A DNA stretch of 63,153 nt, the filler included, from Stramenopiles sp. TOSAG23-6 (lineage: Eukaryota), in NCBI GenBank assembly GCA_900128565.1. It is 48 parts of 48 records of this genome, joined end to end, with 100 filler letters (N's around TTAATTAATTAA, not from the genome) between each part and the next. Parts side by side here need not be neighbours in the genome. Positions count along the whole stretch, not along the records: positions 1,333 to 2,564 come from LT639435.1; positions 2,665 to 3,895 come from LT639436.1; positions 3,996 to 5,226 come from LT639437.1; positions 5,327 to 6,557 come from LT639438.1; positions 6,658 to 7,888 come from LT639439.1; positions 7,989 to 9,217 come from LT639441.1; positions 9,318 to 10,546 come from LT639442.1; positions 10,647 to 11,874 come from LT639443.1; 40 more parts are not named here. One strand, written 5' to 3'. This document shows, in pieces, positions 1 through 63,153 of this stretch. The position numbers were made by a program, and so were the translations under genes. The notes under the pieces were generated by a model, which was not told where the DNA came from, made no database searches, and saw only the letters and a program-made list of their open reading frames with translations. The number at the start of each line of letters is the position of its first letter. The stretch's first letter is position 1.

Positions 1-1
1 T

Positions 2-520
2 TGTGACTTCTTTAGCATTGCGTCCTTGGTCACCAACACCACCTAAACCTTCTGGGAGACTTGTATCTGTCCAAGCCATATTTGTGACACTAGCTGTAGG
101 TGGTGAAGTTGTAGGAAACAACCTTGCACTGGCTGGGAATATTTGGTTTCCATCTAAGTTGCTTGTAAATATGACAACGTATACATTATCTGTTGTGTAC
201 ACGTTACTTGAAATATTATCAAAACTATACGACGCACTTGCATTTCCTACTTGTGCAACATCTCCTAAATGAAAGGCACCATTGCCAACATCATCCTCGG
301 CCAAGTATATCTTATAATCTTCTATAACATCGGTTCCAGTCAGTGGTTGGCTAAAAGTAATTAAGGAGTTTGCCGTATCAATGTACTCCCCTGTTCCATC
401 TGTTAAATATAAAATAGAAACAGAAACATCACCTACAACGGGTGATCCAGGAATAACAGAAATTCCGCGTCTAATAATGGTCAGCAAGACCACTGTTATT
501 AGACAGAAAAACATATTCAT
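2..520 (-). CDS. Secreted or surface protein, N-terminal fragment (missing from the ORF track)
   Basis: Open frame from ATG 520 (MNMFFCLITVVLLTIIRRGISVIPGSP...) to the window edge; hydrophobic signal-peptide-like start. Confidence 0.65.
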   Translation of the reverse strand, partial: MNMFFCLITVVLLTIIRRGISVIPGSPVVGDVSVSILYLTDGTGEYIDTANSLITFSQPLTGTDVIEDYKIYLAEDDVGNGAFHLGDVAQVGNASASYSFDNISSNVYTTDNVYVVIFTSNLDGNQIFPASARLFPTTSPPTASVTNMAWTDTSLPEGLGGVGDQGRNAKEVT

Positions 521-755
521 TTAGCATATAAATATAGTTAGGATGGATAGCCGTTTGATTTTGAAGTTTCAATGTCCTTCATATTGCTACATTTCCTACG
601 ATATTTTGTACCAAATTTTTTGACGGTTTCATATAGTTACCCGGGACCAATGATGTTCAAACTTCATAAAACAGCTGTAAAAAGTTACTAAAAACACCAA
701 AAACAAAAATCAATGTTCCTTTTTTCCGGGATGCAACATTAACTTAAAAGAAGCA

Positions 756-1232
756 ATGTTTAACTCTATACTTCAGATACAAAAACAAAGGAACTCAATA
801 CGAGGAAGTGAAAGAATAACGCATGAGAGCAAGATATCTAGTGGAAAGGCCACTTTGAGAGATGACCCACAGAATGAAAGTAGTTTATGTTTGGAGGAAG
901 ACTTTTCGAGTATGGTGGGTTTGAACTCTATGTTACCCATTTGCAGTTTCATGAACAAAGATTCCGATAGTAATAGTAGAGTTGGCATGTCTTTGAAGTA
1001 TGGAATAGATAAAGAAAATAGAGGAGACATGTTTCCGAAAACAGGAGAAAATTTGCCTGAGAATCAGCTAGAAGAAAGGCTTGTGAAAATAGGAAAAACG
1101 AAAAAATCACAGCCACCAAAGCACGAAAGTTCTATGGCTTTACTAGATAGTAATGACAAGCTTGACGAATCTATTGTAGATAATGAAATATTTGTTGCAA
1201 GGAGAGAAGTTTTTTCTGACCCTCAAAAGGAA
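756..1232 (+). CDS. Hypothetical protein, N-terminal fragment
   Basis: 159 open codons to the contig end, divergent from the previous gene; no motif recognised. Confidence 0.5.
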
Positions 1233-1466
1233 NNNNNNNNNNNNNNNNNNNNNNNNNNNNNNNNNNNNNNNNNNNNTTAATTAATTAANNNNNNNNNNNN
1301 NNNNNNNNNNNNNNNNNNNNNNNNNNNNNNNNATAAACATCACATCATCACCACAAATAAACATCACATCATCACCACCCATACGTATAAAATACTCCAA
1401 ACAAAATCAACAATATCACAACTATAAAACAAATCCATTGTAGAAAAAAAAGGAAAAAGGAAACGG

Positions 1467-1497
<31 letters not shown>

Positions 1498-1547
1498 AAA
1501 CGATAAAAAAGAAAAAAACTTACAAAATGAAAAAGAAAACTAACATT

Positions 1548-2564
1548 TCAAGCAAACACCTTTTGGTATTGCTGAGCCAGTAGAAAGGCTTCGTCGTGAG
1601 TTGTTTTGGCATCTTCTTCGTCCAAACCAGCATCAATAGCAGCAGCCAGTCTGACCTGCATCATTGCCCATATATTGTGAAAAAATATTTTTGTTTTTGT
1701 TTTTTTGTTAGGTACAAAATTCCGTACGAAAAAATAAATTCGAAATTAAAAAAAAAAATAAATTCGAAATTAAAAAAATAAAACATCCTGAGCGAATCAA
1801 GCTCATCTCTGCGCTCCGAGATTCTCATCAGAGCACAAGCTTTGACATTTGCTGAGCTTTTTTCTGCTTCGTTGTGAGTTGTTTGAGCTTCTTCTTCTGC
1901 CAACTCAGCAGCTAAAGCATCAGCCACTCTGGCCTGCATCATTGCCCATATATTGTGAAAAAATATTTTTGTTTTCGTTTTTTTGTTAGGTACAAAATTC
2001 CGTACGAAAAAATAAATTCGAAATTAAAAAAAATAAAACATCCTGAGAGAATCAAGCTCGTTTTTGCGCGCTGATATTCTCTGTCGAGAACATGCTTTAG
2101 CCATAGCCGCTCTCTTTTTCTTACGCACGTAACGGTTATGCAACTTTAATCGTACGCGCTTATCCGAAAAGTCTATCTTTGATGGGATGTATTTTGGAAA
2201 AATATTTCAAAAAAAACATTAAAATTTGTTAGGTACGAAATTTCGTACGAAAAAAAAAATTCGAAATTGAAAATTAAAACATACATCTCCAAAGACTTGG
2301 CTTTTTGCATGCGATCAAGGAATTGCTTAACAGATTTCGACGGCGAAACATGACGGCGCGGACGACGAGAAACAACAGCTAATTCAGGTGGTGGCTTGTT
2401 CGCAGCATCGCGGCCAAGTTTCATTCTTCGGAGATACTTCTCCTCGGCTTCTTTTCGCCTAAGCAGCATCTTTTGACGATTCGCCCGACGTACATTCTTC
2501 GACTCACATCCGACTTTGACTTCTTGCATTTTCTTACACATTTTACGATAAGGCTTTTTAAAAC
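1548..2564 (-). CDS. Basic coiled-coil hypothetical protein, 4 exons, with an internally duplicated exon+intron unit
   Basis: Removing 2187-2284, 1948-2043 and 1670-1788 gives one frame (...KSLEIPSKIDF...ELDSLRAMMQARV...ELDSLRAMMQVRL...KVFA*). Confidence 0.7.
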
Positions 2565-2664
2565 NNNNNNNNNNNNNNNNNNNNNNNNNNNNNNNNNNNN
2601 NNNNNNNNTTAATTAATTAANNNNNNNNNNNNNNNNNNNNNNNNNNNNNNNNNNNNNNNNNNNN

Positions 2665-3725
2665 CAAAATGACTTATACTTTAAGGCTTCAGCAAACTCT
2701 CTATCATTTTTTATCATATCTTCTTCGTCGTACAATGATTTATACTTTAAAGCTTCAGCAAACTCTCTATCATTTTTTATCATATCTTCTTCTTCAAAAC
2801 AATCAAATCCGTCCTCGGCCGACTCATATTCAAAATCAGCGTCTATTTGTTTTGAACAAAATCGAAGTAAAATTTCAGAAGCCTTCAAAAAATCGCCATC
2901 AGAAATGTTTAAAGCTATTGAAATGACATGCTCATCGGCTTCATCAAAAATTGACTGCAGCACATCTACATTAGATTCACTATTACTACTATTATTCTCT
3001 GTCATGATTTCCGGATTTTCATCAAACTCACTCAAAGTGATATCATCCTCTACAGAACGCGAGTGGTCCAGTATATCAGACATTTCAAAAGTTTTTTTTG
3101 TACCAAATTCCGTACCTAATAAATTTATCTCCTCACTACCGTAAAGACTTATATGTTCAACAGTATTAAATTCACTATCAGGTAAATTCAAGGAGGTATC
3201 CATTTGTAAATTACTTATTGAAAAAAGTTCTTTGCTTTGTTCCGTTTGAGATTCAGTGTAAAAAGGTGGTGGTTTACTAAAAGGTTTTTCAAGTGTAGAC
3301 AGATCATTTCCATTGAATAAAACCTGATTTGACCTACTTGTGTTGAATACCTCTGCATTTTTTGATTCGATTAAGACACGTTGAAGTTCTTCGTCTTCTT
3401 TCTGTCGAATCAAAGCTCTTTCTGTTTCTTCTTGTTTTGATAATAATATAGCTTCTTTCAAGGCCGTTGTGTCAGAAACCTGCGTTAAATTAGAACTCAC
3501 AGCTGACAAAGCCAGAACTCTCTGTAAATTATCGTCTTCATCATGGCTTTTAAGTAGTGGTATACACCCAGTAACCACTGCATTAATTGCAGCTTCTATA
3601 TTCCCCTCGTGTTCCATAAAAAGACGAGGAATATCAATGGACTGAACTTTATTAGGACCAAATAATTCACTTAATACACTGCAAAGCTGCTTTTCATTGC
3701 TAATAACGCTGCCATGTGACTGCAT
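2665..3725 (-). CDS. Ubiquitin-binding protein (CUE/UBA-like and UIM-like motifs), partial
   Basis: EDDNLQRVLALS and EDEELQRVLIESK are UIM-like; LQSIFDEADEHVISIALNISDGDFLKASEILL is CUE-like. Confidence 0.6.
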
Positions 3726-4054
3726 CACACTCACTGAATAGAAAAGCAACCGATATCGCCTATATAATTTTGAAGATAGTAGCAACTTGTGATAAAGTCC
3801 ATCCCCTATTCAATGAGAACAACACTTGAAGTCGGCATATTTTGATTACAGTATTTTTTACTCCAGGGTAGGTATAGCAAAACTTTGTGTGCTAANNNNN
3901 NNNNNNNNNNNNNNNNNNNNNNNNNNNNNNNNNNNNNNNTTAATTAATTAANNNNNNNNNNNNNNNNNNNNNNNNNNNNNNNNNNNNNNNNNNNNAATTT
4001 TGTACCTAACAATTTTTTTTAGATTTTTTTTTGAAATATTTTTCCAAAATACAT

Positions 4055-5114
4055 AACTACAACACCTCTTACATCTGATGTGCAACGTTGGAGTGCAGAA
4101 TGGAATGAAACTATCCCTAACCCTAATGAAACTACCCCTAACCCTAGTCCTAACTCGACCAATTCTATCCATACAATAATTAATTCTACTTATCAATCAA
4201 TTTGGTGTGCATGTATGTTTTATTTTTTTTTTAAACAAAAAGATCGAAATTTTTTTTTTCTGGTTTTCGTACGAAATTTTGTACCTAACAAATTTTCAAA
4301 ATTGTTTTTCAAATATTTTTTCAAAATACATCTAAAAAAGATACTATCGATGCGTTTAACTATGCTCTATACTGTTGTTCATTAATACAACACAAATCAA
4401 CTGCGAGGACCTCTCTCGAAATTGCTCAATTGTTAGAAAAAAAACTTTTTCTATTTGGAATAATGAATGTTTTATTTTTTTTAAATTTTTTGTTTACATT
4501 TTTTTATAGTAAATTTTGTACCTAACAAATTTTTAAGATTTTTTTTNGAANTTTTTTNCNAAATACATTGATCATCACGAAATCGCATTAAAAATACAAT
4601 GGTGGTGTGTTCTTAAATCGTATAGAATGGTTGGAGATTCAATACGAGCAAGAGAAATTTTCATGTCTCATGTTTTGCCTCGTTTTTCTACATTAAAATT
4701 GTACTCGAATAACCCTAACCCTAAAAACCCTAACCCTAAAAACCCTACAAACCCTAGAAACCCTAGAAACCATAAAAACCCAAATCATTCAAATTCAAAT
4801 TCAAATGTTGCAGGAAACAAAAATAAATTTGAAATTCATGAGAAATGTAGTACAAAATTAGGTACGAAAGAACATTATTCTATCGAAACTTGGTTAAATT
4901 ATCCTCAGGGGGGAAATTTTCAGCAGAGTATTGACCCTAACCCTAGAGGTGAATATAGTAGTGATAGGGTTAGGGTTATGTCTCTGAAGAAAAAAACAGA
5001 TGAAATTATACATTATTCAAATTCAAATCTAGGCAAACAAAAGTTGAAAATTTTAGAAAAATTGTGGCAAGAAATTTTATTATCTGGGCTTGATTCGCAT
5101 ATGACGAAATCAAT
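4055..5114 (+). CDS. Hypothetical protein, 3 internal exons
   Basis: Continuous frame after removing 4213-4331 (GT-AT) and 4465-4568 (GA-AT). Confidence 0.65.
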
Positions 5115-5194
5115 GTATGTTTTTATATCATTCATTTCAATTTTTTTTTTTTTTTTTTTTTCGTACCAAATTTTGTACCTAACGATTTTTTTTA

Positions 5195-5226
<32 letters not shown>

Positions 5227-5378
5227 NNNNNNNNNNNNNNNNNNNNNNNNNNNNNNNNNNNNNNNNNNNNTTAATTAATTAANNNNNNNNNNNNNNNNNN
5301 NNNNNNNNNNNNNNNNNNNNNNNNNNACGAAATTTTGTACCTAACGATTTTTTTTTGAAATATTTTTCCAAAATACAT

Positions 5379-6502
5379 ATTACACTTAATAGAGGAGTTA
5401 CTCATACACCAAACAATATACCTAGCCAAATACAAAAAGCAAATATTACACCCACAATAGGCACAATTCAACAAGACTATTCAGATGATAGTCCCTCGAG
5501 ATTATCCGATGAACCGATTAGTATGGCGGATGTATGTTTTATTTTTTTTTTTCAATTTTTTATCTAAAATTTTTTTTTTTTTGGTAAAAAAATTTTGTAC
5601 CTAACAGATTTTTTTTTTATAGAAAAATTTTGAAATATTTTTCCAAAATACATATGTATACAGTTATACAAAACGGATATTCTCAAAAAAATGAATTGGA
5701 ATGTGAAAGTTCCATTATTAATTATAATGGTAAATGTCTTAGGGAAATATCTTCACAAACTACTCTGACAATATATGTTTTTATTTTTTTTTTTAAACAA
5801 AAAAATCGATTTTTTTTTTCATACGAAATTAAAACCTGGAGATGATATATACAAGAACGTATTGAAAAGTAATTGTAATTTCATGGAAATAGAAAACAAA
5901 AAGAATGTACGTTTTCATTAGGGTTGGGGGTTTTTTTGTAATTTATTTTTTTTCATACGAAATTTTGTACCTAACAATTTAAAAAAATATATTTTTTTTT
6001 CACAATACATAGTTCACAAATAAACTTTGAGACGGCAGAACTGTATAAAAAAAAATGAAAATTTCAAGGTTTGTGTGATGAAGAAAATGGAACAAATCTG
6101 TCGGATTATAATCAAAAATTATTTAGAATGAGTGGAATTGAAACGTTTCAATCCCCAATTCAACAACTATCACCTATTCATAGTCCAATCAAAAATATTC
6201 CATTTCATAGTGTTGAAGCAAAAAGTGAAGATTTTCAAAAATCATCGAAATTTGATGCTAATGAAAATGAAAATGATTGGGGTGATATCTCAAATATATC
6301 ATCAATTGTTGACCATTGTGTGAATGTTGCTTCACCAACTTGTAATGTAAATGTATGTTTGATTTTTTTTTGTATGATTTTTTTTCGTACGGAATTTTGT
6401 ACCTAACAAAAAATATTTTGAAATATTTTTCCAAAATACATTTTCATTCAACAGTACGAAATCATGAAGAACAAAAAACGACACCTAAAAAATCATTTAG
6501 TC
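5379..6502 (+). CDS. Hypothetical low-complexity protein, multi-exon, with one truncated intron and one in-frame TGA (6056-6058)
   Basis: Frames join across 5532-5653, 5907-6010 and 6353-6441; the intron starting at 5773 lacks its 3' half. Confidence 0.45.
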
Positions 6503-6830
6503 GTACGTTTTCATTATGAATTTCAAATTTATTTTTTTTTCGTACGAAATTTTGTACNNNNNNNNNNNNNNNNNNNNNNNNNNNNNNNNNNNNNNNNNNN
6601 NTTAATTAATTAANNNNNNNNNNNNNNNNNNNNNNNNNNNNNNNNNNNNNNNNNNNNCTATTGAAGGATGCCCGCGCGCTGCTACGTACGTAGGGTTAGG
6701 GTTTTAAAAATTGCGCATAAAAATTTTGACATATTTGCCACCCTGAGTCGTCAAACACAAATCGAAAACAATTGATTACTACTACGACACGTCTCTAGTA
6801 CCTTTACCAAACACGCAGCCGACACTAATA

Positions 6831-7888
6831 ATGCAAGCAATGTTGGCATTACGTTCTGATTGCCCTATGTTGGCACAGCTCCAAGGATTAGAATGTGGGT
6901 CCGTTTCATTTGCTCAGACATCAGGCACACCTCGCTTTGTTTTCTTCGAATATACCCCAGATACAACTACTCAAAAATGTAGTGGAAAACTATCAACTGC
7001 GTCTGAACTTTTACGTTCACGCGGAGGAAGTATCACCAAGCGCGATGTTTCATTTTCCAAGCTTAAATTTGGTGTGTTTGCGCTCGGCGGGACTGTGAAA
7101 AAGTTCAATTATGGTGAGTTTGGATCAATCTCATATATGTTTCAGAACGGGTGGACCAAACAGATTGTGCCTTTCTTCCCGAATGCTTCCGATGCATCTT
7201 CTTTTTTCAAAAAAAATATTCAACTTTGTGACTACTTATTAGAAGTCAAAACTTTAAAATCTATTAAAATGGAATCAGAATCTGATTTTACTCGTTCTCA
7301 GCAAGTACGTTTAGAATTTCTCATGAAAGAACTGCAGAATCGTTTTCAAAATTACGACATTTGCGATCCCCTAAACCTGGACTTTTTGACATCAAAAAAA
7401 ATGTTAGAATATTACCGAGAAAAGCTCATCGAATCTCGGGATTTATCGAATTCTGGTAATATTGGTAATATTGGTACTATAGAAAATAATTGGGCAGTAG
7501 GGTGGTGGCGAGAGAGTCGTAAAATTCCACGTNNNGCTACATTAAAACCTGGCCAAAAGATTGCGTCATTTCCAGGCCATTACAAATTAGCGTACAAACA
7601 TTTTTTCGCTTGTGGTTTATCGTCTATGATTAACCAATTTGGAGATAAATGGTCTCGTATTTCTCCAGCTACCTTTGTATTACCTCGTGATGCAAATGCT
7701 CTTCTTTTATCTTTAAATAAAGAAAATAAAAGTTTATGGATCACAAAACCTCCGGACTTGGGCAAGGGAACTGGAATTTGTGTAGTGACTGCAACAGAGG
7801 TGTTACAAATAATAGAGCAACAAAATGTAAGTACACCTAAGAACACGGAAGAAGCAAATATCATACATTGTTCGACGAGTGATAAGAA
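6831..7888 (+). CDS. Tubulin-tyrosine-ligase-like (TTLL) protein, N-terminal part
   Basis: QKIASFPG...K, SPATFVLP and WITKPPDLGKGTGI match TTL-domain motifs. Confidence 0.8.
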
Positions 7889-8017
7889 NNNNNNNNNNNN
7901 NNNNNNNNNNNNNNNNNNNNNNNNNNNNNNNNTTAATTAATTAANNNNNNNNNNNNNNNNNNNNNNNNNNNNNNNNNNNNNNNNNNNNCTTTTATTTTTA
8001 TTTTTCTTTCTCAATAG

Positions 8018-8488
8018 GGTGAAAGCTTTGAGTTGCATTGGAGTAATTTTGGGCTTTTTAGTTGGCTGATTTTACAATGGACAATACGTTGTTTCCGTTA
8101 TATTAGTTCTTTAGTCACACAAAGGCACATAAGATATTCGAAAAAAATGGATTGGCAAGAAGATGTGTTAGGATTACGTGGGGAAGGCTGCCTCGGGTGT
8201 TGGAAAAGGTCAAAAGACTTAACATGTATGATATTTTTTGTGTGGCTCTTATATTTTTGGTTTTATACAATCGGAACTCAACATGTTCGACCAGGTGGAA
8301 ATGAATTAGGTGCAGATCCAAGAGCGGAATTTTCGGGAATTGCGAATAACATTGTATATGTTGCCACAGTAGGAATTTGTGTAACATTTGGCTCATTATG
8401 TAACTGGTATCTTGGAATAAAAGATGGTAAAGAAATGGCAAAAAAATGGACTGAAGGAAACCAAACATCAAGGGTTACTCCTCTATAA
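8018..8488 (+). CDS. Membrane protein, last exon
   Basis: Pyrimidine tract plus TAG acceptor at 8017; three hydrophobic segments; stop at 8488. Confidence 0.5.
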   Translation, partial: GESFELHWSNFGLFSWLILQWTIRCFRYISSLVTQRHIRYSKKMDWQEDVLGLRGEGCLGCWKRSKDLTCMIFFVWLLYFWFYTIGTQHVRPGGNELGADPRAEFSGIANNIVYVATVGICVTFGSLCNWYLGIKDGKEMAKKWTEGNQTSRVTPL

Positions 8489-8859
8489 ATGAGTAGATAG
8501 TTTTTTTTTAAATGCATAAAAAATATATAGCATAAATAGCATAGATGGCTTCAATAGGGCTGCTTGAGCCTCAGGGTACGTGCGGATTTGATTGCTAAAT
8601 TGTTTGGAAAAATGTGAAAATTAGTGATTAATTAAAGAACGGGTTCATTTAGGGTTAGGGTTGCTGACTACTAACTAACTACTACGGTATGATTTTGAAG
8701 ATTTTGACAGCGGTCAACAAGTCACTCGAGTGACTTCCTGAAGACTAAATAATTATAATTTAAACACAAACAACTTGGATTAATAGCTAGTATAATTACA
8801 AGCCTCCACCAATTAAACATATATATACATATATATATATATACGTACTAATAAACTTC

Positions 8860-9217
8860 ATGTCAGCAATATGGAGGACTTCACTTTACTTGAGTTTTTG
8901 TTTTCTTTTCAACGTTGTGTCTTCAAATCTGAGCAGCGTACGCAAAACTCGAGAAACATTCAAACGAAAGTTTGCAGTTATACCAACTACCGAAAATGAA
9001 GAGATACCATTACCTGCAGGTTGTTTTCTAGATATGGCATTTGGAAGACTGCATAGTCCACAAGATGCTAAAATTAATGTTAACGGGTACACATTTGTTG
9101 CAAAAAGTAACGAAGGGTCATCATCAAACGTTTTTCTTGCAATTCACGAGGCAACAAAGACATGTCGGGTGATAAAGTGGGACAAACTCCGCAAAAAAAG
9201 TTTGGTGCGGCTCAAGG
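8860..9217 (+). CDS. Signal-peptide protein with a possible kinase N-lobe, partial
   Basis: Hydrophobic N-terminus; YTFVAKSNEGSSSNVFLAIHEATKTCRVIK resembles kinase subdomains I-II. Confidence 0.4.
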
Positions 9218-9408
9218 NNNNNNNNNNNNNNNNNNNNNNNNNNNNNNNNNNNNNNNNNNNNTTAATTAATTAANNNNNNNNNNNNNNNNNNNNNNNNNNN
9301 NNNNNNNNNNNNNNNNNANTTTTTTTTTTTAAATTTGTTAGGTACAAAATTTTTATAAAAAAAAAAAATCGATTTTTTTTGTAAAAAAAAAAAAAAAATA
9401 AAACATAC

Positions 9409-10546
9409 AAAACTTGCAAAAGTTGATAATGGATTATTCACGACCCAACCAGTGTTGATAGAACGTCGTCCACTAGCACTAGCACTTCGTGTATTTCGTG
9501 TATTTCGTGTATTTCGTGTTTTTCTTCTCCCTCGAATTTGTGTCAAACTATTACTATTATAATGATTAGGGTTAGGGTTAATAGATATTTTCTTCCTCCT
9601 TCTTAATAGTCTAGGTTGACTTTTGCTTCGTCTTTTTCTTCTTATAGAAGTTTGACCATCATGTTTTGCGTGATGTTTCCATTTCGTACTAAATTTTGTA
9701 CCTAACGAATTTCGTATCTTTATATCTTTCATTCTATGTTTAACAATGGTTACTGCATTTCTTTCAGTCTTCCATCTATCTATATGTATTTTGGAAAAAT
9801 ATTTCAAAAAAAAAANTTAAATTTGTTAGGTACAAAATTTCGTACGAAAAAAAAATTAGATTTTTTTGTAAAAAAAAAAAATCTAAAATACATGCCTTTT
9901 TTTTCTTCGTTTGTTTGCTTCCACATGTGCTTTTCTTTCGATTTCTCGCCGTCTTCGATTTGGTCTTACCCTATACTTGAAAAAAATATAGACATTTTGA
10001 AAATTGTTAGATTTCTGGATTTTTAGGTATACACAATTTTTTTTTACAAAAAAAAAAAAAAAAAAAAAAAAATTTAAATTTCATTAGGGTTAGGGTTAGA
10101 TACATATTTTTCATATTCATTGATGTTCCTTTTAATGCCGATGTATTGTGAACAAATGTATTTCGCAAAAAAAACAAAGTCAGATATAGAATTTTCAATG
10201 TTCAATTCATGGTGAAAAAAATTCTAAAAAAAATTCAAAAAAAAAAAAAAAAACTAAATTTAAAATTCATCATTAAAAAATGAAAAAATGAAAAAATGAA
10301 AAAATACAAACTGTCACCTCTTCAATCTCNGAAGCAAATTTCCCACCCAATCTAGCAGCTCCAATTGTACCCTTTGCNCCNAGTCTAGCTGCACCNCGGG
10401 TNGTGTTGAATGCAATTCGTCCTGCTTCNATGTATTTTGGAAAAATATTTCAAAAAAAAAAATCTAAAAAAATTGTTAGGTACAAAATTTCGTATGAAAA
10501 CNAAANAAAAAATNGAAAAAAAGAAAACATACATTGTCCCTTTTGC
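9409..10546 (-). CDS. Arg/Lys-rich hypothetical protein, 5 exons
   Basis: One frame after removing 10430-10532, 10141-10307, 9971-10103 (GT-AG) and 9784-9891. Confidence 0.6.
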
Positions 10547-11410
10547 NNNNNNNNNNNNNNNNNNNNNNNNNNNNNNNNNNNNNNNNNNNNTTAATTAATT
10601 AANNNNNNNNNNNNNNNNNNNNNNNNNNNNNNNNNNNNNNNNNNNNAATAGAAATATTGTAGGAAATGCTGTTCACACTAATGGAAGAGCATCAACTTCA
10701 TTGTCTTATAGACACAATGGGTCATCTATGACTACTAAGCACAATAATAGTATGAAAAAAGACGATACAAATTCAGGAGTTAGAAATGATATTTATAGTA
10801 ATATAAGTGTTTTGAAAACTTCCGAGAAGAGTGTAGAAGATATTTGCGCTCGAATCCTTCGGAAACGACCTCACTGGTGGTTTTAAAGAGAATATTTTAG
10901 TATAGAATTATTTTATGCATAAAATCCAAAAATGTGTTCATAATAAGTACAATTAGATATGTCTAAATATATAATTACTATGCTTATTTTGTATTTTATA
11001 GAACTCATTCAACGAATGTAAAAATATTATTACTCTCCTTCAAAATCAAAAATTAATTTCCGTCATCTGGAGCTACACATTTAGCTTCATTTGTATTTAT
11101 AGGACTAGATTTACTGACTTCAACTGGGGTCGTTATAGCATTATTTCAAGCGTCCTTTATCATTTGTACAGGCTTTTGGTTTGTGTATTGCAGCTTGTGA
11201 AGCAAAGTATTATTGATATTAAATTTCAAATTGTATATTTTTTTAAATTTTTTTGACTGTTTTGCTATTAATTCGAAATTTTCCTGGCCAAATCGAATCG
11301 CAGGCCTTTTCACTCCTTTTTGTCTTACTAGATATACTCATCATGTGTTAATTTTTTAAAATAATATTATGAGCTGCCCTTTGATATTGTGTGCATTTAT
11401 CAAATAGATA

Positions 11411-11874
11411 ATGAAGAACAATGCATCAGTGAAGATGTTTGACGAAGCGTTTCAGAGCAACAAAAATATCCTTGATACATGGAAGAAGAGGCAAATAGAA
11501 CTAAAGAAAATGTTAGTGTATACTGATCCAGTGAATCTTTCAACAGCTGCAGAAGAAGTGTTAAATGTATCAAATGATCCAGATATTCTTTCTAGTTCCT
11601 TACAGCGTGTTGGAGGTGTAGATATTAGTTTCGTCAAAGGAAATGCCACAAAGGCTTGTGCATGCCTTGTTGTCCTCGAGTGGCCTTCTATGAAAGTATT
11701 GTTTTCCAAACAAAAAATTGTTGAACTAACTGCACCTTATATCCCTGGTTATCTCGCGTTTCGAGAATGTCCATTCTTGGTTGACTTAGTGAATGAGGTA
11801 CGTCGTGAAAAAGGTGATAGCCTTTGCCCTCAGTTGTTGTTTGTCGATGGAAACGGCATTTTGCACCCACGTGG
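11411..11874 (+). CDS. ENDOV: Endonuclease V, N-terminal half
   Basis: VGGVDISF, PYIPGYLAFRE and VDGNGILHPR signatures. Confidence 0.95.
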
Positions 11875-12026
11875 NNNNNNNNNNNNNNNNNNNNNNNNNN
11901 NNNNNNNNNNNNNNNNNNTTAATTAATTAANNNNNNNNNNNNNNNNNNNNNNNNNNNNNNNNNNNNNNNNNNNNTGTACCTAACAAATTTTAGTTTTTTT
12001 TTTTGAAATATTTTTCCAAAATACAT

Positions 12027-12690
12027 GGACGTTGACTCGAGAAATGTTAACAATCAAAAAAATTACAAAAAACGTCAGTGAAGTGAAATTCACTCCTGCT
12101 GTTATCGAACCATCATTTGGAGTCGGGCGAATTATTCAAGCTATCTTCGAACACAGTTACTATCAACGCGAGGAAGACAAGTCACGAGGTGTCATGAAAT
12201 TTCTCCCTGTTGTTGCCCCTGTCAAATGTGCATTATTTCCTTTATCCGGAGGTGACTCAGGTCCTTTTTCTGAAAGAGTTCAGCAAGTCCGTTCTGAGTT
12301 ATCAATGATGAATGTATCATGCCGAGTTGACGTACGTTTTCGTTTTTTTTTTCGTGTTTTTTTTTCGTAGTAAATTTTGTACCTAACAAAAAGATTTTAC
12401 TAAAAAAATATTTTTTCATAGTACATGCTTCCGCTGCATCAATTGGTAAACGATACGCTCGAAGCGATGAAATTGGTATTCCATTTGGTGTCACTGTCGA
12501 TTTCGAAACAATCAAAGAAGAATCAGAATTGTTTAATACTGTCACTTTAAGAGAAAGAGATTCAACTCATCAAATGCGTATATCAATTGACGAACTCCCA
12601 GAAATAATTGCAAGATTGTCTTCAGGACGTTTGGTTTGGTCTGAGGCATATGCTAAATATCCTAAAGTTGCCGTAAGCGAAGGTAAATAA
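12027..12690 (+). CDS. GARS1: Glycyl-tRNA synthetase (eukaryotic type), last two exons (12027-12331, 12427-12690)
   Basis: VIEPSFGVGRI; anticodon domain RVD|ASAASIGKRYARSDEIGIPFGVTVDF; VTLRERDS. Confidence 0.95.
12332..12426 (+). other. GT...AT intron, 95 nt
   Basis: GAC|GTACGTTTT...CATAGTACAT|GCT; removal restores the VDxSxxSIGxRYAR motif with no added residues. Confidence 0.88.
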
Positions 12691-12759
12691 TGAAATATCC
12701 TAAAGTTGCCGTAAGCAAAGGTAAATAATGAAATATCCTAAAGTTGCCGTAAGCAAAGG
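12655..12759 (+). repeat. 38-bp tandem repeat, about 2.8 copies, overlapping the GlyRS stop
   Basis: AAATATCCTAAAGTTGCCGTAAGCRAAGGTAAATAATG at 12655, 12693 and 12731. Confidence 0.9.
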
Positions 12760-12990
12760 ATCAAGTAAAAAGTAAAGTAAGAACAGTTTCTCACATAAAA
12801 TACAAATAAAATTTAATAAGTATTCATATGAAATTTTGTCTTTCTTCAAATTTTATTTCAATTTCAATTTTTATTTTTGTAAAACAAAATGAAAATATAA
12901 TGAAATTATTATTCTTAAACAAACCCAAGAGATTCTTACACTGGGTAGCTAATTTGTACTAATTTCTGTACCTAAACATCATTTAAAACT

Positions 12991-13201
12991 TCATGCTAAC
13001 TTTGACATGAGCTCTGAACAAAATTTATCAAAACCGGTTCCACTCACATCACGCACAACCGAAACATTCCTAGCTTTGCGTTCCGGTGCTATATTGTACC
13101 AATCCCATAGTAGACCACCACGACTTTGACCATCACCAAGTTGACATCTTCCGTACACAAGATCTATCTTGTTTGCAATCTCAGGCTTTAATGCCACGGC
13201 A
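12991..13201 (-). CDS. Inosine/uridine-preferring nucleoside hydrolase, C-terminus
   Basis: AVALKP...SRGGLLWDW...NVSVVRDV pattern. Confidence 0.6.
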
Positions 13202-13301
13202 NNNNNNNNNNNNNNNNNNNNNNNNNNNNNNNNNNNNNNNNNNNNTTAATTAATTAANNNNNNNNNNNNNNNNNNNNNNNNNNNNNNNNNNNNNNNNNNN
13301 N

Positions 13302-14528
13302 CGTACATCTAATTTAATTGGTGATCCAAGAAATTTAACTTCGAGAATGAACACAATGAGTCCAACTATAGCTCCTATGAGTACACAATCAAGCCCAAAA
13401 ATACATCCACATTTAGCAGAACAGGCTGGTTTAGACGCAAAATCAGTTGCCCGTCAACATTTTTTTCTCTTTGGCGCTGGTATGAACAATCACGAGGTAC
13501 CGGGGTCCACGCAAAACTCAGAAATGCCGTCAGAGGAAAATAATCAAACATCAAGTATGTCAATGGTAATGTATGATCAGACAAAAGCAAATGAGTACGA
13601 ACGTCAAAATAACGTTGAAGGTATAAGAAATATTGATCCACAGAATGTTTCTATATTTGCCACGTCATATTCACCAGCCCCAAAGCCATTTCAAAATAGA
13701 CAAAATACTTCCGACGTAGGAACTGTCGATAGTACAAAAATATCTCTACCTTCACCAATGCTCTTCCCGTGTCGTGGTGGTCGTTGGCCTCTTCATCGTG
13801 TTTTTGAACAAGAACAAGTGGATCATGAATTGAATAATGTTCGTCGACCATTTTATATGGGCAGATCATCAAGAGTAAGTTTTGCTGCAGATGGTAGAAT
13901 AGCATATTCTGGATACTTAAATGGTATAAAGAATGAAGCATTTCATGGTACTCCTTGTACAGAACTCGATAGTTCGCCAGCAGTTGTGACACTGCAGCGC
14001 CTCTTTGTTGTCCGAGAGGTCGGGAAGACTACTGTAGGTGTCCAGGGTACTCCTCTTGAGATATCCGGTGCTCTATTACGTTTATCCTTAGAACTTTCAA
14101 ATCAGCTACTGGGTATGATGACGATTTGGTGGATGCTCCATTAGCTAGACCTCAGACTGGACGTGCAGCTGTTTCTCTTGTACATCGTTATATTGAGTCT
14201 ATCTCTCAGTTTGAATCAAGTTCTAAAAATAATATAGTATTAGACAATAGTGATGGAAATCATGTTGACCATGATTCAAAAATAAGTAGTAGTCAGGTTG
14301 ATCATACTCGTAGAGTTTTTGAACTTGTAAATTCTCTTTGGGGTTGGGAAGTAGACCCTCTAGTAAATCGTGATGCAAGTAACGATGTTTTACCTGTAGC
14401 AAATTCATCACGTGAAAATGTAGATGCGTTATGGGTACCAACTCCACACGCTCGATTTGGTGAAGAGACGGATACTCCTTACATGGAAGATTTTGATGAT
14501 GTCTATGCCCAGAGACAAATGCGACGAG
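13302..14528 (+). CDS. NUP98: Nup96 part of Nup98-96, internal fragment with a 1-nt frameshift near 14100
   Basis: MGRSSRVSFAADG (compare MGRSFRVGWGP) and VFELVNSLWG; two overlapping ORFs. Confidence 0.7.
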
Positions 14529-14628
14529 NNNNNNNNNNNNNNNNNNNNNNNNNNNNNNNNNNNNNNNNNNNNTTAATTAATTAANNNNNNNNNNNNNNNN
14601 NNNNNNNNNNNNNNNNNNNNNNNNNNNN

Positions 14629-15270
14629 TGGCGGACTTTCTATACTATTTTCTGGAGAATTCTCATTCGTTTTATTTGGGACTAATATTTGCTTTTGTGA
14701 GTGGCGTAGAAAAATTCCTTTACTCTGGTGATGCATTTCTGCCTGTCCATCAAATAAACCAAAATCTAGGAATCCATCTTCAACCCATTTCTTAAATTTT
14801 GGATGGTTTTGAAGCCAGTCTATATTTGATTGTACAAAATCTGTGGCAACGTATAAAAATGGTTTATCGCAGGGCCATAGCGAGCGTAGCTCAAATAAAG
14901 CACTTAACACGAGAAACGTGAATTTACCTGGACCTGCGCCTACTTCAATAATGATAATAGGTTTGAAAATTTTCGGGTTATTTACGTGCATATTATCATG
15001 GTCAGCTTTATTGATTGATCTTTTATTTTTCTCCATTGAAATTGATGATTCGCTGGAAAATAGAGAAACTTGCGGTCTTGGAAAATGATCCTTCATTGAA
15101 CTGATTAGAAGAAGTGCATACTTACGAGCAATGAAACTATTGGAAGTCATAAAACTTGGAACAACACCATCTGACCAAGCTTGAACACCAGCATTTTTGT
15201 AATATTCTAATTGTAATTCCCATAAAGCAGAATCACGGAGACGCTTTCGCAAGTCAAGAATATATGCCAT
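14629..15270 (-). CDS. SAM-dependent methyltransferase-fold protein, N-terminal part
   Basis: IIEVGAGPGKF motif I, YVATDF motif II, SALWELQ..YY...G..AW...VPSF.TSN leader. Confidence 0.7.
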
Positions 15271-15551
15271 CTTTTACGAAAAAAAGATGGCCTGAGAGAG
15301 AGAGAGAGAGACCGCTTTTATTTTTCTAAAAAAAAAAAAAAAGTCAAAAAATGTCGCTCCTATCCAGCAAAATGCCCTATTTAACTAACGGCTAACCCCG
15401 AACCCTAGCTCGTATACGACGTAGCTATTTTTGACTGACACACGACACCACTGTATCGACTATCGAGAGTATAGCAGATTATTGATAATTGATTTGAGAT
15501 TAATTTCTATCGTGTATTAAGTGAAGATTACCCACATATTACTTTGAAGTA

Positions 15552-15854
15552 ATGTGGGGCTCGATTATGTCTAAGAAAGGAGTGGACATTAAAAAGTTCA
15601 AACCATTGAGACCAACGTCTAATCCTTCAGTTGTAGATAATTCAGAAGTTGATGAACTTTCTGCGACATCTTTTGAATCCAACTCCAGTTTTCCGAAAAT
15701 AAAAACGGATGTTAGTAATACTTCGGAGGATATTCAAAGCTTGAGGCATGACGACAATATACAAGACACAAAAGTTTTTAATCGCAGCATTGACGCTGAT
15801 GGTGCCGGTTGGGATGATGAAAATTGGGATACTGAGCGTGAAGTTGTTGATGAG
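15552..15854 (+). CDS. Hypothetical protein, N-terminal fragment
   Basis: Open frame from ATG to the contig end. Confidence 0.45.
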
Positions 15855-16015
15855 NNNNNNNNNNNNNNNNNNNNNNNNNNNNNNNNNNNNNNNNNNNNTT
15901 AATTAATTAANNNNNNNNNNNNNNNNNNNNNNNNNNNNNNNNNNNNNNNNNNNNTAAAGGTCTAACTTTGGCTACTACTTGTAGAAACAATTATTACTAT
16001 TATTTTTTTGGAGAA

Positions 16016-17137
16016 ATGGCTCACTTACTCCCTGGTGTGTCTTGTCAGGTGACTGATGATGTTCACAGTCTTGAAGATATTTATCAGCGGTTCGATAATT
16101 TTGTTCCAAAAGAAACTATACCTGTTCTAGAGTCTTGTATTCTTCGTTTAATTGAGCTGAATCCTCAGAGAGAACGTGAATTTACAAAAGCCATGTTAAA
16201 AGTCCGTCGAGAGTTTAAACCACTCAATCCTAAAAAGTCACATTTACTCTACGTATATAGATTGATGGAAACGGAAGGCCGTTTACCAGAATCTGTGTTT
16301 ACAAATGATGGAGCTGGCTCAATATTGAGTGAGTTGCTTGTAAAGAAAAAAGGTAAAAGTGGTTCAGGCGTTTTGGTCATTACTGTGTTAACAAGTCCTT
16401 ATCCTTCAACAAGAGGTGGAAAGAAACAGAAATTTAGTTGTCAATGGAATTGTCATTACTGTCCAGCTGAACCAGGACAACCACGCAGTTATTTACATGA
16501 TGAACCTGCGGTATTACGCGCTAATCGTGATCAGTTTTGTCCCATCTTACAGTTTCATGACCGAGCAGCAACTTTAGCTATCAACGGCCACCCTGTCGAT
16601 AAAGTCGAATTATTAGTGTTAGGAGGTACCTGGGCATCCTATCCACATTCATATCAAGAAGAATTTTGTCGTGATTTATTTTATGCCGCAAACACGTTTT
16701 GGGATAGACAACATACACACCGTGATGCATTATCTTTAGAACAAGAACAACGCATCAACGAATCTGCACGCACAAAAATCATTGGTTTAACACTCGAGAC
16801 TCGACCTGATTGTATTAACGCCGATGAATTATTACGTTTTCGTCGGTATGGTTGTACTCGAATCCAAATTGGTGTACAACATACGCATGATGACGTGTCA
16901 AAATTAGTCAATCGAGGTCATGGTGTCAGAGAATCAATTGATGGTTTACGTTTATTACTGAATTCATGTTTTAAAGTAGATATGCATCTTATGCCAGATT
17001 TACCTGGTAGTAATGCTCAGAAAGATAAGGAAATGTTGGGAAGAGTTCTTTATTCAGAAGATTTAAGAGCTGATCAGTTAAAGTTATATCCACACAGTGT
17101 TGTTCCTTGGACATTGACTAAACAATGGCTAGATAAT
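16016..17137 (+). CDS. ELP3: Elongator subunit 3-like radical-SAM/acetyltransferase, first exon
   Basis: SGVLVITVLTSPYP, CQWNCHYCP, PRSY, LGGTW, LTLETRPD, HLMPDLP; ends at a family donor (17138). Confidence 0.93.
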
Positions 17138-17280
17138 GTATGTTTTTATTTTTTTTGAATTTTTTTTTTTTTTTTTTTTTNNNNNNNNNNNNNNNNNNNN
17201 NNNNNNNNNNNNNNNNNNNNNNNNTTAATTAATTAANNNNNNNNNNNNNNNNNNNNNNNNNNNNNNNNNNNNNNNNNNNN

Positions 17281-18506
17281 AGATGAAATGTTGTCATCAT
17301 CAGTTAGGCAGCAAGATGAAATGTTGTCATCATCAATTAGGCAGCAAGATGAAATGCTGTCATCATCGGTTGATGAAATAAAAGATTTCTCAATTAATGA
17401 GGCGAATATTCCAACATCAAACCCTGCTCGGGAATATAACGTTGGTGATTACGTTTGGTTTGTACCATTATTGATGCTTTCAGAAAATGAAAGTGTTTCC
17501 ATTTCAAATCGAAAAATTGCTCTTGTTGAGAAATTAATATATGCAAGTTTTGGTTATTTTTACAAAGTATCTATTGTGTTGAAAAATTCACTATCTGAAG
17601 GGTCTTCAAACTACGGTACAAAAGGAATGTTTAAAAAAGCAATTCCAGAACAATTGACTCGTGCTTCACCAGATGAAGTATTTCATTGGATAAAGGGAGG
17701 TAAGTCAATGATGAAAAAACCCGAAAAAGATTCTTTAATTGATTCAAAAGTCACCACAGGTGACTGCATTGAATTGTTGCGAGACAAATTAAATAGAAGA
17801 AATATTAAAGAGCAGATTTTCTCCGTCATGGATGTAGATAAAACGGGTTTTATAGATTTTGCTCAATTTTGTAATGGTCTTTCTGTATCTGGGATTAAAA
17901 TTAGTTCCAAAGATTCATCAAAAATTTTCAAGTCTATTGGAAACAGTTTAACTAACTCTATCAGTATTAAACAACTAGAAGAATTGCTTTATCCTAGTAG
18001 CACAAACCAAACATTCCAAACCCCAACAAACATTCATCCGTTAAGTCCTCGGCGGGGAGATAATACTGGAAGCTCTTCTATTGAAGAGCTTGTTGATTTT
18101 GCAGCAGAATCAACAAAGTACGTCCAGATTCCAAATCTACAAAATAGAACTTCAGCACAACATGTTGAAGGAGTTATTATGAAGCACAATCAAAATGATC
18201 AAATGGTAGAAATATCTGCAATAAGAGAAAGTCTCCAAACTTCGGAGTTAAGTAAAAGTAATCAAGATTTGGATATGGAGATCGAAATGGACCGGTTACT
18301 CTTGGGAAATCTCCAGTCACCGAGACGTCGTAATTCAAAACGTCCAAGAGGGCGACATAGCTCCCCGAGAGGGAGTCATAAATCACTCAGTCGTAGTCCA
18401 GGCCAATCATCACGAAGGACCAGTCCACGTCGTCGTAACTCAAAAAGTCCCAGAGGGAGTCATAAATCACTCAGTCGTAGTCCAGGCCAATCATCACGAA
18501 GGNCCA
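17281..18506 (+). CDS. EF-hand protein with Ser/Arg-rich repeats, internal fragment
   Basis: MDVDKTGFIDFAQF loop; repeated SPRGSHKSLSRSPGQSSRR. Confidence 0.65.
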
Positions 18507-18882
18507 NNNNNNNNNNNNNNNNNNNNNNNNNNNNNNNNNNNNNNNNNNNNTTAATTAATTAANNNNNNNNNNNNNNNNNNNNNNNNNNNNNNNNNNNNNN
18601 NNNNNNTTATAATAAATTATTTAAACATGTATACGTTATCGCAAGATGTCATGTTTGGGGAATGTGCTTATAGATAAAGATCATGATGCGTTTTTCGAAG
18701 AGATGAATACATTTCTCAATGATGATTTTGCGCATCAGTTGAATCATTCAGAATAAGTCATTTATTAGTACTAGTATAAAAAATGTTTTCTATTTATTTT
18801 TATATCTTTTCGTGTACAAACCCGCTATTTAGGCTACACTAGTATTATTATACAAAAACTATAGTACTGGTTCTAGTCGTGG

Positions 18883-19831
18883 TTATTGTGTTGTATAAAA
18901 ACATTTGTCTTGTGGTACCTGTGGTAACCATAACCCTAATGCAAAAGTATGAAATCGTTTTTTGGTATAACCAGCACTACGTTTGCGTTTCTTAGAAGTT
19001 CTTTGATTTGATGATGTCAAGTATTCTTTAAAATCATCTAGATAAAACACACTAACATCACCAGATTGCCATTTTCTAAATGTTTCATATCTTTGATTCA
19101 AACTTCTCTTCCAAGAATAAATTTCTACTTTCCATTTTGCTAATATTGCACTTTGTACGACTTCAGGAAATGTCACTTTTCCATTATTATCATTACCATC
19201 ACCAGTAACAAGAACTAAAGTCTGTTTTGTTTGACCATGATTTCGTTGAATTCTTGCTTGTATAGCATTCTGTAGAGCTGCATCGACTCCTTGCTCACCA
19301 CCAATAATAGCTACATTTTTTCGTGTTATTGTTTTAATTTTATTTGTGTTTTCAAAGCGAATATCATATAGTGCATTTGGTCCAGGGAATTTTGTCGTCG
19401 TATCATGCACATGACATACAGAACCACATTTTCTAAATTGTCCATAACCACCTTCTGATGAAGAGACTGATTTCAAATAACGCACTCGATCTCCTATGTT
19501 TAATTTTTGACCATTATCACATATAGTGTGAAAAATATTTTTTTTTTTTGTAAAAAAAAATCGTTAGGTACAAAATTTACTACGAAAAAATATTTCGGTA
19601 AAAAAAATGATGAAAAACGTACTAATTCGGCGTTCTAATTCTACTGCATAACCAGCTCTTTTCCAAAATGACCAATATGGTGTGTTAAGAGCACGCGCCG
19701 GTTCGATTTCACTTGATCCACACACTACACGAGCTCCTTTAATACGATCTAATTTTCTATTTTTTTCAACAATGTCAATAAGACAATTAAAATCCATATT
19801 TTTGCTTGTTCCACATTGAATATTACTAATA
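18883..19831 (-). CDS. NYN (PIN-like) domain protein, 2 exons (intron 19521-19622)
   Basis: EQGVDAAL, LVLVTGDGN and WKVEIYSW match NYN/LabA motifs. Confidence 0.75.
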
Positions 19832-20157
19832 NNNNNNNNNNNNNNNNNNNNNNNNNNNNNNNNNNNNNNNNNNNNTTAATTAATTAANNNNNNNNNNNNN
19901 NNNNNNNNNNNNNNNNNNNNNNNNNNNNNNNATAGCTGTGACGAAATGCAAAAGCGAAATTTCTTCAATATGGCTTTGGTGTGCTTAACTTCATCAGATG
20001 AAAAACTATCATCCGTTCTTGTTCAGACTATAAAAGATGGAGGAATTGAAAAAATCGCAGACAATCTCAAAACGTGAGTTGTCTTTTAAAAAATAAATAT
20101 AAATATAACGATAAAAAAAGCGCATATTTATTTCTAACTTTCAGAAAAAAGTAAGCA

Positions 20158-21154
20158 CTACGAAACATCGTAAAAGTTGTTGTAGTTCAAACGTTGCATG
20201 ACATCTAGTAAATGAGGTGATGAGCCACCTGCTGTTCGTCTGCCAAGCAAAAGTAAGAAAAAACGCACACTTCTTCGAAAGGTAACCGCAAATTGACGAA
20301 TTTCTTTGGTCATTGTAACCGAAGCTGGTGAACCACTCTCTATTTTATTATATTCATATATCTGTTGCTTCAAAAGGAGACCATGGTCAAGGATAGCGTA
20401 AATAGTCTGCAAGATACTTCTTGTGTCCGGGTGTAGAAAGCAACGTTGGTGCATCAACAATATATAATCTTTATGATATATTGTAATGGCATCGACAGAA
20501 ACTGCACAACTCACTTTGTTACAAAAATTGACCCAAGGACCGTAAAATATTTGGTTTGTAATATAGTCTTCCAAAGTTCGAATTACATGTAACATTTCTA
20601 TCAAAAATATTTGTAAAAATTGTGAATCCATTTTAGCAAAGATGGGCATATTTGCTTCTTTACTCTTTTCATTTTTACCCGATCGTAAATCATATTTTCT
20701 CTTTTCTTCATTCCGAATATCCTTCAGTATCATTAAATGAACTTCTTCAAGCGAAAATCTAGTGCGTTTAAAAGACAATAAAAGATTAAAAATTTCTCCA
20801 TATTTTTCAATATCTTCCCGTTGAAAGACACGTGTCAATGGCCATGAAACATCAAATGTTAGTTTTAGTCCTGCCAAAGCTTGGGAAGGACTTAAACCAT
20901 TTTTTTTTAACGAATTCGAATCAACCATTTTTTGAGGAGAGATAAAGTAAACACCAAATTTATGTAAAGGAAGATGGTGGTTTTCGCCAGTTATTGTTAA
21001 CGATGTTAAAAGTTTTTCATACAAACTCGCATTTTGTCGCCATTCAAAACCATTATTTACTCTATAAAATAAATCTTTAATAAATGGCATAACAAATTGA
21101 GGTTCAGCCATGCACATAACAGATCGTAACGCTGCAAAATGTGATCCTAATCGA
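20158..21154 (-). CDS. TUBGCP5: Gamma-tubulin complex component, GCP5-like, C-terminal domain
   Basis: LTFDVSWPL..VF...KY..IF.LLL.FKR..FSL (Spc97/98 family); the RL..HF.ALR..M.M...WRQN segment is closest to GCP5. Confidence 0.75.
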
Positions 21155-21254
21155 NNNNNNNNNNNNNNNNNNNNNNNNNNNNNNNNNNNNNNNNNNNNTT
21201 AATTAATTAANNNNNNNNNNNNNNNNNNNNNNNNNNNNNNNNNNNNNNNNNNNN

Positions 21255-22477
21255 TCAGGAGGAATAGACAATAATCTTACTGAACGTTCAAGTCAAGATA
21301 TTCAAATATCTGGTGCTTGGAACGGATTCACTACGGCATATTATAATTCAAGAACTGATTTAAGCGGTGTTGCTAGTTTTTCATTATCTGATTATACTGC
21401 TGGATCAACATCGCACTATCGCAAGCTTCATATTTTACCTCGCACGGTCTCGGCATATCCGGATTCCTCATCTGCTTTTGTGGACTCGACACTGCATTCA
21501 TTTACTGCGTCTCATGGTGAAAATAATATTTCTAGTACGGGTTCTGAAATTGTAGGTATCGTATCAAGTTCAGGTGGTAATAGCATCCACGTGGAAGATG
21601 CTACAACTGCATCAATTACAGTGAAGGTATCGGGTGTTCTAAATACTACCTTTGGAGAAAGTACTCTGTTCCCGGATTGTGGCGCACAAGGTATTCTGAT
21701 GTGTGCATATGATGCTGATAGTGGTGCAGTCTTAAGATGTGAGGAAACTGATATTAATGGACAAGTTGTCCTCGCAGTTCCAAAAGGCAATGATGTGAAA
21801 ATACGCAATGGTTGCCCAGTCGAAAGTGCTGATTATGAACAGCAATGTGAAGATGGGGTTGATGACAATCATAAAGGTCGTAATATTGTTAATCCAGACG
21901 ATGCAGCTATATTACTGTTGCTGCTAATACCCTTGAGAATGAAGCAAGCGCGTCATTTGTTGAAATATCAACACGGACGTTAAAAACTGTACTCGCTGCT
22001 GGGCGGTATAATTCAGATGGTGCTGACGATGAAACGGTCGATGAGTTTGCAGAGAGTTTTACACTCAGTTCAACATTGAGATCTGCAACTTCATTCAAGT
22101 TCACGCATTCAGATAAAACAAACACACGCACGGGAAATTCATGTGATGCTGAAGTTCAACTTAACTTTTTCGTTGCTGACACGGAGACCCGTGAATTTGA
22201 ATTAAACATTCCTCCACAAATTGAGTTTGATCTTAATGCAGTATTATCCACTTCAGATGATCATACAACACAACAAGCCTCTGCGGTTGAATATTTCAAT
22301 GGATTGCCTGCTATTAGTATTGAGTATGATAACGATACACCAGTAGAAGCATTCATGTTGAGAAAGGTGGCAGAGGTCACTGTTGTTGTTCAAGAAACGA
22401 GTAAATCAGAGACTCGAATTAATGTTGAAAGTTGCGACCAATCTGATGGTACCAAACTCTATGGCGTTGATCAGATT
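21255..22477 (+). CDS. Large extracellular beta-rich protein, internal fragment with a frameshift near 21908
   Basis: Open across the whole contig apart from one frame change; S/T/D/V-rich composition. Confidence 0.55.
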
Positions 22478-22687
22478 NNNNNNNNNNNNNNNNNNNNNNN
22501 NNNNNNNNNNNNNNNNNNNNNTTAATTAATTAANNNNNNNNNNNNNNNNNNNNNNNNNNNNNNNNNNNNNNNNNNNNAAAAATATTTTTTTTTTCGGTAA
22601 AAAAAATGTCGTTAGAAATGAAATGTTTTTTTTTTTCTTACGAAAAAAAATACATAAATTTGAAAGTGTATGATAAGAAAAACGTAC

Positions 22688-23322
22688 AAGATGGCCCACC
22701 ACCGACTGACTGACCAAACAAAACAATATTTTTAGTAGGAACACCTCTATCATTGAGTGTTGAGATTACAGCACCTAAATCAGCAATTGCATTTTTTACA
22801 GTAGGGGTTCCTGTGCTAGCTCCATATCCACTATAATCATATGTGAAAGTGTTGCACTTGCAGAATGCCCCAATCAATGCGTGAAAGTGCAACATTGGTG
22901 CTGCGTCGGTGGCGTTTCCGTGGGAGAAAATAATTGTGTATCTAGCCCCTTCGTGTGGTAGCCAAAATCCGACAATATCCTCACCAAGGCTTGTTCTAAT
23001 TTGAACAATTTCTGCACTCTTAGCAGTAGCAGAAAGTTCTTTATCTTCAATAAGAAGAGGATCAGTGAACTCAATATGAACGTCTTTACTGAANNNNNNN
23101 NNNNNNNNNNNNNNNNNNNNNNNNNNNNNNNNNTGATCTTTCAACTCTATTATTTGTACCAGAAATATCACTATCATCGTTTTTATCACATAATCTATAG
23201 CTTGGTGGTTGGGGTGGAGCAAAAGTAAATTTAGCTGTAAGTTTACTCACAGCACAGCCGTGCTTACAAATAAGACACGACAACACTGAAGACTGAGCGC
23301 AATGTAAACAACAGTTACCCAT
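22688..23322 (-). CDS. ABHD17: ABHD17-like alpha/beta hydrolase (depalmitoylase), first exon
   Basis: Cys-rich N-terminus, KFTFAPPQPPSY, FSHGNATD, YDYSGYGASTG, GQSVG. Confidence 0.88.
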
Positions 23323-23900
23323 ATTAAATAATACTTCTGTGCAGCACGCGAAATTAAAAAATTAATCGCGAATAATATTTATTTTGTATTTTACATCTCT
23401 TTTTGCTCTCTTTTTCAAGATGAAAAACAAAAANNNNNNNNNNNNNNNNNNNNNNNNNNNNNNNNNNNNNNNNNNNNNNNNNNNNNNNNNNNNNNNNNNN
23501 NNNNNNNNNNNNNNNNNNNNNNNNNNNNNNNNNNNNNNNNNNNNNNNNATCTTTTTTTTTCTTCATTGTCATACTTTGAGATCACGCATTTACTTTGTTT
23601 TTTTCATTAAAAATGTATTTGTAATTGTTGGAAAAAAATGAAATCGCAGCAACTTGAAGCTGAATTAGAAGGGATTCAAAAAATAGTCTCAGATTTAAAC
23701 GAACAGGGAAACAATGATTCATTAGATGAAAGTTTAAATGCTTGCCTTGAGCAAATTATCTCCGGAAATATTGAACGAGTGTTAGAAGACACAGGAACAG
23801 NNNNNNNNNNNNNNNNNNNNNNNNNNNNNNNNNNNNNNNNNNNNTTAATTAATTAANNNNNNNNNNNNNNNNNNNNNNNNNNNNNNNNNNNNNNNNNNNN

Positions 23901-24989
23901 CTGAAAAAATCTGTACGTTTTTTTTTTAAACCCTAACCCTAACTAAAAATACTAAAAATACTAAAAATACTAAAAATGTATATTTGTATGAACAGTGTAA
24001 AAAAATTAAATATTCAACATTTTTTTTTTTTTTTGAAATATTTTTTTTTCGTATACATCTTCATGGTTTTTCGATGGGTTGTATGATGTCACAGAGAATG
24101 GCAATGGAACATTCAAATATTATTGCTGGGTTTTCGTGTCATGGGGGAAGTTTAAACTGCATCCCATCTGATATTGCAGCAGGGAAAACCACTTTTAAGA
24201 TTGATTTAATGCCAGCTTTAGTGACAATTGGAAGTAATGATTCAAATTGGATAACTGGAGCAAAGGCAGGTGTATGTTTTTTTTTTTTCAAAAAAAAAAT
24301 TTCAAAATTTTTTTTCGTACGAAATTTTGTACCTAACAATTTTTTTTTTTTTGTAAAAAATATTTCTGTACAATATATATTCAAGCATGGAAAACATGGA
24401 ATTCGTGTACAACAAGTTCATCAACCTCACTAACTTTGACAGGGACAGAAAACACTTCAGCTACAAAGACAACGTATTCTTCATGTGCAGCTTACACACC
24501 TGCACTAAAAGTATGTTTTTCATCATGAATTTCTAATATTTTTTGTTCTTTTTGTCATTATGAATTTCAAAAAAAAAAAAAAAAAAAATTTATACAAAAT
24601 TTTGTATCTAACAAAAACAAATGTAAGAAAAAAAATTCAAAATATTTTTGATACTACATGTGGAACTGATTGAAATTGCAAACGCTGGTCATACAACAGA
24701 TGATCGAATGGCTACATTAAGTTGGAATTTTTTAAAAGTTTACGTATTTTTTTACAGTTACACTCTTTTTTATTTTTTTTATTTTTATGAATTTGTAATT
24801 TTGTACTGAAAAAAAAAAAAAGAACCCTAACCCTAATTGTACAGTTTTAAATATTTTTTAATCGTACAGAGTCGAACAGGAGCTTTAACAAATCTACCTG
24901 CAGCTTCAAAAATGACAAATGTATCATCTATGGCTGTGGTATCGACGCATTTGTTTGTATATTGCATATTTTTCATTGTTTTTTATTAA
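23901..24989 (+). CDS. Alpha/beta-hydrolase esterase (PHB-depolymerase/LpqC-like), 5 exons, hydrophobic C-terminal tail
   Basis: EKIY|LHGFSMG nucleophile elbow, W...N.C, IANAGH, WNFL; introns 23913-24056, 24272-24378, 24511-24659, 24744-24869. Confidence 0.8.
23913..24056 (+). other. GT...AC intron, 144 nt
   Basis: ATC T|GTACG...TTCGTATAC|AT CTT CAT gives KIYLHGFSMG; the AT two bases downstream breaks the frame. Confidence 0.7.
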
Positions 24990-25352
24990 TTTTTTAAATA
25001 CAATTTGAAATAAAAAAAATAAAAACATTAAAAAAAAATTGAAATTTTATTTATTTATTTTTTTTTTGTTTTTTTATTTTTTTGTTTAGGTACAAATTTT
25101 ACTATGAAAAAAAAAATTGTTTNNNNNNNNNNNNNNNNNNNNNNNNNNNNNNNNNNNNNNNNNNNNTTAATTAATTAANNNNNNNNNNNNNNNNNNNNNN
25201 NNNNNNNNNNNNNNNNNNNNNNTTTTTCGTACGAAATTTTGTACCTAACAAAATATTTTTTTTTTTTTTTTGGAAAAATTTTTCTTAGGTTTAGGTAAAA
25301 AATTTTTTTACCAAAAAAAAAAAAAAAAAAAAAATATTTTTTCACAATATAT

Positions 25353-26296
25353 GTTTGGATAGATGAAAAGCAATACCTGATTCCATTGATGAGTCTCCTT
25401 GGTTGTGGACGGAATAAGCAAACCAGTAGAAATCTACATTACCAAAATGAAAATTCAAATCAAACTAATCAGGGAAATAATTACATTACTGTAACATCTG
25501 TACGTTTTTTTTTTTTTTTTTTCGTACGAAATTTTGTACCTAACATTTTTTTGAATTTTTTTCTAAAAATATTTTTTTTTTCGTACGAAATTTTGTACCT
25601 AACATTTTTTTTGAATTTTTTTCTAAAAATATTTTTACAAAATACATGATGGCTCGATTATCGCAAAAGCTACAAAACAATATCTGAAAGGAGAGAGACT
25701 TAATATTGGATGTTATTGGCCCGCAAATGATCTCTTTTTACACACAGGATTTGTGGAACCAATGATGATGAAGTATGATATAATGACTAGTCAAACAGAA
25801 AATATTCAATTACATTCAGAAGTGCAAAGACAAATGATGTACGTTTTATTTTTTTTTCAAATTTATATTTTTTTTCGTACGAAATTTCGTACCTAACAAA
25901 AAAAAAAAAAAAAATTTGAAATATTTTTTTACAAAACATGAATGATTGTGTTAATGTTGAAATAAAATTATCAAATATTGAAAACATTGGAGGAAAAAAA
26001 TATAAGAAAAAAAAACGCCAATTGAAGTCAGTAGGTATTGACTATGTACGTTTTATTTTTTTTATTTTTTAAAAATTGAATTTTTTTTTCGTACGAAATT
26101 TCGTACCTAACAAAAATTAAATTTTTTTTTGAAATATTTTTCCATAATCCATGTACAAGATATATTCTGTCTCTCATCTGCAAGTCGCCCAGGTGGCGTC
26201 GCGGGTCATTCAACACAAGAGCTTTGGTCATTTCTTCGAATATTATATGATCTAAAGGACGAAGATGTCTTTGCGCCTCGGAGTACTCTTGCTCAT
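25353..26296 (+). CDS. SET-domain lysine methyltransferase (Rubisco-LSMT/SETD3-like), 4 exons
   Basis: LIPLM, AKATKQYLKGERLNIG...DLFLHTGFV, NDCVNVEI, ELWSFLRI after removing three GT-AT introns (25500-25647, 25839-25939, 26046-26152). Confidence 0.6.
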
Positions 26297-27096
26297 GTAT
26301 GTTTAATTTATTTTTTTTTATTTTTTTTTTTTTTACCGGAAAAAAAAAAAAAAAAAAAAAAAAAATGAATTTTTTTTTTTTTGTTTTTTTAAAAATTTTT
26401 TTCCCAAAAAAATTTTTTTTTTTGTAAATTTTTAAAATTTTTTNNNNNNNNNNNNNNNNNNNNNNNNNNNNNNNNNNNNNNNNNNNNTTAATTAATTAAN
26501 NNNNNNNNNNNNNNNNNNNNNNNNNNNNNNNNNNNNNNNNNNNGTGTAAACCACATCCAGGTGACAAAGATGACGAAGAATTTGGTTCTATAGAAAACGT
26601 TGCAGGAGTGTGCATCTTTCCTGACCATATATATGTGGACGACTCTACCATTTTAGATAAATATATTTCTTAATTGATGATTCAGAATTTTCTAAAATGC
26701 CCAATCAAATTTAGAAAGACACACACTTTGTTAAAAAGTAAAAATTCTAAGTTAGCGTAGTTAGCGTTAGAGAGAGAGAGTCAGCTCAGCAAGCCACTTT
26801 GCAAAATTTTTTGGCGGAGACATCAACATCAACTTTTTCCACTTTTTTCGTTTCGAGTCAAAACAAAAAATTCTTGCAGAATCTGAAAAAAAAATCTTTT
26901 CTTCATTTTTGAAGTCTTAACTCTTGAAATTACGAATATTAATCAATATTAATTACTTCTGTTTCTAACACTCTCACTTATAATACTCTGGTATTATCAC
27001 TACTACTACTACTACTACTACTACTACATTAGAATCCTATTATCTTCAGTGTTAATATTAGGTCTTGGTACAAAGACGTTGTAAGAGAACACAACA

Positions 27097-27763
27097 ATGC
27101 AGATTACTGTTCGCACACTTTCAGGCCGGTCTATCGTAGTAGATGGTTTATCAAACTCCGCAACTGTATTAAATCTAAAGCAATATATACAGGAACACAA
27201 TGGAATAGACATTTCGCGCCAAAAACTTATTTTCGCCGGACGAGCTATGGAAGATACAGAAACATTGGTAGGAAATCAAATACAGCATCAAACATCCGTT
27301 ATGCTTGTCAATACTCCCGCACCTCAAGAAGCGAAGGTTACACATGTAGCTGGAAGAGGTGCTGGTAGTATAGGAATGACTATATATGTGCGATTACTTA
27401 CAGGTACAATTATCACTACAAATGGTATTTTCCCTACAGATACAATATTAACATTGAAACAAAAAATTGCAACAAATGAAAACATACCAGTTTCGGAGCA
27501 AAAACTCATTCATTCAGGTAGAGCTCTCGGAAATATAGAAACAATGGAACAAATAGGCGTTACAAGTGGAGCTTCACTGATGTTAGTTCAACAGCAAGCT
27601 TTGTCAAACCCCAATGCTGGTCAGCCACCACCACCTCCTGGGCCTCCTCCTTCTAGCTCCATTCCAAACAATAATATTAGTCAAATAGGCAATGCTGCAG
27701 TTGCCATGCCTTCTCGTCGTGATAATTCTGCAGGAATCAGATCGGTGCCATTAAATGTCCGAA
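27097..27763 (+). CDS. Protein with two tandem ubiquitin-like domains and a Pro-rich region, partial
   Basis: MQITVRTLSG...QKLIFAGR and MTIYVRLLTG...QKLIHSGR. Confidence 0.85.
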
Positions 27764-27866
27764 NNNNNNNNNNNNNNNNNNNNNNNNNNNNNNNNNNNNN
27801 NNNNNNNTTAATTAATTAANNNNNNNNNNNNNNNNNNNNNNNNNNNNNNNNNNNNNNNNNNNNTTT

Positions 27867-27910
<44 letters not shown>

Positions 27911-27918
27911 CAATACAG

Positions 27919-29013
27919 GAAGCATTTACAACACGAATATTAGCTGAATTTGATTTTTTTCTAGACTCTTACGCACACGAAATCGGAGTTTTATTAATTG
28001 AACCTCAATTTGGTTCTATAATAGCTGCCATGCCTTGGGATCCAAAATTACTTTATGAGTATATATGTTTTATTTTTTTTTTCAAATTCCAATTTTTTTT
28101 TTTATAAAAATTTTGTACCTAACTAACAATTTTAGATTTTTTTTTTTTGAAATATTTTTCCAAAATATATATTTACAGAGCACAAGAACGAGGAATTTTC
28201 GTGTGTGCTGATGAAGTGATGTGTGGATTAGGACGTCATGGAAAATTAGACAATTTGTTTTTGAGTGGTTGTACATTTTCATTATGACTATATGAATGTA
28301 AGGTTTTTTTTTTATACAAAATTTTGTACCTAAGAAATTTTAATTTTTTTTTTAAAATCTTTTTTCAAAGTACATGTCTTGATATACCACCAGTCGATGC
28401 TGTAACATTTGGAAAATCAATAGGTAATTTTTTTTTTTTTTAATTTTTTTTTTTAATTTTTTTTTTTTGGTTTTCATACGAAATTTTCATAGAAAACAAT
28501 TTTTTATATTTGGAATATATTTTTATATTGTAGGTGGTGGTGTATTTCCAATATCAGGAGCAATTCTAAGACAAGGTGCCTCAGAACTTGGCTCACATGG
28601 ACAATCTGTTTTGCAATCTCATACATGAATGTTTTACTTTTTTTCAATTTATAATTTATTTTTTTTGAAAATTTTGTACCTAAGAAATTTTTGAATTTTT
28701 TTTTTTAAATATTTTCCAAAAATACATATTGTGGCAGTTCTGAATTGGCTATTTTAGCAGCAACATCAACTCTTACAATGATTAAACAATGGCAACCTCA
28801 TATCCAAAATATATCAAAAATTCTTGAAAATATTTTTAATGATATTTCAAATGAAACAAATGATACAATTCTCATTCATGGTCAAGGTTTGATGTGGGGT
28901 GGAATTTTTCAACATTCTGATAAAGAGTTAAGAAATGAAGCAAAGATGATTTTACAAAAAAAATGTGAAGAACAAGGTGTTTTGCCTTATTTTGTACCAG
29001 TTGGAGGATTCAT
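27919..29013 (+). CDS. Class-III PLP-dependent aminotransferase, 5 exons (27919-28062, 28171-28270, 28376-28423, 28534-28626, 28728-29013)
   Basis: LLIEPQ, ADEVMCGLGRHG, DAVTFGKSIGGG.FP.SG, SHTYCG and GQGLMWG all fall in one frame after splicing. Confidence 0.9.
28063..28170 (+). other. AT...AT intron, 108 nt
   Basis: TAT|ATATGTTTT...AAAATATAT|ATT; family core present; joins LLYEY to IYRAQERG. Confidence 0.7.
28627..28727 (+). other. GA...AT intron, 101 nt
   Basis: ACA T|GAATGTTTT...AAAATACAT|AT TGT restores HTY; a +1 shift gives HTC and a +2 shift gives a stop. Confidence 0.8.
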
Positions 29014-29182
29014 GTATGTTTTATTTATTTATTTTTTTTTTCAATTTCGAATTTATTTTTTTCGTACGAAATTTTGTACCTANNNNNNNNNNNNNNNNNN
29101 NNNNNNNNNNNNNNNNNNNNNNNNNNTTAATTAATTAANNNNNNNNNNNNNNNNNNNNNNNNNNNNNNNNNNNNNNNNNNNN

Positions 29183-29970
29183 GCTGCTGTCGGAGCTGCA
29201 GTTGGTGATGGTGTTGTTGATGGTGTTGGTGATGTAGTTGGCGATGCAGTTGGCGATGCAGTTGGTGTTGCTGTTGGAGCTGCTGTCGGAGCTGCAGTTG
29301 GAGCTGCTGTTGGTGATGCAGTTGGTGATGGTGTTGTTGATGGTGTTGGTGATGCTGTTGGAGCTGCTGTCGGAGCTGCAGTCGGAGCTGCTGTTGGGGT
29401 GATGGTGTTGTTGATGCTGTCGGAGCTGCAGTCGGAGCTGCAGTTGGAGCTGCAGTTGGTGTTGCTGTCGGAGCTGCTGTTGGAGCTGCTGTTGGAGCTG
29501 CTGTTGGAGCTGCTGTTGGAGCTTCTGGTGTTCGTTTGTTCGGAACTTTTATATAACCTTCAATCTGACTGGTGAGATTTCTTAGAGCATAATCGAGCAT
29601 TTGCGTAAAAGCATCGTGTGTCATCGTTGGTTGTGTGTCTTCTGTGGTAATTTCTGCTGTAAATGTATGCCATCCGTCCTCACATTTGATATAGGAATAA
29701 TCCGTCACAGTTGAGTCCGTTGAACTCGTCACAGTTGAGTCCGTTGAACTTTGCGTTGCAGTTAATGCACTAATGATAGCTTTTATCCATTTGATTTCTA
29801 CTTTAGATTCTGGATCGCATTCTGCTGCTTCAAGACTTCGTCCACGCCGAGTGACTGATCTCTTCATTTTAAAGTCTTGATATTCTATCATTGGAGCTGC
29901 TGTTGGAGCTGCTGTAGCTGCAGTTGTAGCTTCAATCGTAGCTGGTGTCGGAGCTGGTGTCGGTTTATTC
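29183..29970 (-). CDS. Mucin-like Pro/Thr/Ala repeat protein, fragment
   Basis: (PTAA)n 12-bp repeats around a small Cys-containing domain; frame slip near 29400. Confidence 0.65.
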
Positions 29971-30401
29971 AATAATCTCTACAATATGTCAATCTATTTG
30001 AGATAAATAAACATTTTTATCATGCACAAGCAAATACTTTTTACATTTTAATAAAATCAAAAATACAGACAATAATCTGTACAATACGTCAATAGTATTT
30101 GAAATAAATAAAAAAATTATAATTTAAAAGTAAACATCATTCATCTTTTGAATAAAAACAAAAATACGGTGCTCAATAATCTGTACAATATGTCAATAGT
30201 ATTTGAAATAAATAAACAATTTTATCATCTAAAAGCAAACATCATTCATCCTTTGAATAAAAACAAAAATACGCCCAATAATCTCTACAATATGTCAGTA
30301 GTATTTGAAATAAATAAACATCTTCACCATGTAAAAGCAAACATCATTCATCTTTTGAATAAAAACAAAAATACGCCCAATAATCTGTACAATATGTCAA
30401 T
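29969..30401. repeat. 102-bp AT-rich tandem satellite, about 4 units
   Basis: Recurring AATAATCTGTACAATATGTCAATAGTATTTGAAATAAATAAAC...; same unit as 34450-35663. Confidence 0.92.
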
Positions 30402-30649
30402 NNNNNNNNNNNNNNNNNNNNNNNNNNNNNNNNNNNNNNNNNNNNTTAATTAATTAANNNNNNNNNNNNNNNNNNNNNNNNNNNNNNNNNNNNNNNNNNN
30501 NGAATACAAATAGTAATAGCAAGCAACGAAAAACGACAGGACTTGTTTTTCCCTTTTTCGATCACTCAACCGAATATCATCAAACTTCCCACAATCCTAA
30601 CAATGCGACGGGTAATAGCAAATATAATGAATCGTATAATCCATCTTCA

Positions 30650-31650
30650 ATGAGTCAGGGTAACTTTCATCGTATCATTGCTGAGAAAGAAAAGGAGCTA
30701 CACGATATTAATGAATACAGAATCAATGTTTGTTTTATTTTTTTTCAACTTCGATTTTGTTTTCGTACGAAATTTTGTACCTAACGATTTTTTTTTCAAA
30801 TATTTTNNNNNNNNNNNNNNNNNNNNNNNNNNNNNNNTCAATATAACTTATCCCTAATTCATGATAGAGATTCCGATTTGGAACGTTATGAATTAGCATT
30901 TGATAATTTCCAAAAAGCTTTAGGTGACAAAGATTTAGAAATATCAGAATTTAGGGAAAATATCTCATCTACAAAACAAAGTTTAGTAGCTCTTCAGGTA
31001 AAAAATAAAGAAATGGATGAATATTACAAGAATTCAATGAAAGTACTCACTAAAGAGCTTGAAGATACGCGTTTTTCTGCCCAGCAGCACAGCAGGAGAC
31101 TTCACGATGATTACGTTTGTTTTCATTATGAATTTCACCTAAAAAAATTTTTTCGTACTAAATTTTGTACCTAACGATACAATTAAATGAGAAAGAAAAA
31201 ATGCTCGAAGACCAATCTCGAAAATTAGCTCGTAATTTTGATGATCAAGTTCTATTAAAAGAAGACAAACATTCAGCTCAATTAAATAAATTACAACAAA
31301 AATATGATAAAATATTTGAAGAGAATAGGCAGCTTCAAAATAAGCTTGAGAGTATGTTGGATGTGGCAAAAAAAAGAGATACCCTTTTGACTTCTATAAA
31401 ATCTGAGAAAGATGAGTCTATTCAATGTATACAAGTTCTAGAGCGTGATATAAAACATATTCGAAAAACTAAAGAAGATCATTTAAATAATGCTCGTAAA
31501 GAGATTGTTGAGCTGGAAGAAAAAAATAAAAATATGATAGAAAAACACCACAAAGAATTGATGACGCTTAAATTGGAATTATCAAGTTTTGAGCAGTCAA
31601 ATAATATCCATCAACAAGAAAAAACTTTACTGATTCAAAGAATGGAAAAT
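30650..31650 (+). CDS. CCDC57: Coiled-coil protein, CCDC57-like, N-terminal exons
   Basis: IIAEKEKEL and QYNLSLIHDRDSDLERYE resemble CCDC57 YNLQVLEERDLELERYD. Confidence 0.65.
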
Positions 31651-31936
31651 GTATGTTTTATGTTTTTTCAAATTCGAATTTTTTTTTCGTACGAAATTTT
31701 GTACCTAACGAATTTTTTNNNNNNNNNNNNNNNNNNNNNNNNNNNNNNNNNNNNNNNNNNNNTTAATTAATTAANNNNNNNNNNNNNNNNNNNNNNNNNN
31801 NNNNNNNNNNNNNNNNNNAAAAAAAAAAGTTCAAAAAAAAAAACGAAGAAAAGAGGCGCATTCGTTCCTTGCTATAAATTTTCTATATCGGATTCTGATT
31901 GCTCCCACGTTTGTTTCTACTTACTCAATACCAACA

Positions 31937-32620
31937 ATGAGATTCCATATGTGTTCTTACGTGCTTCTATTGGTTATAATTTCGCTTCCAAGAAGATCTG
32001 CAGTCTCTATTGTTAAGATTCAAGCTGATTTGGATACAGGAAACGGACAATGGTTACCAGCCACTACATTTTTTGCTCCTGGAGACATCAGATGAATCTT
32101 TCGATAATACAATACTGCAAGAAACTTCAGAAGCTGAAACGTTACATGAAACTCCAAGAGCCAGGCCAAGAACCTCAAATGCTGCACAAATTGAGGCACA
32201 AATCCAAGCAAATGACTTAGGAAAAAAAGGTTTTGCAGAGTCACAAGTTCCAGAAGCCGGTATTATTGACCCAACACATTATAACCAAGGAACATTCAGA
32301 GAAGAACAACAGTGGATGAAAAATGATAGTCGTATCAGACAAATGAATCTATCAGATTTGGAAGACCTATGCCTCAGCAGCAATTTCGATTTTTCAGCCC
32401 ACAACAACAACAAATAAACTCTCAACAGCAACAGCAGCAAATGATGCTACAGAATCAAATGATGATGTTACAACAACAACGTATGATGATGCAGCAACAA
32501 AACGAAAATGCACAACAACAACCAATTATGAATTATCCTGTTATGCAACAACAACAACAACAGCGAATACAACAACAGCCACAATCAACTATGATGGGAT
32601 TTTATGGTAGAAATTTGTAA
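31937..32620 (+). CDS. Possible secreted protein with a Gln/Met-rich tail and two apparent frameshifts
   Basis: Signal-like start, three overlapping open frames, poly-Q end. Confidence 0.35.
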
Positions 32621-33134
32621 AACAATATAAAAAAAAAATGTAACAAAAAATTAAGCTCACTAGAGTGGACCAAANNNNNNNNNNNNNNNNNNNNNNNNNN
32701 NNNNNNNNNNNNNNNNNNNNNNNNNNNNNNNNNNNNNNNNCAAATGTTAAATCTTATTTTTAAAAACAAATAAGCTCATTCCTAGGCCGAGTAGCAAATG
32801 TTAAATCTTATTTTTAAAAACAAATAGGCTCATTCCTAGGCCGAGTAGCAAATGCTTTACACTCAAATTTGTGTTTTTTTTTCCAATGTTTTTTTTGGCA
32901 CTTTTCCGAACAATAACGAACAGACATGCATCTTGAACACTCACTCAATTTAACTTTTTTTCCCTTACTTTTAAACGATTTTGTTACTCCACATTGAGCA
33001 AATTTTCTACAGTGAGCACAGTTTTGTATAATAGNNNNNNNNNNNNNNNNNNNNNNNNNNNNNNNNNNNNNNNNNNNNTTAATTAATTAANNNNNNNNNN
33101 NNNNNNNNNNNNNNNNNNNNNNNNNNNNNNNNNN

Positions 33135-33189
<55 letters not shown>

Positions 33190-33242
33190 CCGAAAAAACC
33201 AAAAAAAAAAAAAAAGACCCGATAGTTTTCATAAACTCCAAA

Positions 33243-34291
33243 ATGGAAAAAAAATATGTTTTGGTCTTTGTCATATCAGTGCAAAAAATGTACCCTTTTT
33301 ACTCTTTTGTAGTAATTTAGTGAGTGCTTTAGCAGCTGGTATGACTGTTAAATTTTTTCCAGTTTTTTTTAAAATTGAAGTCGGACTATCGCCAGTTTGT
33401 TTTCAATTTTGAATTTATTTATTTTTGAATTTTTTTTTTTCGTACGAAATTTTGTACCTAACATTTTTTTTTAAATAATTTTTTTTCACTAGTACAGGTT
33501 TGTGTCATGGCTGTATATGTCATAACGCCTATTTGTATGGCTATTTCAATATATGTGTCAAAAAGTATAGCAATTAACTACGGATTTGGACGTGTAGAGA
33601 CAGTTCAAGTGCAACGGTTTTTGGGTATGTATGTTTTTCAAAAAAAATTTCAAAATTTAAATTTTCAAAATTTTTTTTTAAAATTTTTTCTATATTTTTT
33701 CAAAAAAAAAAAATTTAAATTTTTTTTTTTTTTTAATTTATTTTTTTTTTTTTTTTTTTTTTTGTAGTATCTCTTCACTTCCCCTCCCTATTCTTCCTAT
33801 CCTCATAACAAAGAAAATGAAATTTGGAAAATATATTTTTTTAATACATTTTATTTCTAATTATTTTGGCTATTTTTAAGTCCTTATGGAAGCATAAAAT
33901 TATCTGTGTTTTTGTATACATTTTTCGTACCATTTTTACATCATCTGGATGGCCATTAATCAATTCAGTAATGAATGATTATACAAGAAAAGGAACACGT
34001 GCCAAGTATGTTTTATATATATTTGTATTTTCATACGAAATTTCAAAACGAATCAAAATAATATTGAATTTCAAAACGAAACAAAAAAAAATTTAAAAAA
34101 AATTTAAAAAAAAAAATGTGTGATTTTTTTTTTTTTTTAATTTTTTTTTTTCATACCTAATGATATTTTGTACTAAGCATTTCGAAACTGTACATATTGT
34201 ACCAAAATACATATGGAATTCGTTACAATCTATCGCTGGATTTGGCTGGTCAGGTTCAGCAGCTCTAGGAGGGATTTTAATACACAAATAT
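33243..34291 (+). CDS. Major facilitator superfamily transporter, internal exons
   Basis: LAAGMTVKFFPVFF, GRV, YIFRT...PL..SVMNDY...TRAK|WNSLQSI..FGWSGSAALGG; introns 33395-33497 (AG), 33629-33849 (AT), 34006-34212 (AT). Confidence 0.8.
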
Positions 34292-34449
34292 GTCTGTTTT
34301 ATTTTTTTTCAATTTCGAATTTATTTTTTTATAAAAATTTTGTACCTAANNNNNNNNNNNNNNNNNNNNNNNNNNNNNNNNNNNNNNNNNNNNTTAATTA
34401 ATTAANNNNNNNNNNNNNNNNNNNNNNNNNNNNNNNNNNNNNNNNNNNN

Positions 34450-35663
34450 TTTTATCATTCTAAAGCAAACATCATTCATTGTTTGAATAAAAACAAAAAT
34501 ACCATCAATAATCTGTACAATATGTCAACAGTATTTGAAATAAATAAACATTTTAATCATGTAAAAGCAAACATCATTCAACTTTTCAATAAAATTAAAA
34601 ATACCGACAATAATTTGTACAATATGTCAAAAGCATTTGAAATAAATAAACATTTTTATCATGTAAAAGCAAAAATCATTCATTGTTTGAATAAAAACAA
34701 AAATACCATCAATAATCTATACAATATGTCAATAGAATTTAAAATAAAAAAACCTTTTTATCATGTAAAAGCAAACATCATTCATCTTTTGAATAAAAAC
34801 AAAAATACGCAGAAGAATCTATGCAATATGTCAATAGCATTTAAAATAAATATACATTTTTATCATGTAAAACCAAATATCATTCATTTGTTGAATAAAA
34901 ACAAAAATACTTTAAATAATCTGTACAATATTTCAAGAGCATTTGAAATAAATACACATTTTTATCATTCTAAAGCAAACATCATTCGTCTTTTGAATAA
35001 AAACAAAAATACAAACAATAATCTGTTCAATATGTCAATAGTATTTGAAATAAATAAATATATTATCATGTAAAAGTAACTATCATTCATTGTTTGAATA
35101 AAAACAAAAATACTTTAAATAATCTGTACAATATTTCAATAGTATTTGAAATAAATAAACATTTTTATCATGTAAAACTAAACATCATTCATCTTTTGAA
35201 TAAAAACAAAAATATTGTCAATAATCTGTACAATATGACAATAGTATTAACAATAAATAAACATTTTTATCATGTAAAAGCAAACATCATTCGTCTTTTG
35301 AATAAAAACAAAAATACATTCAATAATCTGTACAATATGGCAAGAGTATTTGAAATATATAAACATTTTTATCATTCTAAAGCAAACATCATTCATCTTT
35401 TGAATAAAAAAAAAATACTGCCAATAATCTGTACAATATGTCAAGAGCATTTGAAATAAATACACATTTTTATCATTCTAACGCAAAGATGATTCATATT
35501 TTGAATAAAAACAAAAATACTTCCAATAATCTGTACAATATGTCAATACAAATTGAAATAAATATATATTTTATCATGTAAAAGTAACTATCATTCATTG
35601 TTTGAATCAAAACAAAAATACTTCCAATAATCTGTACAATATGTCAATAGTATTTGAAATAAA
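34450..35663. repeat. 102-bp AT-rich tandem satellite, about 12 diverged units, filling the whole contig
   Basis: AATAAAAACAAAAATAC-like anchor at 34486, 34588, 34690 and onward. Confidence 0.95.
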
Positions 35664-35763
35664 NNNNNNNNNNNNNNNNNNNNNNNNNNNNNNNNNNNNN
35701 NNNNNNNTTAATTAATTAANNNNNNNNNNNNNNNNNNNNNNNNNNNNNNNNNNNNNNNNNNNN

Positions 35764-36912
35764 TGAAAACATGCATGGATTATGAAAAAATATTTCAAAA
35801 AAAAAAAACTCAAATTTGTTAGGTACAAAATTTCATACAAAAAAAACAATAAACTCGAAATTGAAAAAAAATAAAACATACAGGGTCGGATTCCCAACCT
35901 CGTGGTGCACTGCTACCCATTTCACTTCTATTGAGTTGTTGATCATAAAGATGTAAAATCATTGTACCTATATTGTGAAAAAGGTTTTTTGTTGGTACAA
36001 AATTTCATAAGAAAAAAATAAATTCGAAATTGAAAAAAAAATTGAAAAAAAAAAACATACCTACTGCAAAGACATCCATTGTGAAAAACTCACGTTTGGT
36101 CAACAATGAACCTTTCGAACTTCGTAACTCTCCATACTTTTCTCCTACACGTGGAAAGTATTATGAAAAAATATTTTAAATTCAATATTTTTGTTAGGTA
36201 CGAAATTTCGTACGGAAAAACCAACTACATTCGAAATTGAAAAACAATACAACATACGTCCTATATGCCACGTCATTTTGTAGATTCTTGACAAGCGTTT
36301 TATTAGTTTCATCCTTCGNNNNNNNNNNNNNNNNNNNCTTTTTCTTACTTCCATAATCAACTAAAGCAACTTTAATTTGACCATACTTTGTAATTTTTGT
36401 CATAATATTTTCAGCCTTTATATCACTGTTTATCCAACCTAAATCATTTAAATCCTTAATTGCCATCATTAATTGTCTAAATTTTTCCTTAAACACAACA
36501 TGAGGAGTATTTTGATTGCTTTTAAATTCTTTCGTATCTCCAAATATATCATCATACTTTTCAAATATTAAGGCATGACACCCCAATCTATTAATTGCAC
36601 CATAAAATTCAGGCATATATTGTGAAAAAATATTTTTTGGTTTTTATTAGGTACGAAATTTACTATAAAAANNNNNNNNNNNNNNNNNNNNNNNNNNNNN
36701 NNNNNNNNNNNNNNNNNNNNNNNNNNNAAAAAAAATAAAACATACATGTAATCCATGTGATAATTGTAATGTTTTGCATCACTTGAGATTTGAGTTATTA
36801 TTGTCTTTTCAATTTCAAAATGCTTTTTGTTTTTGAAAAGCTTGATTGCACGTAATTCACCATCTGCCAGATCTGCATTCTCTGCTGCTGCTAGTTCACG
36901 TACAATATACAC
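35764..36912 (-). CDS. Divergent Ser/Thr protein kinase, 5 exons
   Basis: RAIKLF, NSDIKAENIM, LVDYG, AYRT|P, MDVFAV|GTMILHL; introns 36615-36745, 36156-36257 (GT-TT), 35968-36060 (GT-AG), 35775-35881. Confidence 0.8.
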
Positions 36913-37647
36913 ATGTATTGTGAAAAAAAAACAAACAATTGTTAGGTACGAAATTTCGTACGAAAAAAAAATGTAGNNNNNNNNNNNNNNNNNNNNNNNN
37001 NNNNNNNNNNNNNNNNNNNNTTAATTAATTAANNNNNNNNNNNNNNNNNNNNNNNNNNNNNNNNNNNNNNNNNNNNCTGGAATTTAAATCCTATTACTGC
37101 TGCTAATCATATTGGTTCTTGTACTTCATTGTATAAATTACTGGACCCTAGTCACTCATGTATTGGTGAATACTATGTAGGACCTTGAACATAACCTAAT
37201 AAAATGCAAATCTTCCAAAGCTAAGCTACAGGAGGACAACCACAACCAAGGAAATGTGGATAATATATTTGATACATAATAACGACAATAATGGTAAAAC
37301 TTATAATGACTTTTAAGGGTTTTCTTNNNNNNNNNNNNNNNNNNNNNNNNNNNNNNNNNNNNNNNNNNNNNNNNNNNNNNNNNNNNNNNNNNNNNNNNNN
37401 NNNNNNNNNNNNNNNNNNNNNNNNNNNNNNNNNNNNNNNNNNNNNNNNNNNNNNNNNNNNNNNNNNNNNNNNNNNNNNNNNNNNNNNNNNNNNNNNNNNN
37501 NNNCTGGAATTTAAATCCTATTACTGCTGCTAATCATATTGGTTCTTGTACTTCATTGTATAAATTACTGGACCCTAGTCACTCATGTATTGGTGAATAC
37601 TATGTAGGACCTTGAACATAACCTAATAAAATGCAAATCTTCCAAAG

Positions 37648-38289
37648 CTAAGCTACAGGAGGACAACCACAACCAAGGAAATGTGGATAATATATTTGAT
37701 ACATAATAACGACAATAATGGTAAAACTTATAATGACTTTTAAGGGTTTTCTTGCAAATGCAGCAACTGATGAATCTTCTGTTGATAATGTCGACACTGA
37801 AGATATTGAAGATAATGTTGAACCTATACCAGATGATCCCCAAAACGCATCTTCATGTCGAATAGTGCCATTTTCAGGAGAACACATGGTGTTTGCATTC
37901 AACATTGTAGTTCCTATGTGTGCATAACTCCATTTTGCAACACCACAAGAAGCGCATCGTGTACGTTTACAATCTTCACAACGTACCGAAGATTTACTTC
38001 GTTTTAAGCTCCGTCTACGAGATTGAGACATGTTTCGATTAGTATATTTCTTAGATTTAAATTGAGTACTTCTAAGAATACTATTTTTTCTGGAATTTTT
38101 CTTGCCTTGATTAGAAAGTGATGTTTCATGACCTTCTTCTACTATATTTTCTGAGTACGAGTTCTGAAATTGACTTGAGGGTAGAATTTCGTATCCTATA
38201 TTAATTTTCTCTGTAACATTTACACTTTCAATAAATGTTGAACATTTAACAATTTCATTGTTTGGGGTTCTTATCGGCACTACTGTTTC
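37648..38289 (-). CDS. Hypothetical protein with CxxC motifs and a C-terminal transmembrane helix
   Basis: CEDCKRTRCASC; hydrophobic IISFTIIVVIMY. Confidence 0.5.
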   Translation of the reverse strand, partial: ETVVPIRTPNNEIVKCSTFIESVNVTEKINIGYEILPSSQFQNSYSENIVEEGHETSLSNQGKKNSRKNSILRSTQFKSKKYTNRNMSQSRRRSLKRSKSSVRCEDCKRTRCASCGVAKWSYAHIGTTMLNANTMCSPENGTIRHEDAFWGSSGIGSTLSSISSVSTLSTEDSSVAAFARKPLKVIISFTIIVVIMYQIYYPHFLGCGCPPVA

Positions 38290-38595
38290 NNNNNNNNNNN
38301 NNNNNNNNNNNNNNNNNNNNNNNNNNNNNNNNNTTAATTAATTAANNNNNNNNNNNNNNNNNNNNNNNNNNNNNNNNNNNNNNNNNNNNCGGAGATTTTC
38401 CGAAACCGTCAAACCAAAACGCCGAAAAAAAAAGTTTCAAAACAAAAACACAAGACAACGTCGGTTAAAAAGTTAAAAAATTGTTTTTTGTCGTTCTGGC
38501 GATTTTTATCTGTTACTTGCCTTGCACTAAAAAAAAAGTGTAGGTACTCACAACTTTCTCACTGTACATAAAAACAAAGAAGCAAATTCTACAAT

Positions 38596-39327
38596 ATGAA
38601 GATTTATCATGTGCACATTCTTTTATCAATACTTGTCGTACTATCTTCTATAACACCAAATGTGGCTCATTCAGGATTTTTTTCAAGTTTGCGAGGGTTT
38701 TTTGACACAAAAAAACGCAACAAACACCAAGAGGAAAAAAAACCGGATCCAGTAAAGTTAAAAAAACAAAATCCTTTTTCGAATCCACTGACAAGAGTCT
38801 ATCATGCGGGGACGGCAATGGCAACCGGTGTTCATAATGCGTTCGAGTCTTTTGGGAAACATTTGTCCAAACCGAAAGAATCATATCTTGAAAAGGCCGA
38901 AAAGGCTGCAAGAAAGGCTGATGGATCGTTCAAACACTACCTCCCCGCCATGCACAAGCGGTTTCACAAAGGAGAATCATTTCTTTCCAAAATCAAGAGG
39001 AAAACCAAGCCTTTTCGGAAAGCTTTCTCTGCAATGATAGGCGATATGAAAGTTAACTGCAAAGACAAAAAAACAGAGAAGAATTGTGAAGAAATCACTG
39101 GCTGTACATGGTGCCCTGGTGGAATAACGGATTTGAGGAAGGTTCGTAAGGCTTTAGATTCTTCTTATAATCGGTGGGTAGACGGAGAAGTAGACCAAAA
39201 CGATAAATGGAAACTAAAAAAATGGGGAATTTTTCAAAAGTGCTCAAACTCGCGGAATTTCAAAAAGAGTAATAAGTATTACATTAAGACAGGGAAGGAG
39301 AAATATCAGTGTCACAATGTTGATTGA
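38596..39327 (+). CDS. Secreted Lys-rich protein with a small Cys motif (complete, intronless)
   Basis: Signal peptide; C-x7-C-x5-CTWC motif. Confidence 0.65.
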   Translation: MKIYHVHILLSILVVLSSITPNVAHSGFFSSLRGFFDTKKRNKHQEEKKPDPVKLKKQNPFSNPLTRVYHAGTAMATGVHNAFESFGKHLSKPKESYLEKAEKAARKADGSFKHYLPAMHKRFHKGESFLSKIKRKTKPFRKAFSAMIGDMKVNCKDKKTEKNCEEITGCTWCPGGITDLRKVRKALDSSYNRWVDGEVDQNDKWKLKKWGIFQKCSNSRNFKKSNKYYIKTGKEKYQCHNVD

Positions 39328-39784
39328 CATCGACATAAAAGACAGAAGAAGAAGTCTGAAATCAATGGAAATCAAGCTATTATATAACTCAATGATTTAT
39401 GTTAATCTAAAAGCAAGGTGTCATCAAAATTAGATTACTAGATATATATAAAAATCATTGTGCACAGCATTTATGTTTATCATCTTTTTTTTTATTACTT
39501 TTAATAATTTTATTGTATTGCTTGCTTAGTCAATCAATATTGATTTTTTCTTCGCTGAATCCTTTTAATCTTCTTCAATATGTTCAATATATTGATTAGC
39601 ANNNNNNNNNNNNNNNNNNNNNNNNNNNNNNNNNNNNNNNNNNNNTTAATTAATTAANNNNNNNNNNNNNNNNNNNNNNNNNNNNNNNNNNNNNNNNNNN
39701 NTATAAAAAAATATTTCAATTTTCTTTTCATTAGGTACAAAATTTCGTACGAAAAAAAATTATACAAAAAAAGAAAAAACGTAC

Positions 39785-40267
39785 ATCAATTCGTAATCTG
39801 CTTCTACTTTTCTCATTTTTAGACATTGAAAGTACCCAACCATCGTTCCCTTTAGTAATATCACGGCCACCATCAGATTCAGAGTCGGATATCGCCTTGT
39901 TCAATTCTCCAAAAATAAAGAAGTCTTCTTCATTAGTTTTGGAGCTTTTCTTTCTCGAAGAACTTTTCTTAGTTGGGGATTTGGATCTCTTCTTAGTTGG
40001 AGATTTAGACCTTCTCTTTGGTGACGCCGATCTCTTTCTCTTTGGTGACGCCGATCTCCTCTTCTTTGTGACAGACTTCTTTCTTGCTTTTGGCGATGCT
40101 TTTCTCTTTTTCGTTGATGTCTTTTTTGGTGTTTTTGATTTTGCTTTCTTCGCACGAGCTTTAATGGCCTTCGCAGCCCTTGCTTTTTGCTTTTTCTTCG
40201 CTGCCTCTCGCGCTTTCTGAACTGGAGACTTCTTCCGTGAAGGAGATTTTGTTCTTGATCGAGGCAT
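39785..40267 (-). CDS. Protein with a histone-H1-like K/R/S/P-rich N-terminus, first exon
   Basis: MPRSRTKSPSRKK start; SPK/SPT repeats; family donor at 39784. Confidence 0.6.
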
Positions 40268-40565
40268 GGTACAACTATAATTTATGCACGAAAATCTTTC
40301 GTTGGCGCGCAACTTTTGTAAAGTTGAGAGGCTGGATCTAAGTAAGATCGACGCGTCAAAACTTCCAATCTTCCAATCTCAAATCGCCGATCGCCGCGGC
40401 GTCTAGGGTTAGGGTTAGTAACGGTTTCAGGAAATTTTGACTTCTCCACAAACAAAGTTATTACCTTTCGTAAAATCGTAATAATAGTAACTTTCACTTC
40501 AAACTTGATCACTTCGTGCCTTACAATGATTATTTGCGATAGTCATTAAAGACTACACATAACAA

Positions 40566-40848
40566 ATGAAACCAGTTTCAGATTATCATGATAGTTATAG
40601 AGAGTTCAAAGAACGGGATAGTTCTGGTTTCCACGTAAGTCCAACTAATGTAAATTTATTAGATATGCAAAGAATTCAAAGTGGGAGTGATGACGATAGT
40701 CAGTCTGAAAGTCTTGTTGGAGGTAATATGAATGAGCGACCCCCTATTGGTTCCTCGGGACGTGATAAATACTCATTATCACGTAATGCGTCACGGCATG
40801 GTACGCCGAGACTTGGGAAACGCATTACTGAAGACATTGCTGACTCAT
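40566..40848 (+). CDS. Hypothetical protein, first exon
   Basis: Open frame from ATG to a family donor at 40849. Confidence 0.5.
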
Positions 40849-41068
40849 GTATGTTTTATTTTTTTTTTTTACAAAAAAATCGAATTTATTTTTCATACGA
40901 AATTTTGTACCTANNNNNNNNNNNNNNNNNNNNNNNNNNNNNNNNNNNNNNNNNNNNTTAATTAATTAANNNNNNNNNNNNNNNNNNNNNNNNNNNNNNN
41001 NNNNNNNNNNNNNGTACGAAATTTTGTACCTAACGAATTTTTTTTTGAAATATTTTTCCAAAATACAT

Positions 41069-41514
41069 GTTTCGTACAAGCAAAGGAATGGGTGTGCGTA
41101 TGAATGGATGTTTGAGTGGTTTTGCACCTGCGATGAATGGTTTACTTGAAAGTTCAATTTTCACTCAGAATATTTGTTCGACAGTTGTTACTCATGTACT
41201 TGTACGTTTTATATGAATTTCTAATTTAATTTTTTTTTTTGGTTTCATACGAAATTTCGTACCTAACGATTTTTTTTTTCCGGTAAAAAATATTTTTTCA
41301 CAATACTTGTACGTTGTTCTTTTTACTTTCAAAAGTTATTTATTTTTATACCTAATACAAAGGTTTTGTACCTAACGTATTTCAAATTTGACATATTTTT
41401 TCACAATACTTGCCCCACGTCCTGGAGAAACAATCATTGATATGTGTGCAGCACCTGGAGGCAAATCAACTCATATTGGCGCACTTATGAAAAACGAAGG
41501 AATTCTTGTTTCAT
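41069..41514 (+). CDS. NSUN6: NSUN6-like tRNA m5C methyltransferase, exons 41069-41201 and 41412-41514
   Basis: GMGVRM...QN..S.VV.HVL|APRPGETIIDMCAAPGGKSTHI. Confidence 0.88.
41202..41411 (+). other. Two abutting GT...TT intron units (41202-41308, 41309-41411) with no exon between them
   Basis: CTT|GTACGTT...CAATACTT|GTACGTT...CAATACTT|GCC; each unit has its own GTACCTAAC and ATAT box. Confidence 0.85.
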
Positions 41515-41615
41515 GTATGTTATTTTTTTTTCAATTTCGAATTTATTTTTTTATAAAAATTTTGTACCTAACAAATTTTTTAGAATTTTTTTTGAAATAT
41601 TTTTTCATCATACAT

Positions 41616-42172
41616 ACAACTAGCTCAGAAAAGTCTATATAGTGCTGCGACTGCAAAAATGGACGATAATGGTATTGCTATAGCTTTTGTTTTACACATT
41701 ATCGCTGTAACTTCAATTAGTATGTACGTTTTCATTTCAATTTTTTTACCTACATTTTATTTTTTCATAGTAAATTTTGTACCTAACAAAAAACATGTAC
41801 TAAAACAAAATATTTTTCATCATATATGATTTTATGGAATGTGTTACCGAAAAGTATGAAAAAATACATTGAAATTTCAAATATAAACCAATCGGAGAAT
41901 ACAACAGTACAAAACACTTTGAAATATTACGTGTCTCTTGTGTTTAGTTTTTCAATGCAATCTATGGCAGATGACATGTACATTTTCATCATTGATTTCA
42001 ATTCGTTTTTTTTTTTATACGAAATTTTGTAGTTAACAAAAAAAACTCAAAAAAAATATTTTTTCACAAAATATGTTTTTAGTCATTGGATTTATAGTTA
42101 CACTTATTGGAATGACAAGTAGTTCAATAATTGAGAATGAACATTGCGTTTGGTATTTTTTACTTACTTCTT
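41616..42172 (+). CDS. PIGG: GPI ethanolamine-phosphate transferase (PIGG/GPI7-like), transmembrane exons
   Basis: MTSSSIIENEHCVWYF (compare ASSxVEEEHxxWYF); GT-AT introns 41724-41827 and 41978-42074. Confidence 0.65.
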
Positions 42173-42325
42173 GTACGTTTTCATTTCAATTTCGAATTTA
42201 TTTATTTTTTCGTACGAAATTTTGTNNNNNNNNNNNNNNNNNNNNNNNNNNNNNNNNNNNNNNNNNNNNTTAATTAATTAANNNNNNNNNNNNNNNNNNN
42301 NNNNNNNNNNNNNNNNNNNNNNNNN

Positions 42326-42749
42326 AAAAATCGAAAATTGGTCTCAAAAGGTGGTTTTTTGTTTGTTTTCAATTTTTTTTTTTTTTTTTTTTTAGTATGA
42401 AATTTTGTACATAACAAAAAAAAAAATTTAAAATTATACGTAACAAAAAAAACGAATTCAAAATATTTTTTCACGATACATAGAAGATAAATTTGGACAA
42501 GAACAAATTAGCCGATTAAAGAAAGAAGGATTTAAAAGTCATTCAACGTACAAAACGTTTTTACTTCAAATTCCTGATTTAACTCAAGAAGAGCTTAAAA
42601 ACATGTATTGGTACAGTTCTAGTGCAAAACTTTCTGCTGAGGGAAAAAAAAGACAGAGAGAAAAAAAAGGCTTTTTTGAGGTCCCTTTAGTATATCATTA
42701 CTGCGGTCGATCATACAAAACTGATAATCCCTCAAATTTCAAAAAATAA
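42326..42749 (+). CDS. Hypothetical protein, C-terminal exons (intron 42361-42481)
   Basis: Open frame SKGGFL|EDKFGQEQ...NFKK*; missing from the ORF track. Confidence 0.55.
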
Positions 42750-43017
42750 AAAAAATATTAGGTACAAAATTTCGTACGAAAAAAAAAAAAATCAAAAAAA
42801 AAGTCTCTTTAGCGAGTTATTTACATAATACAGTTGTAGAGGATATAACTGATTTTATTATAAATTATAAATCTACTATTTGATATAAATATCGTAGATT
42901 TGAATATAACCAGTATTGACAAGAAGGATGGCACTTCATTCATACTTTCGAAATTGAAATTTTTTTTTGGTATGAAATTTCGTAACTAACAAATTTCGAA
43001 TTTGCTTAGTGTCACTT

Positions 43018-43536
43018 TCAAAAAGACATTTTGCGTGGAGTCTCAGATATACTAGTAATTTCTCTACTTGACACGTCACGTGTGTGGTGCTTTATAGGAG
43101 TATCTGCTATAATACTAATGACTCCTGGATTTCTTGGACTATTCGGTGCATTTTTCATCGGCGTTGAAATCTCTGTGAAAGGATTGAAATTTCTATTAGT
43201 ATTACTGCCTCTACGAGGACGAAATGGCTGTTTTGTTGGAGTATCTTGAATTACAGTCACAGAAGATGAAGTTACTTCCATTGGACGAACATTTTCGTTT
43301 TGTGTGCTTTGGATTTGTATTGGATGTAGTTGTATCTTTTTATGAGTTGATCCTACATGTATTGTAAAAAACAATGTAAAAAACGATTTTTTTCTTAGGT
43401 ACAAAATTCCGTACGAAAAAAAAACTAAATTTAAAATTGAAAACAAAATAAACCATACATGTAAGGATGGCGATTGTGTCCATCTTCGCCTTTTTTTTAA
43501 GGGAGGCGATTTTGTTGCAGACTCTTTTCCGTTGCA
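43018..43536 (-). CDS. TP/SP-rich hypothetical protein, C-terminal exons (intron 43357-43458)
   Basis: VIQDTP, IIADTP and ISETP repeats; frame restored by intron removal. Confidence 0.55.
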   Translation of the reverse strand, partial: CNGKESATKSPPLKKRRRWTQSPSLHVWFILFSILNLVFFSYGILYLRKKSFFTLFFTIHVGSTHKKIQLHPIQIQSTQNENVRPMEVTSSSVTVIQDTPTKQPFRPRRGSNTNRNFNPFTEISTPMKNAPNSPRNPGVISIIADTPIKHHTRDVSSREITSISETPRKMSF

Positions 43537-43636
43537 NNNNNNNNNNNNNNNNNNNNNNNNNNNNNNNNNNNNNNNNNNNNTTAATTAATTAANNNNNNNN
43601 NNNNNNNNNNNNNNNNNNNNNNNNNNNNNNNNNNNN

Positions 43637-44847
43637 AAAAATCGAAAATTGGTCTCAAAAGGTGGTTTTTTGTTTGTTTTCAATTTTTTTTTTTTTTTTT
43701 TTTTAGTATGAAATTTTGTACATAACAAAAAAAAAAATTTAAAATTATACGTAACAAAAAAAACGAATTCAAAATATTTTTTCACGATACATAGAAGATA
43801 AATTTGGACAAGAACAAATTAGCCGATTAAAGAAAGAAGGATTTAAAAGTCATTCAACGTACAAAACGTTTTTACTTCAAATTCCTGATTTAACTCAAGA
43901 AGAGCTTAAAAACATGTATTGGTACAGTTCTAGTGCAAAACTTTCTGCTGAGGGAAAAAAAAGACAGAGAGAAAAAAAAGGCTTTTTTGAGGTCCCTTTA
44001 GTATATCATTACTGCGGTCGATCATACAAAACTGATAATCCCTCAAATTTCAAAAAATAAAAAAAATATTAGGTACAAAATTTCGTACGAAAAAAAAAAA
44101 AATCAAAAAAAAAGTCTCTTTAGCGAGTTATTTACATAATACAGTTGTAGAGGATATAACTGATTTTATTATAAATTATAAATCTACTATTTGATATAAA
44201 TATCGTAGATTTGAATATAACCAGTATTGACAAGAAGGATGGCACTTCATTCATACTTTCGAAATTGAAATTTTTTTTTGGTATGAAATTTCGTANCTAA
44301 CAAATTTCGAATTTGCTTAGTGTCACTTTCAAAAAGACATTTTGCGTGGAGTCTCAGATATACTAGTAATTTCTCTACTTGACACGTCACGTGTGTGGTG
44401 CTTTATAGGAGTATCTGCTATAATACTAATGACTCCTGGATTTCTTGGACTATTCGGTGCATTTTTCATCGGCGTTGAAATCTCTGTGAAAGGATTGAAA
44501 TTTCTATTAGTATTACTGCCTCTACGAGGACGAAATGGCTGTTTTGTTGGAGTATCTTGAATTACAGTCACAGAAGATGAAGTTACTTCCATTGGACGAA
44601 CATTTTCGTTTTGTGTGCTTTGGATTTGTATTGGATGTAGTTGTATCTTTTTATGAGTTGATCCTACATGTATTGTAAAAAACAATGTAAAAAACGATTT
44701 TTTTCTTAGGTACAAAATTCCGTACGAAAAAAAAACTAAATTTAAAATTGAAAACAAAATAAACCATACATGTAAGGATGGCGATTGTGTCCATCTTCGC
44801 CTTTTTTTTAAGGGAGGCGATTTTGTTGCAGACTCTTTTCCGTTGCA
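43637..44847. repeat. Duplicate of contig 42326-43536 (redundant assembly entry)
   Basis: Same length, same ends and same ORFs; the only difference I saw is one N. Confidence 0.95.
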
Positions 44848-45530
44848 NNNNNNNNNNNNNNNNNNNNNNNNNNNNNNNNNNNNNNNNNNNNTTAATTAAT
44901 TAANNNNNNNNNNNNNNNNNNNNNNNNNNNNNNNNNNNNNNNNNNNNTCTTAGTGAAGGCTTAGATAAAAAGATATAACAGCTCATATATCTCAAACAGT
45001 ACAGCTCCGATTTTTTCTTAAAATTTATTTAACTTAGGGTAGGACAAAAGCTATCAGATCATTCAGCTTTAAAGTGAAAGTTGCATAAAAAATGTACCCG
45101 GTGACGCTCAAAGCTTTGAATCTAATTTTCGGTTAAAAAATCCATCTTCAACTGTAGAGCATCATCTTTAATCAACAGTTCTATCTTCAGAAAGAAAGAA
45201 AAAAAAAACTTAACAAACTTGATGTCCTTATGAGACAAAAATAAATATAATTTTAATGAGAAAAAAATATACTTTTAAACTTTTGGTTTTTATTCGATAA
45301 ATTAATTATTATTGTATTGTTATCTTATTTTGTTGCCGCCCGAAATAAATCTAAATCAAAAACGTCAGTCCGGGACGTTGAACTTGACAGTTATTTTTTC
45401 ACTTTCATCAGATCGTCCACACGAAGAGAATTTCATCTATTATTATATTCTTATCACCGATAGGATGGTAGAATGGACAATGAAGTATTGTTGAATTTAT
45501 TTAAAGAGCTAAATTGAATGAAACATTCAG

Positions 45531-46158
45531 ATGAACGGCAATTTTCCAAAAAGTAAACCCGGCTCAGTAACTCCAAACACGCGCTCAATTCAGTCAGCTA
45601 TTCTACCAATAAATACATCTCGATTCAACCAGGTTATATCGGATAAATCAAATAGATATTTGCTCGAGTCTTTATTGAGCTATTTCCCTGGAATTTTGGA
45701 AAATGAAATTAGTCGAATACATCAAAGTATTANNNNNNNNNNNNNNNNNGCAGATCAATGGGTAAAGATATTTGACTCATTTACGTCTGATAACGATACT
45801 TATAAGTCTTGGGTACAACAACATGATATACTGGAAGTACGACTGAAAAAAATGTTTACAAGAATGAAAAAAAAATCTTCTACAGATGTCTTGAAAAATA
45901 ATAATATTGATCTTTGCTTAAATGAAACTGTAAAAATAGATCCTTTAACATCATTTCATGTCTTGCATAGTAAGATTATTGGAGAAAATGAATTTATAGG
46001 TGTAGAAGATAGAATAGATTACCTAAATACAAAATGTGATAAAAAAAAGAATTACGCAAAATGTAAAAATTTTCAAACCTCTTTCTGTTTGTGTAACGCA
46101 AATGTATGCCAATGCCATATTGTTGAATTTTATGTGTTATCGGGAACAATGAAGAGTG
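45531..46158 (+). CDS. Hypothetical protein, partial
   Basis: About 209 open codons; no motif recognised. Confidence 0.4.
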
Positions 46159-46635
46159 NNNNNNNNNNNNNNNNNNNNNNNNNNNNNNNNNNNNNNNNNN
46201 NNTTAATTAATTAANNNNNNNNNNNNNNNNNNNNNNNNNNNNNNNNNNNNNNNNNNNNAAAGACACATTACTGAGTACACTTTCATTATTTGGAAGCATC
46301 ATTGCTTTACGGGCTTTCGCTTTTGAATTCATTATTTTGTGGTGCTCTTCAAACTCAGAGGATACACAAAAAAAGGATGAAAAAACTTGTTTTTAGAGGT
46401 ATCTTTCAAGTGCTTGTGCTTGTCAAACGTTTCAAAAGTGAAACGAAACGACATGCGCTGATTTTTCTATATTTAGGTAAGAATTTTCGTATATAATAAA
46501 TACGAAATCGGAAATTCGATTCCAAGTCATGTCAATTCAATCATCAAAAAAGTGGCAAAATTGTGTTTCGTTTTTGCATTCTTTTTTGACACAACAGATA
46601 GACCACAGAAACTTCATTTATTTATTACGCTTTCG

Positions 46636-47219
46636 ATGGAGCGCCATGTTGACTACTATGGTGAAAACGCTACGGAAGAATTGGATATGGAAGCAAAGTT
46701 TAAGAATCAGATGGAATTTCAGATAAATGAATTCTTCGCGAAGCAGACGGCTATCATCCGTAATCTGAAGGTAAATGACCGCGAAGGTACGTAATTCTTG
46801 CCAAACCCTCTCACTTTCCTTTCTCAAAATTATCAGCGACCCTACACAAAATTATCAATACTCGTATATCACTATTTTCTCATACATCCATATTCACTTA
46901 GATATTCACTATTAATACAGATTTTAAGAATCATAATGACCTTCCTTTAGCTCGCATAAAGCGTATAATGAAAGCCGACGATGACGTCCGCATGATCCGC
47001 GCAGAGGCTCCAGTTCTGTTTGCAAAGGCATGTGAACTTTTTATTCTCGAACTAACCATGCGGGCTTATAGTCACTCAATCAACAAAGAGCGTCGGAATT
47101 TACAGAAAGAAGATATATATGGAGCAGTCCAAACTACAGATATTTTTGATTTCCTTGAAGACATCCTAATAGAAAAAGAAAATAATCTTCAGCAACTAGA
47201 AAGGGAACAGCAAAGTTAA
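46636..47219 (+). CDS. NFYC: Nuclear factor Y subunit C (histone fold), 2 exons, GT-AG intron 46787-46920
   Basis: [46 protein letters not shown]. Confidence 0.92.
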
Positions 47220-47568
47220 AAAAATAAAATAGCCATATGTTTACGCTAAAATATGTTTGTGTGAGTATGACTTAATCTTCAGTCTGTTTGATTACATTTT
47301 TTAAAGTACAAATTGCACATTACTTTGTGTATTATGTCACAATTATCATGAATTTTAAATTTATTTTTTTTTTTCGTACCCAAATTTTGTACCTAATGAT
47401 TCTTTTTTTTTTTTCAATATCCCCTACAGAATAAATATACTTGAGTAACACTAATTTTGAGAAATAAANNNNNNNNNNNNNNNNNNNNNNNNNNNNNNNN
47501 NNNNNNNNNNNNTTAATTAATTAANNNNNNNNNNNNNNNNNNNNNNNNNNNNNNNNNNNNNNNNNNNN

Positions 47569-48712
47569 TGGTAGATGCCGATAGTATAGAGAGATCAGTG
47601 AATCGGGGTGTGACTATTCTTAAACTTTTGCGAGATATCGCCCAAGAATTTACCACTAAAAAACAAGGGAAAAAGGACCCTAGTATGGTCTTCGCAGACT
47701 TGGGTATGACGGCTTCTGTGCTTTTGTTGGAATTAAAGCGTTGCAACAGGGAAGTATTTGTTGGTCTTCACGAATCAAAGAAGCTTGTTACTGCAAAAAA
47801 GGAATCTCTTGATGCAGCTTTTCTTGGTTTGCAAAATCTTGAATATGAAAAAGCTCATTTACTACGTCAAATTGAACGAAACCAGTCAATTAAGACTGTT
47901 GAAATGGACAAAATAAAACTTGTATCTGAAAAAGAGTACAAAAAGTCGACTGGTGATACTTTAAAACGGCATGGTAATGACCGACATGCATATCAGTTAA
48001 GTCGCTTAGCTCATGAACTATCAACACGACAATCTCAGCATCAAGCTGGCGAGGAGCTTGAATTTAAGCGAGTTGCAATAAGCCGCCAGACTGCGGCGAA
48101 GTCTCAATTTATTAGTGGCCTGCCACGCCATCTCCGACAAATCGAAAAGTCTACTGAACCCCTACAAAAGTACATTAAAATGCCAACATCATTGCGTCGT
48201 AAGAAACATGAACGTGCTAAATCATTGCCTTCGCCTTTATACGTGCTTTACTGTCAATTTGAAGGATATATTGACGCTTTTTCTTCACAACAGTCTGGAA
48301 GCGTCTCTAACATCAGGTACGTTTTCATTTGAATTTCGATTTTTTTTTTTTTGGTAAAAAAATTTTGTACCTAAAGCAAAACAAAATTATTATTTTGTAC
48401 ATATCAGTATACACATTTACGACGAGGAAGAAGAAAACGAAGAAGAGCGAAGACGAAAGTTTCCTTCTAGAAAACGAAAACGGGTCGAGAAGGATATCGG
48501 TGCTAGCAAAACTAATAAAATTGCAGAGAAATCTGTCGTTGTTGAAAATTCTACTATTAAAACAGACCAATTGAATTGTCCTGTTGGACTTGGAATTTAT
48601 CTCAGAATAGAAGTTGAAGATAAAAGCGGTAGACAGGCAGTTGATATTATATTTAGACATTTACCTTTACTTAATGCCGTTACTGCTGAAACACGTGGGC
48701 ATCCTAACGCAT
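47569..48712 (+). CDS. THOC5: THO complex subunit 5, partial (GT-AG intron 48317-48407)
   Basis: LKRCNR, LQNLEYEKAHL, RLAHEL..R, PLQKY, LPSPLYVLY. Confidence 0.88.
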
Positions 48713-48878
48713 GTATGTTTTATTTTTTTTTCAAATTCGAATTTTTTTTTCGTACGAAATTTTGTACCTAACGATTTTNNNNNNNNNNNNNNNNNNNNNN
48801 NNNNNNNNNNNNNNNNNNNNNNTTAATTAATTAANNNNNNNNNNNNNNNNNNNNNNNNNNNNNNNNNNNNNNNNNNNN

Positions 48879-50087
48879 CTACGAATACAGATAATAGCTC
48901 AGATGATACAACTGATGTTACTAAAATCAAGTTACATGTATTAACAACAAACAAGCGTGCATCTAGTTTTTATCTGGGTTTGAATTTTTCTATAGGAAGT
49001 ATAAAGAGTCCCTATTTTTTAGGATACTCTGCGTATCGTATGATTCTTCAAGTCAGTCCTACACATGCATGGCAAAGATGCAATTGTTGCAGTCGATGGC
49101 GATTTGTAGTGGATAGAAATATTAAAACTTTGTGTAATACAGAATCGCAAGGGCTTCGATATCAGATTCAAAAAGACTTATATACGTTTCAGATCTCTCA
49201 GGCTCTCGAACAGACTAGGATCAAGTGGAAACGATTGAAGGCTCATATTCAAAAACGGCGCGAAAAAGAATTACAATTAGAAAAACAGAGAAAAAGAGAA
49301 AGAGAGCAAGACGACATCCATGGTAGAGATTTTCATCAATCTAAAAGAAGCCGTATTTCGATAAATTTCCAAAATTTATCAAATTCAATAAACACGTTAC
49401 CTGCTACGAGAGACCCATCTACTGTAGCAACACTTCAAAAGAAACTAATGCAAGCGCGTGGGAAATTATTATCAGCTGTGTCGCTCCGTCCTATTGATAC
49501 TGCAGTTTGTGTGAAACAACTTAAAAAAATTTGGAAATATTTGAAAACCACAGATGGAGCTTGTCTATTAGATATAGACAAGACAGGTGTTCGAAGGACT
49601 GTCGAAAATCTAAAGAATCATGCCAATAAAGATGTAAATACATTTGCCAATATATTATCTGAATGGTGGCGAAATTGTTATGCTGAGGATTTCGCGGCTG
49701 GGCTACGTAGTAATCAAGTGTCAATCAAAACTGTACAGAAACCAAAAGTCTCGCAACTATTATTTGGGGGAGGTAATAATCCTTCTGCAGGTGTTACGGC
49801 TTCAATCTCATCTTGGAAGAAAATGCAAAAAGCGCGAGAAAAAAAAGCACAAATGAGTGCACATGCGAAAGCAGCTAAACTGCTAGCTTCTAATAAGAAA
49901 AAAGGTATTAAACGTTTTAAACCTAGGTCAAATCCTACAACTCTAAGAAATTCAATACACAACTCTTCAGCTTTCTCCGATTCTTCTTCTCATGGTATAC
50001 AAAAGGCTAAATTATCAATAAAAAATAAGCAATGTGATTTTAATGAAGTTTCCACTAAGTTTGTGAATGATGATAAAAATATTTTGA
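48879..50087 (+). CDS. Multidomain nuclear protein: GNAT-like end, CW-finger-like motif, TFIIS-N-like domain
   Basis: IKLHVLTTNKRASSFYLGLNF; WQRCNCCSRWR; KTGVRRTVENLKNH...ANILSEWWR. Confidence 0.55.
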
Positions 50088-50187
50088 NNNNNNNNNNNNN
50101 NNNNNNNNNNNNNNNNNNNNNNNNNNNNNNNTTAATTAATTAANNNNNNNNNNNNNNNNNNNNNNNNNNNNNNNNNNNNNNNNNNNN

Positions 50188-51396
50188 CAGCCTTTTCATC
50201 ACGAGTACCACCACAAAGGACAGTCAAACCAGTAGCAAGCTCCGTAAAGTCAACTACACCATCACCATTTGTATCGAAGATATCATATAAACGACTCAAT
50301 ACCATTCGAGTCTTATCCTGGTCCGACAACGTTTGTGGGGGTCCAGCACCCACGAGAGCTTCAAAACAATCAGCAAAGTCTTGAGTTGATACGTATCCTT
50401 CATCATCAGTGGCATTAGCAAATAGTTCAAGTACTTCATCAACACTAAATGATCCCAAGTTTGTCAAACGACGAACTTCGCCAAGAGAGACCCATCCTGG
50501 AGCTGCATCAGTCGCAGCAGTCAATGCACCAGATGAGTTTTCAGTTGGTGTAGAATACCAGTCTTGGAACTCTTCAAAAGTCAACATACCATCTTCATCA
50601 ACGTCAGCTTCGACAAAGGCTTGGCGGGCAGTTACATCCGCAAGTTCTTCTGGGCTTACACCACCCATGCGTGTTGCCACACCTGGCTGAGTTTCATACA
50701 TNACTTTNAATACGGAGGTCAAATATCGTGTCATTTCGTCAAGAGAGATGACACCATCACCATTGTAATCATACAACGAGAAAGCTGCTGCAGCTTTCTG
50801 ATCACGAGTACCACCACAAAGGACAGTTAAACCAGTAGCAAGCTCCGTAAAGTCAACTACACCATCACCATTTGTATCAAACAAGTCGTACAAACGGCTG
50901 AGAACAAGTCGTGTCTTTTCTTGGTCATCATAACTTTGTTCAGGACCAGAGCCTACGAGAGCTTCAAAGCAATCAGCAAAGTCATCAGTTGATACGTATC
51001 CTTCATCATCAGTTGCGTTAGCAAATAGTTCAAGTACTTCATCGACGCGAAATGCTCCCAAGTTTGTCAAACGACGAACTTCGCCAAGAGATACCCATCC
51101 TGGAGCTGCAGTAGTAGCAGCAGTCAATGCACCAGATGAGTTGTCAGTTGGCTGTGAATACCAGTCTTGGAACTCTTCAAAGGTTAACATACCATCTTCA
51201 TCAACGTCAGCTTCAGCAAATGCCTGACGTGCCGTAGCGTCAGCAAGTTCGTCTGCATCTACTCCACCCATACGTTCCAAAGTTCCAGGCTGAGCTTCGT
51301 ACATTACTCTAAATACGGAGGTCAAATATCGTGTCATTTCGTCAAGAGAAATGACACCATCACCATTNTAATCATACAACGAGAAAGCTGCTGCAG
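50188..51396 (-). CDS. Multi-EF-hand protein with a 201-aa (about 603-bp) tandem unit, internal fragment
   Basis: DYNGDGVISLDE, DVDEDGMLTFEE and DTNGDGVVDFTE each occur twice. Confidence 0.9.
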
Positions 51397-51496
51397 NNNN
51401 NNNNNNNNNNNNNNNNNNNNNNNNNNNNNNNNNNNNNNNNTTAATTAATTAANNNNNNNNNNNNNNNNNNNNNNNNNNNNNNNNNNNNNNNNNNNN

Positions 51497-52645
51497 GTTT
51501 GAGAAAAGGGTTTAAAGACTTCACCATTTGTAATTTTCAATGTCAACGAAGTACTGAGGATATTGATAGATCATGCAAGATTAGTATTCAAGGAAAATTA
51601 AAAGTACTTTCAGTTTCAAAGAGATGCATAGATTGTTCAAGTGACACATGTAAATCAAATATTCCTGAGTTGTGTTATAATTTGAGTAAAGACATTGTAG
51701 GGAAGATTGTTGATGACATTGAACATTTAAATGAACATTTAAATGAAAATTTAAATGAAAATTCAGGTGAACACCCTCATCATATTTGTGATTCAAAAAC
51801 ATCTGGACATGTATGGTCATCCATGAGTACCCAAGGCAGGGATATGACAAATGATATCGAAACTGAGAATGTTAAGAATAAAGCACCAACACAGAAAGAA
51901 TTGAGCCATGAAGACATACAAAAATTGAAGAGATTTTTTCATTTTGCAAGGATACATCAGACTTGCCCCACATTTCCTTTTTGTAACCACATTCCTCCGC
52001 CTCCACCCCTTATCCCTGATCCAGCCTTAATTGAACACCCGATGAATGATAGTTCTTCAAGTATGTATGTTTTATTTTTTTTTTAACAAAACCTAACGTT
52101 TTTTTTTTCAAATATTTTCCCAAAATACATTCTTCCACACATACCAGGACAAAGAGGGTTACCTGCAATGTGGGATACTAGGAAATTGCCACTTGAACCA
52201 TTTAACCCTGATAATGCAAAACTGAGAGGAAAGTTATATAAAGAATCTCAATCATTTGAGAAACAGAAAATCCTTTCTGTAAATTCCGCATCATTATTTT
52301 CATCTTCAGCTAATAGCGACGACAAACGACACAACCAATCAGAAGCTGAGAAAAAAAAGACTGATGAGGAACGAAACATTAAAGAGTTACTCATAGCAGA
52401 TCAAAAGACAATAGAGACATTTTCCCCAGTTAATGGTAAGCATAGGGGTCCTGGCCCTGGTGCTTTGCAAAGTGGAACTAAATTACCTGCAGGGATGCTG
52501 CCATTTATGTCTCATTCATATGATATTGGCCGAAGAGAATCGCCGAGAGAACTTAATCCATTCACTAAGGGGGGCGGTGCTCTTCAAAATTGGAATTATC
52601 AATATAATCTCTACAATAAAGCTTTTGGGAATGTCAAAGGACCTT
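51497..52645 (+). CDS. Hypothetical protein, 2 exons (66-nt GT-AT intron 52065-52130)
   Basis: Two ORFs are joined in frame by intron removal (SSSI|LPHIPG). Confidence 0.55.
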
Positions 52646-52833
52646 GTACGTTTACATCATTTTCATTTCAAAATTGCTTACGTAGTAAATTTCGTACCCA
52701 ACAAGNNNNNNNNNNNNNNNNNNNNNNNNNNNNNNNNNNNNNNNNNNNNTTAATTAATTAANNNNNNNNNNNNNNNNNNNNNNNNNNNNNNNNNNNNNNN
52801 NNNNNCGAAATTGAAAAAAAAAATAAAACGTAC

Positions 52834-53982
52834 ATTCTCTTTGGTGCCTCGTACAAATGAACCAGGAGGGTAAGCTTCATACCACTCAGGTGAAGATCCA
52901 TAGTCCTTCATCAATCGAAAACCTCGACTTGCAAATGAACCATCTGGTTTATTTCGTGTATTCAACATTTCAGAACTGTTTCCAGCAGCTCCTGATGATG
53001 AATAGTAGAAATTATAACGAGCACCGAGGTCAGGGATGTCACCAGAGTTAGAGAGAAATGTAACCGAAACGATATGTCCATCAGCCCCCTGACCAGCCGC
53101 CCCAGTTGCTGGATCAAATTTGTGTTCACTGACTTCAACATCTTGAATGATTCCACCAGGTAGACTTTCCAATGCTTTTTCGACTGTACTTGCCAGATTT
53201 GGACCTTTAAAGTCGATAGCTTCTGTTGTCAACTTTTCCCCATCCTCAGTAGTGAAAATAAGGGAAAACCATAGCTGTTTAACCTCAGAATTTGCTGGGG
53301 GGGAACTTGGATCAACAATTCCTGCGTAAAATGTAAAAGCCTCGTCGATATTACTAGCTCCATCTTCTTTATAGTAATAGCCGAAAGATTGAACTGCGTT
53401 TTTGTTTTGAAGACGAGTAACAGGATCGTCGCCTTTGGGACATAGTCGTAATGAACAATCGGGACCACTGTAACCAACATCACAAACACAAGACTGTGTT
53501 TTTAATGCATCCCAAGCGTTATAGTCAGGATTAAGATCAGCTGCACGTTTACAAACGCCGTGGCCTGAGCAGTCATTTGCACAAGCTGCTCGAATGCATC
53601 CTTCACCTTCGTATCCTGAGAAACATTCGCAAAGTCCTGTTTGTCTGTTACAAATCCCCTTGTTTGAACATTCGCGGTAAAAATGACCTTCATCCCATGA
53701 AGAAACTCGTGTATCTGCTGCTTTTGCATGATTTGAAGGATGCATTTCCCATTGTTTTGCACCACTCCATTGAACATTGTATTCCGTTGGTGTTATTGAG
53801 CAGACTCGAATATTATGATTATCATTTTCATTGTTTACAACAGTTTTAGTTGCTGCGGTTTCATTAAAAGATTCTGGATAATGTATAACTGAGGCACCAG
53901 GAAGATAATATGCATCTTCAAGAGCATCTGAGACGAGCGAGGTTGGTGTGAAATCTGCGGGGAAGGCATAACCATATCGTAC
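52834..53982 (-). CDS. Tubular mastigoneme-type EGF/tenascin-repeat protein (stramenopile), internal exon
   Basis: EGHFYRECSNKGICNRQTGLCECFSGYEGEGC, CSGHGVC, AWDA.K...CVCD.GY.GPDCSLRLCPKGDDP, GTKEN. Confidence 0.82.
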
Positions 53983-54113
53983 ACGTATTGTGAAAAAATA
54001 TTTCAAAATTGTTNNNNNNNNNNNNNNNNNNNNNNNNNNNNNNNNNNNNNNNNNNNNTTAATTAATTAANNNNNNNNNNNNNNNNNNNNNNNNNNNNNNN
54101 NNNNNNNNNNNNN

Positions 54114-54654
54114 AGAAGCTGTAATATGGACGGCACCTATGGAACGATTAAAAGTTCTTCGACAAACTGAAGCTACCATGGTAAATGTCAAAGGAAGTGG
54201 AGGTTTATTATCAACTGCCATTAAAATTATTCAAACCCAAGGTTTTGTAGGTTTGTACCGTGGTTGCCTTGCAACGTGTTTACGCCAAGGATCATCACAT
54301 ATGACAAGATTTGCTATATACACACCCATTCGTAATTTTCTGCTAGTCAACACAACAGACCGAAAATTAGGTGCCCCATCACCAGCATGGGTTTCTATGA
54401 CTGCTGGAGGACTTGCCGGATCACTTAGTGTCTGTCTAAATAATCCTGTCGATGTAGTGAAATCACGAATTCAAGCTGTAGGTTCAAAAGAAACAGGAAT
54501 TATCTCTTGTGCACGTTCAATTATTAAAAATGAAGGTATTGCATCATTTTTCAATGGTCTATCCGCCAGGGTCCCTCGTTTGTTCTTTTCCCAGGCAATT
54601 ACGTTCACTGTGTATGAACGAGCTTTGTCTAGTTTACTAGATATTAGTGAATAA
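54114..54654 (+). CDS. Mitochondrial carrier (SLC25, tricarboxylate or succinate-fumarate-like), C-terminal two-thirds
   Basis: PMERLKVLRQ and PVDVVKSRIQ signatures; GLYRG...RQ. Confidence 0.88.
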
Positions 54655-54778
54655 AAAAATGCTATATTTCGTATTTTGTGTTCATCTATATTTTTTTATG
54701 TATTGTTTTTATTTTCAATTTTATTTATTGTACATTTTTCTTAATTTTTATTATAGTAAACAAGAAAAACTCATAAAA

Positions 54779-55246
54779 TCAGTCAGTAGCATCTGAAACA
54801 CCTTCTTCCGTAATGGAGAAACAAGCTTGAGCCTCAGGAAGATTTGGAGAGTCGACAATAGTAACAATTCTTTGATCTCCTCGGCCTTTTCGAAACTTGA
54901 GACGTGTAGTTGACGCATGTGCCATAATATTTCCACCAATAGGTTTAAGCCCATCTCCTCGAAATGACATAGCATCTGGTGATGAAACGACTTGATTTGT
55001 TATTACAACAGCTACTCCAAACTCATCTGCAAGTTTTGAAAGACCGCGTAAAAATTGTGCCATGTGTTGCTGACGCGCTGCTAACTCACCTCTGCCGGTG
55101 TAATCTGTTCGATAAAGCGCTGTTGCACTATCAACAATTAGTAAAGCATATCTGCACTCAGCCATCATCGCAGCAGCATTGCATAGAAGTTTCATTTGAT
55201 GTTCGGAATTGAAGGCTCGGGCATATGCTACGTTATCAAGTACATC
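54779..55246 (-). CDS. RAD51: DNA recombinase Rad51, last exon
   Basis: [44 protein letters not shown]; preceded by acceptor ...CACAATACAT with no AG. Confidence 0.96.
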
Positions 55247-55421
55247 ATGTATTGTGAAAAAATATTAAAAAAAAAACTTAAATTTGTTAGGTACAAAATT
55301 TCGTACGAAAAATAAATTCGANNNNNNNNNNNNNNNNNNNNNNNNNNNNNNNNNNNNNNNNNNNNTTAATTAATTAANNNNNNNNNNNNNNNNNNNNNNN
55401 NNNNNNNNNNNNNNNNNNNNN

Positions 55422-56629
55422 ATTACTTTATTTTACGTCGGATCCGTTTCAAGATGTTGTAGAGATTGCATTAAATGCTTTGTCATCTACATGGATGTCG
55501 TTTGAACCAAGTGTACAGCAAAGTGTAACACAACAACCATTTGAAGTGCTTTATATGAAAGATTTATATCAATTTCTAATTTCCAAAGTTGAAGTTTTTG
55601 GAAACACTAGACAAGAAAATATGCGTATTTCATGTAGTAATGATGTCTTTGAAAAAGAGACTATTGATATTCATCTTTCTTTTATACTTGGCTCTATACA
55701 AGGATTGATCTATTGGAAAGCTTCTTTGATTTTGAAAACATATATAATTGATCAAAATAATGATAAGAATAATTTAAATGTAGATAATTACTCTGGTGCA
55801 AGGACTTGTCCTTCTATTTGTAATAATAATATTCTGTTTTTGCTACAAAAGTGTGGTTCCTTTATGAGTATTGATTTAATTATAGAATGTTTTGAAAAAA
55901 TCATTGAACCGTTGACACAGATGCTGGTTAACCCTAACCCTAATGGATCGAAGATAAATCATTCAAAATATTGGGGTAATTTATTAGCAATGGTTCAAGT
56001 GTTTTTATCCTATGTGCATGGTAACGTATTCAAAAAAGAAGATGTGAAAAACCAATCAAAAGAACATCTCAATGATTGTTTGAATNNNNNNNNNNNNNNN
56101 NNNNNNNNNNNNNNNNNNNNNNNNNNNNNNNNNNNNNNNNNNNNNNNNNNNNNNNNNNNNNNNNNNNNNNNNNNNNNNNNNNNNNNNNNNNNNNNNNNNN
56201 NNNNNNNNNNNNNNNNNNNNNNNNNNNNNNTGTTTGTATGTCCTACACGAAATATTTGATTATTGTTGTTGTAATACTAATGTTTCACTGCAGCTAAATA
56301 CCAAAATGAATGATATCGTCGCATTATGTTGTTGTTTCAATGTTTCATTTGAAGACAGAAAAGATGATAATGATAAGTATTCTTTTATAACCTCATGGGA
56401 TGTTCAAGAAATGGGTATATTGCCTTCTATATTAATCGGGAAATTAATAACAAAAAACAAAACAAATATACAATCTTTATATGATCGTTTTCCTGACAAA
56501 ACTGCTCATTCGATTCTACAAAAATTATTTTCGTGGTTACAAATGAATACATCTACAATGAAAACAACAACTCATTTAACAAAGATATGTAATACATATG
56601 ACTCTATATCGCATTCAATAGTACAATCA
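55422..56629 (+). CDS. Hypothetical helical-repeat-like protein, internal fragment
   Basis: Open frames on both sides of an N gap. Confidence 0.45.
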
Positions 56630-56783
56630 NNNNNNNNNNNNNNNNNNNNNNNNNNNNNNNNNNNNNNNNNNNNTTAATTAATTAANNNNNNNNNNNNNNN
56701 NNNNNNNNNNNNNNNNNNNNNNNNNNNNNGGTACAAAATTTCGTACGAAAAAAAAATCAAATTTGAAAAAAAATATGACGTAC

Positions 56784-57725
56784 ATCTTTCGTCCGCTGCA
56801 GCAAGAGTCTTTTCTTCTACAGATGTAGTTAAGTAGCCCAATCGCCAATTCATGAGGAGTACTATAATAGACGCAGAAAAGCCAACAATTCCTGAAATCC
56901 CAACAAGCCAAATGAGCATAAAGATACCACCAATGAAAGCAGAAAGACAAGTAGGTATTAGAGCTAAATATTTGAAATCTTCTACGCAACGCATAATATC
57001 ATTACCCAGGAGTCCACTTTCTTGAAGCTTTGTTGAATCTTTTGATAATCGCATGAATTGTGAAAAAATATTTTTCAAAAAAATCGTTAGGTACAACATT
57101 CCGTACGAAAAAAAAAATGTAAAATGTTGTACCGTTAGGATTCAAAACATACATACTTTTCTGTTGTATTAAGCAAGAAGTCATCGTTACAAAGGTACAA
57201 CTAAAATGATCTAATATAGAGTGACGGCTAAGCATAGAAAAAATACCCTCAAATTGTTTTTGCAATATGTCAATTATTTTTAAAATGAAACAACAATGTC
57301 CTTTTGAAAGCAAACATTATCGTAATATTTCATGTGAACAAATGAAATACAAGAAAAAGTTCTGCGCCAATCAAAGCAACGAGAAAATAAAGAAATGAAT
57401 CATCAATATCAGTATCCTCTATACAGTAAACCAGTTTTCGCAGCAAAAGAGGCCGTGCCACAACACTTAGTAAACCCTGGATAATACCAAACGTGCTACC
57501 AAAACATAGATTTCCTCGTCCGACTAGGTATAAAACATAAAGCAAAGAAGGTTTGCGACCTTTTTTTTTAGAACGTAACAACTCAGTATCCCAAAGACAC
57601 TGAACCTTTTTCATTACTTCGGGGCTTGAAAGCTCTGCTGGAAGATGGCTTGTTTCTTTATCCTTTCCTGTCCTAGCAGAACGAACAAACGAGGTTACCC
57701 AAAATAGACTAAAGTCATATAACAT
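56784..57725 (-). CDS. ABCC/MRP-type ABC transporter, N-terminal transmembrane domain, 3 exons
   Basis: FWVT, KPSLL, ARPLLLRKLV, QKSM|RLS, GNDI.R, AADER. Confidence 0.8.
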
Positions 57726-58036
57726 GGTTGTGCAATTAATTACTCACACTAATATGTGGACACCGAAAAATTTAGTGTTATAAAGAGGTTCAAAGAGGTT
57801 CAAAGAGGTTCCTTGATGCCATGTGGTGATGTTTTATATACTGTGAAACGCAAATGTAATATGAAACCTATATCATATCATATAATGTGTGCAATTGAAA
57901 AATCGAAATCTCAAATCATAATAATTTTAGAGAGAGNNNNNNNNNNNNNNNNNNNNNNNNNNNNNNNNNNNNNNNNNNNNTTAATTAATTAANNNNNNNN
58001 NNNNNNNNNNNNNNNNNNNNNNNNNNNNNNNNNNNN

Positions 58037-59241
58037 TATCTTCAGCAACACGTGCATTATGTATTGCTTCACGCATTGGAGTTGCCATTTTATGACGCAT
58101 TATTTTCCCCGATTCAAAAAGAGGACTTTCTTTTTCTTCATTTTCCTCATCTACAAAATTCGGACCGTCGTCATCTTTTGTCTCTGGCGAAAAATGATTA
58201 TGTTTCACATTTTTTTCAATCGCTCTTCGGAGAGGAGTTTGCATCCGTCGTCGTCGATCTTCCCCCAATGCAATTTTTAGTGCTTCTTTAGCCTCTCGTG
58301 CTCCTTTAATAGCAGAGTGTAATGGAATTACTTTTTGATTGTGTATAGCATCTCGTAACGGAGTTTGTAAACGTCTTTTTTTTTCTGCTGCAACTGCAGA
58401 TTTTAATTTTTCTTGGGCTTCTCTCGCATACTCGATGGCATGTCTAAGTGGCGTCGTTACATTACCATCCGTTTCACTAGGTACAGAATGTCGTAGTATA
58501 GAGTGATCATTTTTGTTTTCTGAATCCAATTCCATTGGTACCAGCTCTTCATCTCTAGAAAATGTAAAATTGTTTATACCGCTTCTAATCGGGGTAGGCA
58601 AGGATTTTCGTCGAGGTCCTCTGCATTTTGATGTAGAAAAACTTAAACGAGGTCTTTTGTGACGTTGTTCGCTTACCAAATTAGTAGGTTGAATAGTCGG
58701 AGCTTGAGAATCTTTCCAATTTTCTTTTTCCAAATTAGTAAGATTAGAATTATCATTTACATTTTTTTGTCCAGCAGATTGAATTGCATTACGCATAGGA
58801 GTCGGAAGTGAATGGTGGCGTGTTTTCCGTGAACTCTGTCGTTGTGTAGAACTTCGTACTTCTCTTGGTGTGGATTGACGTAGTTCTGAAATTGCGTTTC
58901 GCATGGGAGTCGCCATTCGCCTTCTTTTTACATGTTTTTCCTGCTTTTCTGCCAAGAGTTGCTTATGAATTGGCAAAAGAGCCAATGTATGATCGGACGT
59001 TTCCGAATTATTCTGTATTTTATTCACTGTTTCAGTAATTCCAAAACCTTCTCTAGCCACACGTGAGCCTTTACCTAGAAAAGCCTCGTTATATTGGAAC
59101 CGAAACTCTCTTCCCCCAACTGATATTCTGTCATTATCATAAATCTCTATTTTATTTTCACCAATATCACGATTATTTACAAGTGTTTTAAGCGTCTTTG
59201 AAAGATTCTGTGCCCAAACTGTACCGTTTTCATCTATTTGT
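58037..59241 (-). CDS. FHA-domain protein with repeated TP[ML]R.AI motifs (Ki-67-like layout), partial
   Basis: QNLSKTLKTLVN...NDRISVGGREFRFQY at the contig end; seven TPxR repeats downstream. Confidence 0.7.
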
Positions 59242-59411
59242 NNNNNNNNNNNNNNNNNNNNNNNNNNNNNNNNNNNNNNNNNNNNTTAATTAATTAANNN
59301 NNNNNNNNNNNNNNNNNNNNNNNNNNNNNNNNNNNNNNNNNTTCTTCAAAAAAAAAAAAAAAAAATCTACAAAAACAAAATATATATATAAATATATATA
59401 TATGATAGTAA

Positions 59412-60418
59412 TCACCTACATGCTTCGCCTAATAAAGGTACTGCTAAAATGGAACAACGAGCAATTCCAGTTAAAAAATTCCATGTCAAGCCTTTTACAC
59501 GAAATCTTAAAAAATCTGCTAATTCTTTATGTACAACATTTTCTATAAAAACGCCATTATTATGGGTAACTTTAATTCTGATGGAACTTTCCTGTAAAAC
59601 AAGTGGATCAATATTTCGTGCGCAACTAGGCGCTTCAATCATTGGTTTACCTATAGCAATATTTGCTGGAGTATTTATCTTTTTTGTGTGAAAATATTTA
59701 AAAAAAAAAAATGTTTTTTGTAAGGTATGAAATTTAAAATTTTTTTAAAAAATTAAAATTTTTTTTTTTTAAATTTAAAATTTAAAAAAAATTTTTTAAA
59801 TTTTTTTTAAATTTTTTTAAAATTTTTTTTTTTAAATTTTTTTAAAACAAAATAAGTAACGTACGTGTAAAACAATGGGTTGCATCAAATGGATTGGAAA
59901 TGAATTTGGTAAAAGATTGACTTTTCGTGCAGCAATAGTTTGATCAATAATTGGATCTGAATAATAGGATGAAGATTGACCAGTGACAGACCTGTTTTGG
60001 AAAAAATAGTACAAATTTTTTTTTAGATTAAAATATTTGTTAGGTACAAGTTTTACTATGAAAAAAAAATTTACGAAAAAAAAAAAAAAAAAGTAAAAAA
60101 AATCATGATACACTTTGGACACGTGGCATTGAAAAACACGAAAAACATACCCACCCAAAACACTTGTACTTCCACTTCGTATTAAAGCTCTACGTATTGC
60201 TTCAGCAGATTTCGTGATTGTTGGTGGTTTTGTATTTGAATTCAAATTAATATTTTTATATTGTTGATGATGTTTCATTCGAGCATGTATTTTGGAAAAA
60301 TATTTCAAATTTTTTTTGTTAGGTACAAAATTTCGTACGAAAAAAAAAATTCAATTTCAAAATTTAAAAAAAAAATAAATTGTACATGTGTGCCATCAAT
60401 GAATTTCATGTTGGGAAC
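59412..60418 (-). CDS. Hypothetical protein, 4 exons including a 33-nt exon (60386-60418)
   Basis: Continuous frame after removing 60285-60385 (AT), 59992-60150 (AG) and 59679-59864 (AG). Confidence 0.6.
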
Positions 60419-60716
60419 ATTTTGTGTATGAAAATATTTCAAAAAAAAAAAAAATCAAAATTTTGTTCATTTTTTATTCGATATGATTTGTTTTTTTAGT
60501 GTCCAAAAAAAAAAAAAAATAAAAAAAAAAAAAAAAAAAAAAAAAANNNNNNNNNNNNNNNNNNNNNNNNNNNNNNNNNNNNNNNNNNNNTTAATTAATT
60601 AANNNNNNNNNNNNNNNNNNNNNNNNNNNNNNNNNNNNNNNNNNNNAAAATTTTTTTCAAAAAAAAAAAAAAAAAAAAAAAAAATTTAAAAAAAAAAAAA
60701 AAAAAATAAAACATAC

Positions 60717-61772
60717 ATGTAATGTGCTTACTCCTAAATTTTGAAAAGGAATTATCAAATTTAAGAATTACAGTACCAGCCTCGGGGCACACAAACGCAC
60801 CATATTGTTCATCTAGATGACACTGAACTCGCTCTGAGGGCATAAAGTGTACAACGTGTGAAGGCTGCGAAGTGACAATATTGTTGACTGAATTAGGTGA
60901 GTTATCTGAGATTGTATTCATTTGCTTTGGAGGTGTCATTGTAGTTGGACTGACTTTTTCTCTTTGAATCTCCTTATGGTTTTTGTAAGAGTTTTGAAGT
61001 TCTTGCCAATTTGTATTTGACTGAAACGTAGCACTGAAATTAATGTCATTTTTTGCTGAGAAAAAATTCCATGTAACTAGCTGACCAGGACAAAATATTG
61101 GAATTCTCACTTCATGACAACTACCACGGCTAACCCATAAAGTTTCGCCGCCTTTTTTTATACACTGATTTTGGGTTTCAGAACTTTCATTATCATCTAT
61201 AATGTTATTACTTTCTATATCGCTTGTACAAGATTTAAAAGAACGAAAACTTGAAATTCTATCAGTATCTTTTAAATCAATTGGTTCCATTCCATCTGCT
61301 ATATTTACATTTATCGCGACTTCATCGTTATTATCGATTTGGTGTTGGGAATGCTTAGGGTTAGGGTTAGTCAGTTGAGTATCATCATTTTCTTTTTCTT
61401 CTTTTTGATCATTAGGGTTAGGGTTATCTTCTCTTTGCTTAATTTTCCAGCGTCTCCACAAAAGTTCACTTTTAATACTATTAATTTGAACACTATTTGT
61501 AGTTTCGGATTTCCTGTTTCCACTTTTTTTGTCTTGATCTTTTTGAGAAGTCAAAGATAATTTCCTGATTACAGATTCATCATGTATTTTGGAAAAATAT
61601 TTCAAAAAAAATCTTAAAAAATTTGTTAGGTACAAGCAACATACATGAACAGAACTACTATTAAAGTTTTGCTCATCCAAATAATATGATACAAGATTAC
61701 CATTATCTGTATTAATCTGTATTGCAGATGATGGGCAGTACAGTCGTCCAAAAGAAGTCCAAACTGCACAAG
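60717..61772 (-). CDS. GOLD-domain protein, internal exons (63-nt intron 61582-61644)
   Basis: VTWNFFSAKNDINFS and GAFVCPEAGTVILKFDNSFSKFRSK. Confidence 0.8.
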
Positions 61773-61997
61773 ATGTGTTTTGGAAAAATATTTCAAAAAA
61801 AAAAACGTTAGGTACAAAATTTCGTACGAAAAAAAAATCGAAATTGAAAANNNNNNNNNNNNNNNNNNNNNNNNNNNNNNNNNNNNNNNNNNNNTTAATT
61901 AATTAANNNNNNNNNNNNNNNNNNNNNNNNNNNNNNNNNNNNNNNNNNNNAGTAGAGAGACTATCGATAGTTAAAATTAGATTGTTTTGTCAGTCCA

Positions 61998-63102
61998 ATG
62001 GCTGCATGGGATGGTAGTAGAGCAGAAGTCACCTCTACATCATCTGTTCTAACTCCAGGAACTGACGGACGCACCGATAGCGCAATGGCAGAAGATACTC
62101 GTAACTTCAATAACCTTGTCGAGGCGAGCTATCGTGGCCATGAATCCGCTGTTCGTCTCTTAATAGAGAAAGGTGTGGATATCAATATGAATAAGGGTGC
62201 TTTAGGTCGCACTGCACTTATGTGCGTTGCTTGCAAAGGTCAGGAATCAATGGTAACGCTTCTTCTTGAACTTGGAGCGGATCCAACAATTAGAGATAGT
62301 AACAACCACACCGCAGCCGAACTCGCACTCCAAAAAGGTCATGACTGGGTATCAGATACACTACACAGAAATATGGCTGTAGCCTTTGTCGCATCCGCTA
62401 AGAGTGGGAATTTAGCCAATGTGAAACGTTATGTTGATGGTAATGTTGATATAAATACTCTGAGAGGCGGGGGCGCACTTTTAGCAGCTTCAAGAGCTGG
62501 GCATGAAGATATTGTTCGTTATCTACTGAAAAATAACATTAAGGTAAACTTATGCAGTAGTGTCACGGGTAGTAGTGTAACCGGCAGTGCTACAAAAGGC
62601 GTAGCGTCAAGTCGATTGAGTAGGTCCAATAGCTTATCATTGAATCAAAGGATGAGAGCAAACAGTTGCGTTTCTGAAAGAAGTTTGAGAAACAGATCTA
62701 ATAGTTGTCTTCCAGGATTTACTGCGCTCATGGGTGCAAGTGTCGCTGGAAATAATAAAATTATTCAAATTTTGTTAGCTGCCGGAGCCGACTCAAAATA
62801 TAAAGATGCAGAAGGTAATAGCGCCGTAGACCATGCGTTGAAATTAGGGAATAAAATATCTGCTCAAATTATGAAAGAATTTAATGAACAAACACAGACC
62901 AGACTAGCAGTAGAAAAAGCACGAAAAAATGAAATTCGGTCAAAGGCAAAAGCGGATAGAAAGGCCCAGAAAGAATTGTTATTATTAGAAATAGAAGAAA
63001 AACGAAAAACGGAAGCGTTACACCGCCAAAAAAAAGAAACTGAAGCACAGCAAAAACTTGAAGAAGCTTATGCAATAGAAGCGAAGGCGTGTGCCAAGGC
63101 AT
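61998..63102 (+). CDS. Ankyrin-repeat protein, first exon (missing from the ORF track)
   Basis: ASYRGHESAVRLLIEKGVDIN, GRTALM, GFTALMGA; ends at a family donor (63103). Confidence 0.9.
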
Positions 63103-63153
63103 GTATGTTTTACTTTTTTTCAAATTCGAATTTTTTTTTCGTACGAAATTTTG

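What the first reader, a model, noticed from the sequence alone, without database searches (positions are those of the whole stretch)
1670..63153. Most introns end in AT, not AG: an apparently AG-independent, mainly GT-AT splicing system
Seen: of 48 complete introns delimited by restoring reading frames, 34 end ...YAT, 9 ...AG, 3 ...TT, 1 ...AC and 1 is ambiguous (hand count, duplicate contig excluded). AT occupies the same position as AG does in canonical copies (AATAC-AT vs AATAC-AG, GTAC-AT vs GTAC-AG). They interrupt conserved genes such as GlyRS, RAD51 and PIGG, so they must be removed. Known: U2 introns are almost all GY-AG; the AG is read by U2AF35 and by non-Watson-Crick contacts with +1G and the branch A. 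Mass non-canonical introns occur in Fritillaria, Amoebophrya and euglenids. I do not know of a GT-AT-dominated stramenopile, but I could not search. Inference: the donor (GTAYGT) and branch (CTAAC) look U2-type, so a modified major spliceosome with relaxed acceptor recognition is the simplest explanation.
Basis: partly seen in the sequence, partly recalled or inferred. Interest (0 to 1): 0.96.

Follow-up and report, generated by a model that had tools for sequence, protein, structure and literature searches.

The report
Transposon-like introns that end in AT
The genes of this marine protist are peppered with copies of one mobile intron of about 100 bases that starts GT but ends AT instead of the near-universal AG, so if RNA data confirm it, its splicing machinery chooses intron ends by an unusual rule.

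Summary
The window is 48 contigs of about 1.2 kb from an AT-rich marine eukaryote. A source label on an identical protein points to a MAST-3-type stramenopile.

Nearly all interruptions of its genes are copies of one repeat of about 90-130 nt: GTAYGTTTT ... TTCGTACGAAATTTTGTACCTAAC ... ATATTTTTYCAMAATAYAT.
- Of 49 curated 3' ends, 42 end AT, 4 AG and 3 TT. Position -3 is Y in 49 of 49.
- Of 60 curated 5' ends, 54 start GT.
- Removing exactly GT..AT restores the frame in 23 of 24 informative cases.
- Homologues of GlyRS and an aminotransferase fit that removal without indels.
- A public CDS that forces a nested GT-AG intron into GlyRS adds three residues that none of 21 homologues has.

It has a short inverted end (ATGTAT/ATACAT), and an AT dinucleotide precedes the intron in 35 of 60 copies. 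As a result, 20 of 31 non-AG boundaries are ambiguous by 2 nt (GT-AT or AT-AC), while 11 cannot shift. Frame restoration proves a precise insertion, not the splice site.

I obtained no spliced RNA junction. Most likely these are U2-type introns with YAU acceptors (confidence 0.6). I found no published description.

The parts
1948..2043 (-). family intron, GGATGT..ATAT, exon flank CA
   Evidence: unique frames on both sides, consistent; cannot slide left
1670..1788 (-). family intron, GGATGT..ATAT; tandem duplicate unit of the one above
   Evidence: no open downstream frame over the 150-nt flank tested, so not informative
2187..2284 (-). family intron, GTATGT..ACAT, AT-flanked
   Evidence: frame consistent
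4213..4331 (+). family intron, GTATGT..ACAT, AT-flanked
   Evidence: frame consistent
4465..4568 (+). family intron, GAATGT..ACAT, AT-flanked
   Evidence: frame consistent; no canonical in-frame alternative
5532..5653 (+). family intron, GTATGT..ACAT, AT-flanked
5907..6010 (+). family intron, GTACGT..ACAT, AT-flanked
   Evidence: no open downstream frame, so not informative
6353..6441 (+). family intron, GTATGT..ACAT, AT-flanked
9784..9891 (-). family intron, GTATTT..ACAT, AT-flanked
12332..12426 (+). GlyRS intron, AC|GTACGT..GTACAT|G; not AT-flanked
   Evidence: spacing of 20 of 21 homologues fits exact removal; the public CDS uses a nested GT-AG (12336-12421) and gains 3 residues
19521..19622 (-). 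family intron, TA|GTACGT..TATAT|G; not AT-flanked
   Evidence: unique frames, consistent
24272..24378 (+). family intron, GT|GTATGT..TATAT; not AT-flanked
24511..24659 (+). family intron, AA|GTATGT..TACAT|G; not AT-flanked
24738..24869 (+). family-like intron ending GTACAG (AG type)
   Evidence: the donor could also be the GT at 24744
25500..25647 (+). family intron, CT|GTACGT..ACAT|G, with an internal 59-nt duplication carrying two branch cores
25839..25939 (+). family intron, GTACGT..AACAT, AT-flanked
   Evidence: no canonical alternative
26046..26152 (+). family intron, GTACGT..TCCAT, AT-flanked
28063..28170 (+). aminotransferase intron 1, ATATGT..TATAT; no GT-AG possible in any equivalent register
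   Evidence: spacing matches 3 of 4 homologues that align there
28271..28375 (+). aminotransferase intron 2, TT|GTACAT..GTACAT|G
28424..28533 (+). aminotransferase intron 3, GTAATT..TGTAG; degenerate family core; canonical GT-AG
   Evidence: the junction reproduces the GGG motif of the homologues
28627..28727 (+). aminotransferase intron 4, AT|GAATGT..ATACAT|AT
   Evidence: the junction falls inside the conserved HT-Y-xGSS motif without an indel; canonical alternatives delete 8 or more codons
33395..33497 (+). family intron ending GTACAG (AG type)
34006..34212 (+). family-like intron, AA|GTATGT..ATACAT|A; no slide possible
36615..36745 (-). family intron, GTATGT..TATAT, AT-flanked (N run inside)
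36156..36257 (-). family intron, AC|GTATGT..ATACTT|T; TT end; no slide possible
   Evidence: unique frames, consistent
35968..36060 (-). family intron ending ATATAG (AG type)
35775..35881 (-). family intron, CT|GTATGT..TCCAT|G
   Evidence: downstream exon only 11 nt
41202..41308 (+). first of two abutting family copies, TT|GTACGT..ATACTT
   Evidence: the 210-nt pair restores the frame
41309..41411 (+). second abutting copy, GTACGT..ATACTT|G
41515..41615 (+). family intron, GTATGT..ATACAT; the one frame-inconsistent case
   Evidence: in frame only if the GT four bases further in is used (my reading), or the contig carries an indel error
41724..41827 (+). family intron, GTACGT..TATAT, AT-flanked
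41978..42074 (+). family intron, GTACAT..AATAT, AT-flanked
43357..43458 (-). family intron, GTATGG..ATACAT, AT-flanked (also in duplicate contig 34)
57053..57152 (-). family intron, GTATGT..ATTCAT, AT-flanked, in an ABC-transporter-like gene
60285..60385 (-). family intron, GTACAA..ATACAT, AT-flanked
59992..60150 (-). family intron ending AAACAG (AG type)
61582..61644 (-). short (63 nt) family intron, GTATGT..ATACAT, lacking the 5' half

Best explanation
The interruptions are copies of one introner-like element, a short non-autonomous mobile element that works as an intron. It has spread through the genes of an AT-rich marine stramenopile at about one copy per kb.

Each copy brings its own signals:
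- a U2-type donor (GUAYGU);
- a branch site (UACCUAAC);
- a U-rich tract;
- a 3' end YAU about 42 nt behind the branch site.

The terminal AT is there because the element's ends are inverted repeats (ATGTAT...ATACAT). The element usually sits at an AT, so one AT lies in the exon and one ends the intron.

The major spliceosome removes exactly GU...AU. It keeps Y(-3) and A(-2) of the normal YAG acceptor but accepts U, or G in a minority of copies, at the last position. A site is not chosen simply because it is the first AG or the first YAU after the branch. Something in the conserved last 14 nt or so (the U tract followed by CAMAAUAYAU) or its spacing marks it.

Shown: the family, its ends, its sense orientation, that GT..AT is the inserted unit, and that conserved proteins need exact removal.

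Inferred: removal at RNA level, the GT-AT register rather than AT-AC, and the relaxed second-step recognition.
For: Family: the core 24-mer occurs 37 times against 0 expected. There are 62 non-overlapping nhmmer hits at E<1e-3 in 56.6 kb of unique sequence. Hits at E<0.01 lie in 25 of 48 contigs. One further copy lies in an independent public metagenome contig, L001.

Ends: 42 of 49 3' ends are AT, 4 AG and 3 TT. Position -3 is Y in 49 of 49 and -2 is A in 46 of 49. Information drops from 1.6 bits at -1 to 0.39 at +1. 54 of 60 donors are GT and 44 of 60 are GTAYGT. AG, AT and TT share one alignment column.

Orientation: 38 copies are sense to the flanking open frames, 1 is antisense and 23 are undecided, of 62.

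Exact unit: 23 of 24 informative introns restore the frame (p=1.7e-10 against 1/3).

Homology:
- Aminotransferase junctions fit homologues without indels.
- In GlyRS the spacing before the G[KR]RY[AS]R motif matches the GT-AT model in 20 of 21 homologues.
- The nested GT-AG intron used by a public CDS adds 3 residues that 0 of 21 have.

Not AT-AC in general: 11 of 31 non-AG introns cannot slide 2 nt.

Not a nearby AG: the first AG after the U tract is in frame in 13 of 28. 14 of 39 non-AG ends have an unused AG and 37 of 39 an unused YAT between branch and end.

Not U12: no RTATCC donor among 60. The branch lies 29-104 nt from the end, median 42.
Against: - No spliced junction was seen. On the one contig I could lay reads on, the RNA runs gave no joint at any of its five introns, and one RNA contig runs unspliced from exon into intron (record 25). 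PolyA RNA contigs contain intron 3' parts joined to downstream exons of other genes (table 7).
- Frame restoration is expected of any precise insertion, so it does not locate splice sites.
- 24 of 28 non-AG introns have at least one in-frame, stop-free GY-AG alternative within about 45-60 nt, though these change the mRNA by -90 to +54 nt. A public annotation chose such a site.
- 20 of 31 boundaries can be read 2 nt to the left.
- 6 of 60 donors are not GT (GG, GA, AT). That is hard for a standard spliceosome, or it reflects errors in a low-quality assembly.
- One intron (41515-41615) is out of frame under the model.
- No splicing factor or snRNA could be inspected.
Confidence: 0.6

Rival explanations
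1. Same introner family and spliceosomal removal, but the register is two bases to the left wherever an AT precedes the element. The intron is then AUGUAUGU...AUAC, an AT-AC pair, which is known to be compatible at the second step. Only the minority without the flanking AT use GT-AT.
For: 35 of 60 donors are preceded by AT. 20 of 31 non-AG introns can slide 2 nt or more to the left and give the same mRNA. All four GA or AT donor variants (4465, 28627, 28063, 5773) are AT-flanked, so under this register their first two bases would be a normal AT. That A(+1)/C(-1) is a tolerated pair is from my recall of the AT-AC literature; an abstract seen in a listing mentions U2-dependent AT-AC introns (PMC1557818).
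Against: 11 of 31 cannot slide yet keep GT and YAT at the same element positions. The exon dinucleotide varies (AT 35, TT 8, nine other dinucleotides share the remaining 17) while G+1, T+2, A-2 and T-1 are each kept in at least 90% of copies. Under AT-AC the last two bases would be AC, AT, CC or TC, which is more variable than YAT. The U1/U6-type match GUAUGU would sit at +3 to +8.
Confidence: 0.12
2. The elements are ordinary MITE insertions. The spliceosome removes them through canonical GY-AG sites that happen to lie nearby, as the public gene model does, so that proteins gain or lose a few residues. No unusual acceptor is used.
For: 24 of 28 non-AG introns have at least one in-frame, stop-free GY-AG alternative within the windows tested. 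The public CDS P0006 uses GT(+4)...AG(-5) in GlyRS. 4 of 49 family ends, and intron 28424-28533, are true AG ends.
Against: The alternatives differ from intron to intron (-90 to +54 nt), and 4 of 28 have none. The first AG after the U tract is in frame in only 13 of 28, about chance. In GlyRS the canonical model adds 3 residues that 0 of 21 homologues have. At 28627-28727 every canonical alternative removes 8 or more codons of a conserved motif. Y-A-T is conserved at the element end.
Confidence: 0.08
3. Removal is at RNA level but not by the spliceosome. The inverted ends pair (AUGUAU with AUACAU), and an endonuclease and ligase system cuts with a 2-nt stagger. This would resemble the end-pairing models proposed for euglenid nonconventional introns and Amoebophrya introners.
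For: The four terminal pairs can form in 84.7% of cells. The helix has probability 0.39 or more in 8 of 21 copies. An AT direct repeat overlaps the boundary in 35 of 60. The comparison with Amoebophrya IR plus DR introners comes from passages read.
Against: RNAalifold finds 0 consensus pairs in 28 copies. Covariation of the terminal helix is not above shuffles (84 of 500 shuffles reach it). The helix is absent in 13 of 21 copies. Borders are uniform, and the best-conserved internal block is a U2-type branch motif (invariant GTA..A). The donor is GUAYGU.
Confidence: 0.07
4. The elements are removed from DNA (IES-like precise excision that keeps one AT), or they sit in only part of the gene copies, so the expressed genes are insert-free.
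For: Short elements with inverted ends and a flanking dinucleotide, of which one copy stays, resemble ciliate IESs (recalled). Frame and homology evidence cannot separate DNA removal from RNA removal.
Against: Strong sense bias (38 to 1). 25 of 60 lack the flanking AT. U2 signals are conserved. The standard genetic code reads the ORFs. An independent seawater DNA run has a contig crossing an exon-intron border at a depth like that of exon contigs (records 7 and 8), and no DNA joint matched an intron there, although cover was thin.
Confidence: 0.04

Closest known systems
Introner elements (Micromonas, Aureococcus, Symbiodinium, Chrysochromulina, Florenciella and others; Gozashti et al. 2022, PMC9860276, passages read)
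   Same: Many near-identical short elements inserted in unrelated genes and spliced as introns. Some families have TIRs and/or TSDs. Splice sites are carried by the element or recruited from the TSD, and the mRNA length is usually unchanged.
   Different: The passages read describe families with GY 5' sites (with rare GC/GA) and treat GY/AG as the core. Here 42 of 49 ends are AT. The apparent direct repeat is 2 nt (AT), shorter than the 3-9 bp quoted. Density is about 1 per kb.
Amoebophrya non-canonical introns and introners (Farhat et al. 2021, PMC7789003, passages read)
   Same: A marine protist in which most introns are non-canonical. The introns are repeated, with inverted repeats at the ends and short direct repeats overlapping the boundaries, so borders are ambiguous.
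   Different: Amoebophrya shows no dominant terminal dinucleotides, and a hairpin is proposed to join the exons. Here the termini are uniform (GT..YAT), a strong U2 donor and branch site are kept, and no conserved or covarying structure is found.
Tunicate (Fritillaria/Oikopleura-type) non-canonical U2 introns (abstracts only, in the listings: PMC13326754, 10.1101/2025.08.15.670264)
   Same: Genome-scale escape from the GT/AG rule, handled by a modified major spliceosome (U2AF, U1/U6 changes).
   Different: Different organisms and boundary types. Here the donor stays canonical and only the last base differs. No splicing factor could be examined.
Physarum expanded U12-type introns (Larue et al., 10.1101/2020.10.12.336362, passages read)
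   Same: Thousands of introns proposed to come from an element with inverted ends and a dinucleotide (TA) target duplication. [quoted passage not shown]
   Different: Those have the U12 donor RTATCYTT and a branch 10-12 nt from the end. Here the donor is GTAYGT and the branch lies a median 42 nt from the end.
U2-type and U12-type AT-AC introns (recalled; abstract of PMC1557818 seen in the listing)
   Same: For AT-flanked copies the boundaries can be written AT...AC.
   Different: 11 of 31 cannot be written that way, and the conserved motif GUAUGU would be displaced by two bases.

Membership tests
U2-type spliceosomal intron | 5' splice site GU with a GURAGU/GUAUGU-like extension | tested here: met
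   54 of 60 GT; GTATGT 26 and GTACGT 18 of 60
U2-type spliceosomal intron | Branch motif (CURAY / UACUAAC-like) upstream of the 3' end, followed by a pyrimidine tract | tested here: met
   CTAAY or TTAAC found upstream of 42 of 49 ends, median 42 nt from the end. T at -14 to -12 in 46-48 of 49. GTACCTAAC is the best-conserved block
U2-type spliceosomal intron | 3' terminal YAG | tested here: not met
   AG in 4 of 49 ends, AT in 42, TT in 3. Y(-3) 49 of 49 and A(-2) 46 of 49 are kept
U2-type spliceosomal intron | Removed from pre-mRNA as a lariat by the spliceosome | tested here: inconclusive
   Reads could be laid on one contig only. No RNA joint was seen at its five introns and exon cover was almost nil
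Introner (transposon-derived intron family) | Many similar copies at unrelated positions in unrelated genes | tested here: met
   62 hits at E<1e-3. Host genes include GlyRS, RAD51, an aminotransferase, THOC5, a kinase-like gene and an ABC-like gene
Introner (transposon-derived intron family) | Sense orientation in genes, and removal of the unit restores the ORF | tested here: met
   38 sense, 1 antisense, 23 undecided. 23 of 24 restore the frame
Introner (transposon-derived intron family) | Transposon hallmarks: TIR and target-site duplication | tested here: inconclusive
   Ends ATGTAT/ATACAT. AT precedes 35 of 60 donors against a background of 0.086. C at -3 and G at exon +1 are enriched, giving a CATG-like palindrome. 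No empty site or autonomous element is available, and 25 of 60 lack the AT
Introner (transposon-derived intron family) | Shown to be spliced in RNA | tested here: inconclusive
   as above
U12-type (minor) intron | Donor RTATCCTT | tested here: not met
   None of the 60 donor hexamers is RTATCC
U12-type (minor) intron | Branch site about 10-20 nt from the 3' end | tested here: not met
   Minimum 29, median 42 nt
U12-type (minor) intron | Minor snRNAs present | not testable with these tools
   No Rfam match in the window and no genome held
End-paired nonconventional introns (euglenid / Amoebophrya type) | Conserved pairing of the intron ends, with variable borders | tested here: not met
   0 consensus pairs. 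Covariation is not above shuffles. The helix is likely in 8 of 21 copies. Borders are uniform
Ciliate-type IES (DNA elimination) | No orientation bias, an obligatory flanking dinucleotide on both sides, and an insert-free somatic DNA form | tested here: not met
   Bias of 38 to 1. The AT flank is present in 35 of 60. No insert-free DNA joint was seen at the one contig laid, but cover was thin

The most novel reading that the evidence does not exclude
A free-living marine stramenopile whose major spliceosome routinely uses YAU, not YAG, as the 3' splice site for most of its introns. The cause would be a single mobile intron whose inverted terminal repeat fixes AT at its end and which has colonised the genome at about one copy per kb. 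The last-base G of introns would then be dispensable in a natural system at genome scale, and standard annotation of this lineage would be systematically wrong.
Probability: 0.55. Interest if true: 0.88.

Novelty: new variant of a known kind. Interest (0 to 1): 0.8.

Why it matters
The terminal AG is among the most conserved signals in eukaryotic gene expression. Natural systems that dispense with it are few (tunicates, Amoebophrya, euglenids), and all of them are messy.

Here the donor, the branch, Y(-3) and A(-2) are kept and only the last base differs. That would give a clean natural experiment on how the second catalytic step and 3' site choice work.

It would also show that a mobile element can impose its own end sequence on a host's splicing code. 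That bears on how introners arise and how fast intron-rich genomes can be made.

Practically, gene models for this abundant uncultured group are likely to be wrong wherever pipelines insist on GT-AG. One public CDS already carries a spurious 3-residue insert.

Tried and rejected
RNA evidence:
- The look-up of sequencing runs on 23901-33034 found 6 DNA and 6 RNA holders, with RNA shares of 0.05-0.11.
- On contig 22 alone it gave no RNA joint at any intron. Only intron-family repeats from other loci had cover, at very high summed depth. One unspliced RNA contig (record 25) and thin DNA cover of exons were also seen. The tool warns that depth is not copy number, and I draw no conclusion from the parts without cover.

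Spliced forms in protein collections:
- Aminotransferase exon, longer proteins: best hit 48% identical.
- Esterase exon: nothing.
- GlyRS exon: one identical public CDS, which uses a canonical nested intron.

Other searches:
- Metagenome scan with a protein found nothing. The scan with the intron core found one contig, L001. The viral scan found nothing.
- No whole genome is held, so U2AF, Prp8, Slu7, Prp18 and the snRNAs could not be inspected.
- Rfam gave no match in the window.

RNA structure as the determinant of the 3' site is rejected as a general rule.

'First AG' and 'first YAT' scanning rules are rejected.

A brute-force frame search over all GT donors was too permissive to be useful. 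A short 5'-end HMM was too insensitive.

TSD by co-variation: apart from the TT/TT tandem pair, non-AT flanks do not match the intron's last two bases. Target preference, TSD and element-internal AT therefore cannot be separated here.

Literature: six searches and passages of seven papers gave no report of GT-AT-dominated introns or of introners in MAST-3. Supplements could not be seen and may hold intron statistics.

Full report
**What the window is.** It is not one stretch of a chromosome. It is 48 contigs of 1203-1232 nt joined by 47 N/TTAATTAATTAA linkers. Contigs 33 and 34 are the same sequence apart from one N. GC is 0.20-0.37 per 3 kb.

The open frames encode ordinary eukaryotic proteins under the standard code:
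- tubulin-tyrosine ligase, a gamma-tubulin complex component, THOC5, RAD51, a mitochondrial carrier, and EF-hand and ankyrin proteins;
- GlyRS and a class-III aminotransferase.

DNA of the stretch 23901-33034 is held by small runs of a coded organism and by seawater metagenomes. A protein identical to the window's GlyRS exons carries a EukProt label that reads like a MAST-3 stramenopile assembly.

**The observation.** Almost every interruption of an open frame is a copy of one repeat. Its consensus is GTATGTTTTAT, a variable T-rich stretch, TTTTCGTACGAAATTTTGTACCTAAC, another T-rich stretch, then AAATATTTTTTCA-AATACAT.
- The 24-nt core occurs 37 times with 2 or fewer mismatches, against none in 100 shuffles.
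- A 109-position profile built from 14 copies gives 62 non-overlapping hits at E<1e-3 outside the duplicate contig. That is in 56.6 kb of unique sequence, about one per kb.
- Hits at E<0.01 fall in 25 of 48 contigs.

I curated 49 3' ends by hand. Of these, 42 end AT, 4 AG and 3 TT. The base before is C or T in all 49, and A stands at -2 in 46. Sequence information stays at 1.3-1.7 bits from -7 to -1 and falls to 0.39 at the first exon base, so the element ends exactly at that T.

Of 60 curated 5' ends, 54 begin GT (GTATGT 26, GTACGT 18). Two each begin GG, GA and AT.

Of 35 complete introns, 29 end AT, 4 AG and 2 TT. One more GT-AG intron, with a decayed family core, lies at 28424-28533.

AG, AT and TT stand in the same alignment column.

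**Do they have to be removed, and exactly?** In 24 introns both flanks have a single open frame. Deleting GT..AT (or ..AG..TT) joins the frames in 23 of them (p=1.7e-10 against one in three). The exception is 41515-41615.

Any element inserted precisely into an ORF restores the frame when it is taken out. The test therefore proves that GT..AT is the inserted unit. It does not prove that the cell cuts there.

Indeed, 24 of 28 non-AG introns have at least one in-frame, stop-free GY-AG pair within about 45-60 nt. Those pairs would change the mRNA by -90 to +54 nt and differ from intron to intron.

Three further arguments support exact removal.
- **First-AG rule.** The first AG behind the T tract is in frame with the consensus GT, or with the GT four bases further in, in only 13 of 28. 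That is about chance.
- **Aminotransferase (contig 22).** The junctions of 28063-28170 and 28627-28727 fall in conserved stretches and match homologues without indels. For the latter, every canonical alternative removes at least 8 codons of the motif.
- **GlyRS.** Exact removal of 12332-12426 gives the spacing seen in 20 of 21 homologues before the G[KR]RY[AS]R motif, and one homologue is one residue shorter. The identical public CDS P0006 is reproduced only by a nested canonical intron 12336-12421, which adds three residues (V-L-H) that none of the 21 has.

So at least one public gene model has been forced onto GT-AG at the cost of a spurious insert.

**The register problem.** The element's ends are inverted (ATGTAT...ATACAT). 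An AT precedes the donor in 35 of 60 copies, against a background of 0.086. TT precedes 8 more.

Hence 20 of 31 non-AG introns can be slid two or more bases to the left without changing the mRNA, which gives the AT-AC register. The other 11 cannot. Two of those (34006-34212 and 36156-36257) allow no slide at all.

Three points favour GT-AT as the common reading:
- the fixed cases keep GT and YAT at the same element positions;
- the exon dinucleotide varies far more than G+1, T+2, A-2 and T-1;
- under the AT-AC register the last two bases would be more variable (AC, AT, CC or TC).

Only lariat or branch data can settle it.

C at exon -3 and G at exon +1 (27 of 48) are also enriched. This suggests a CATG-like palindromic target with AT duplicated. 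Without empty sites I cannot separate target duplication from target preference.

At 41202-41411 two copies abut, each TT|GT...ACTT. That is what repeated insertion at one dinucleotide would give.

**What kind of intron.** The donor and the branch motif (GTACCTAAC, the best-conserved block) are U2-type.
- The branch adenosine lies a median 42 nt (29-104) from the end.
- A T tract follows.
- No donor is RTATCC, and the branch is too far from the end for a U12 intron.
- Copies are sense to the flanking frames in 38 cases, antisense in 1 and undecided in 23. This fits selection for splicing and argues against DNA-level, IES-like excision.

The inverted ends could pair in RNA, but the evidence is against a conserved structure:
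- RNAalifold finds no consensus pair in 28 copies;
- the named 4-bp terminal helix shows no covariation above shuffles;
- that helix is likely in only 8 of 21 copies.

So I do not think structure sets the 3' site. A simple scan does not set it either. 14 of 39 non-AG ends have an unused AG, and 37 of 39 an unused YAT, between branch and end.

The most economical mechanism is a major spliceosome that keeps Y(-3) and A(-2) but accepts U as well as G at -1. The site would be marked by the conserved U tract plus CAMAAUAYAU. The part about second-step contacts is inference from what is known of YAG recognition (recalled), not tested.

**RNA evidence.** This is the weak point. I could lay reads on one contig only. 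The three RNA runs gave no joint at its five introns. One RNA contig runs from exon 1 into intron 1. PolyA RNA contigs contain intron 3' parts continuous with other genes' exons. In other words, unspliced RNA or DNA carry-over is visible, and spliced RNA of this gene is not covered. An independent seawater DNA run has a contig across an exon-intron border (record 7). I therefore cannot show splicing directly.

**Elsewhere.** One contig in the JGI collection (L001) carries a single AT-flanked copy in an otherwise different gene. Viral contigs have none.

**Known or new.** Introners with TIRs and TSDs are known in many protists, including stramenopile algae. In the passages I read they are framed around GY-AG sites.

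Amoebophrya has repeated non-canonical introns with inverted and direct repeats, but no dominant termini. Physarum has transposon-like U12 introns among which GT-AT occurs. Tunicates have genome-wide non-GT/AG introns (abstracts in the listings).

Six literature searches, and passages of papers on uncultured stramenopile genomes, gave no report of GT-AT-dominated introns or of introners in this group. Supplements were closed and may hold intron statistics.

I rate it a new variant of a known kind: an introner family whose own terminal repeat makes AT the acceptor.

**Verdict.** The best explanation is a U2-type introner family with YAU acceptors (0.6). The rivals are:
- the AT-AC register (0.12);
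- canonical cryptic sites (0.08);
- non-spliceosomal RNA excision (0.07);
- DNA-level removal (0.04).

Noticed in passing
window 4115-4126, 4713-4739, 8649-8660, 9566-9577, 10084-10095, 23931-23942, 24825-24836, 55932-55943, 61355-61366, 61412-61423: The telomere-like 12-mer CCCTAACCCTAA occurs 11 times (0 expected in 100 shuffles). It lies inside coding frames, where it reads as N-P-N-P-type repeats, and inside introns.
   Followed up: partly
window 3078-3127 (+) and 9675-9715 (+): Fragments of the intron core lie antisense to the host gene, inside long open frames on the minus strand (contigs 3 and 8). They appear to be read through as coding sequence, which would make them possible exonised antisense copies.
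   Followed up: no
window 41202-41411: Two family copies abut with no exon between them, each bounded by TT. The 210-nt pair restores the frame. Removal would need one long splice or recursive splicing.
   Followed up: partly
window 25500-25647: One intron carries an internal tandem duplication of about 59 nt (50 of 59 positions identical without gaps), giving two copies of the branch-site core.
   Followed up: partly
window 5773-5835: A truncated copy holds the 5' half only: it has an ATATGT start and the sequence runs into coding sequence after CATACGAAATT. Its boundaries are unresolved.
   Followed up: partly
window 1670-2043 (-): An exon plus its intron is tandemly duplicated in contig 2. 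Both intron copies have the donor GGATGT instead of GTATGT.
   Followed up: partly
window 12336-12421: A public CDS identical to the window's GlyRS exons (P0006, EukProt label) models this intron as a nested canonical GT-AG and so carries three extra residues. Annotation of this assembly may be systematically affected.
   Followed up: yes
window 42756-42786 (-) and 42947-43002 (+): Partial family copies lie between two convergent genes in contig 33, outside coding sequence.
   Followed up: no
window 42326-43536 and 43637-44847: Contigs 33 and 34 are the same sequence (1 difference in 1211 positions, an N).
   Followed up: yes
L001 2474-2577 (-): A 3.2-kb public metagenome contig (MDTB01012742.1) carries one AT-flanked copy of the same intron family in a gene with otherwise no family intron, plus telomere-like repeats downstream.
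   Followed up: partly

What the first reader, a model, noticed from the sequence alone, without database searches (positions are those of the whole stretch)
23913..24056. A molecular ruler: the acceptor lies 15 nt after an AATAT box whatever its dinucleotide
Seen: in roughly 25 of about 31 acceptors I measured, the intron ends exactly 15 nt after AATAT (variants CATAT, TATAT, GATAT, AATCT). Four end at 14 nt, and two AG introns (33497, 48407) have no clear box. The rule holds for AT (12426, 28727, 34212), AG (9971, 24869, 28533, 59679), TT (36156, 41308, 41411) and here AC, where the frame needs AC although ACAT lies 2 nt further. The spacing is kept across slippage-prone poly-T, while the CTAAC-to-end distance varies (33-48 nt in those measured). 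Inference: the 3' site is chosen by distance from this box, which may be the true branch site or a protein-binding site replacing AG recognition.
Basis: partly seen in the sequence, partly recalled or inferred. Interest (0 to 1): 0.88.

Follow-up and report, generated by a model that had tools for sequence, protein, structure and literature searches.

The report
Repeated introns that end in AT
Most introns in these marine-protist contigs are copies of one roughly 100-base element that is spliced out at a non-standard ...AT end, and the "15-base ruler" is the front part of that element's conserved 21-base tail rather than a proven measuring device.

Summary
Of 51 intron 3' ends that I catalogued, 38 have an exact AATAT 15 nt upstream, or 41 counting CATAT and AATCT. 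Three have it at 14 nt, one at 18-20 nt, and six have none.

The esterase junction ATCT|ATCTTCAT, a GT..AC intron at 23913-24056, is supported two ways. RNA contigs from two runs break exactly at 24057. The homologue consensus is ER[VI][YF]x[TS]-GFSMG.

Non-AG ends are real:
- RNA shows GT..AT at 24272-24378 and 24511-24659.
- Solved-structure alignments fix 12331|12427 (AT end) and 41201|41412 (TT end) to the codon.

The ruler reading is only partly supported. AATAT is not special. Nearly every position from -21 to -1 is conserved (AAATATTTTTYCAMAATAYAT), as the tail of one intron family that also shares a 5' block and a 25-nt core ending in CCTAAC. In the three 14-nt cases the cut follows the distal ...YAT if the donor is GT. 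In favour of position, AC, TT and AG ends keep the same place, and a perfect TTTTTTCATAG 5 nt upstream is skipped.

The organism is a MAST-3-like stramenopile. My literature searches found no description of this.

The parts
23913..24056 (+). Esterase intron 1, GT..AC. It has no family core, but carries a telomere-like CCCTAACCCTAAC and four TACTAAAAA repeats, and ends in the family 3' block.
   Evidence: RNA contigs begin matching at 24057 in X1 and X2. The homologue consensus requires Y from T|AT. The boundaries are unambiguous from the flanking bases.
24035..24056 (+). 3' terminal block of intron 1 (GAAATATTTTTTTTTTCGTATAC). The AATAT box is at 24037-24041.
24272..24378 (+). Esterase intron 2, a family member, GT..AT (or TG..TA). 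AATAT + 15.
   Evidence: X6 record 22 joins across it, with 7 letters hidden by the tool's repeat mask. X1 record 6 retains its 3' part.
24511..24659 (+). Esterase intron 3, GT..AT. AATAT at 24641-24645 leaves only 14 nt to the end.
   Evidence: Joint 24510->24660 in X1, X2 and X6, sides 83-84, both=2.
24744..24869 (+). Esterase intron 4, GT..AG. AATAT + 15.
   Evidence: Joint 24743->24870 in X1, X2 and X6, both=0.
12332..12426 (+). Glycyl-tRNA synthetase intron, GT..AT (or TA..TG). AATAT + 15. A TTTTTTCATAG 5 nt before the end is not used.
   Evidence: The last residue of the upstream exon aligns to 4qei_A residue 531, and residue 2 of the downstream exon to residue 533. The internal AG is listed.
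41202..41308 (+). First of two tandem family introns in an NSUN6-like gene. It ends ACTT and is followed directly by GTACGT, so the exon between them has zero length.
41309..41411 (+). Second tandem intron. It ends ACTT, with CATAT + 15.
   Evidence: Exon A's last residue aligns to NSUN6 residue 230 and exon B's residue 2 to residue 232. Both introns are therefore removed exactly.
41724..41827 (+). Family intron with a 14-nt spacing (AATATTTTTCATCATATAT).
   Evidence: Only offsets of 0 modulo 3 keep the frame.
19521..19622 (-). Family intron with a 14-nt spacing (AATATTTTTCACACTATAT).
   Evidence: Only offsets of 0 modulo 3 keep the frame.
36156..36257 (-). Family intron ending ACTT. AATAT + 15.
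   Evidence: The frame allows offset 0 and excludes -2.
59679..59864 (-). Diverged family intron ending AAAG. AATAT + 15.
   Evidence: Only offsets of 0 modulo 3 keep the frame.
28063..28727 (+). Four introns of a class-III aminotransferase gene (28063-28170, 28271-28375, 28424-28533, 28627-28727). Their ends are AT, AT, AG and AT, each 15 nt after AATAT or AATCT. Two have apparently non-GT starts (ATATGT, GAATGT).
   Evidence: The nominal junctions give a 229-aa open frame that aligns to P0121 at 7-229 / 14-235. Direct repeats leave the boundaries of 28170 and 28727 ambiguous.
33395..33497 (+). Family intron with a full core that ends ACAG and has no box at 15 nt (AATAA + 19). A TAG at -5 is skipped.

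Best explanation
These are spliceosomal introns of a single repeated (introner-like) family, in a MAST-3-like marine stramenopile. Each copy carries three conserved blocks separated by variable AT-rich spacers:
- a 5' site, GTAYGTTTT;
- a 25-nt core, TTTTCGTACGAAATTTTGTACCTAAC, whose CTAAC is the likely branch site;
- a 21-nt 3' terminal block, AAATATTTTTYCAMAATAYAT.

I infer that the 3' block as a whole is the 3' splice signal. Its T-run would act as the pyrimidine tract, and the cut falls after the terminal ...AYAY, usually ACAT. The cut does not fall after AG.

AATAT is simply the first five bases of this block. It therefore sits 15 nt from the cut wherever the block is intact. Point changes of the last bases (to AC, TT or AG) are tolerated without moving the cut. 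A one-base loss inside the block moves the box but not the cut.

Shown: the family, the block, the non-AG junctions and the skipped AG.
Inferred: which bases of the block the spliceosome reads, and that CTAAC is the branch site.
For: The family.
- The 8-mers TTCGTACG (57 copies) and GTACCTAA (59 copies) are 54- and 27-fold over-represented.
- One search lists the copies.
- The alignment of 25 copies shows three conserved blocks and spacers that cannot be aligned.
- 20 of 96 contig ends break inside the core.

The block. Information content is 1.0-1.9 bits at all of -21..-1 except -11 and -8. The last triplet is CAT in 32 and TAT in 9 of 51 ends.

Junctions.
- RNA joints or breaks for four introns of one gene, with AC, AT, AT and AG ends.
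- Codon-exact solved-structure alignments for 12426 (AT) and 41411 (TT).
- Homologue consensus for the esterase Y.
- Frames: 12 of 14 single-class introns and 17 of 18 two-class introns allow the homology-defined end.

The cut tracks the distal sequence in the 14-nt copies 24659, 41827 and 19521.

A canonical TTTTTTCATAG 5 nt upstream is skipped at 12426, and a TAG at -5 is skipped at 33497.
Against: - In the esterase intron both TATAC| (+15) and TACAT| (+17) fit the terminal pattern, yet the one at +15 is used. A purely sequence-defined end does not explain this choice.
- The TT ends (CTT) are not YAY, yet they are cut at the same place while a TAC 2 nt upstream is passed over.
- In the three 14-nt cases the next exon base is G, so a cut at 15 with a TA donor gives the same mRNA.
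- Three informative introns (6441, 41615, 1670) do not fit a GT donor plus the nominal end.
- My 3' ends were placed by homology to the block, which is partly circular.
- Only one contig could be checked with RNA.
Confidence: 0.6

Rival explanations
1. A true ruler. The second-step site is chosen by distance, about 15 nt (tolerance 14-15), from AATAT or from the start of the T-run. A bound factor would set the distance, and the terminal dinucleotide would matter little.
For: - AC, TT and AG ends all lie 15 nt after the box.
- The esterase intron uses TAC at +15 rather than CAT at +17.
- YAY triplets at +13 are frame-excluded in at least 13 introns, and a perfect YAG at +10 is skipped in 12426.
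- The CTAAC-to-end distance varies from 34 to 49 nt, so CTAAC is not the reference point.
Against: - With GT donors, three copies are cut at 14 nt.
- 6010 has 18/20 nt.
- 33497 (19 nt), 59992, 43357, 36913 and 10141 have no box at 15. One search shows none before the AG near 48407 either.
- AATAT is no more conserved than its neighbours.
- In intact copies distance and sequence are fully confounded.
- The esterase tail also aligns to the family without a gap (9 of 15 by my hand count). It may therefore be a point-mutated ...TATAT rather than an indel variant.
Confidence: 0.22
2. AATAT (or an A within the 3' block) is the real branch site. The 3' site would then be the first usable position at a minimal distance from it, as in the fused branch/3' motifs recalled for Trichomonas and Giardia. 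The upstream CTAAC would serve another role.
For: - The fixed short spacing to the cut and the strong conservation of the A's at -21..-19 and -17.
- The esterase intron 1 lacks the family core yet keeps the 3' block and is spliced.
Against: - CTAAC matches the widespread CTRAY branch consensus (recalled) and sits in the best-conserved block: G69-A76 are invariant in 25 copies.
- Intron 1 also contains CCCTAAC and four TACTAAA repeats.
- No lariat evidence exists either way.
Confidence: 0.08
3. The variable last two bases are a target-site duplication. The element proper would be GTAY...ATAC, with short inverted ends GTAT/ATAC. It would insert at AT, and splicing would have to remove the element plus one copy of the duplicated target. 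The cut would then be fixed relative to the element, whatever the target bases are.
For: - The exon before the intron ends in AT in 21 of 42 cases, against a background of 9%.
- Exon-end and intron-end suffixes match more than shuffled pairs do: 1.69 against 1.35, P=0.004, after dropping the tandem pair and one duplicate.
- None of the 9 non-AT introns follows an AT exon end.
- ACTT appears three times at the tandem introns, and TAG/TAG at 28533.
- Read together with the exon's AT, the ends form ATGTAT/ATACAT (register +2).
Against: - Ten AT-ending introns follow exons that do not end in AT. Two of these, 24378 and 24659, are RNA-verified.
- Among pairs where both end in AT, the match does not extend further (P=0.54).
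- 36156 (exon AC, intron TT) and the esterase intron (exon CT, intron AC) do not match.
- Insertion-site preference or a spliceosomal exon preference would give the same AT bias.
Confidence: 0.25
4. An artefact. The junctions would be mis-assemblies, homopolymer errors or wrong gene models in a fragmented single-cell assembly, and the real introns would end in AG.
For: The assembly is very fragmented and contains Ns. Three introns do not fit the frames.
Against: - RNA contigs from three runs in two studies at 99+% identity show the GT..AT joint, with sides of 78-84 nt.
- No AG exists between 23995 and 24056.
- Solved-structure alignments are contiguous to the residue.
Confidence: 0.02

Closest known systems
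Introner elements (Micromonas, Aureococcus and many aquatic eukaryotes; PMC9860276 passages, PMC11282704 passages)
   Same: One sequence family supplies introns in many unrelated genes. Intron density is uneven between genes. There are hints of short inverted ends and flanking direct repeats. The organism is aquatic.
   Different: As recalled, and as the Amoebophrya paper says of Aureococcus, those families use canonical GT-AG sites. Here 41 of 51 ends are AT. Here the spacers between the three blocks are not conserved. The copies may therefore be old, or only the blocks may be under selection.
Non-canonical introns of Fritillaria (PMC13326754, section 21 read; the Henriet 2019 paper itself not seen)
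   Same: 3' AT and 3' AC ends are common there: 44% AT in F. pellucida, and 34% AT plus 28% AC in F. borealis. A YAY triplet forms the last three intron bases and is often present just before the 5' site. A uridine-rich tract is retained, and a transposon origin has been proposed. Here the ends are CAT/TAT/TAC in 42 of 51, and the preceding exon ends in AT in 21 of 42.
   Different: Fritillaria 5' ends are mostly AG, not GT, and its introns are not one sequence family. It is a chordate. Its divergent U2AF paralogues have no known counterpart here, and I could not test for one.
Amoebophrya introner elements and diplonemid/euglenid non-conventional introns (PMC7789003 passages; PMC12621601 abstract)
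   Same: Non-canonical ends in repeated introns, complementarity between the 5' and 3' ends, and 3-5-nt direct repeats over the boundaries.
   Different: In those systems the splice sites vary with no fixed dinucleotide, and an extended hairpin is the main feature. Here GT is kept, the end is mostly AT, and the terminal pairing has no unique register (6.1 of 9 pairs at shifts 0 and +2). RNAalifold found no consensus structure.
U12-type (minor) introns
   Same: As recalled from Dietrich et al. and from the Physarum work cited in PMC11282704: the 3' site is chosen largely by distance from an upstream element, and several terminal dinucleotides are tolerated (AC, AG, AT).
   Different: The 5' site here is GTAYGTTTT, not RTATCCTT. 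The CTAAC lies 34-49 nt from the end, not 10-20 nt.
Fused branch/3' motif of Trichomonas and Giardia introns (recalled, not checked in a paper here)
   Same: A long conserved 3' motif fixes the spacing between an internal signal and the cut.
   Different: Those motifs contain the branch site itself and end in AG, and those genomes hold very few introns.

Membership tests
Introner-like (repeated, possibly mobile) intron family | Many introns in unrelated genes share one sequence | tested here: met
   There are 51 3' ends and 59 GTACCTAA cores in about 58 kb. The host genes include an esterase, GlyRS, NSUN6, an aminotransferase and others.
Introner-like (repeated, possibly mobile) intron family | Transposon hallmarks: terminal inverted repeats and target-site duplications | tested here: inconclusive
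   Short GTAT/ATAC ends. The exon-end AT bias and suffix matching give P=0.004, but there is no extension among AT/AT pairs.
Introner-like (repeated, possibly mobile) intron family | Recent gain: presence/absence between strains, or positions not shared with relatives | not testable with these tools
   No genome is held. The core motif and the core-plus-tail pattern each gave 0 hits in metagenome contigs.
Spliceosomal removal at RNA level | The spliced form is present in RNA and the unspliced form in DNA, with partial retention | tested here: met
   One search shows joints in polyA metatranscriptome contigs. X1 record 6 keeps the 3' part of intron 2 while introns 3 and 4 are removed.
Fritillaria-type non-canonical introns | A YAY triplet as the last three intron bases, and often before the 5' site | tested here: met
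   CAT 32, TAT 9 and TAC 1 of 51. Exon ends are CAT 9 and TAT 5 of 42, with AT in 21 of 42.
Fritillaria-type non-canonical introns | A non-GT (mostly AG) 5' end | tested here: not met
   G1 is invariant and T2 is at least 90% conserved in 25 copies. The RNA joints read GT.
U12-type introns | A 5' site RTATCCTT, and a TCCTTRAY branch site 10-20 nt from the end | tested here: not met
   The consensus is GTATGTTTT. CTAAC lies 34-49 nt from the end. The defining motifs are recalled.
Distance-defined 3' site ('ruler' from AATAT) | The cut keeps its distance from the box when the intervening length changes | tested here: inconclusive
   Three copies shortened by one base are cut at 14 nt with a GT donor, or at 15 nt with a TA donor. 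The esterase intron is cut at 15 nt and not at the ACAT at 17 nt.

The most novel reading that the evidence does not exclude
In this uncultured MAST-3-like stramenopile, almost every intron would descend from one mobile element that inserts at AT. The spliceosome would have shifted to reading the 3' splice site by its position inside a 21-nt element-borne block: about 15 nt after the start of the T-run, and two bases beyond the element's own end. It would not read AG. It would therefore ignore a perfect pyrimidine-tract-plus-YAG 5 nt upstream, and accept AT, AC, TT or AG at the cut. That would be an independent, GT-retaining counterpart of the Fritillaria and Amoebophrya cases. It would also be a natural system in which 3' site choice is positional.
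Probability: 0.3. Interest if true: 0.85.

Novelty: new variant of a known kind. Interest (0 to 1): 0.68.

Why it matters
AG at the 3' end of introns is close to universal. Only a few lineages are known to have left it on a genomic scale, namely Fritillaria, Amoebophrya, and the euglenids and diplonemids. In each, the shift coincides with invasion by transposon-like introns.

A heterotrophic marine stramenopile in which about 80% of the catalogued introns end in AT while keeping GT would be a further, independent case. It has a very simple, highly repeated signal set. It would make two questions directly testable on natural variants:
- how the second-step site is chosen, by sequence or by position;
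- whether the terminal bases derive from the insertion target.

There is also a practical point. Gene finders that assume GT-AG will break most multi-intron genes in such assemblies. The published MAST-3 single-cell assemblies report only 2,694-3,289 genes (PMC5778133, passages seen). The repeated core also fragments the assembly: 20 of 96 contig ends here lie inside it.

Tried and rejected
- Read laying on 23901-43536 was not accepted, because the 12-nt linker pieces are too short. Only one contig could be laid.
- Three tries to find a transcript-derived protein spanning the esterase exon 1-2 junction timed out.
- One scan did not complete because the machine was busy.

Searches that found nothing useful:
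- Rfam on the whole window gave 0 hits, so there is no snRNA to compare.
- RNAalifold on 25 copies gave no consensus structure.
- The terminal 5'/3' helix idea has no unique register: 6.1 of 9 pairs at shifts 0 and +2.
- The core 22-mer and a core-plus-tail pattern each gave 0 hits in metagenome contigs.
- The aminotransferase 'longer' search gave only homologues of 38-48% identity and no same-species transcript.

Unresolved or rejected readings:
- 'Exon C' (41617-41721) has no NSUN6 match. The 41515-41615 intron therefore stays unresolved: it is either GT..CA at 14 nt or has a non-GT donor.
- An AT-AC reading of the introns is possible only where the exon ends in AT. It is impossible for the RNA-verified 24272-24378 and 24511-24659.
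- U12-type is rejected on motif grounds.

Limits of the RNA and literature evidence:
- RNA runs X3 and X6 cover parts of the stretch only. Parts without cover say nothing.
- Supplements of papers were not seen. Those of PMC5778133 and PMC9860276 might mention these introns.
Full report
WHAT THE WINDOW IS. The 63,153-base window is not one locus. It is 48 contigs of 1,203-1,232 nt, sorted by falling length and chained by a 100-nt linker, N44-TTAATTAATTAA-N44. GC content is about 30%. No whole genome is held. An ELP3 reading frame (16013-17134) is 98% identical to a EukProt coding sequence whose source name points to a MAST-3 assembly. The next best hits are Incisomonas (61%) and oomycetes. The organism is therefore a MAST-3-like (Nanomonadea) marine stramenopile, and the assembly looks like a single-cell one. 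Six polyA or total-RNA seawater metatranscriptome runs from three studies hold 5-11% of the sampled words of 23901-33034.

THE OBSERVATION. The box and the spacing are real. AATAT lies at 24037-24041, and 15 nt later the intron ends at 24056 in ...CGTATAC. An ACAT would end at 24058. I listed 51 intron 3' ends on both strands. Duplicate contigs were counted once: 42326-43536 and 43637-44847 are identical at 1,210 of 1,211 positions.
- Exact AATAT stands 15 nt before the end in 38 of 51, or 41 of 51 counting CATAT and AATCT.
- It stands at 14 nt in 3 (24659, 41827, 19521) and at 18/20 nt in 1 (6010).
- There is none in 6 (33497, 59992, 43357, 36913, 10141, and 4568, which holds Ns).
- With 489 AATAT sites on both strands, chance predicts about 0.2 such cases by my arithmetic.
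- The terminal dinucleotides are AT 41, AG 5, TT 3, AC 1 and GT 1.

WHAT THE BOX BELONGS TO. The introns are copies of one sequence family. The 8-mers TTCGTACG (57 copies) and GTACCTAA (59 copies) are 54- and 27-fold over-represented. Listing every CCTAAC shows the same architecture again and again. An alignment of 25 full copies shows three conserved blocks separated by AT-rich spacers that do not align:
- GTAYGTTTT at the 5' end;
- a 25-nt core, TTTTCGTACGAAATTTTGTACCTAAC, which contains the palindromes TTTCGTACGAAA and GTACGAAATTT(C/T)GTAC;
- a 3' tail, AAATATTTTTYCAMAATAYAT.

Per-position information over the 51 tails is 1.0-1.9 bits at every position from -21 to -1 except -11 and -8. AATAT (-20..-16) is no better conserved than the T-run (-15..-12) or the A's at -9, -7, -4 and -2. 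The constant 15 nt therefore follows from one conserved block. Twenty of 96 contig ends break inside the core, which fits a high-copy repeat that fragments the assembly.

ARE THE NON-AG ENDS REAL? Only a single contig could be laid on RNA, because the linker pieces are too short. I chose the esterase contig (85% minimum likeness; the informative records are 99+% alike).
1. X1 record 5 matches 24057-24263 with record letters 263-469. X2 record 10 matches 24057-24146 and runs on for 198 letters. Both break exactly at 24057, so intron 1 ends at 24056. The upstream letters were not shown to me.
2. X6 record 22 joins 24263 to 24378 with 7 letters between. The tool masks 24264-24367 as a repeat. This fits intron 24272-24378, GT..AT (or TG..TA). 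X1 record 6 keeps the last 11 nt or more of this intron while the next two introns are removed, which is the picture of RNA splicing with partial retention.
3. A joint 24510->24660 (skips 149, GT..AT, both=2) is seen in X1, X2 and X6. AATAT is at 24641-24645, so the spacing is 14 nt.
4. A joint 24743->24870 (skips 126, GT..AG, both=0) is seen in the same three runs, and the spacing is 15 nt.

The esterase codon. Fifty homologues of exon 2 were found. Among their GxSxG rows, the consensus before the nucleophile is D-(P/A)-E-R-(V/I)-(Y/F)-x-(T/S)-GFSMGCMM. Y (31) or F (8) stands at -3. The window gives E-K-I-Y-L-H-GFSMG only if ...ATCT is joined to ATCTTCAT. The flanking bases allow no shift, so this intron is GT..AC.

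Two further junctions were fixed to the codon with solved structures.
- In glycyl-tRNA synthetase, the last residue of the upstream exon aligns to 4qei_A residue 531, and residue 2 of the downstream exon to residue 533. This gives 12331|12427: a GT..AT intron (or TA..TG) ending 15 nt after AATAT. A textbook TTTTTTCATAG lies 5 nt upstream of that end and is not used.
- In an NSUN6-like gene, exon A ends at residue 230 and exon B's second residue is 232. So 41202-41411 is removed exactly. This stretch is two different family introns in tandem with a zero-length exon between them. The upstream exon and both introns all end in (T)ACTT.

For a class-III aminotransferase, the nominal junctions of four introns give a 229-aa open frame that aligns over 7-229 to P0121. 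Direct repeats leave the exact boundaries of two of these introns open.

Frames. With the nominal donor and the homology-defined end:
- 12 of 14 introns that allow a single residue class allow only offset 0;
- 17 of 18 that allow two classes include 0;
- three (6441, 41615, 1670) do not fit;
- 10 of 42 are uninformative.

RULER OR CONSERVED TAIL? In intact copies, distance and sequence are confounded. Only variants can separate them.

For position:
- AC, TT and AG ends sit at the same place as AT.
- The esterase tail TATACAT offers YAY triplets ending at +13, +15 and +17, and +15 is used.
- A YAY at -2 is frame-excluded in at least 13 introns.
- The TAG at -5 is skipped in 12426 and 33497.

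Against AATAT as the origin:
- The three copies with one T fewer are cut, with a GT donor, after ...YAT at 14 nt.
- 6010, 33497 and 59992 break the spacing, and so does the AG intron near 48407, which shows no box at 15 nt.
- The whole tail is conserved, not just the box.

Two caveats cut both ways.
- In all three 14-nt cases the next exon base is G (G is the first exon base in 28 of 51). A TA..TG reading with the cut at 15 therefore gives the same mRNA.
- The esterase tail also aligns to the family without a gap (9 of 15, my hand count), as a point-mutated ...TATAT.

There is also a survivorship effect: we only see variants that still give the right mRNA. Taken together, the determinant most likely lies in the distal half of the block, with a preference for AYAY and some positional component.

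ORIGIN. The exon before the intron ends in AT in 21 of 42 cases, against a 9% background. Exon-end and intron-end suffixes match more than shuffled pairs do: P=5e-5 for all, and P=0.004 without the tandem pair and one duplicate. None of the 9 non-AT introns follows an AT exon end. Among AT/AT pairs the match does not extend further (P=0.54). Read together with the exon AT, the ends form ATGTAT...ATACAT. This fits an element GTAY...ATAC inserting at AT with a 2-nt duplication. It fits an insertion-site or exon preference equally well. I could not test gain or loss between strains.

COMPARISON WITH WHAT IS KNOWN.
- The nearest parallels are the Fritillaria introns (PMC13326754, section 21 read). 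They have frequent 3' AT and AC ends, a YAY as the last triplet and often before the 5' site, and a retained U-tract. Their 5' ends, however, are mostly AG.
- Also close are the Amoebophrya introner elements, with inverted and direct repeats (PMC7789003, passages), and the diplonemid non-canonical introns (PMC12621601, abstract).
- A review states that intron invasions often coincide with relaxed splice-site requirements (PMC11282704, passage).
- U12-type introns share distance-based 3' choice (recalled), but the motifs here do not fit.

Literature on MAST-3. The paper on MAST single-cell genomes holds 'intron' twice and neither 'splice' nor 'canonical' (PMC5778133). Full-text searches linking MAST-3, Incisomonas, stramenopiles, introners and GT-AT found no description of these introns. 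The introner survey holds no 'MAST' or 'stramenopile' in its main text. Supplements were not seen.

VERDICT.
- The esterase GT..AC junction is confirmed.
- The 'AATAT ruler' as stated is only partly supported. The spacing is explained by a conserved 21-nt tail of a single intron family. Whether the cut is read by sequence, by position or by both remains open.
- The underlying phenomenon is a GT-retaining, mostly AT-ending, single-family intron set in a marine stramenopile. As far as my searches reach, it is an undescribed variant of a known kind.

Noticed in passing
whole window; linkers e.g. 23801-23900: The window is a chain of 48 contigs of about 1.2 kb each, sorted by falling length and joined by N44-TTAATTAATTAA-N44. 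Neighbouring 'genes' are therefore not linked.
   Followed up: yes
4115, 4136, 4713, 4728, 4935, 55932 (+); 61423, 61366, 40414, 9577 (-), among 16 sites: The telomere-like CCCTAACCCTA occurs 16 times, against about 0.01 expected. Ten copies lie in stop-free frames, always read as P-N-P, and often as AAC CCT AAC CCT AAx = NPNP. Its origin is unexplained. It also stands inside two esterase introns (23931, 24825), where it supplies a CTAAC.
   Followed up: partly
4935-4985: An inverted pair of telomere-like repeats, CCCTAACCCTA ...19 nt... TAGGGTTAGGG, lies inside an open frame (translated ...DPNPRGEYSSDRVRV...). It looks like a tiny element with inverted ends.
   Followed up: no
41202-41411: Two different family introns lie head to tail with a zero-length exon between them. 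The upstream exon and both introns end in (T)ACTT. This may reflect repeated insertion at one target.
   Followed up: partly
4465, 28627 (GAATGT); 28063, about 5772 (ATATGT); 2042, 1787 on the - strand (GATGTT): Several family introns seem to start with GA or AT instead of GT. Direct repeats make the exact boundaries ambiguous.
   Followed up: partly
25500-25647: One intron carries the family core twice, as an internal duplication of about 59 nt.
   Followed up: no
31115-about 31185: This intron has the 5' block and the core but no 3' tail. Coding sequence resumes within about 10 nt of CCTAAC, so its 3' end must be chosen differently.
   Followed up: no
42326-43536 and 43637-44847: These two contigs are identical at 1,210 of 1,211 positions. 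They are either a duplicate in the assembly or two alleles.
   Followed up: yes
9690-9740 (+ strand): A partial family core (TTTCGTACTAAATTTTGTACCTAAC) lies antisense inside an open frame of the - strand gene, translated ...LGTKFSTK.... It may be an exonised fragment, or the gene model may be wrong.
   Followed up: no
41515-41723: The intron 41515-41615 fits the frame only as GT..CA (14 nt) or with a non-GT donor. The following 'exon' (41617-41721) has no NSUN6 similarity. It may be a lineage-specific insert or a pseudo-exon.
   Followed up: partly
24173: RNA contigs of X1 and X6 read C where the window has A. This is probably a strain difference.
   Followed up: no

Follow-up and report, generated by a model that had tools for sequence, protein, structure and literature searches.

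An intron spliced with GT...AT ends in a transporter gene of an uncultured marine stramenopile, and the family of look-alike introns to which it belongs

A basic question raised by one transporter gene of Stramenopiles sp. TOSAG23-6 is where an intron ends when its last two letters are not AG. A terminal AG is near-universal, is one of the best-conserved signals of gene expression in eukaryotes and is thought to be needed for the second step of splicing. The intron at 34006-34212 is without a 3' terminal AG and ends in AT, and if its borders were moved two bases upstream that AT would be exonic instead. The intron sits in the contig at 33135-34349 of the window, by which we mean the whole stretch of DNA that was analysed: 63,153 bases made up of 48 separate contigs of ~1.2 kb, ordered by falling length and joined by linkers of the form N44-TTAATTAATTAA-N44. 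GC content is ~30% overall, and the window holds long reading frames in the standard code.

The sequence at this intron reads ...acacgtGCCAA/GTATGTTTTATATA...GTACCAAAATACAT/ATGGAATTCG (slashes mark the borders), with an upstream exon that ends in AA, not AT, and with GTATGT, an extended GTRWGT-like 5' site, at 34006. The preliminary description had pointed out that, with this exon end, the GT register gives RAKWNS and a border 1-2 nt upstream gives RAIWNS, and that reading holds in the sequence: excision of 34006-34212 leaves CGT GCC AAA TGG AAT TCG, which is translated as RAKWNS. Contigs assembled from four RNA runs, each of a different study, were mapped on 33216-34349, and in two of the four runs a contig joins 34005 to 34213, skipping 207 nt with ends GT..AT and with a single possible placement of the joint ('both' = 0). 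The X5 contig is 193 nt long (120 + 73) with 1 differing letter, and the X6 contig is 170 nt long (129 + 41) with 4 differing letters. In both contigs the cDNA reads GCCAAATGG, as predicted from the GT register, and not GCCATATGG, while the interior of the intron (34014-34203) has zero contig depth in all four RNA runs. The joints come from assembled contigs of mixed seawater communities, at depths of 2.9 and 3.4, rather than from raw reads of a single organism. The contig 33135-34349 was matched by 22 runs, including one probable DNA source; several of the matching runs are seawater or marine poly(A) metatranscriptomes that hold 10-20% of the contig's sampled words, and the others hold smaller shares or are additions from the same study. 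The ligated product confirms that this intron is spliced precisely from G34006 to T34212, with GT..AT ends.

The relatives of the transporter place the junction at the same point. The 52 residues of exon 3, used as query in a HMMER search, returned 7 proteins at E<=0.001, five of which span the junction (Table 1), and in an alignment of the transporter exons with their relatives (A1) the last column of exon 3 immediately precedes the first column of exon 4, with no gap. The junction residue is K in 4/5 relatives, M in 1/5 and I in 0/5. The basic residue expected at this position (RARW/RAKW) is present as K in four of the relatives, and the fifth has M there (RAMW). The earlier assignment to the MFS family is borne out by the relatives, which match Pfam MFS_1 (cut-off 33.4) with 101 bits for P0126, 41.2 for P0121 and 38.3 for P0122. 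Pfam gave zero matches at 1e-3 on the single exons of the window's gene because these exons are too short, and a word-based search for homologues of exon 3 in longer proteins also gave zero matches. P0123 and P0127 end ...HRYGFLRILNI and ...HRCVFLHKVVSS, a few residues upstream of the window's junction, and look like gene calls that run into an intron at a nearby, different position.

Table 1. Parts of the transporter gene, AG-ending members of the intron family and junctions in transporter relatives (window positions; a slash marks an exon-intron border)
Feature	Position	Strand	Remarks
Exon 1 (partial), MFS_1-type transporter	33305..33394	+	Open frame; ends ...GLSP; aligns to P0121, P0122 and P0126 (A1)
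Intron 1	33395..33497	+	Family member holding TTTTCGTACGAAATTTTGTACCTAAC; GT..AG, ends ...GTACAG
Exon 2	33498..33628	+	Open frame; ends ...QRFLG + AT of split codon
Intron 2	33629..33849	+	AT/GTATGTTTTTC...AATACAT/T; GT..AT, 2-nt register ambiguity; frame kept at this length only
Exon 3	33850..34005	+	Ends ...NDYTRKGTRA + AA of K codon; RNA contigs X5 33886-34005, X6 33877-34005
Intron 3	34006..34212	+	GTATGTTTTATA...CCAAAATACAT; 207 nt; RNA joint GT..AT in X5 and X6
Branch-site-like motif (putative branch site)	34170..34177	+	GTACTAAG; family form GTACCTAA(C); alignment of introns
Conserved 3' block	34197..34212	+	TTGTACCAAAATACAT; weight-matrix match, A2, RNA joint; cut after final T
Exon 4	34213..34291	+	A + WNSLQSIAGFGWSGSAALGGILIHKY; RNA contigs X2, X5 and X6; adjoins exon 3 in A1
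Intron 4, 5' part	34292..34349	+	AT/GTCTGTTTTATTTTTTTTCAATTTCGAATTT...TTTTGTACCTAA; truncated by contig end
AG-ending member	33497		...GTACAG; RNA-verified
AG-ending member	27918		...AATACAG
AG-ending member	59992		...AAAACAG
AG-ending member	35968		...AATATAG
Relative P0121			Junction RAMW
Relative P0122			Junction RSKW
Relative P0126			Junction RGKW
Relative P0124			Junction RAKF
Relative P0125			Junction RAKF

Within this one gene, RNA gives both cut positions for one AT-ending and one AG-ending intron. Contigs from X2 and X6 cover exon 1 and carry a joint from 33394 to 33498 with ends GT..AG and a register ambiguity of 6 letters, and the same intron 1 stands unspliced in an X3 contig that spans 33216 to 33416 and crosses its 5' border. 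X2 and X6 contigs also lie over 33498-33616 of exon 2, whose spacing to exon 3 is, by eye, as in P0121. Intron 2 is bridged by zero RNA contigs in the four runs, a result that is uninformative either way. At 34291/34292 the X2 contig departs from the genome and then reads GFQVCFGVTA in frame, like P0121.

One possibility is that the joined RNA contigs record an empty site in a strain, allele or paralogue that never carried the insertion, since the mapped contigs all come from mixed communities and the X6 contig differs at 4 letters. We consider this very unlikely. The X5 contig differs at a single letter in 193, the 207 nt, which carry stops in all frames, would otherwise disrupt the gene in the window, and the contig 33135-34349 holds three more introns of the same family, one of which is found both spliced (X2, X6) and unspliced (X3). 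The family is also oriented almost exclusively in the sense direction, which insertion into DNA or deletion from it does not require. For the 120 nt that follow 35 strong 3' ends, frames were open in the sense direction only in 24 cases, in the antisense direction only in 1, in both in 8 and in neither in 2; in the 120 nt before 42 GTAYGTTT sites, 30 were sense-only and 1 antisense-only, and random places used as a control gave 1106 sense-only against 1113 antisense-only. This near-constant orientation relative to coding frames argues for removal from RNA, not from DNA.

The family to which the intron belongs accounts for most introns of the window: they form one sequence family in which GTAYGTTTT is followed by TTTTGTACCTAAC and then by TTTTTCMAAATACAT, and look-alike introns are found in unrelated genes. 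TGTACCTAA has 50 occurrences on both strands against 0.23 expected, and 0/100 shuffles reach 50. Alignment of 20 introns (A2) gives the layout (AT)/GTATGTTTTATTTTTTTT, a variable T/A filler that often contains AATTTCGAATTT, then TTTTCGTACGAAATTTTGTACCTAAC, a T-rich filler and GAAATATTTTTTCAnAATACAT/, with GTACCTAA invariant in 20/20 introns and a mean column identity of 50%. The blocks common to the family exceed a 5' site, a branch and a 3' site, and they include the palindromes AATTTCGAATTT and TTTCGTACGAAA. An Rfam scan of the window gave 0 matches. Among metagenome contigs, a family 22-mer gave 0 matches and a 16-mer at least 118 loci; the family's 3' block is in none of the matches listed, and these 16-mer loci are therefore chance matches. 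In the RNA assemblies, at two places in the transporter contig, 33406-33481 and 34280-34349, the conserved intron module has a summed contig depth of ~13,600-51,900 in X3 and X5, versus 2-7 on the exons, and loose contig ends there resemble 5' or 3' parts of other family introns. Intron-bearing family RNA (or DNA carry-over) is very common in marine metatranscriptome assemblies.

How widely the AT ending is shared was assessed on a curated set of 28 complete introns, picked via frame continuity and not exhaustive. Excluded from it were 31115, where either of two ends would stay in frame; 48317, where the frames conflict; 47255/47389; the introns of the duplicate contig 43637-44847; and every intron truncated by a contig end. 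The ends are GT..AT in 21, GT..AG in 3, GT..TT in 2, AT..AT in 1 and GA..AT in 1, so that GT opens 26/28 of the introns and AG closes only 3/28. A weight matrix of the 3' end, scored without the last base, found 35 strong matches, all 35 of which end in T, the matrix having been trained on T-ending examples; the AG-ending members receive lower scores. These members hold G exactly where the others hold T, with ...GTACAG beside ...GTACAT and ...AATACAG beside ...AATACAT. In 8/24 of the non-AG introns that have the branch-like block, an unused AG lies downstream of it, ahead of the 3' end, and in the intron at 12332-12426, in a glycyl-tRNA synthetase contig, use of the AG located 5 nt before the end would break the frame of the Pfam anticodon-binding domain. 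In the THOC5 gene, the intron at 48317-48414 has a long downstream frame that is reached only if the cut falls one base short of the family-aligned end or if the contig has an indel, and it is possibly an exception to the end rule. A fragment of the family module, CGTACTAAATTTTGTACCTAACGAA, was also noted at 9686-9710 (+) inside the minus-strand exon 9409-9783, where it lies antisense in an open coding frame and is translated as ...NSLGTKFSTK...; it may be an exonised antisense insertion.

The register of these ends is more difficult to read from sequence than that of the transporter intron. Only 34006-34212 and 36257-36156 have zero register ambiguity among the 28 introns, and the register is ambiguous in nearly all the others because AT also closes the upstream exon in most cases. 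In 18/28 introns (2/5 for introns with non-AT ends) the exon and the intron have identical final dinucleotides, and the register two bases upstream yields the same mRNA in 18/28, in keeping with the earlier remark that many junctions are ambiguous through AT exon ends. Where exons end otherwise, the remark that the introns at 19622, 24272, 24511, 25500, 35881 and 42361 still end in AT proved accurate for 6/6. Their 5' sites are TA/GT at 19622, GT/GT at 24272, CT/GT at 25500, CT/GT at 35881, AA/GT at 24511 (which ends ...CTACAT) and TT/GTTTGT at 42361 (which ends ...GATACAT); 24511 and 42361 lie outside the set of 28 and were checked separately, and both are GT..AT.

An alternative reading of the family is that the borders lie 2 nt upstream throughout, with an NN...AC intron (AT-AC in most members) that is removed like the known AT-AC introns, leaving the terminal AT in the exon. 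The ambiguous junctions just described are compatible with it, AT precedes GTAYGTTT in 23/42 sites (background AT frequency 9.7%), and the intron at 28627 has clean AT..AC ends in the -2 register, against GA..AT otherwise. For 34006-34212 the reading is refuted by the unambiguous RNA joint, which keeps AA in the exon, and by the relatives, none of which has I at the junction. Moreover, for the family as a whole the -2 register turns the first two letters of the introns into AA, AC, GT, CT, TT, TA and others, which are far less conserved than GT, and at 28268 it destroys a conserved FLS. We give this alternative next to no credence.

The conflict at 28268 comes from a second gene, a class-III aminotransferase encoded by the contig 27864-29082. 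When 28063-28170, 28268-28375, 28424-28533 (GT..AG) and 28627-28727 are excised at the family-aligned ends, the five exon translations tile four relatives with no gap or overlap, and the split codons encode G and Y, as in the relatives (A3, the alignment of the aminotransferase exons with these four). The exon before 28268 ends in TG; the -2 register replaces the S of FLS, which is kept in 4/4 relatives, and a -1 register would be compatible. Colinearity with the relatives also requires the removal of 28063-28170 and 28627-28727, neither of which offers a GT start in any register. The first starts ATATGT and can be read only as AT..AT or TA..TA. The second opens with GAATGT; ...ATACAT precedes it, as one copy of a 6-nt direct repeat that flanks the intron, and over its registers the possible starts are GA, TG, AT, CA, AC, TA and AT. 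The 5' rule is therefore also somewhat relaxed. The preliminary description had used 28627 together with the transporter junction to bracket the boundary at GT...AT rather than AT...AC; the RNA fixes that boundary for 34006-34212, its application to the whole family is an extrapolation that the FLS at 28268 backs, and 28627 itself starts with GA and never with GT.

By what machinery are these introns removed? Our preferred interpretation is that the spliceosome removes 34006-34212 from transcripts of an MFS-type transporter gene, with cuts at GT...AT, and that this intron is one of a large introner-like family that forms most introns of the window; we hold this to be very probably correct. The word spliceosomal is applied provisionally, from the likeness of the family's motifs to those of spliceosomal introns. 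The classical branch motif is TACTAAC; the motif in these introns is TACTAAG or TACCTAAC, the latter with one extra C. In the mechanism that we propose, the major spliceosome would remove the family introns, reading GTAYGT as the 5' site and TACYTAA(C) as a putative branch site. The conserved TTTTTCMAAATAC block, rather than an AG, would place the 3' site two bases downstream of the block, so that upstream AGs would be bypassed and the last intron base could be T or G. The two letters after the block are AT in the majority of members; a few have AG or TT at that aligned position.

The minor spliceosome could be considered in place of the major one. U12-type introns have the 5' site RTATCCTT and a branch roughly 10-20 nt from the 3' end. 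The 5' site of the family is GTAYGTTTT, ATCC at +3..+6 occurs in none of the 28 introns (by-eye reading of the first letters), and the distance from the branch-like block to the intron end is 23-49 nt (median 42.5). It is exceedingly improbable on these grounds that the family consists of U12-type introns tolerant of GT-AT ends, even with CCTAAC loosely like the U12 branch consensus and GT-AT a documented, rare U12-type pair (4 cases in human and 3 in mouse among those described in PMC1557818).

A different mechanism that may be envisaged is removal outside the spliceosome, as proposed for the nonconventional introns of euglenids, in which the GUAU and AUAC ends would pair and the cuts would fall at the foot of the helix, leaving a two-letter overhang. 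Position 1 can indeed pair with position -3 in 28/28 introns, 86% of cells pair in the 4-bp terminal helix, the 3' end is not AG and two members are without GT. Shuffled sequences pair at 84%, and 68/500 of them reach the observed value, hence there is no covariation support; the helix is at most 4 bp long, with a predicted P<0.15 in 18/28 introns, and is strong in a minority. The AG-ending members have their ends at the same aligned position, and the strong GTAYGT, the TACYTAAC block and the T-tracts are signals read by the spliceosome. We therefore regard removal by a non-spliceosomal route as unlikely and retain the spliceosomal interpretation.

The origin of the family is a separate issue. 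AT direct repeats flank most copies, and longer repeats flank some of them, with TACTT on both sides of 41202-41411 and the ATACAT already described at 28627. The module is tandemly duplicated inside single introns, with a period of 59 and 2.1 copies at 25513-25636 and two modules back-to-back at 41202-41411. The flanking AT fits an element bounded by short inverted ends (GTAT...ATAC) that duplicates its 2-nt target or prefers to insert at such sites; an identical pattern would arise if the splicing machinery favoured these letters on the exon side. The terminal inverted ends are 4 nt only (GTAT/ATAC) and are without covariation support, and the similarity between copies lies in blocks and does not extend to the whole sequence; a genome-wide splicing code with AT-rich filler could equally explain this. 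We put a transposon origin of the family at about even odds.

We think it somewhat probable that the 3' splice-site rule has shifted in this uncultured marine lineage, with most introns (~3/4 of those in the window) being GT...AT, along with the spread of one introner-like family. If true, this is a lineage whose major intron class lacks the AG of the second step, and the routine use of AT together with a normal GT start and a branch-like block would provide a natural experiment on how the second-step site is chosen. It would also be a further case in which the tolerance of the spliceosome changes alongside an invasion of look-alike introns. In practical terms, gene finders that allow only GT-AG introns will break most genes of the TOSAG23-6 stramenopile, and the GT...AT register, not AT...AC, is needed to re-annotate these genomes and to map metatranscriptome reads correctly.

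Several other features of the window are of interest to annotation. The ELP3 gene (16025-17137), in one long exon, has an uninterrupted frame that is identical to P0001 except for 8 residues absent from P0001, and from this comparison the public ELP3 model P0001 looks like one with a spurious 24-nt intron or gap; the next ELP3 matches, at 55-63% identity, include oomycetes, Aureococcus and Hondaea. The ELP3 matches indicate a marine stramenopile from a MAST-type lineage and speak against a diplonemid. A 102-bp tandem satellite, whose copies are 84-85% alike, fills one contig (34450-35663, ~12 copies) and the end of another (29970-30401, 4 copies). The contigs 42326-43536 and 43637-44847 look near-identical, agree in ORF and intron ends, and could represent alleles or a duplication in the assembly. 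Short telomere-like repeats, CCCTAACCCTAAC / TTAGGGTTAGGG, occur in or beside introns of the contig 23901-25122, at 23913-23960 (+) and ~24801 (-).

In the literature searched, we found no paper on GT-AT introners and nothing relevant on introns or splicing in MAST-3. The main text of the single-cell MAST genome paper has 'intron' in its methods only and does not contain 'splice', and neither 'MAST' nor 'stramenopile' occurs in the main text of PMC9860276 or PMC12130899, both surveys of introners. The GT-AT introns of animals, which among the cases described in PMC1557818 comprise the human and mouse U12-type examples mentioned above and one U2-type intron in DGCR2, have the same terminal dinucleotides and allow productive exon ligation; they amount to a handful per genome, whereas in the window the pair is found in 21/28 curated introns with U2-like signals.

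Intron families derived from transposons offer another parallel. Families with non-canonical borders are described in PMC11282704 for Fritillaria borealis (AG-AC, AG-AT), Amoebophrya, Polarella, dinoflagellates and euglenids. Like such introners, the window family places look-alike introns in unrelated genes of a marine organism, has short direct repeats that blur the register and short inverted ends, and has borders other than GT-AG that are evidently handled by the host machinery. Unlike them, it keeps the 5' GT and deviates essentially only in the last base (AT for AG), contains long internal blocks, one of them a yeast-like branch block, and resides in a heterotrophic stramenopile. The nonconventional introns of euglenids and diplonemids, as described in PMC6221363 and PMC12621601, resemble the window family in having borders that are non-canonical, junctions with direct repeats, ends that are complementary and an origin suspected to lie in MITEs; these euglenozoan introns are without a conserved GT or a polypyrimidine tract, whereas the window family has a conserved GTAYGT, a branch-like block, T-tracts and a weak helix. 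Rare GT-AT exceptions and transposon-like families with odd borders are thus known from elsewhere, and what is new here is an introner-like family that keeps GT but ends in AT and makes up the main class of introns in a stramenopile.

What the first reader, a model, noticed from the sequence alone, without database searches (positions are those of the whole stretch)
43354..43463. Target-site-duplication-like direct repeats centred on the splice sites (TACAT|GTA)
Seen: this intron has the palindrome TACAT|GTA at both junctions. Others share AT|GTAC (26046), TAG|GTA (36060), TAG|GT (28424), TACTT|G (41202), ATACAT| (28627) and ATCAG| (48317). Where the copies differ at 12331 and 28269, the change is synonymous in the exon copy. 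Known: introners in Micromonas and Aureococcus derive from DNA transposons and take splice sites from the TSD. Inference: insertion at TACATGTA-like targets supplied GT from the first copy and AT from the second, which would explain why AT became the main acceptor.
Basis: partly seen in the sequence, partly recalled or inferred. Interest (0 to 1): 0.72.

Follow-up and report, generated by a model that had tools for sequence, protein, structure and literature searches.

The report
Intron family ending in AT, not AG
The repeat sits at the two ends of one member of a very abundant family of short introns in a marine protist that seem to end in AT instead of the usual AG, and only a short piece of the repeat, not all eight bases, looks like a copy made when the intron arose.

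Summary
TACATGTA does stand at both junctions (43354-43361, 43456-43463). The intron lies on the minus strand (43458 down to 43357, 102 nt). It belongs to one intron family: GTAYGTTTT, then TTTYGTACCTAAC, then YAT at the end. The branch-region 15-mer occurs 57 times against 0.03 expected.

Non-AG ends rest on reading frames and homology only. Frames fit in 20 of 22 clear cases. Junctions are residue-exact in a glycyl-tRNA synthetase, an NSUN6 gene and an aminotransferase. No RNA reads could be laid.

The 8-base repeat is not private to this intron. Its exon flanks give the same 8 matches with the ends of 10 of 26 other introns. In GT..AT introns the repeat length equals the shuffled expectation (3.05 against 3.10).

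One pair-specific signal remains. Where intron end letters depart from the family majority, the own exon flank carries the same letter in 12 of 18 cases against 4.3 expected.

Verdict: an 8-bp target-site duplication is not supported. A short, variable duplication reused as the 3' splice site is the best reading (0.42). A pure splice-consensus reading is close behind (0.33).

The parts
43357..43458 (-). The intron of the finding, 102 nt. It begins GTATGGTTT and ends ACAATACAT. Any cut pair shifted by -5 to +3 gives the same product.
   Evidence: It is a full-length family member in sense with the open frame. Its length is a multiple of 3 and the read-through frame stays open, so frames cannot prove removal here.
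43456..43463 (-). Junction copy 1, TACAT|GTA: five exon bases plus the first three intron bases.
   Evidence: L 5, R 3.
43354..43361 (-). Junction copy 2, TACAT|GTA: the last five intron bases plus the first three bases of the next exon.
43391..43414 (-). Conserved core GTACGGAATTTTGTACC followed by a branch-like TAAG (most copies have TAAC).
   Evidence: one mismatch to the 15-mer AATTTYGTACCTAAC.
43021..43356 (-). Open frame downstream of the intron. It is low in complexity and has no known relative.
   Evidence: No homologue (17 candidates, none scored) or (0 of 1.84 billion representatives).
12332..12426 (+). Family intron in a glycyl-tRNA synthetase gene. It reads GT..AT, and only a 1-base shift is possible.
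   Evidence: in 6 of 6 homologues the two exons abut without a gap; profile score 234.1 bits against 226.3 for the GT-AG model used by a public CDS (P0001).
28063..28170 (+). Family intron in a class-III aminotransferase gene. It begins ATATG and ends ATATAT. No GT or AG is possible within the TAT|AT repeat.
   Evidence: gapless junction EY|IY in 4 of 4 homologues; 337.2 bits against 327.3 and 321.8 for the canonical alternatives.
28424..28533 (+). Degenerate family member in the same gene with ordinary GT..AG ends and a TAG|GT repeat.
   Evidence: junction SI|G exact in 4 of 4 homologues.
28627..28727 (+). Family intron in the same gene. It begins GAATG and ends ATACAT, with ATACAT also ending the upstream exon. 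No GT is possible.
   Evidence: junction HT|Y exact in 4 of 4 homologues.
41202..41411 (+). Two tandem family units (41202-41308, 41309-41411) in an NSUN6-like gene. TACTT stands three times: at the exon end and at the end of each unit.
   Evidence: The upstream exon ends at residue 230 of human NSUN6 chains. Residue 2 of the next exon aligns to residue 232, which puts its first residue at 231. There is no AG in the 3' part.
33395..33497 (+). Family intron with GT..AG ends. Its first six bases, GTTTGT, recur at the start of the next exon.
35968..36060 (-). Family intron with GT..AG ends and a TAG|GTA repeat.

Best explanation
The stretch is one copy of a single, very abundant family of introns about 90-150 nt long in an AT-rich marine protist. 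A 100%-identical public protein bears a source name containing 'MAST3', which points to a marine stramenopile.

Each copy carries its own start signal (GTAYGTTTT), a branch block (TTTYGTACCTAAC) and an end block (..AAATATTTTTYCAMAATACAT). The cut points sit at fixed places relative to these blocks rather than at fixed dinucleotides. The start is GT in 23 of 27 copies (otherwise GA, AT or GG). The end is AT in 23 of 27 (otherwise AG or TT). These points are shown by frames and homology, not by RNA.

Inferred origin of the junction repeat: when a copy was inserted, a few bases of the target were duplicated. The duplication is usually 2-3 bases, variable, and mostly ..AT. The second copy became the last bases of the intron and serves as the 3' splice site, so splicing removes the element plus one copy and restores the reading frame.

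The eight-base TACATGTA of this particular intron is mostly coincidence of its exon flanks with the family's consensus ends. It is not an 8-bp target-site duplication, and the GT belongs to the element. Whether a transposase or repair of staggered breaks made the duplication is open.
For: One family:
- The 15-mer AATTTYGTACCTAAC (up to 1 mismatch) occurs 57 times against 0.03 expected.
- 31 complete copies align over four conserved blocks.
- The same intron type is found in one metagenome contig, L001.
- A 5' variant and a 3' variant about 90 nt apart are linked (6/0 against 4/9, P 0.011, chosen post hoc).

Cut points:
- 20 of 22 introns with clear frames have the consensus-anchored length that joins the frames.
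- Junctions are residue-exact in three conserved genes.

Duplication:
- The upstream exon ends in AT at 22 of 39 strict donors, against a window AT frequency of 0.097. This is the same dinucleotide that ends the intron.
- No non-AT intron follows an AT exon end (16/7/0/4, P 0.019).
- The exon's last three bases equal the intron's last three in 3 of 4 non-AT introns.
- Non-majority end letters are copied in the intron's own exon flank in 12 of 18 cases against 4.3 expected (P < 0.00005). Without the AG introns it is 7 of 12 against 2.8 (P 0.004). Also without 41202 it is 6 of 11 against 2.8 (P 0.02).
- TACTT stands three times at the tandem pair 41202-41411.
- Precedent from passages of PMC11282704: Micromonas introners take the 3' site from a 3-nt duplication, and Fritillaria introns are preceded by an exonic TAC that formed the 3' site.
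Against: - There is no fixed repeat length. L runs from 0 to 6, and 5 of 27 introns have L = 0.
- Within the GT..AT class, true pairs match no better than shuffled pairs (3.05 against 3.10).
- The per-position excess over cross pairs is small (-1: 22 against 17.8; -3: 12 against 8.2).
- Repeat length is unrelated to closeness to the family consensus (rho -0.05, P 0.82, n 26). A decaying duplication should show a positive trend.
- Copies are only about 70% alike, and the conservation is concentrated in blocks that could be splice signals.
- The terminal inverted likeness is only GTA..TAC plus T and A runs.
- No RNA reads, no presence/absence data and no autonomous element could be examined.
- The sample is about 27 introns from short contigs that break inside this very repeat, and at least one contig looks chimeric.
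Confidence: 0.42

Rival explanations
1. Nothing was duplicated. The repeat is the overlap of two splice consensus motifs. In ordinary eukaryotes exons end ..CAG before GT, and introns end ..YAG before G. Here both carry T in place of the last G (..CAT|GT....CAT|G). The likeness among introns is a strict, information-rich splicing grammar. A single change in the machinery could account for both ATs, for instance a U1 snRNA that reads both the exon end and the 3' site, as reported for fission yeast (recalled, not from a call).
For: - In the GT..AT class the repeat length equals the shuffled expectation.
- Exon enrichment is confined to -3 to -1, like a usual exon-side consensus.
- There is no age trend.
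- Conservation sits in blocks at the start, branch and end, with divergent filler between them.
- AG-ending introns following AG-ending exons is also what the ordinary consensus gives.
- Earlier notes of this scan on another alga record strict intron signals that are not mobile elements.
Against: - It does not predict that non-majority letters are copied once the AG introns are left out: 7 of 12 against 2.8 (P 0.004). Examples are CTT/CTT, ATA../AT.. and GG/GG.
- It needs two unusual changes, or one unproven link, to make the exon end and the intron end alike.
- Blocks such as CAATTTCGAATTT occur in only a subset of copies, and the 5' and 3' variants are linked. That looks like descent rather than constraint.
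Confidence: 0.33
2. An element inserts at palindromic TACATGTA-like targets with an 8-bp duplication. GT comes from the first copy and AT from the second.
For: The target intron fits perfectly. Three of 27 introns have TAC before the last two exon bases: the target, 28627 and 41202. The palindrome lets the two junctions pair in RNA (minimum free energy -17.6 kcal/mol, z -1.91, 10 of 200 shuffles as good).
Against: - Exon positions -5 and -4, and +3, match the intron ends at cross-pair rates (11 against 10.0, 13 against 12.0, 7 against 6.2 of 27).
- Only 1 of 27 introns reaches 8, and 18% of shuffles do so too.
- The target's flanks match 10 of 26 other introns equally well.
- GT is followed by the conserved AYGTTTT.
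Confidence: 0.05
3. The boundaries are misread. The introns are ordinary GT-AG introns, or AT-AC introns shifted by two bases, and the AT end is an artefact of where the cut was drawn.
For: A public CDS (P0001) models the synthetase intron as GT(12336)..AG(12421). 12 of 22 clear-frame introns have some in-frame GT-AG pair within 15 nt. 19 of 27 introns have L of 2 or more and so permit an AT..AC reading.
Against: - The GT-AG model of the synthetase adds three residues absent from 6 of 6 homologues and scores 7.8 bits lower.
- 10 of 22 introns have no in-frame GT-AG option.
- NSUN6 and two aminotransferase junctions allow no GT and/or no AG.
- AT..AC is impossible for 8 of 27 introns, the synthetase intron among them.
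- The 5' motif is not ATATCC, and the branch lies roughly 30-50 nt from the end. The U12 features are recalled; the spacing is read.
Confidence: 0.06

Closest known systems
Introner elements of Micromonas pusilla (IE1 type), as summarised in PMC11282704 (passages read)
   Same: Thousands of similar short introns sit in unrelated genes. The element brings the 5' site. The 3' site is taken from a short (3-nt) target duplication, so that the element plus one copy are spliced out.
   Different: There the 3' site is AG, the duplication has a fixed length and terminal inverted repeats adjoin it. Here the end is mostly AT, the shared piece is 0-6 bases with no fixed length, and the inverted likeness of the ends is minimal.
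Non-canonical introns of the tunicate Fritillaria borealis (PMC11282704 passages)
   Same: AT (and AC) occur as last dinucleotides. An exon-end triplet (TAC) precedes most such introns and is held to have formed the 3' splice site. A small-transposon origin is proposed, with a spliceosome that tolerates odd ends.
   Different: Those introns start with AG and are highly diverse. The family here starts with a yeast-like GTAYGT and has a strong CTAAC branch block and one shared consensus.
Non-canonical repeated introns of Amoebophrya (PMC11282704 passages; PMC7789003 seen only in the listing)
   Same: Repeated introns with variable 3-5 nt junction duplications in a marine protist.
   Different: There the U1 snRNA appeared to be absent and the borders are highly variable. 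Here the 5' signal is of the U1 type and is conserved.
Nonconventional introns of euglenids and some diplonemids (PMC12621601 passages; PMC11282704)
   Same: Short direct repeats at the junctions make the exact border ambiguous, and the ends can pair.
   Different: Those lack a U1-type start and a conserved branch block and rely on end pairing. Diplonemid ends are G/C-rich inverted repeats.
The ordinary 'protosplice' pattern ..MAG|GT....YAG|G.. of conventional introns (recalled knowledge)
   Same: The same mirrored layout: the exon end resembles the intron end, and the next exon tends to start like the intron.
   Different: T stands in place of the last G on both sides.

Membership tests
Introners (mobile-element-derived intron families) | Many similar copies serving as introns in unrelated genes | tested here: met
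   The core 15-mer gives 57 hits against 0.03 expected. Copies lie in a synthetase, a methyltransferase, an aminotransferase and many other frames.
Introners (mobile-element-derived intron families) | Target-site duplication of a set length flanking each copy | tested here: inconclusive
   An 8-bp duplication is not met. A 2-3 nt copy of the exon end is compatible: AT at 22 of 39 exon ends, and non-majority letters copied in 12 of 18 cases. But there is no fixed length and no excess within the main class.
Introners (mobile-element-derived intron families) | Terminal inverted repeats | tested here: inconclusive
   Only GTA..TAC plus T and A runs, read from the consensus. These letters are also splice signals.
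Introners (mobile-element-derived intron families) | Presence/absence polymorphism or lineage-specific positions | not testable with these tools
No genome is held.
Introners (mobile-element-derived intron families) | Autonomous partner with matching ends | not testable with these tools
   The window holds only 1.2-kb contigs. Collection scans found one 3.2-kb contig and nothing among viral contigs.
Conventional U2-type GT-AG introns | GT at the start and a branch site of CTAAC type | tested here: met
   GT in 23 of 27. GTAYGTTTT and the CCTAAC block appear in the alignment.
Conventional U2-type GT-AG introns | AG as the last dinucleotide | tested here: not met
   AG in 3 of 27, AT in 23, TT in 1. 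Non-AG ends are backed by homology at four junctions. An AG lies unused between branch and end in 7 of 24 introns.
U12-type / AT-AC introns | AT..AC borders with an ATATCC start and a branch close to the 3' end (features recalled) | tested here: not met
   An AT..AC reading is impossible for 8 of 27 introns (L below 2). The start is (AT)GTAYG, and the branch block lies roughly 30-50 nt from the end.
Euglenid-type nonconventional introns | No conserved borders or U1-type start; ends brought together by pairing | tested here: not met
   The start and branch are conserved. The target's end stem gives only z -1.91.

The most novel reading that the evidence does not exclude
This marine stramenopile routinely splices introns whose last base is T instead of G (YAT in place of YAG). 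The cut points are set by conserved blocks inside the intron rather than by the terminal dinucleotides. Nearly all of its introns descend from one mobile family whose 3' splice site is a copy of the end of the upstream exon. Gene models built with GT-AG rules would then be systematically wrong for this lineage.
Probability: 0.4. Interest if true: 0.78.

Novelty: new variant of a known kind. Interest (0 to 1): 0.6.

Why it matters
If RNA data confirm it, this would be an independent case, in stramenopiles, of a spliceosome that accepts a non-AG 3' end on most introns. Unlike the euglenid, Amoebophrya or Fritillaria cases, it would do so on introns with textbook 5' and branch signals. That isolates the 3' site as the one relaxed signal.

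It would also give a compact system for asking how a duplicated exon end becomes a splice site.

There is a practical side as well. A public coding sequence for the synthetase gene of this window uses a GT-AG pair and carries three residues that no homologue has. Gene counts, apparent pseudogenes and protein sets for such genomes may therefore be distorted. Surveys for introners that start from annotated introns and discard unfamiliar splice sites (PMC12130899 passages) would miss such families.

I found no description of this intron type in four literature searches. It is also absent from the passages read of a paper on single-cell genomes of uncultured stramenopiles (PMC5778133). That paper's supplements, which I could not open, may hold gene-structure statistics.

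Tried and rejected
RNA and DNA reads:
- The look-up of sequencing runs listed 20 runs, 13 of them RNA.
- Nothing was laid, so there is no read evidence of any kind.

Homologues of the target frame: none in the word-indexed search or in the full scan of 1.84 billion representatives. The target's splicing therefore rests on family membership only.

More copies elsewhere: the metagenome scan gave one contig, the viral scan none, and no genome is held.

snRNA genes that could test the U1 idea: no Rfam match in the window.

Junction checks by Pfam on single exons were too weak to use. Two aminotransferase exons found nothing among solved structures.

Earlier notes of this scan: nothing on this genome or this sequence.

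Readings considered and dropped:
- An 8-bp duplication.
- AT-AC or U12-type introns.
- Canonical GT-AG with shifted borders.
- Complementarity rather than identity between exon end and intron end. AG and TT ends go with AG and TT exon ends, not with CT or AA.
- A conserved hairpin in the near-palindromic core. The 5' arm varies without compensation while TTTGTACC stays fixed (by eye).

Rows left out of the core count of 27:
- The duplicate contig 34.
- The paralogous copy 1788-1670.
- 48317, which has two in-frame acceptors.
- 41515, a probable chimeric join.
- 36257, whose upstream frame is unclear.
- Copies cut by contig ends or holding N runs, except 36745-36615 and 4465-4568, which were kept.
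Putting the three ambiguous introns back in either way does not change the result.

Full report
WHAT THE WINDOW IS
The window is not one locus. It is 48 short contigs of 1203-1232 bases, sorted by length and joined by N44-TTAATTAATTAA-N44 linkers. G+C is 0.20-0.38, and frames stay open for up to 400 codons under the standard code. No genome is held for it. A protein 100% identical to one exon bears the source name 'eukprot:GSMAST32...assembled CDS', and the runs that hold the DNA are seawater samples. I read this as a MAST-3-type marine stramenopile and go no further on origin. Contigs 33 (42326-43536, which holds the finding) and 34 (43637-44847) are the same sequence apart from one N. Contig 34 was left out of all counts.

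THE OBSERVATION
TACATGTA stands at 43354-43361 and 43456-43463. The 102 bases between the cut points are a full-length member of a repeated intron family. The oriented core and the open frame put it on the minus strand, with first base 43458 and last base 43357. Two carry caveats. 41202 opens two tandem units that are removed together. 48317 has a second in-frame acceptor that gives no repeat.

THE FAMILY
The consensus reads as follows:
- GTAYGTTTT at the start;
- T-rich filler, often with CAATTTCGAATTT;
- TTTTTTC GTACGAAATTTTGTACC TAAC;
- more filler;
- AAATATTTTTYCAMAATACAT at the end.
The 15-mer AATTTYGTACCTAAC, with up to one mismatch, occurs 57 times against 0.03 expected; 4 of the 57 lie in the duplicate contig. 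Contigs often end inside the core, as expected when an assembler meets a repeat. The 31 aligned copies are on average 70% alike over 465 pairs. Conservation is concentrated in the blocks. One metagenome contig elsewhere (L001) carries the same intron type.

ARE THE ODD ENDS REAL?
The indirect evidence is consistent.

(a) Frames. Of 22 introns with clear frames on both sides, 20 have the consensus-anchored length that joins the frames, where one third would be expected by chance. Of the 22, 10 have no in-frame GT-AG pair within 15 nt.

(b) Glycyl-tRNA synthetase. Exon 1 ends ..RVD and exon 2 starts ASAAS.., and the two abut without a gap in 6 of 6 homologues. A public CDS that uses GT(12336)-AG(12421) carries a private three-residue insert. 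Profile scores are 234.1 against 226.3 bits.

(c) NSUN6-like gene. The upstream exon ends at residue 230 of the solved human chains. Residue 2 of the next exon aligns to residue 232, which puts its first residue at 231. So 41202-41411 is removed exactly. It ends ..CTT and has no AG in its 3' part.

(d) Class-III aminotransferase. The spliced model is gapless at three of four junctions in 4 of 4 homologues. It beats the canonical alternatives by 10-15 bits. One of the three junctions is an ordinary GT-AG intron. The other two allow no GT.

In the core set of 27, the first two bases are GT 23, GA 2, AT 1, GG 1. The last two are AT 23, AG 3, TT 1. Only the consensus-anchored position fits all validated junctions at once. 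The synthetase excludes upstream shifts, and the aminotransferase intron 28627 excludes downstream ones. An AG lies unused between branch block and end in 7 of 24 introns.

HOW MUCH OF THE REPEAT IS MORE THAN CONSENSUS?
Baselines and observed values:
- Random position pairs 89-149 nt apart share 0.81 bases around the cut, and 0.16% share 8 or more.
- True junction pairs share 3.56 on average (27 introns), against 2.62 when 3' junctions are shuffled among introns. None of 20,000 shuffles reached the observed mean.
- Nine of 27 reach 5 or more, against 3.7 expected (P 0.0006).
- The result holds with the three ambiguous introns added either way, and without the target.

Limits of that excess:
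- Within the 19 GT..AT introns there is no pair-specific excess at all (3.05 against 3.10, P 0.70).
- The target's exon flanks give the same 8 matches with the ends of 10 of 26 other introns. A match of 8 or more turns up in 18% of shuffles.
- So the eight-base repeat of the finding is its exon flanks resembling the family's consensus ends.
- Exon flanks are enriched only next to the cut. Upstream of 39 strict donors, T is at -1 in 30, A at -2 in 27 and C at -3 in 14. AT is the last dinucleotide in 22 of 39, against a window frequency of 0.097. Downstream of 19 strict acceptors the first base is A in 7 and G in 6.

THE SIGNAL THAT REMAINS
Where the intron's terminal letters (-3 to +3) depart from the family majority, the same letter stands at the matching place of its own exon flank:
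- 12 of 18 cases, against 4.3 in shuffles (P < 0.00005);
- 7 of 12 against 2.8 without the three AG-ending introns (P 0.004);
- 6 of 11 against 2.8 also without 41202 (P 0.02).
Examples are TAG/TAG twice, CTT/CTT, an intron starting AT before an exon starting AT, and GG/GG. No non-AT intron follows an exon ending in AT (16/7/0/4, P 0.019).

The relation is identity, not complementarity, so RNA pairing of the ends does not explain it. The target's own end stem scores z -1.91. At 41202-41411, TACTT stands three times: at the exon end and at the end of each tandem unit.

Against a decaying duplication, repeat length is unrelated to closeness to the family consensus (rho -0.05, P 0.82, n 26).

READING
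I take the family as introner-like. Each copy brings its own start and branch signals. A short, variable duplication of the target, usually ..AT, supplies the last bases of the intron (confidence 0.42). Precedents are the Micromonas introners, whose 3' site comes from a 3-nt duplication, and Fritillaria introns preceded by an exonic TAC that formed the 3' site, with AG-AT among the commonest borders (PMC11282704 passages).

The close rival (0.33) is that nothing was duplicated. On that view the organism simply has ..CAT|GT and ..CAT|G where others have ..CAG|GT and ..CAG|G, perhaps through one change in the machinery. The idea that U1 reads both sites is recalled from work on fission yeast, not from a call.

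CAVEATS
- The sample is small and comes from contigs that break in this repeat.
- Contig 32 looks chimeric. NSUN6 exons are followed, across a family intron whose length does not fit the frames, by exons resembling an amino-acid antiporter. Such false joins would weaken, not create, pair-specific identity.
- The target's frame has no homologue and stays open through the intron. Its removal is therefore inferred from family membership only.
- The subfamily linkage was chosen after looking at the alignment.

LITERATURE
I found no description of this intron type in the listings. It is also absent from the passages read of:
- PMC5778133, where 'intron' occurs twice and never about splice sites;
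- PMC12130899;
- PMC12621601;
- PMC11282704.
Supplements were closed.

Noticed in passing
window 1-63153: The window is a chain of 48 contigs of about 1.2 kb joined by N44-TTAATTAATTAA-N44 linkers. Contigs 33 (42326-43536) and 34 (43637-44847) are identical apart from one N at 44296.
   Followed up: yes
window 41014-42225 (contig 32): Probable assembly chimera through the repeated intron. Exons up to 41514 match NSUN6. Exons from 41614 on resemble an amino-acid antiporter (E 0.012 to chain 4dji_A). The family intron between them (41515-41615) has a length that does not join the frames.
   Followed up: partly
window 12332-12426, protein P0001: A public coding sequence for the glycyl-tRNA synthetase gene uses a GT-AG pair (12336..12421). 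It carries a three-residue insert (VLH) absent from 6 of 6 homologues. This suggests that canonical-only gene models mis-annotate this genome.
   Followed up: yes
window 25500-25647; 1670-1788: Internal tandem duplications inside family introns. 25500-25647 holds two cores 59 nt apart. 1670-1788 has a 23-nt repeat that its paralogous copy 1948-2043 lacks.
   Followed up: partly
window 9659-9740 (+) within the minus-strand open frame 9319-9816: A 75-nt family-like copy lies antisense to the local open frame, bounded by ..CAT|GTTTT and ..CTAT|GTTT. Degenerate copies also lie between the two convergent frames of contig 33 (about 42757-42771 minus and 42976-42990 plus). Copies outside a sense-intron context would bear on mobility.
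   Followed up: partly
window, 18 places (e.g. 4115, 4713, 8649, 9566, 10084, 23931, 24825, 55932, 61355, 61412); also L001 about 2240-2330: Two-unit telomere-type motifs (TTAGGGTTAGGG, up to 1 mismatch) are scattered inside contigs on both strands: 18 against 0.09 expected. Some lie in open frames. Their meaning is unknown; a regulatory box or a repeat-derived coding segment are possibilities.
   Followed up: no
window 41515-41615, 36156-36257 and about 60385-60400 (minus): In three copies the frame-consistent end of the intron would be the AT four bases upstream of the usual ..ACAT end (..CATCAT|ACAT, ..CATAAT|ACTT, ..CAAAAT|G). This hints at two alternative AT cut points four bases apart.
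   Followed up: partly
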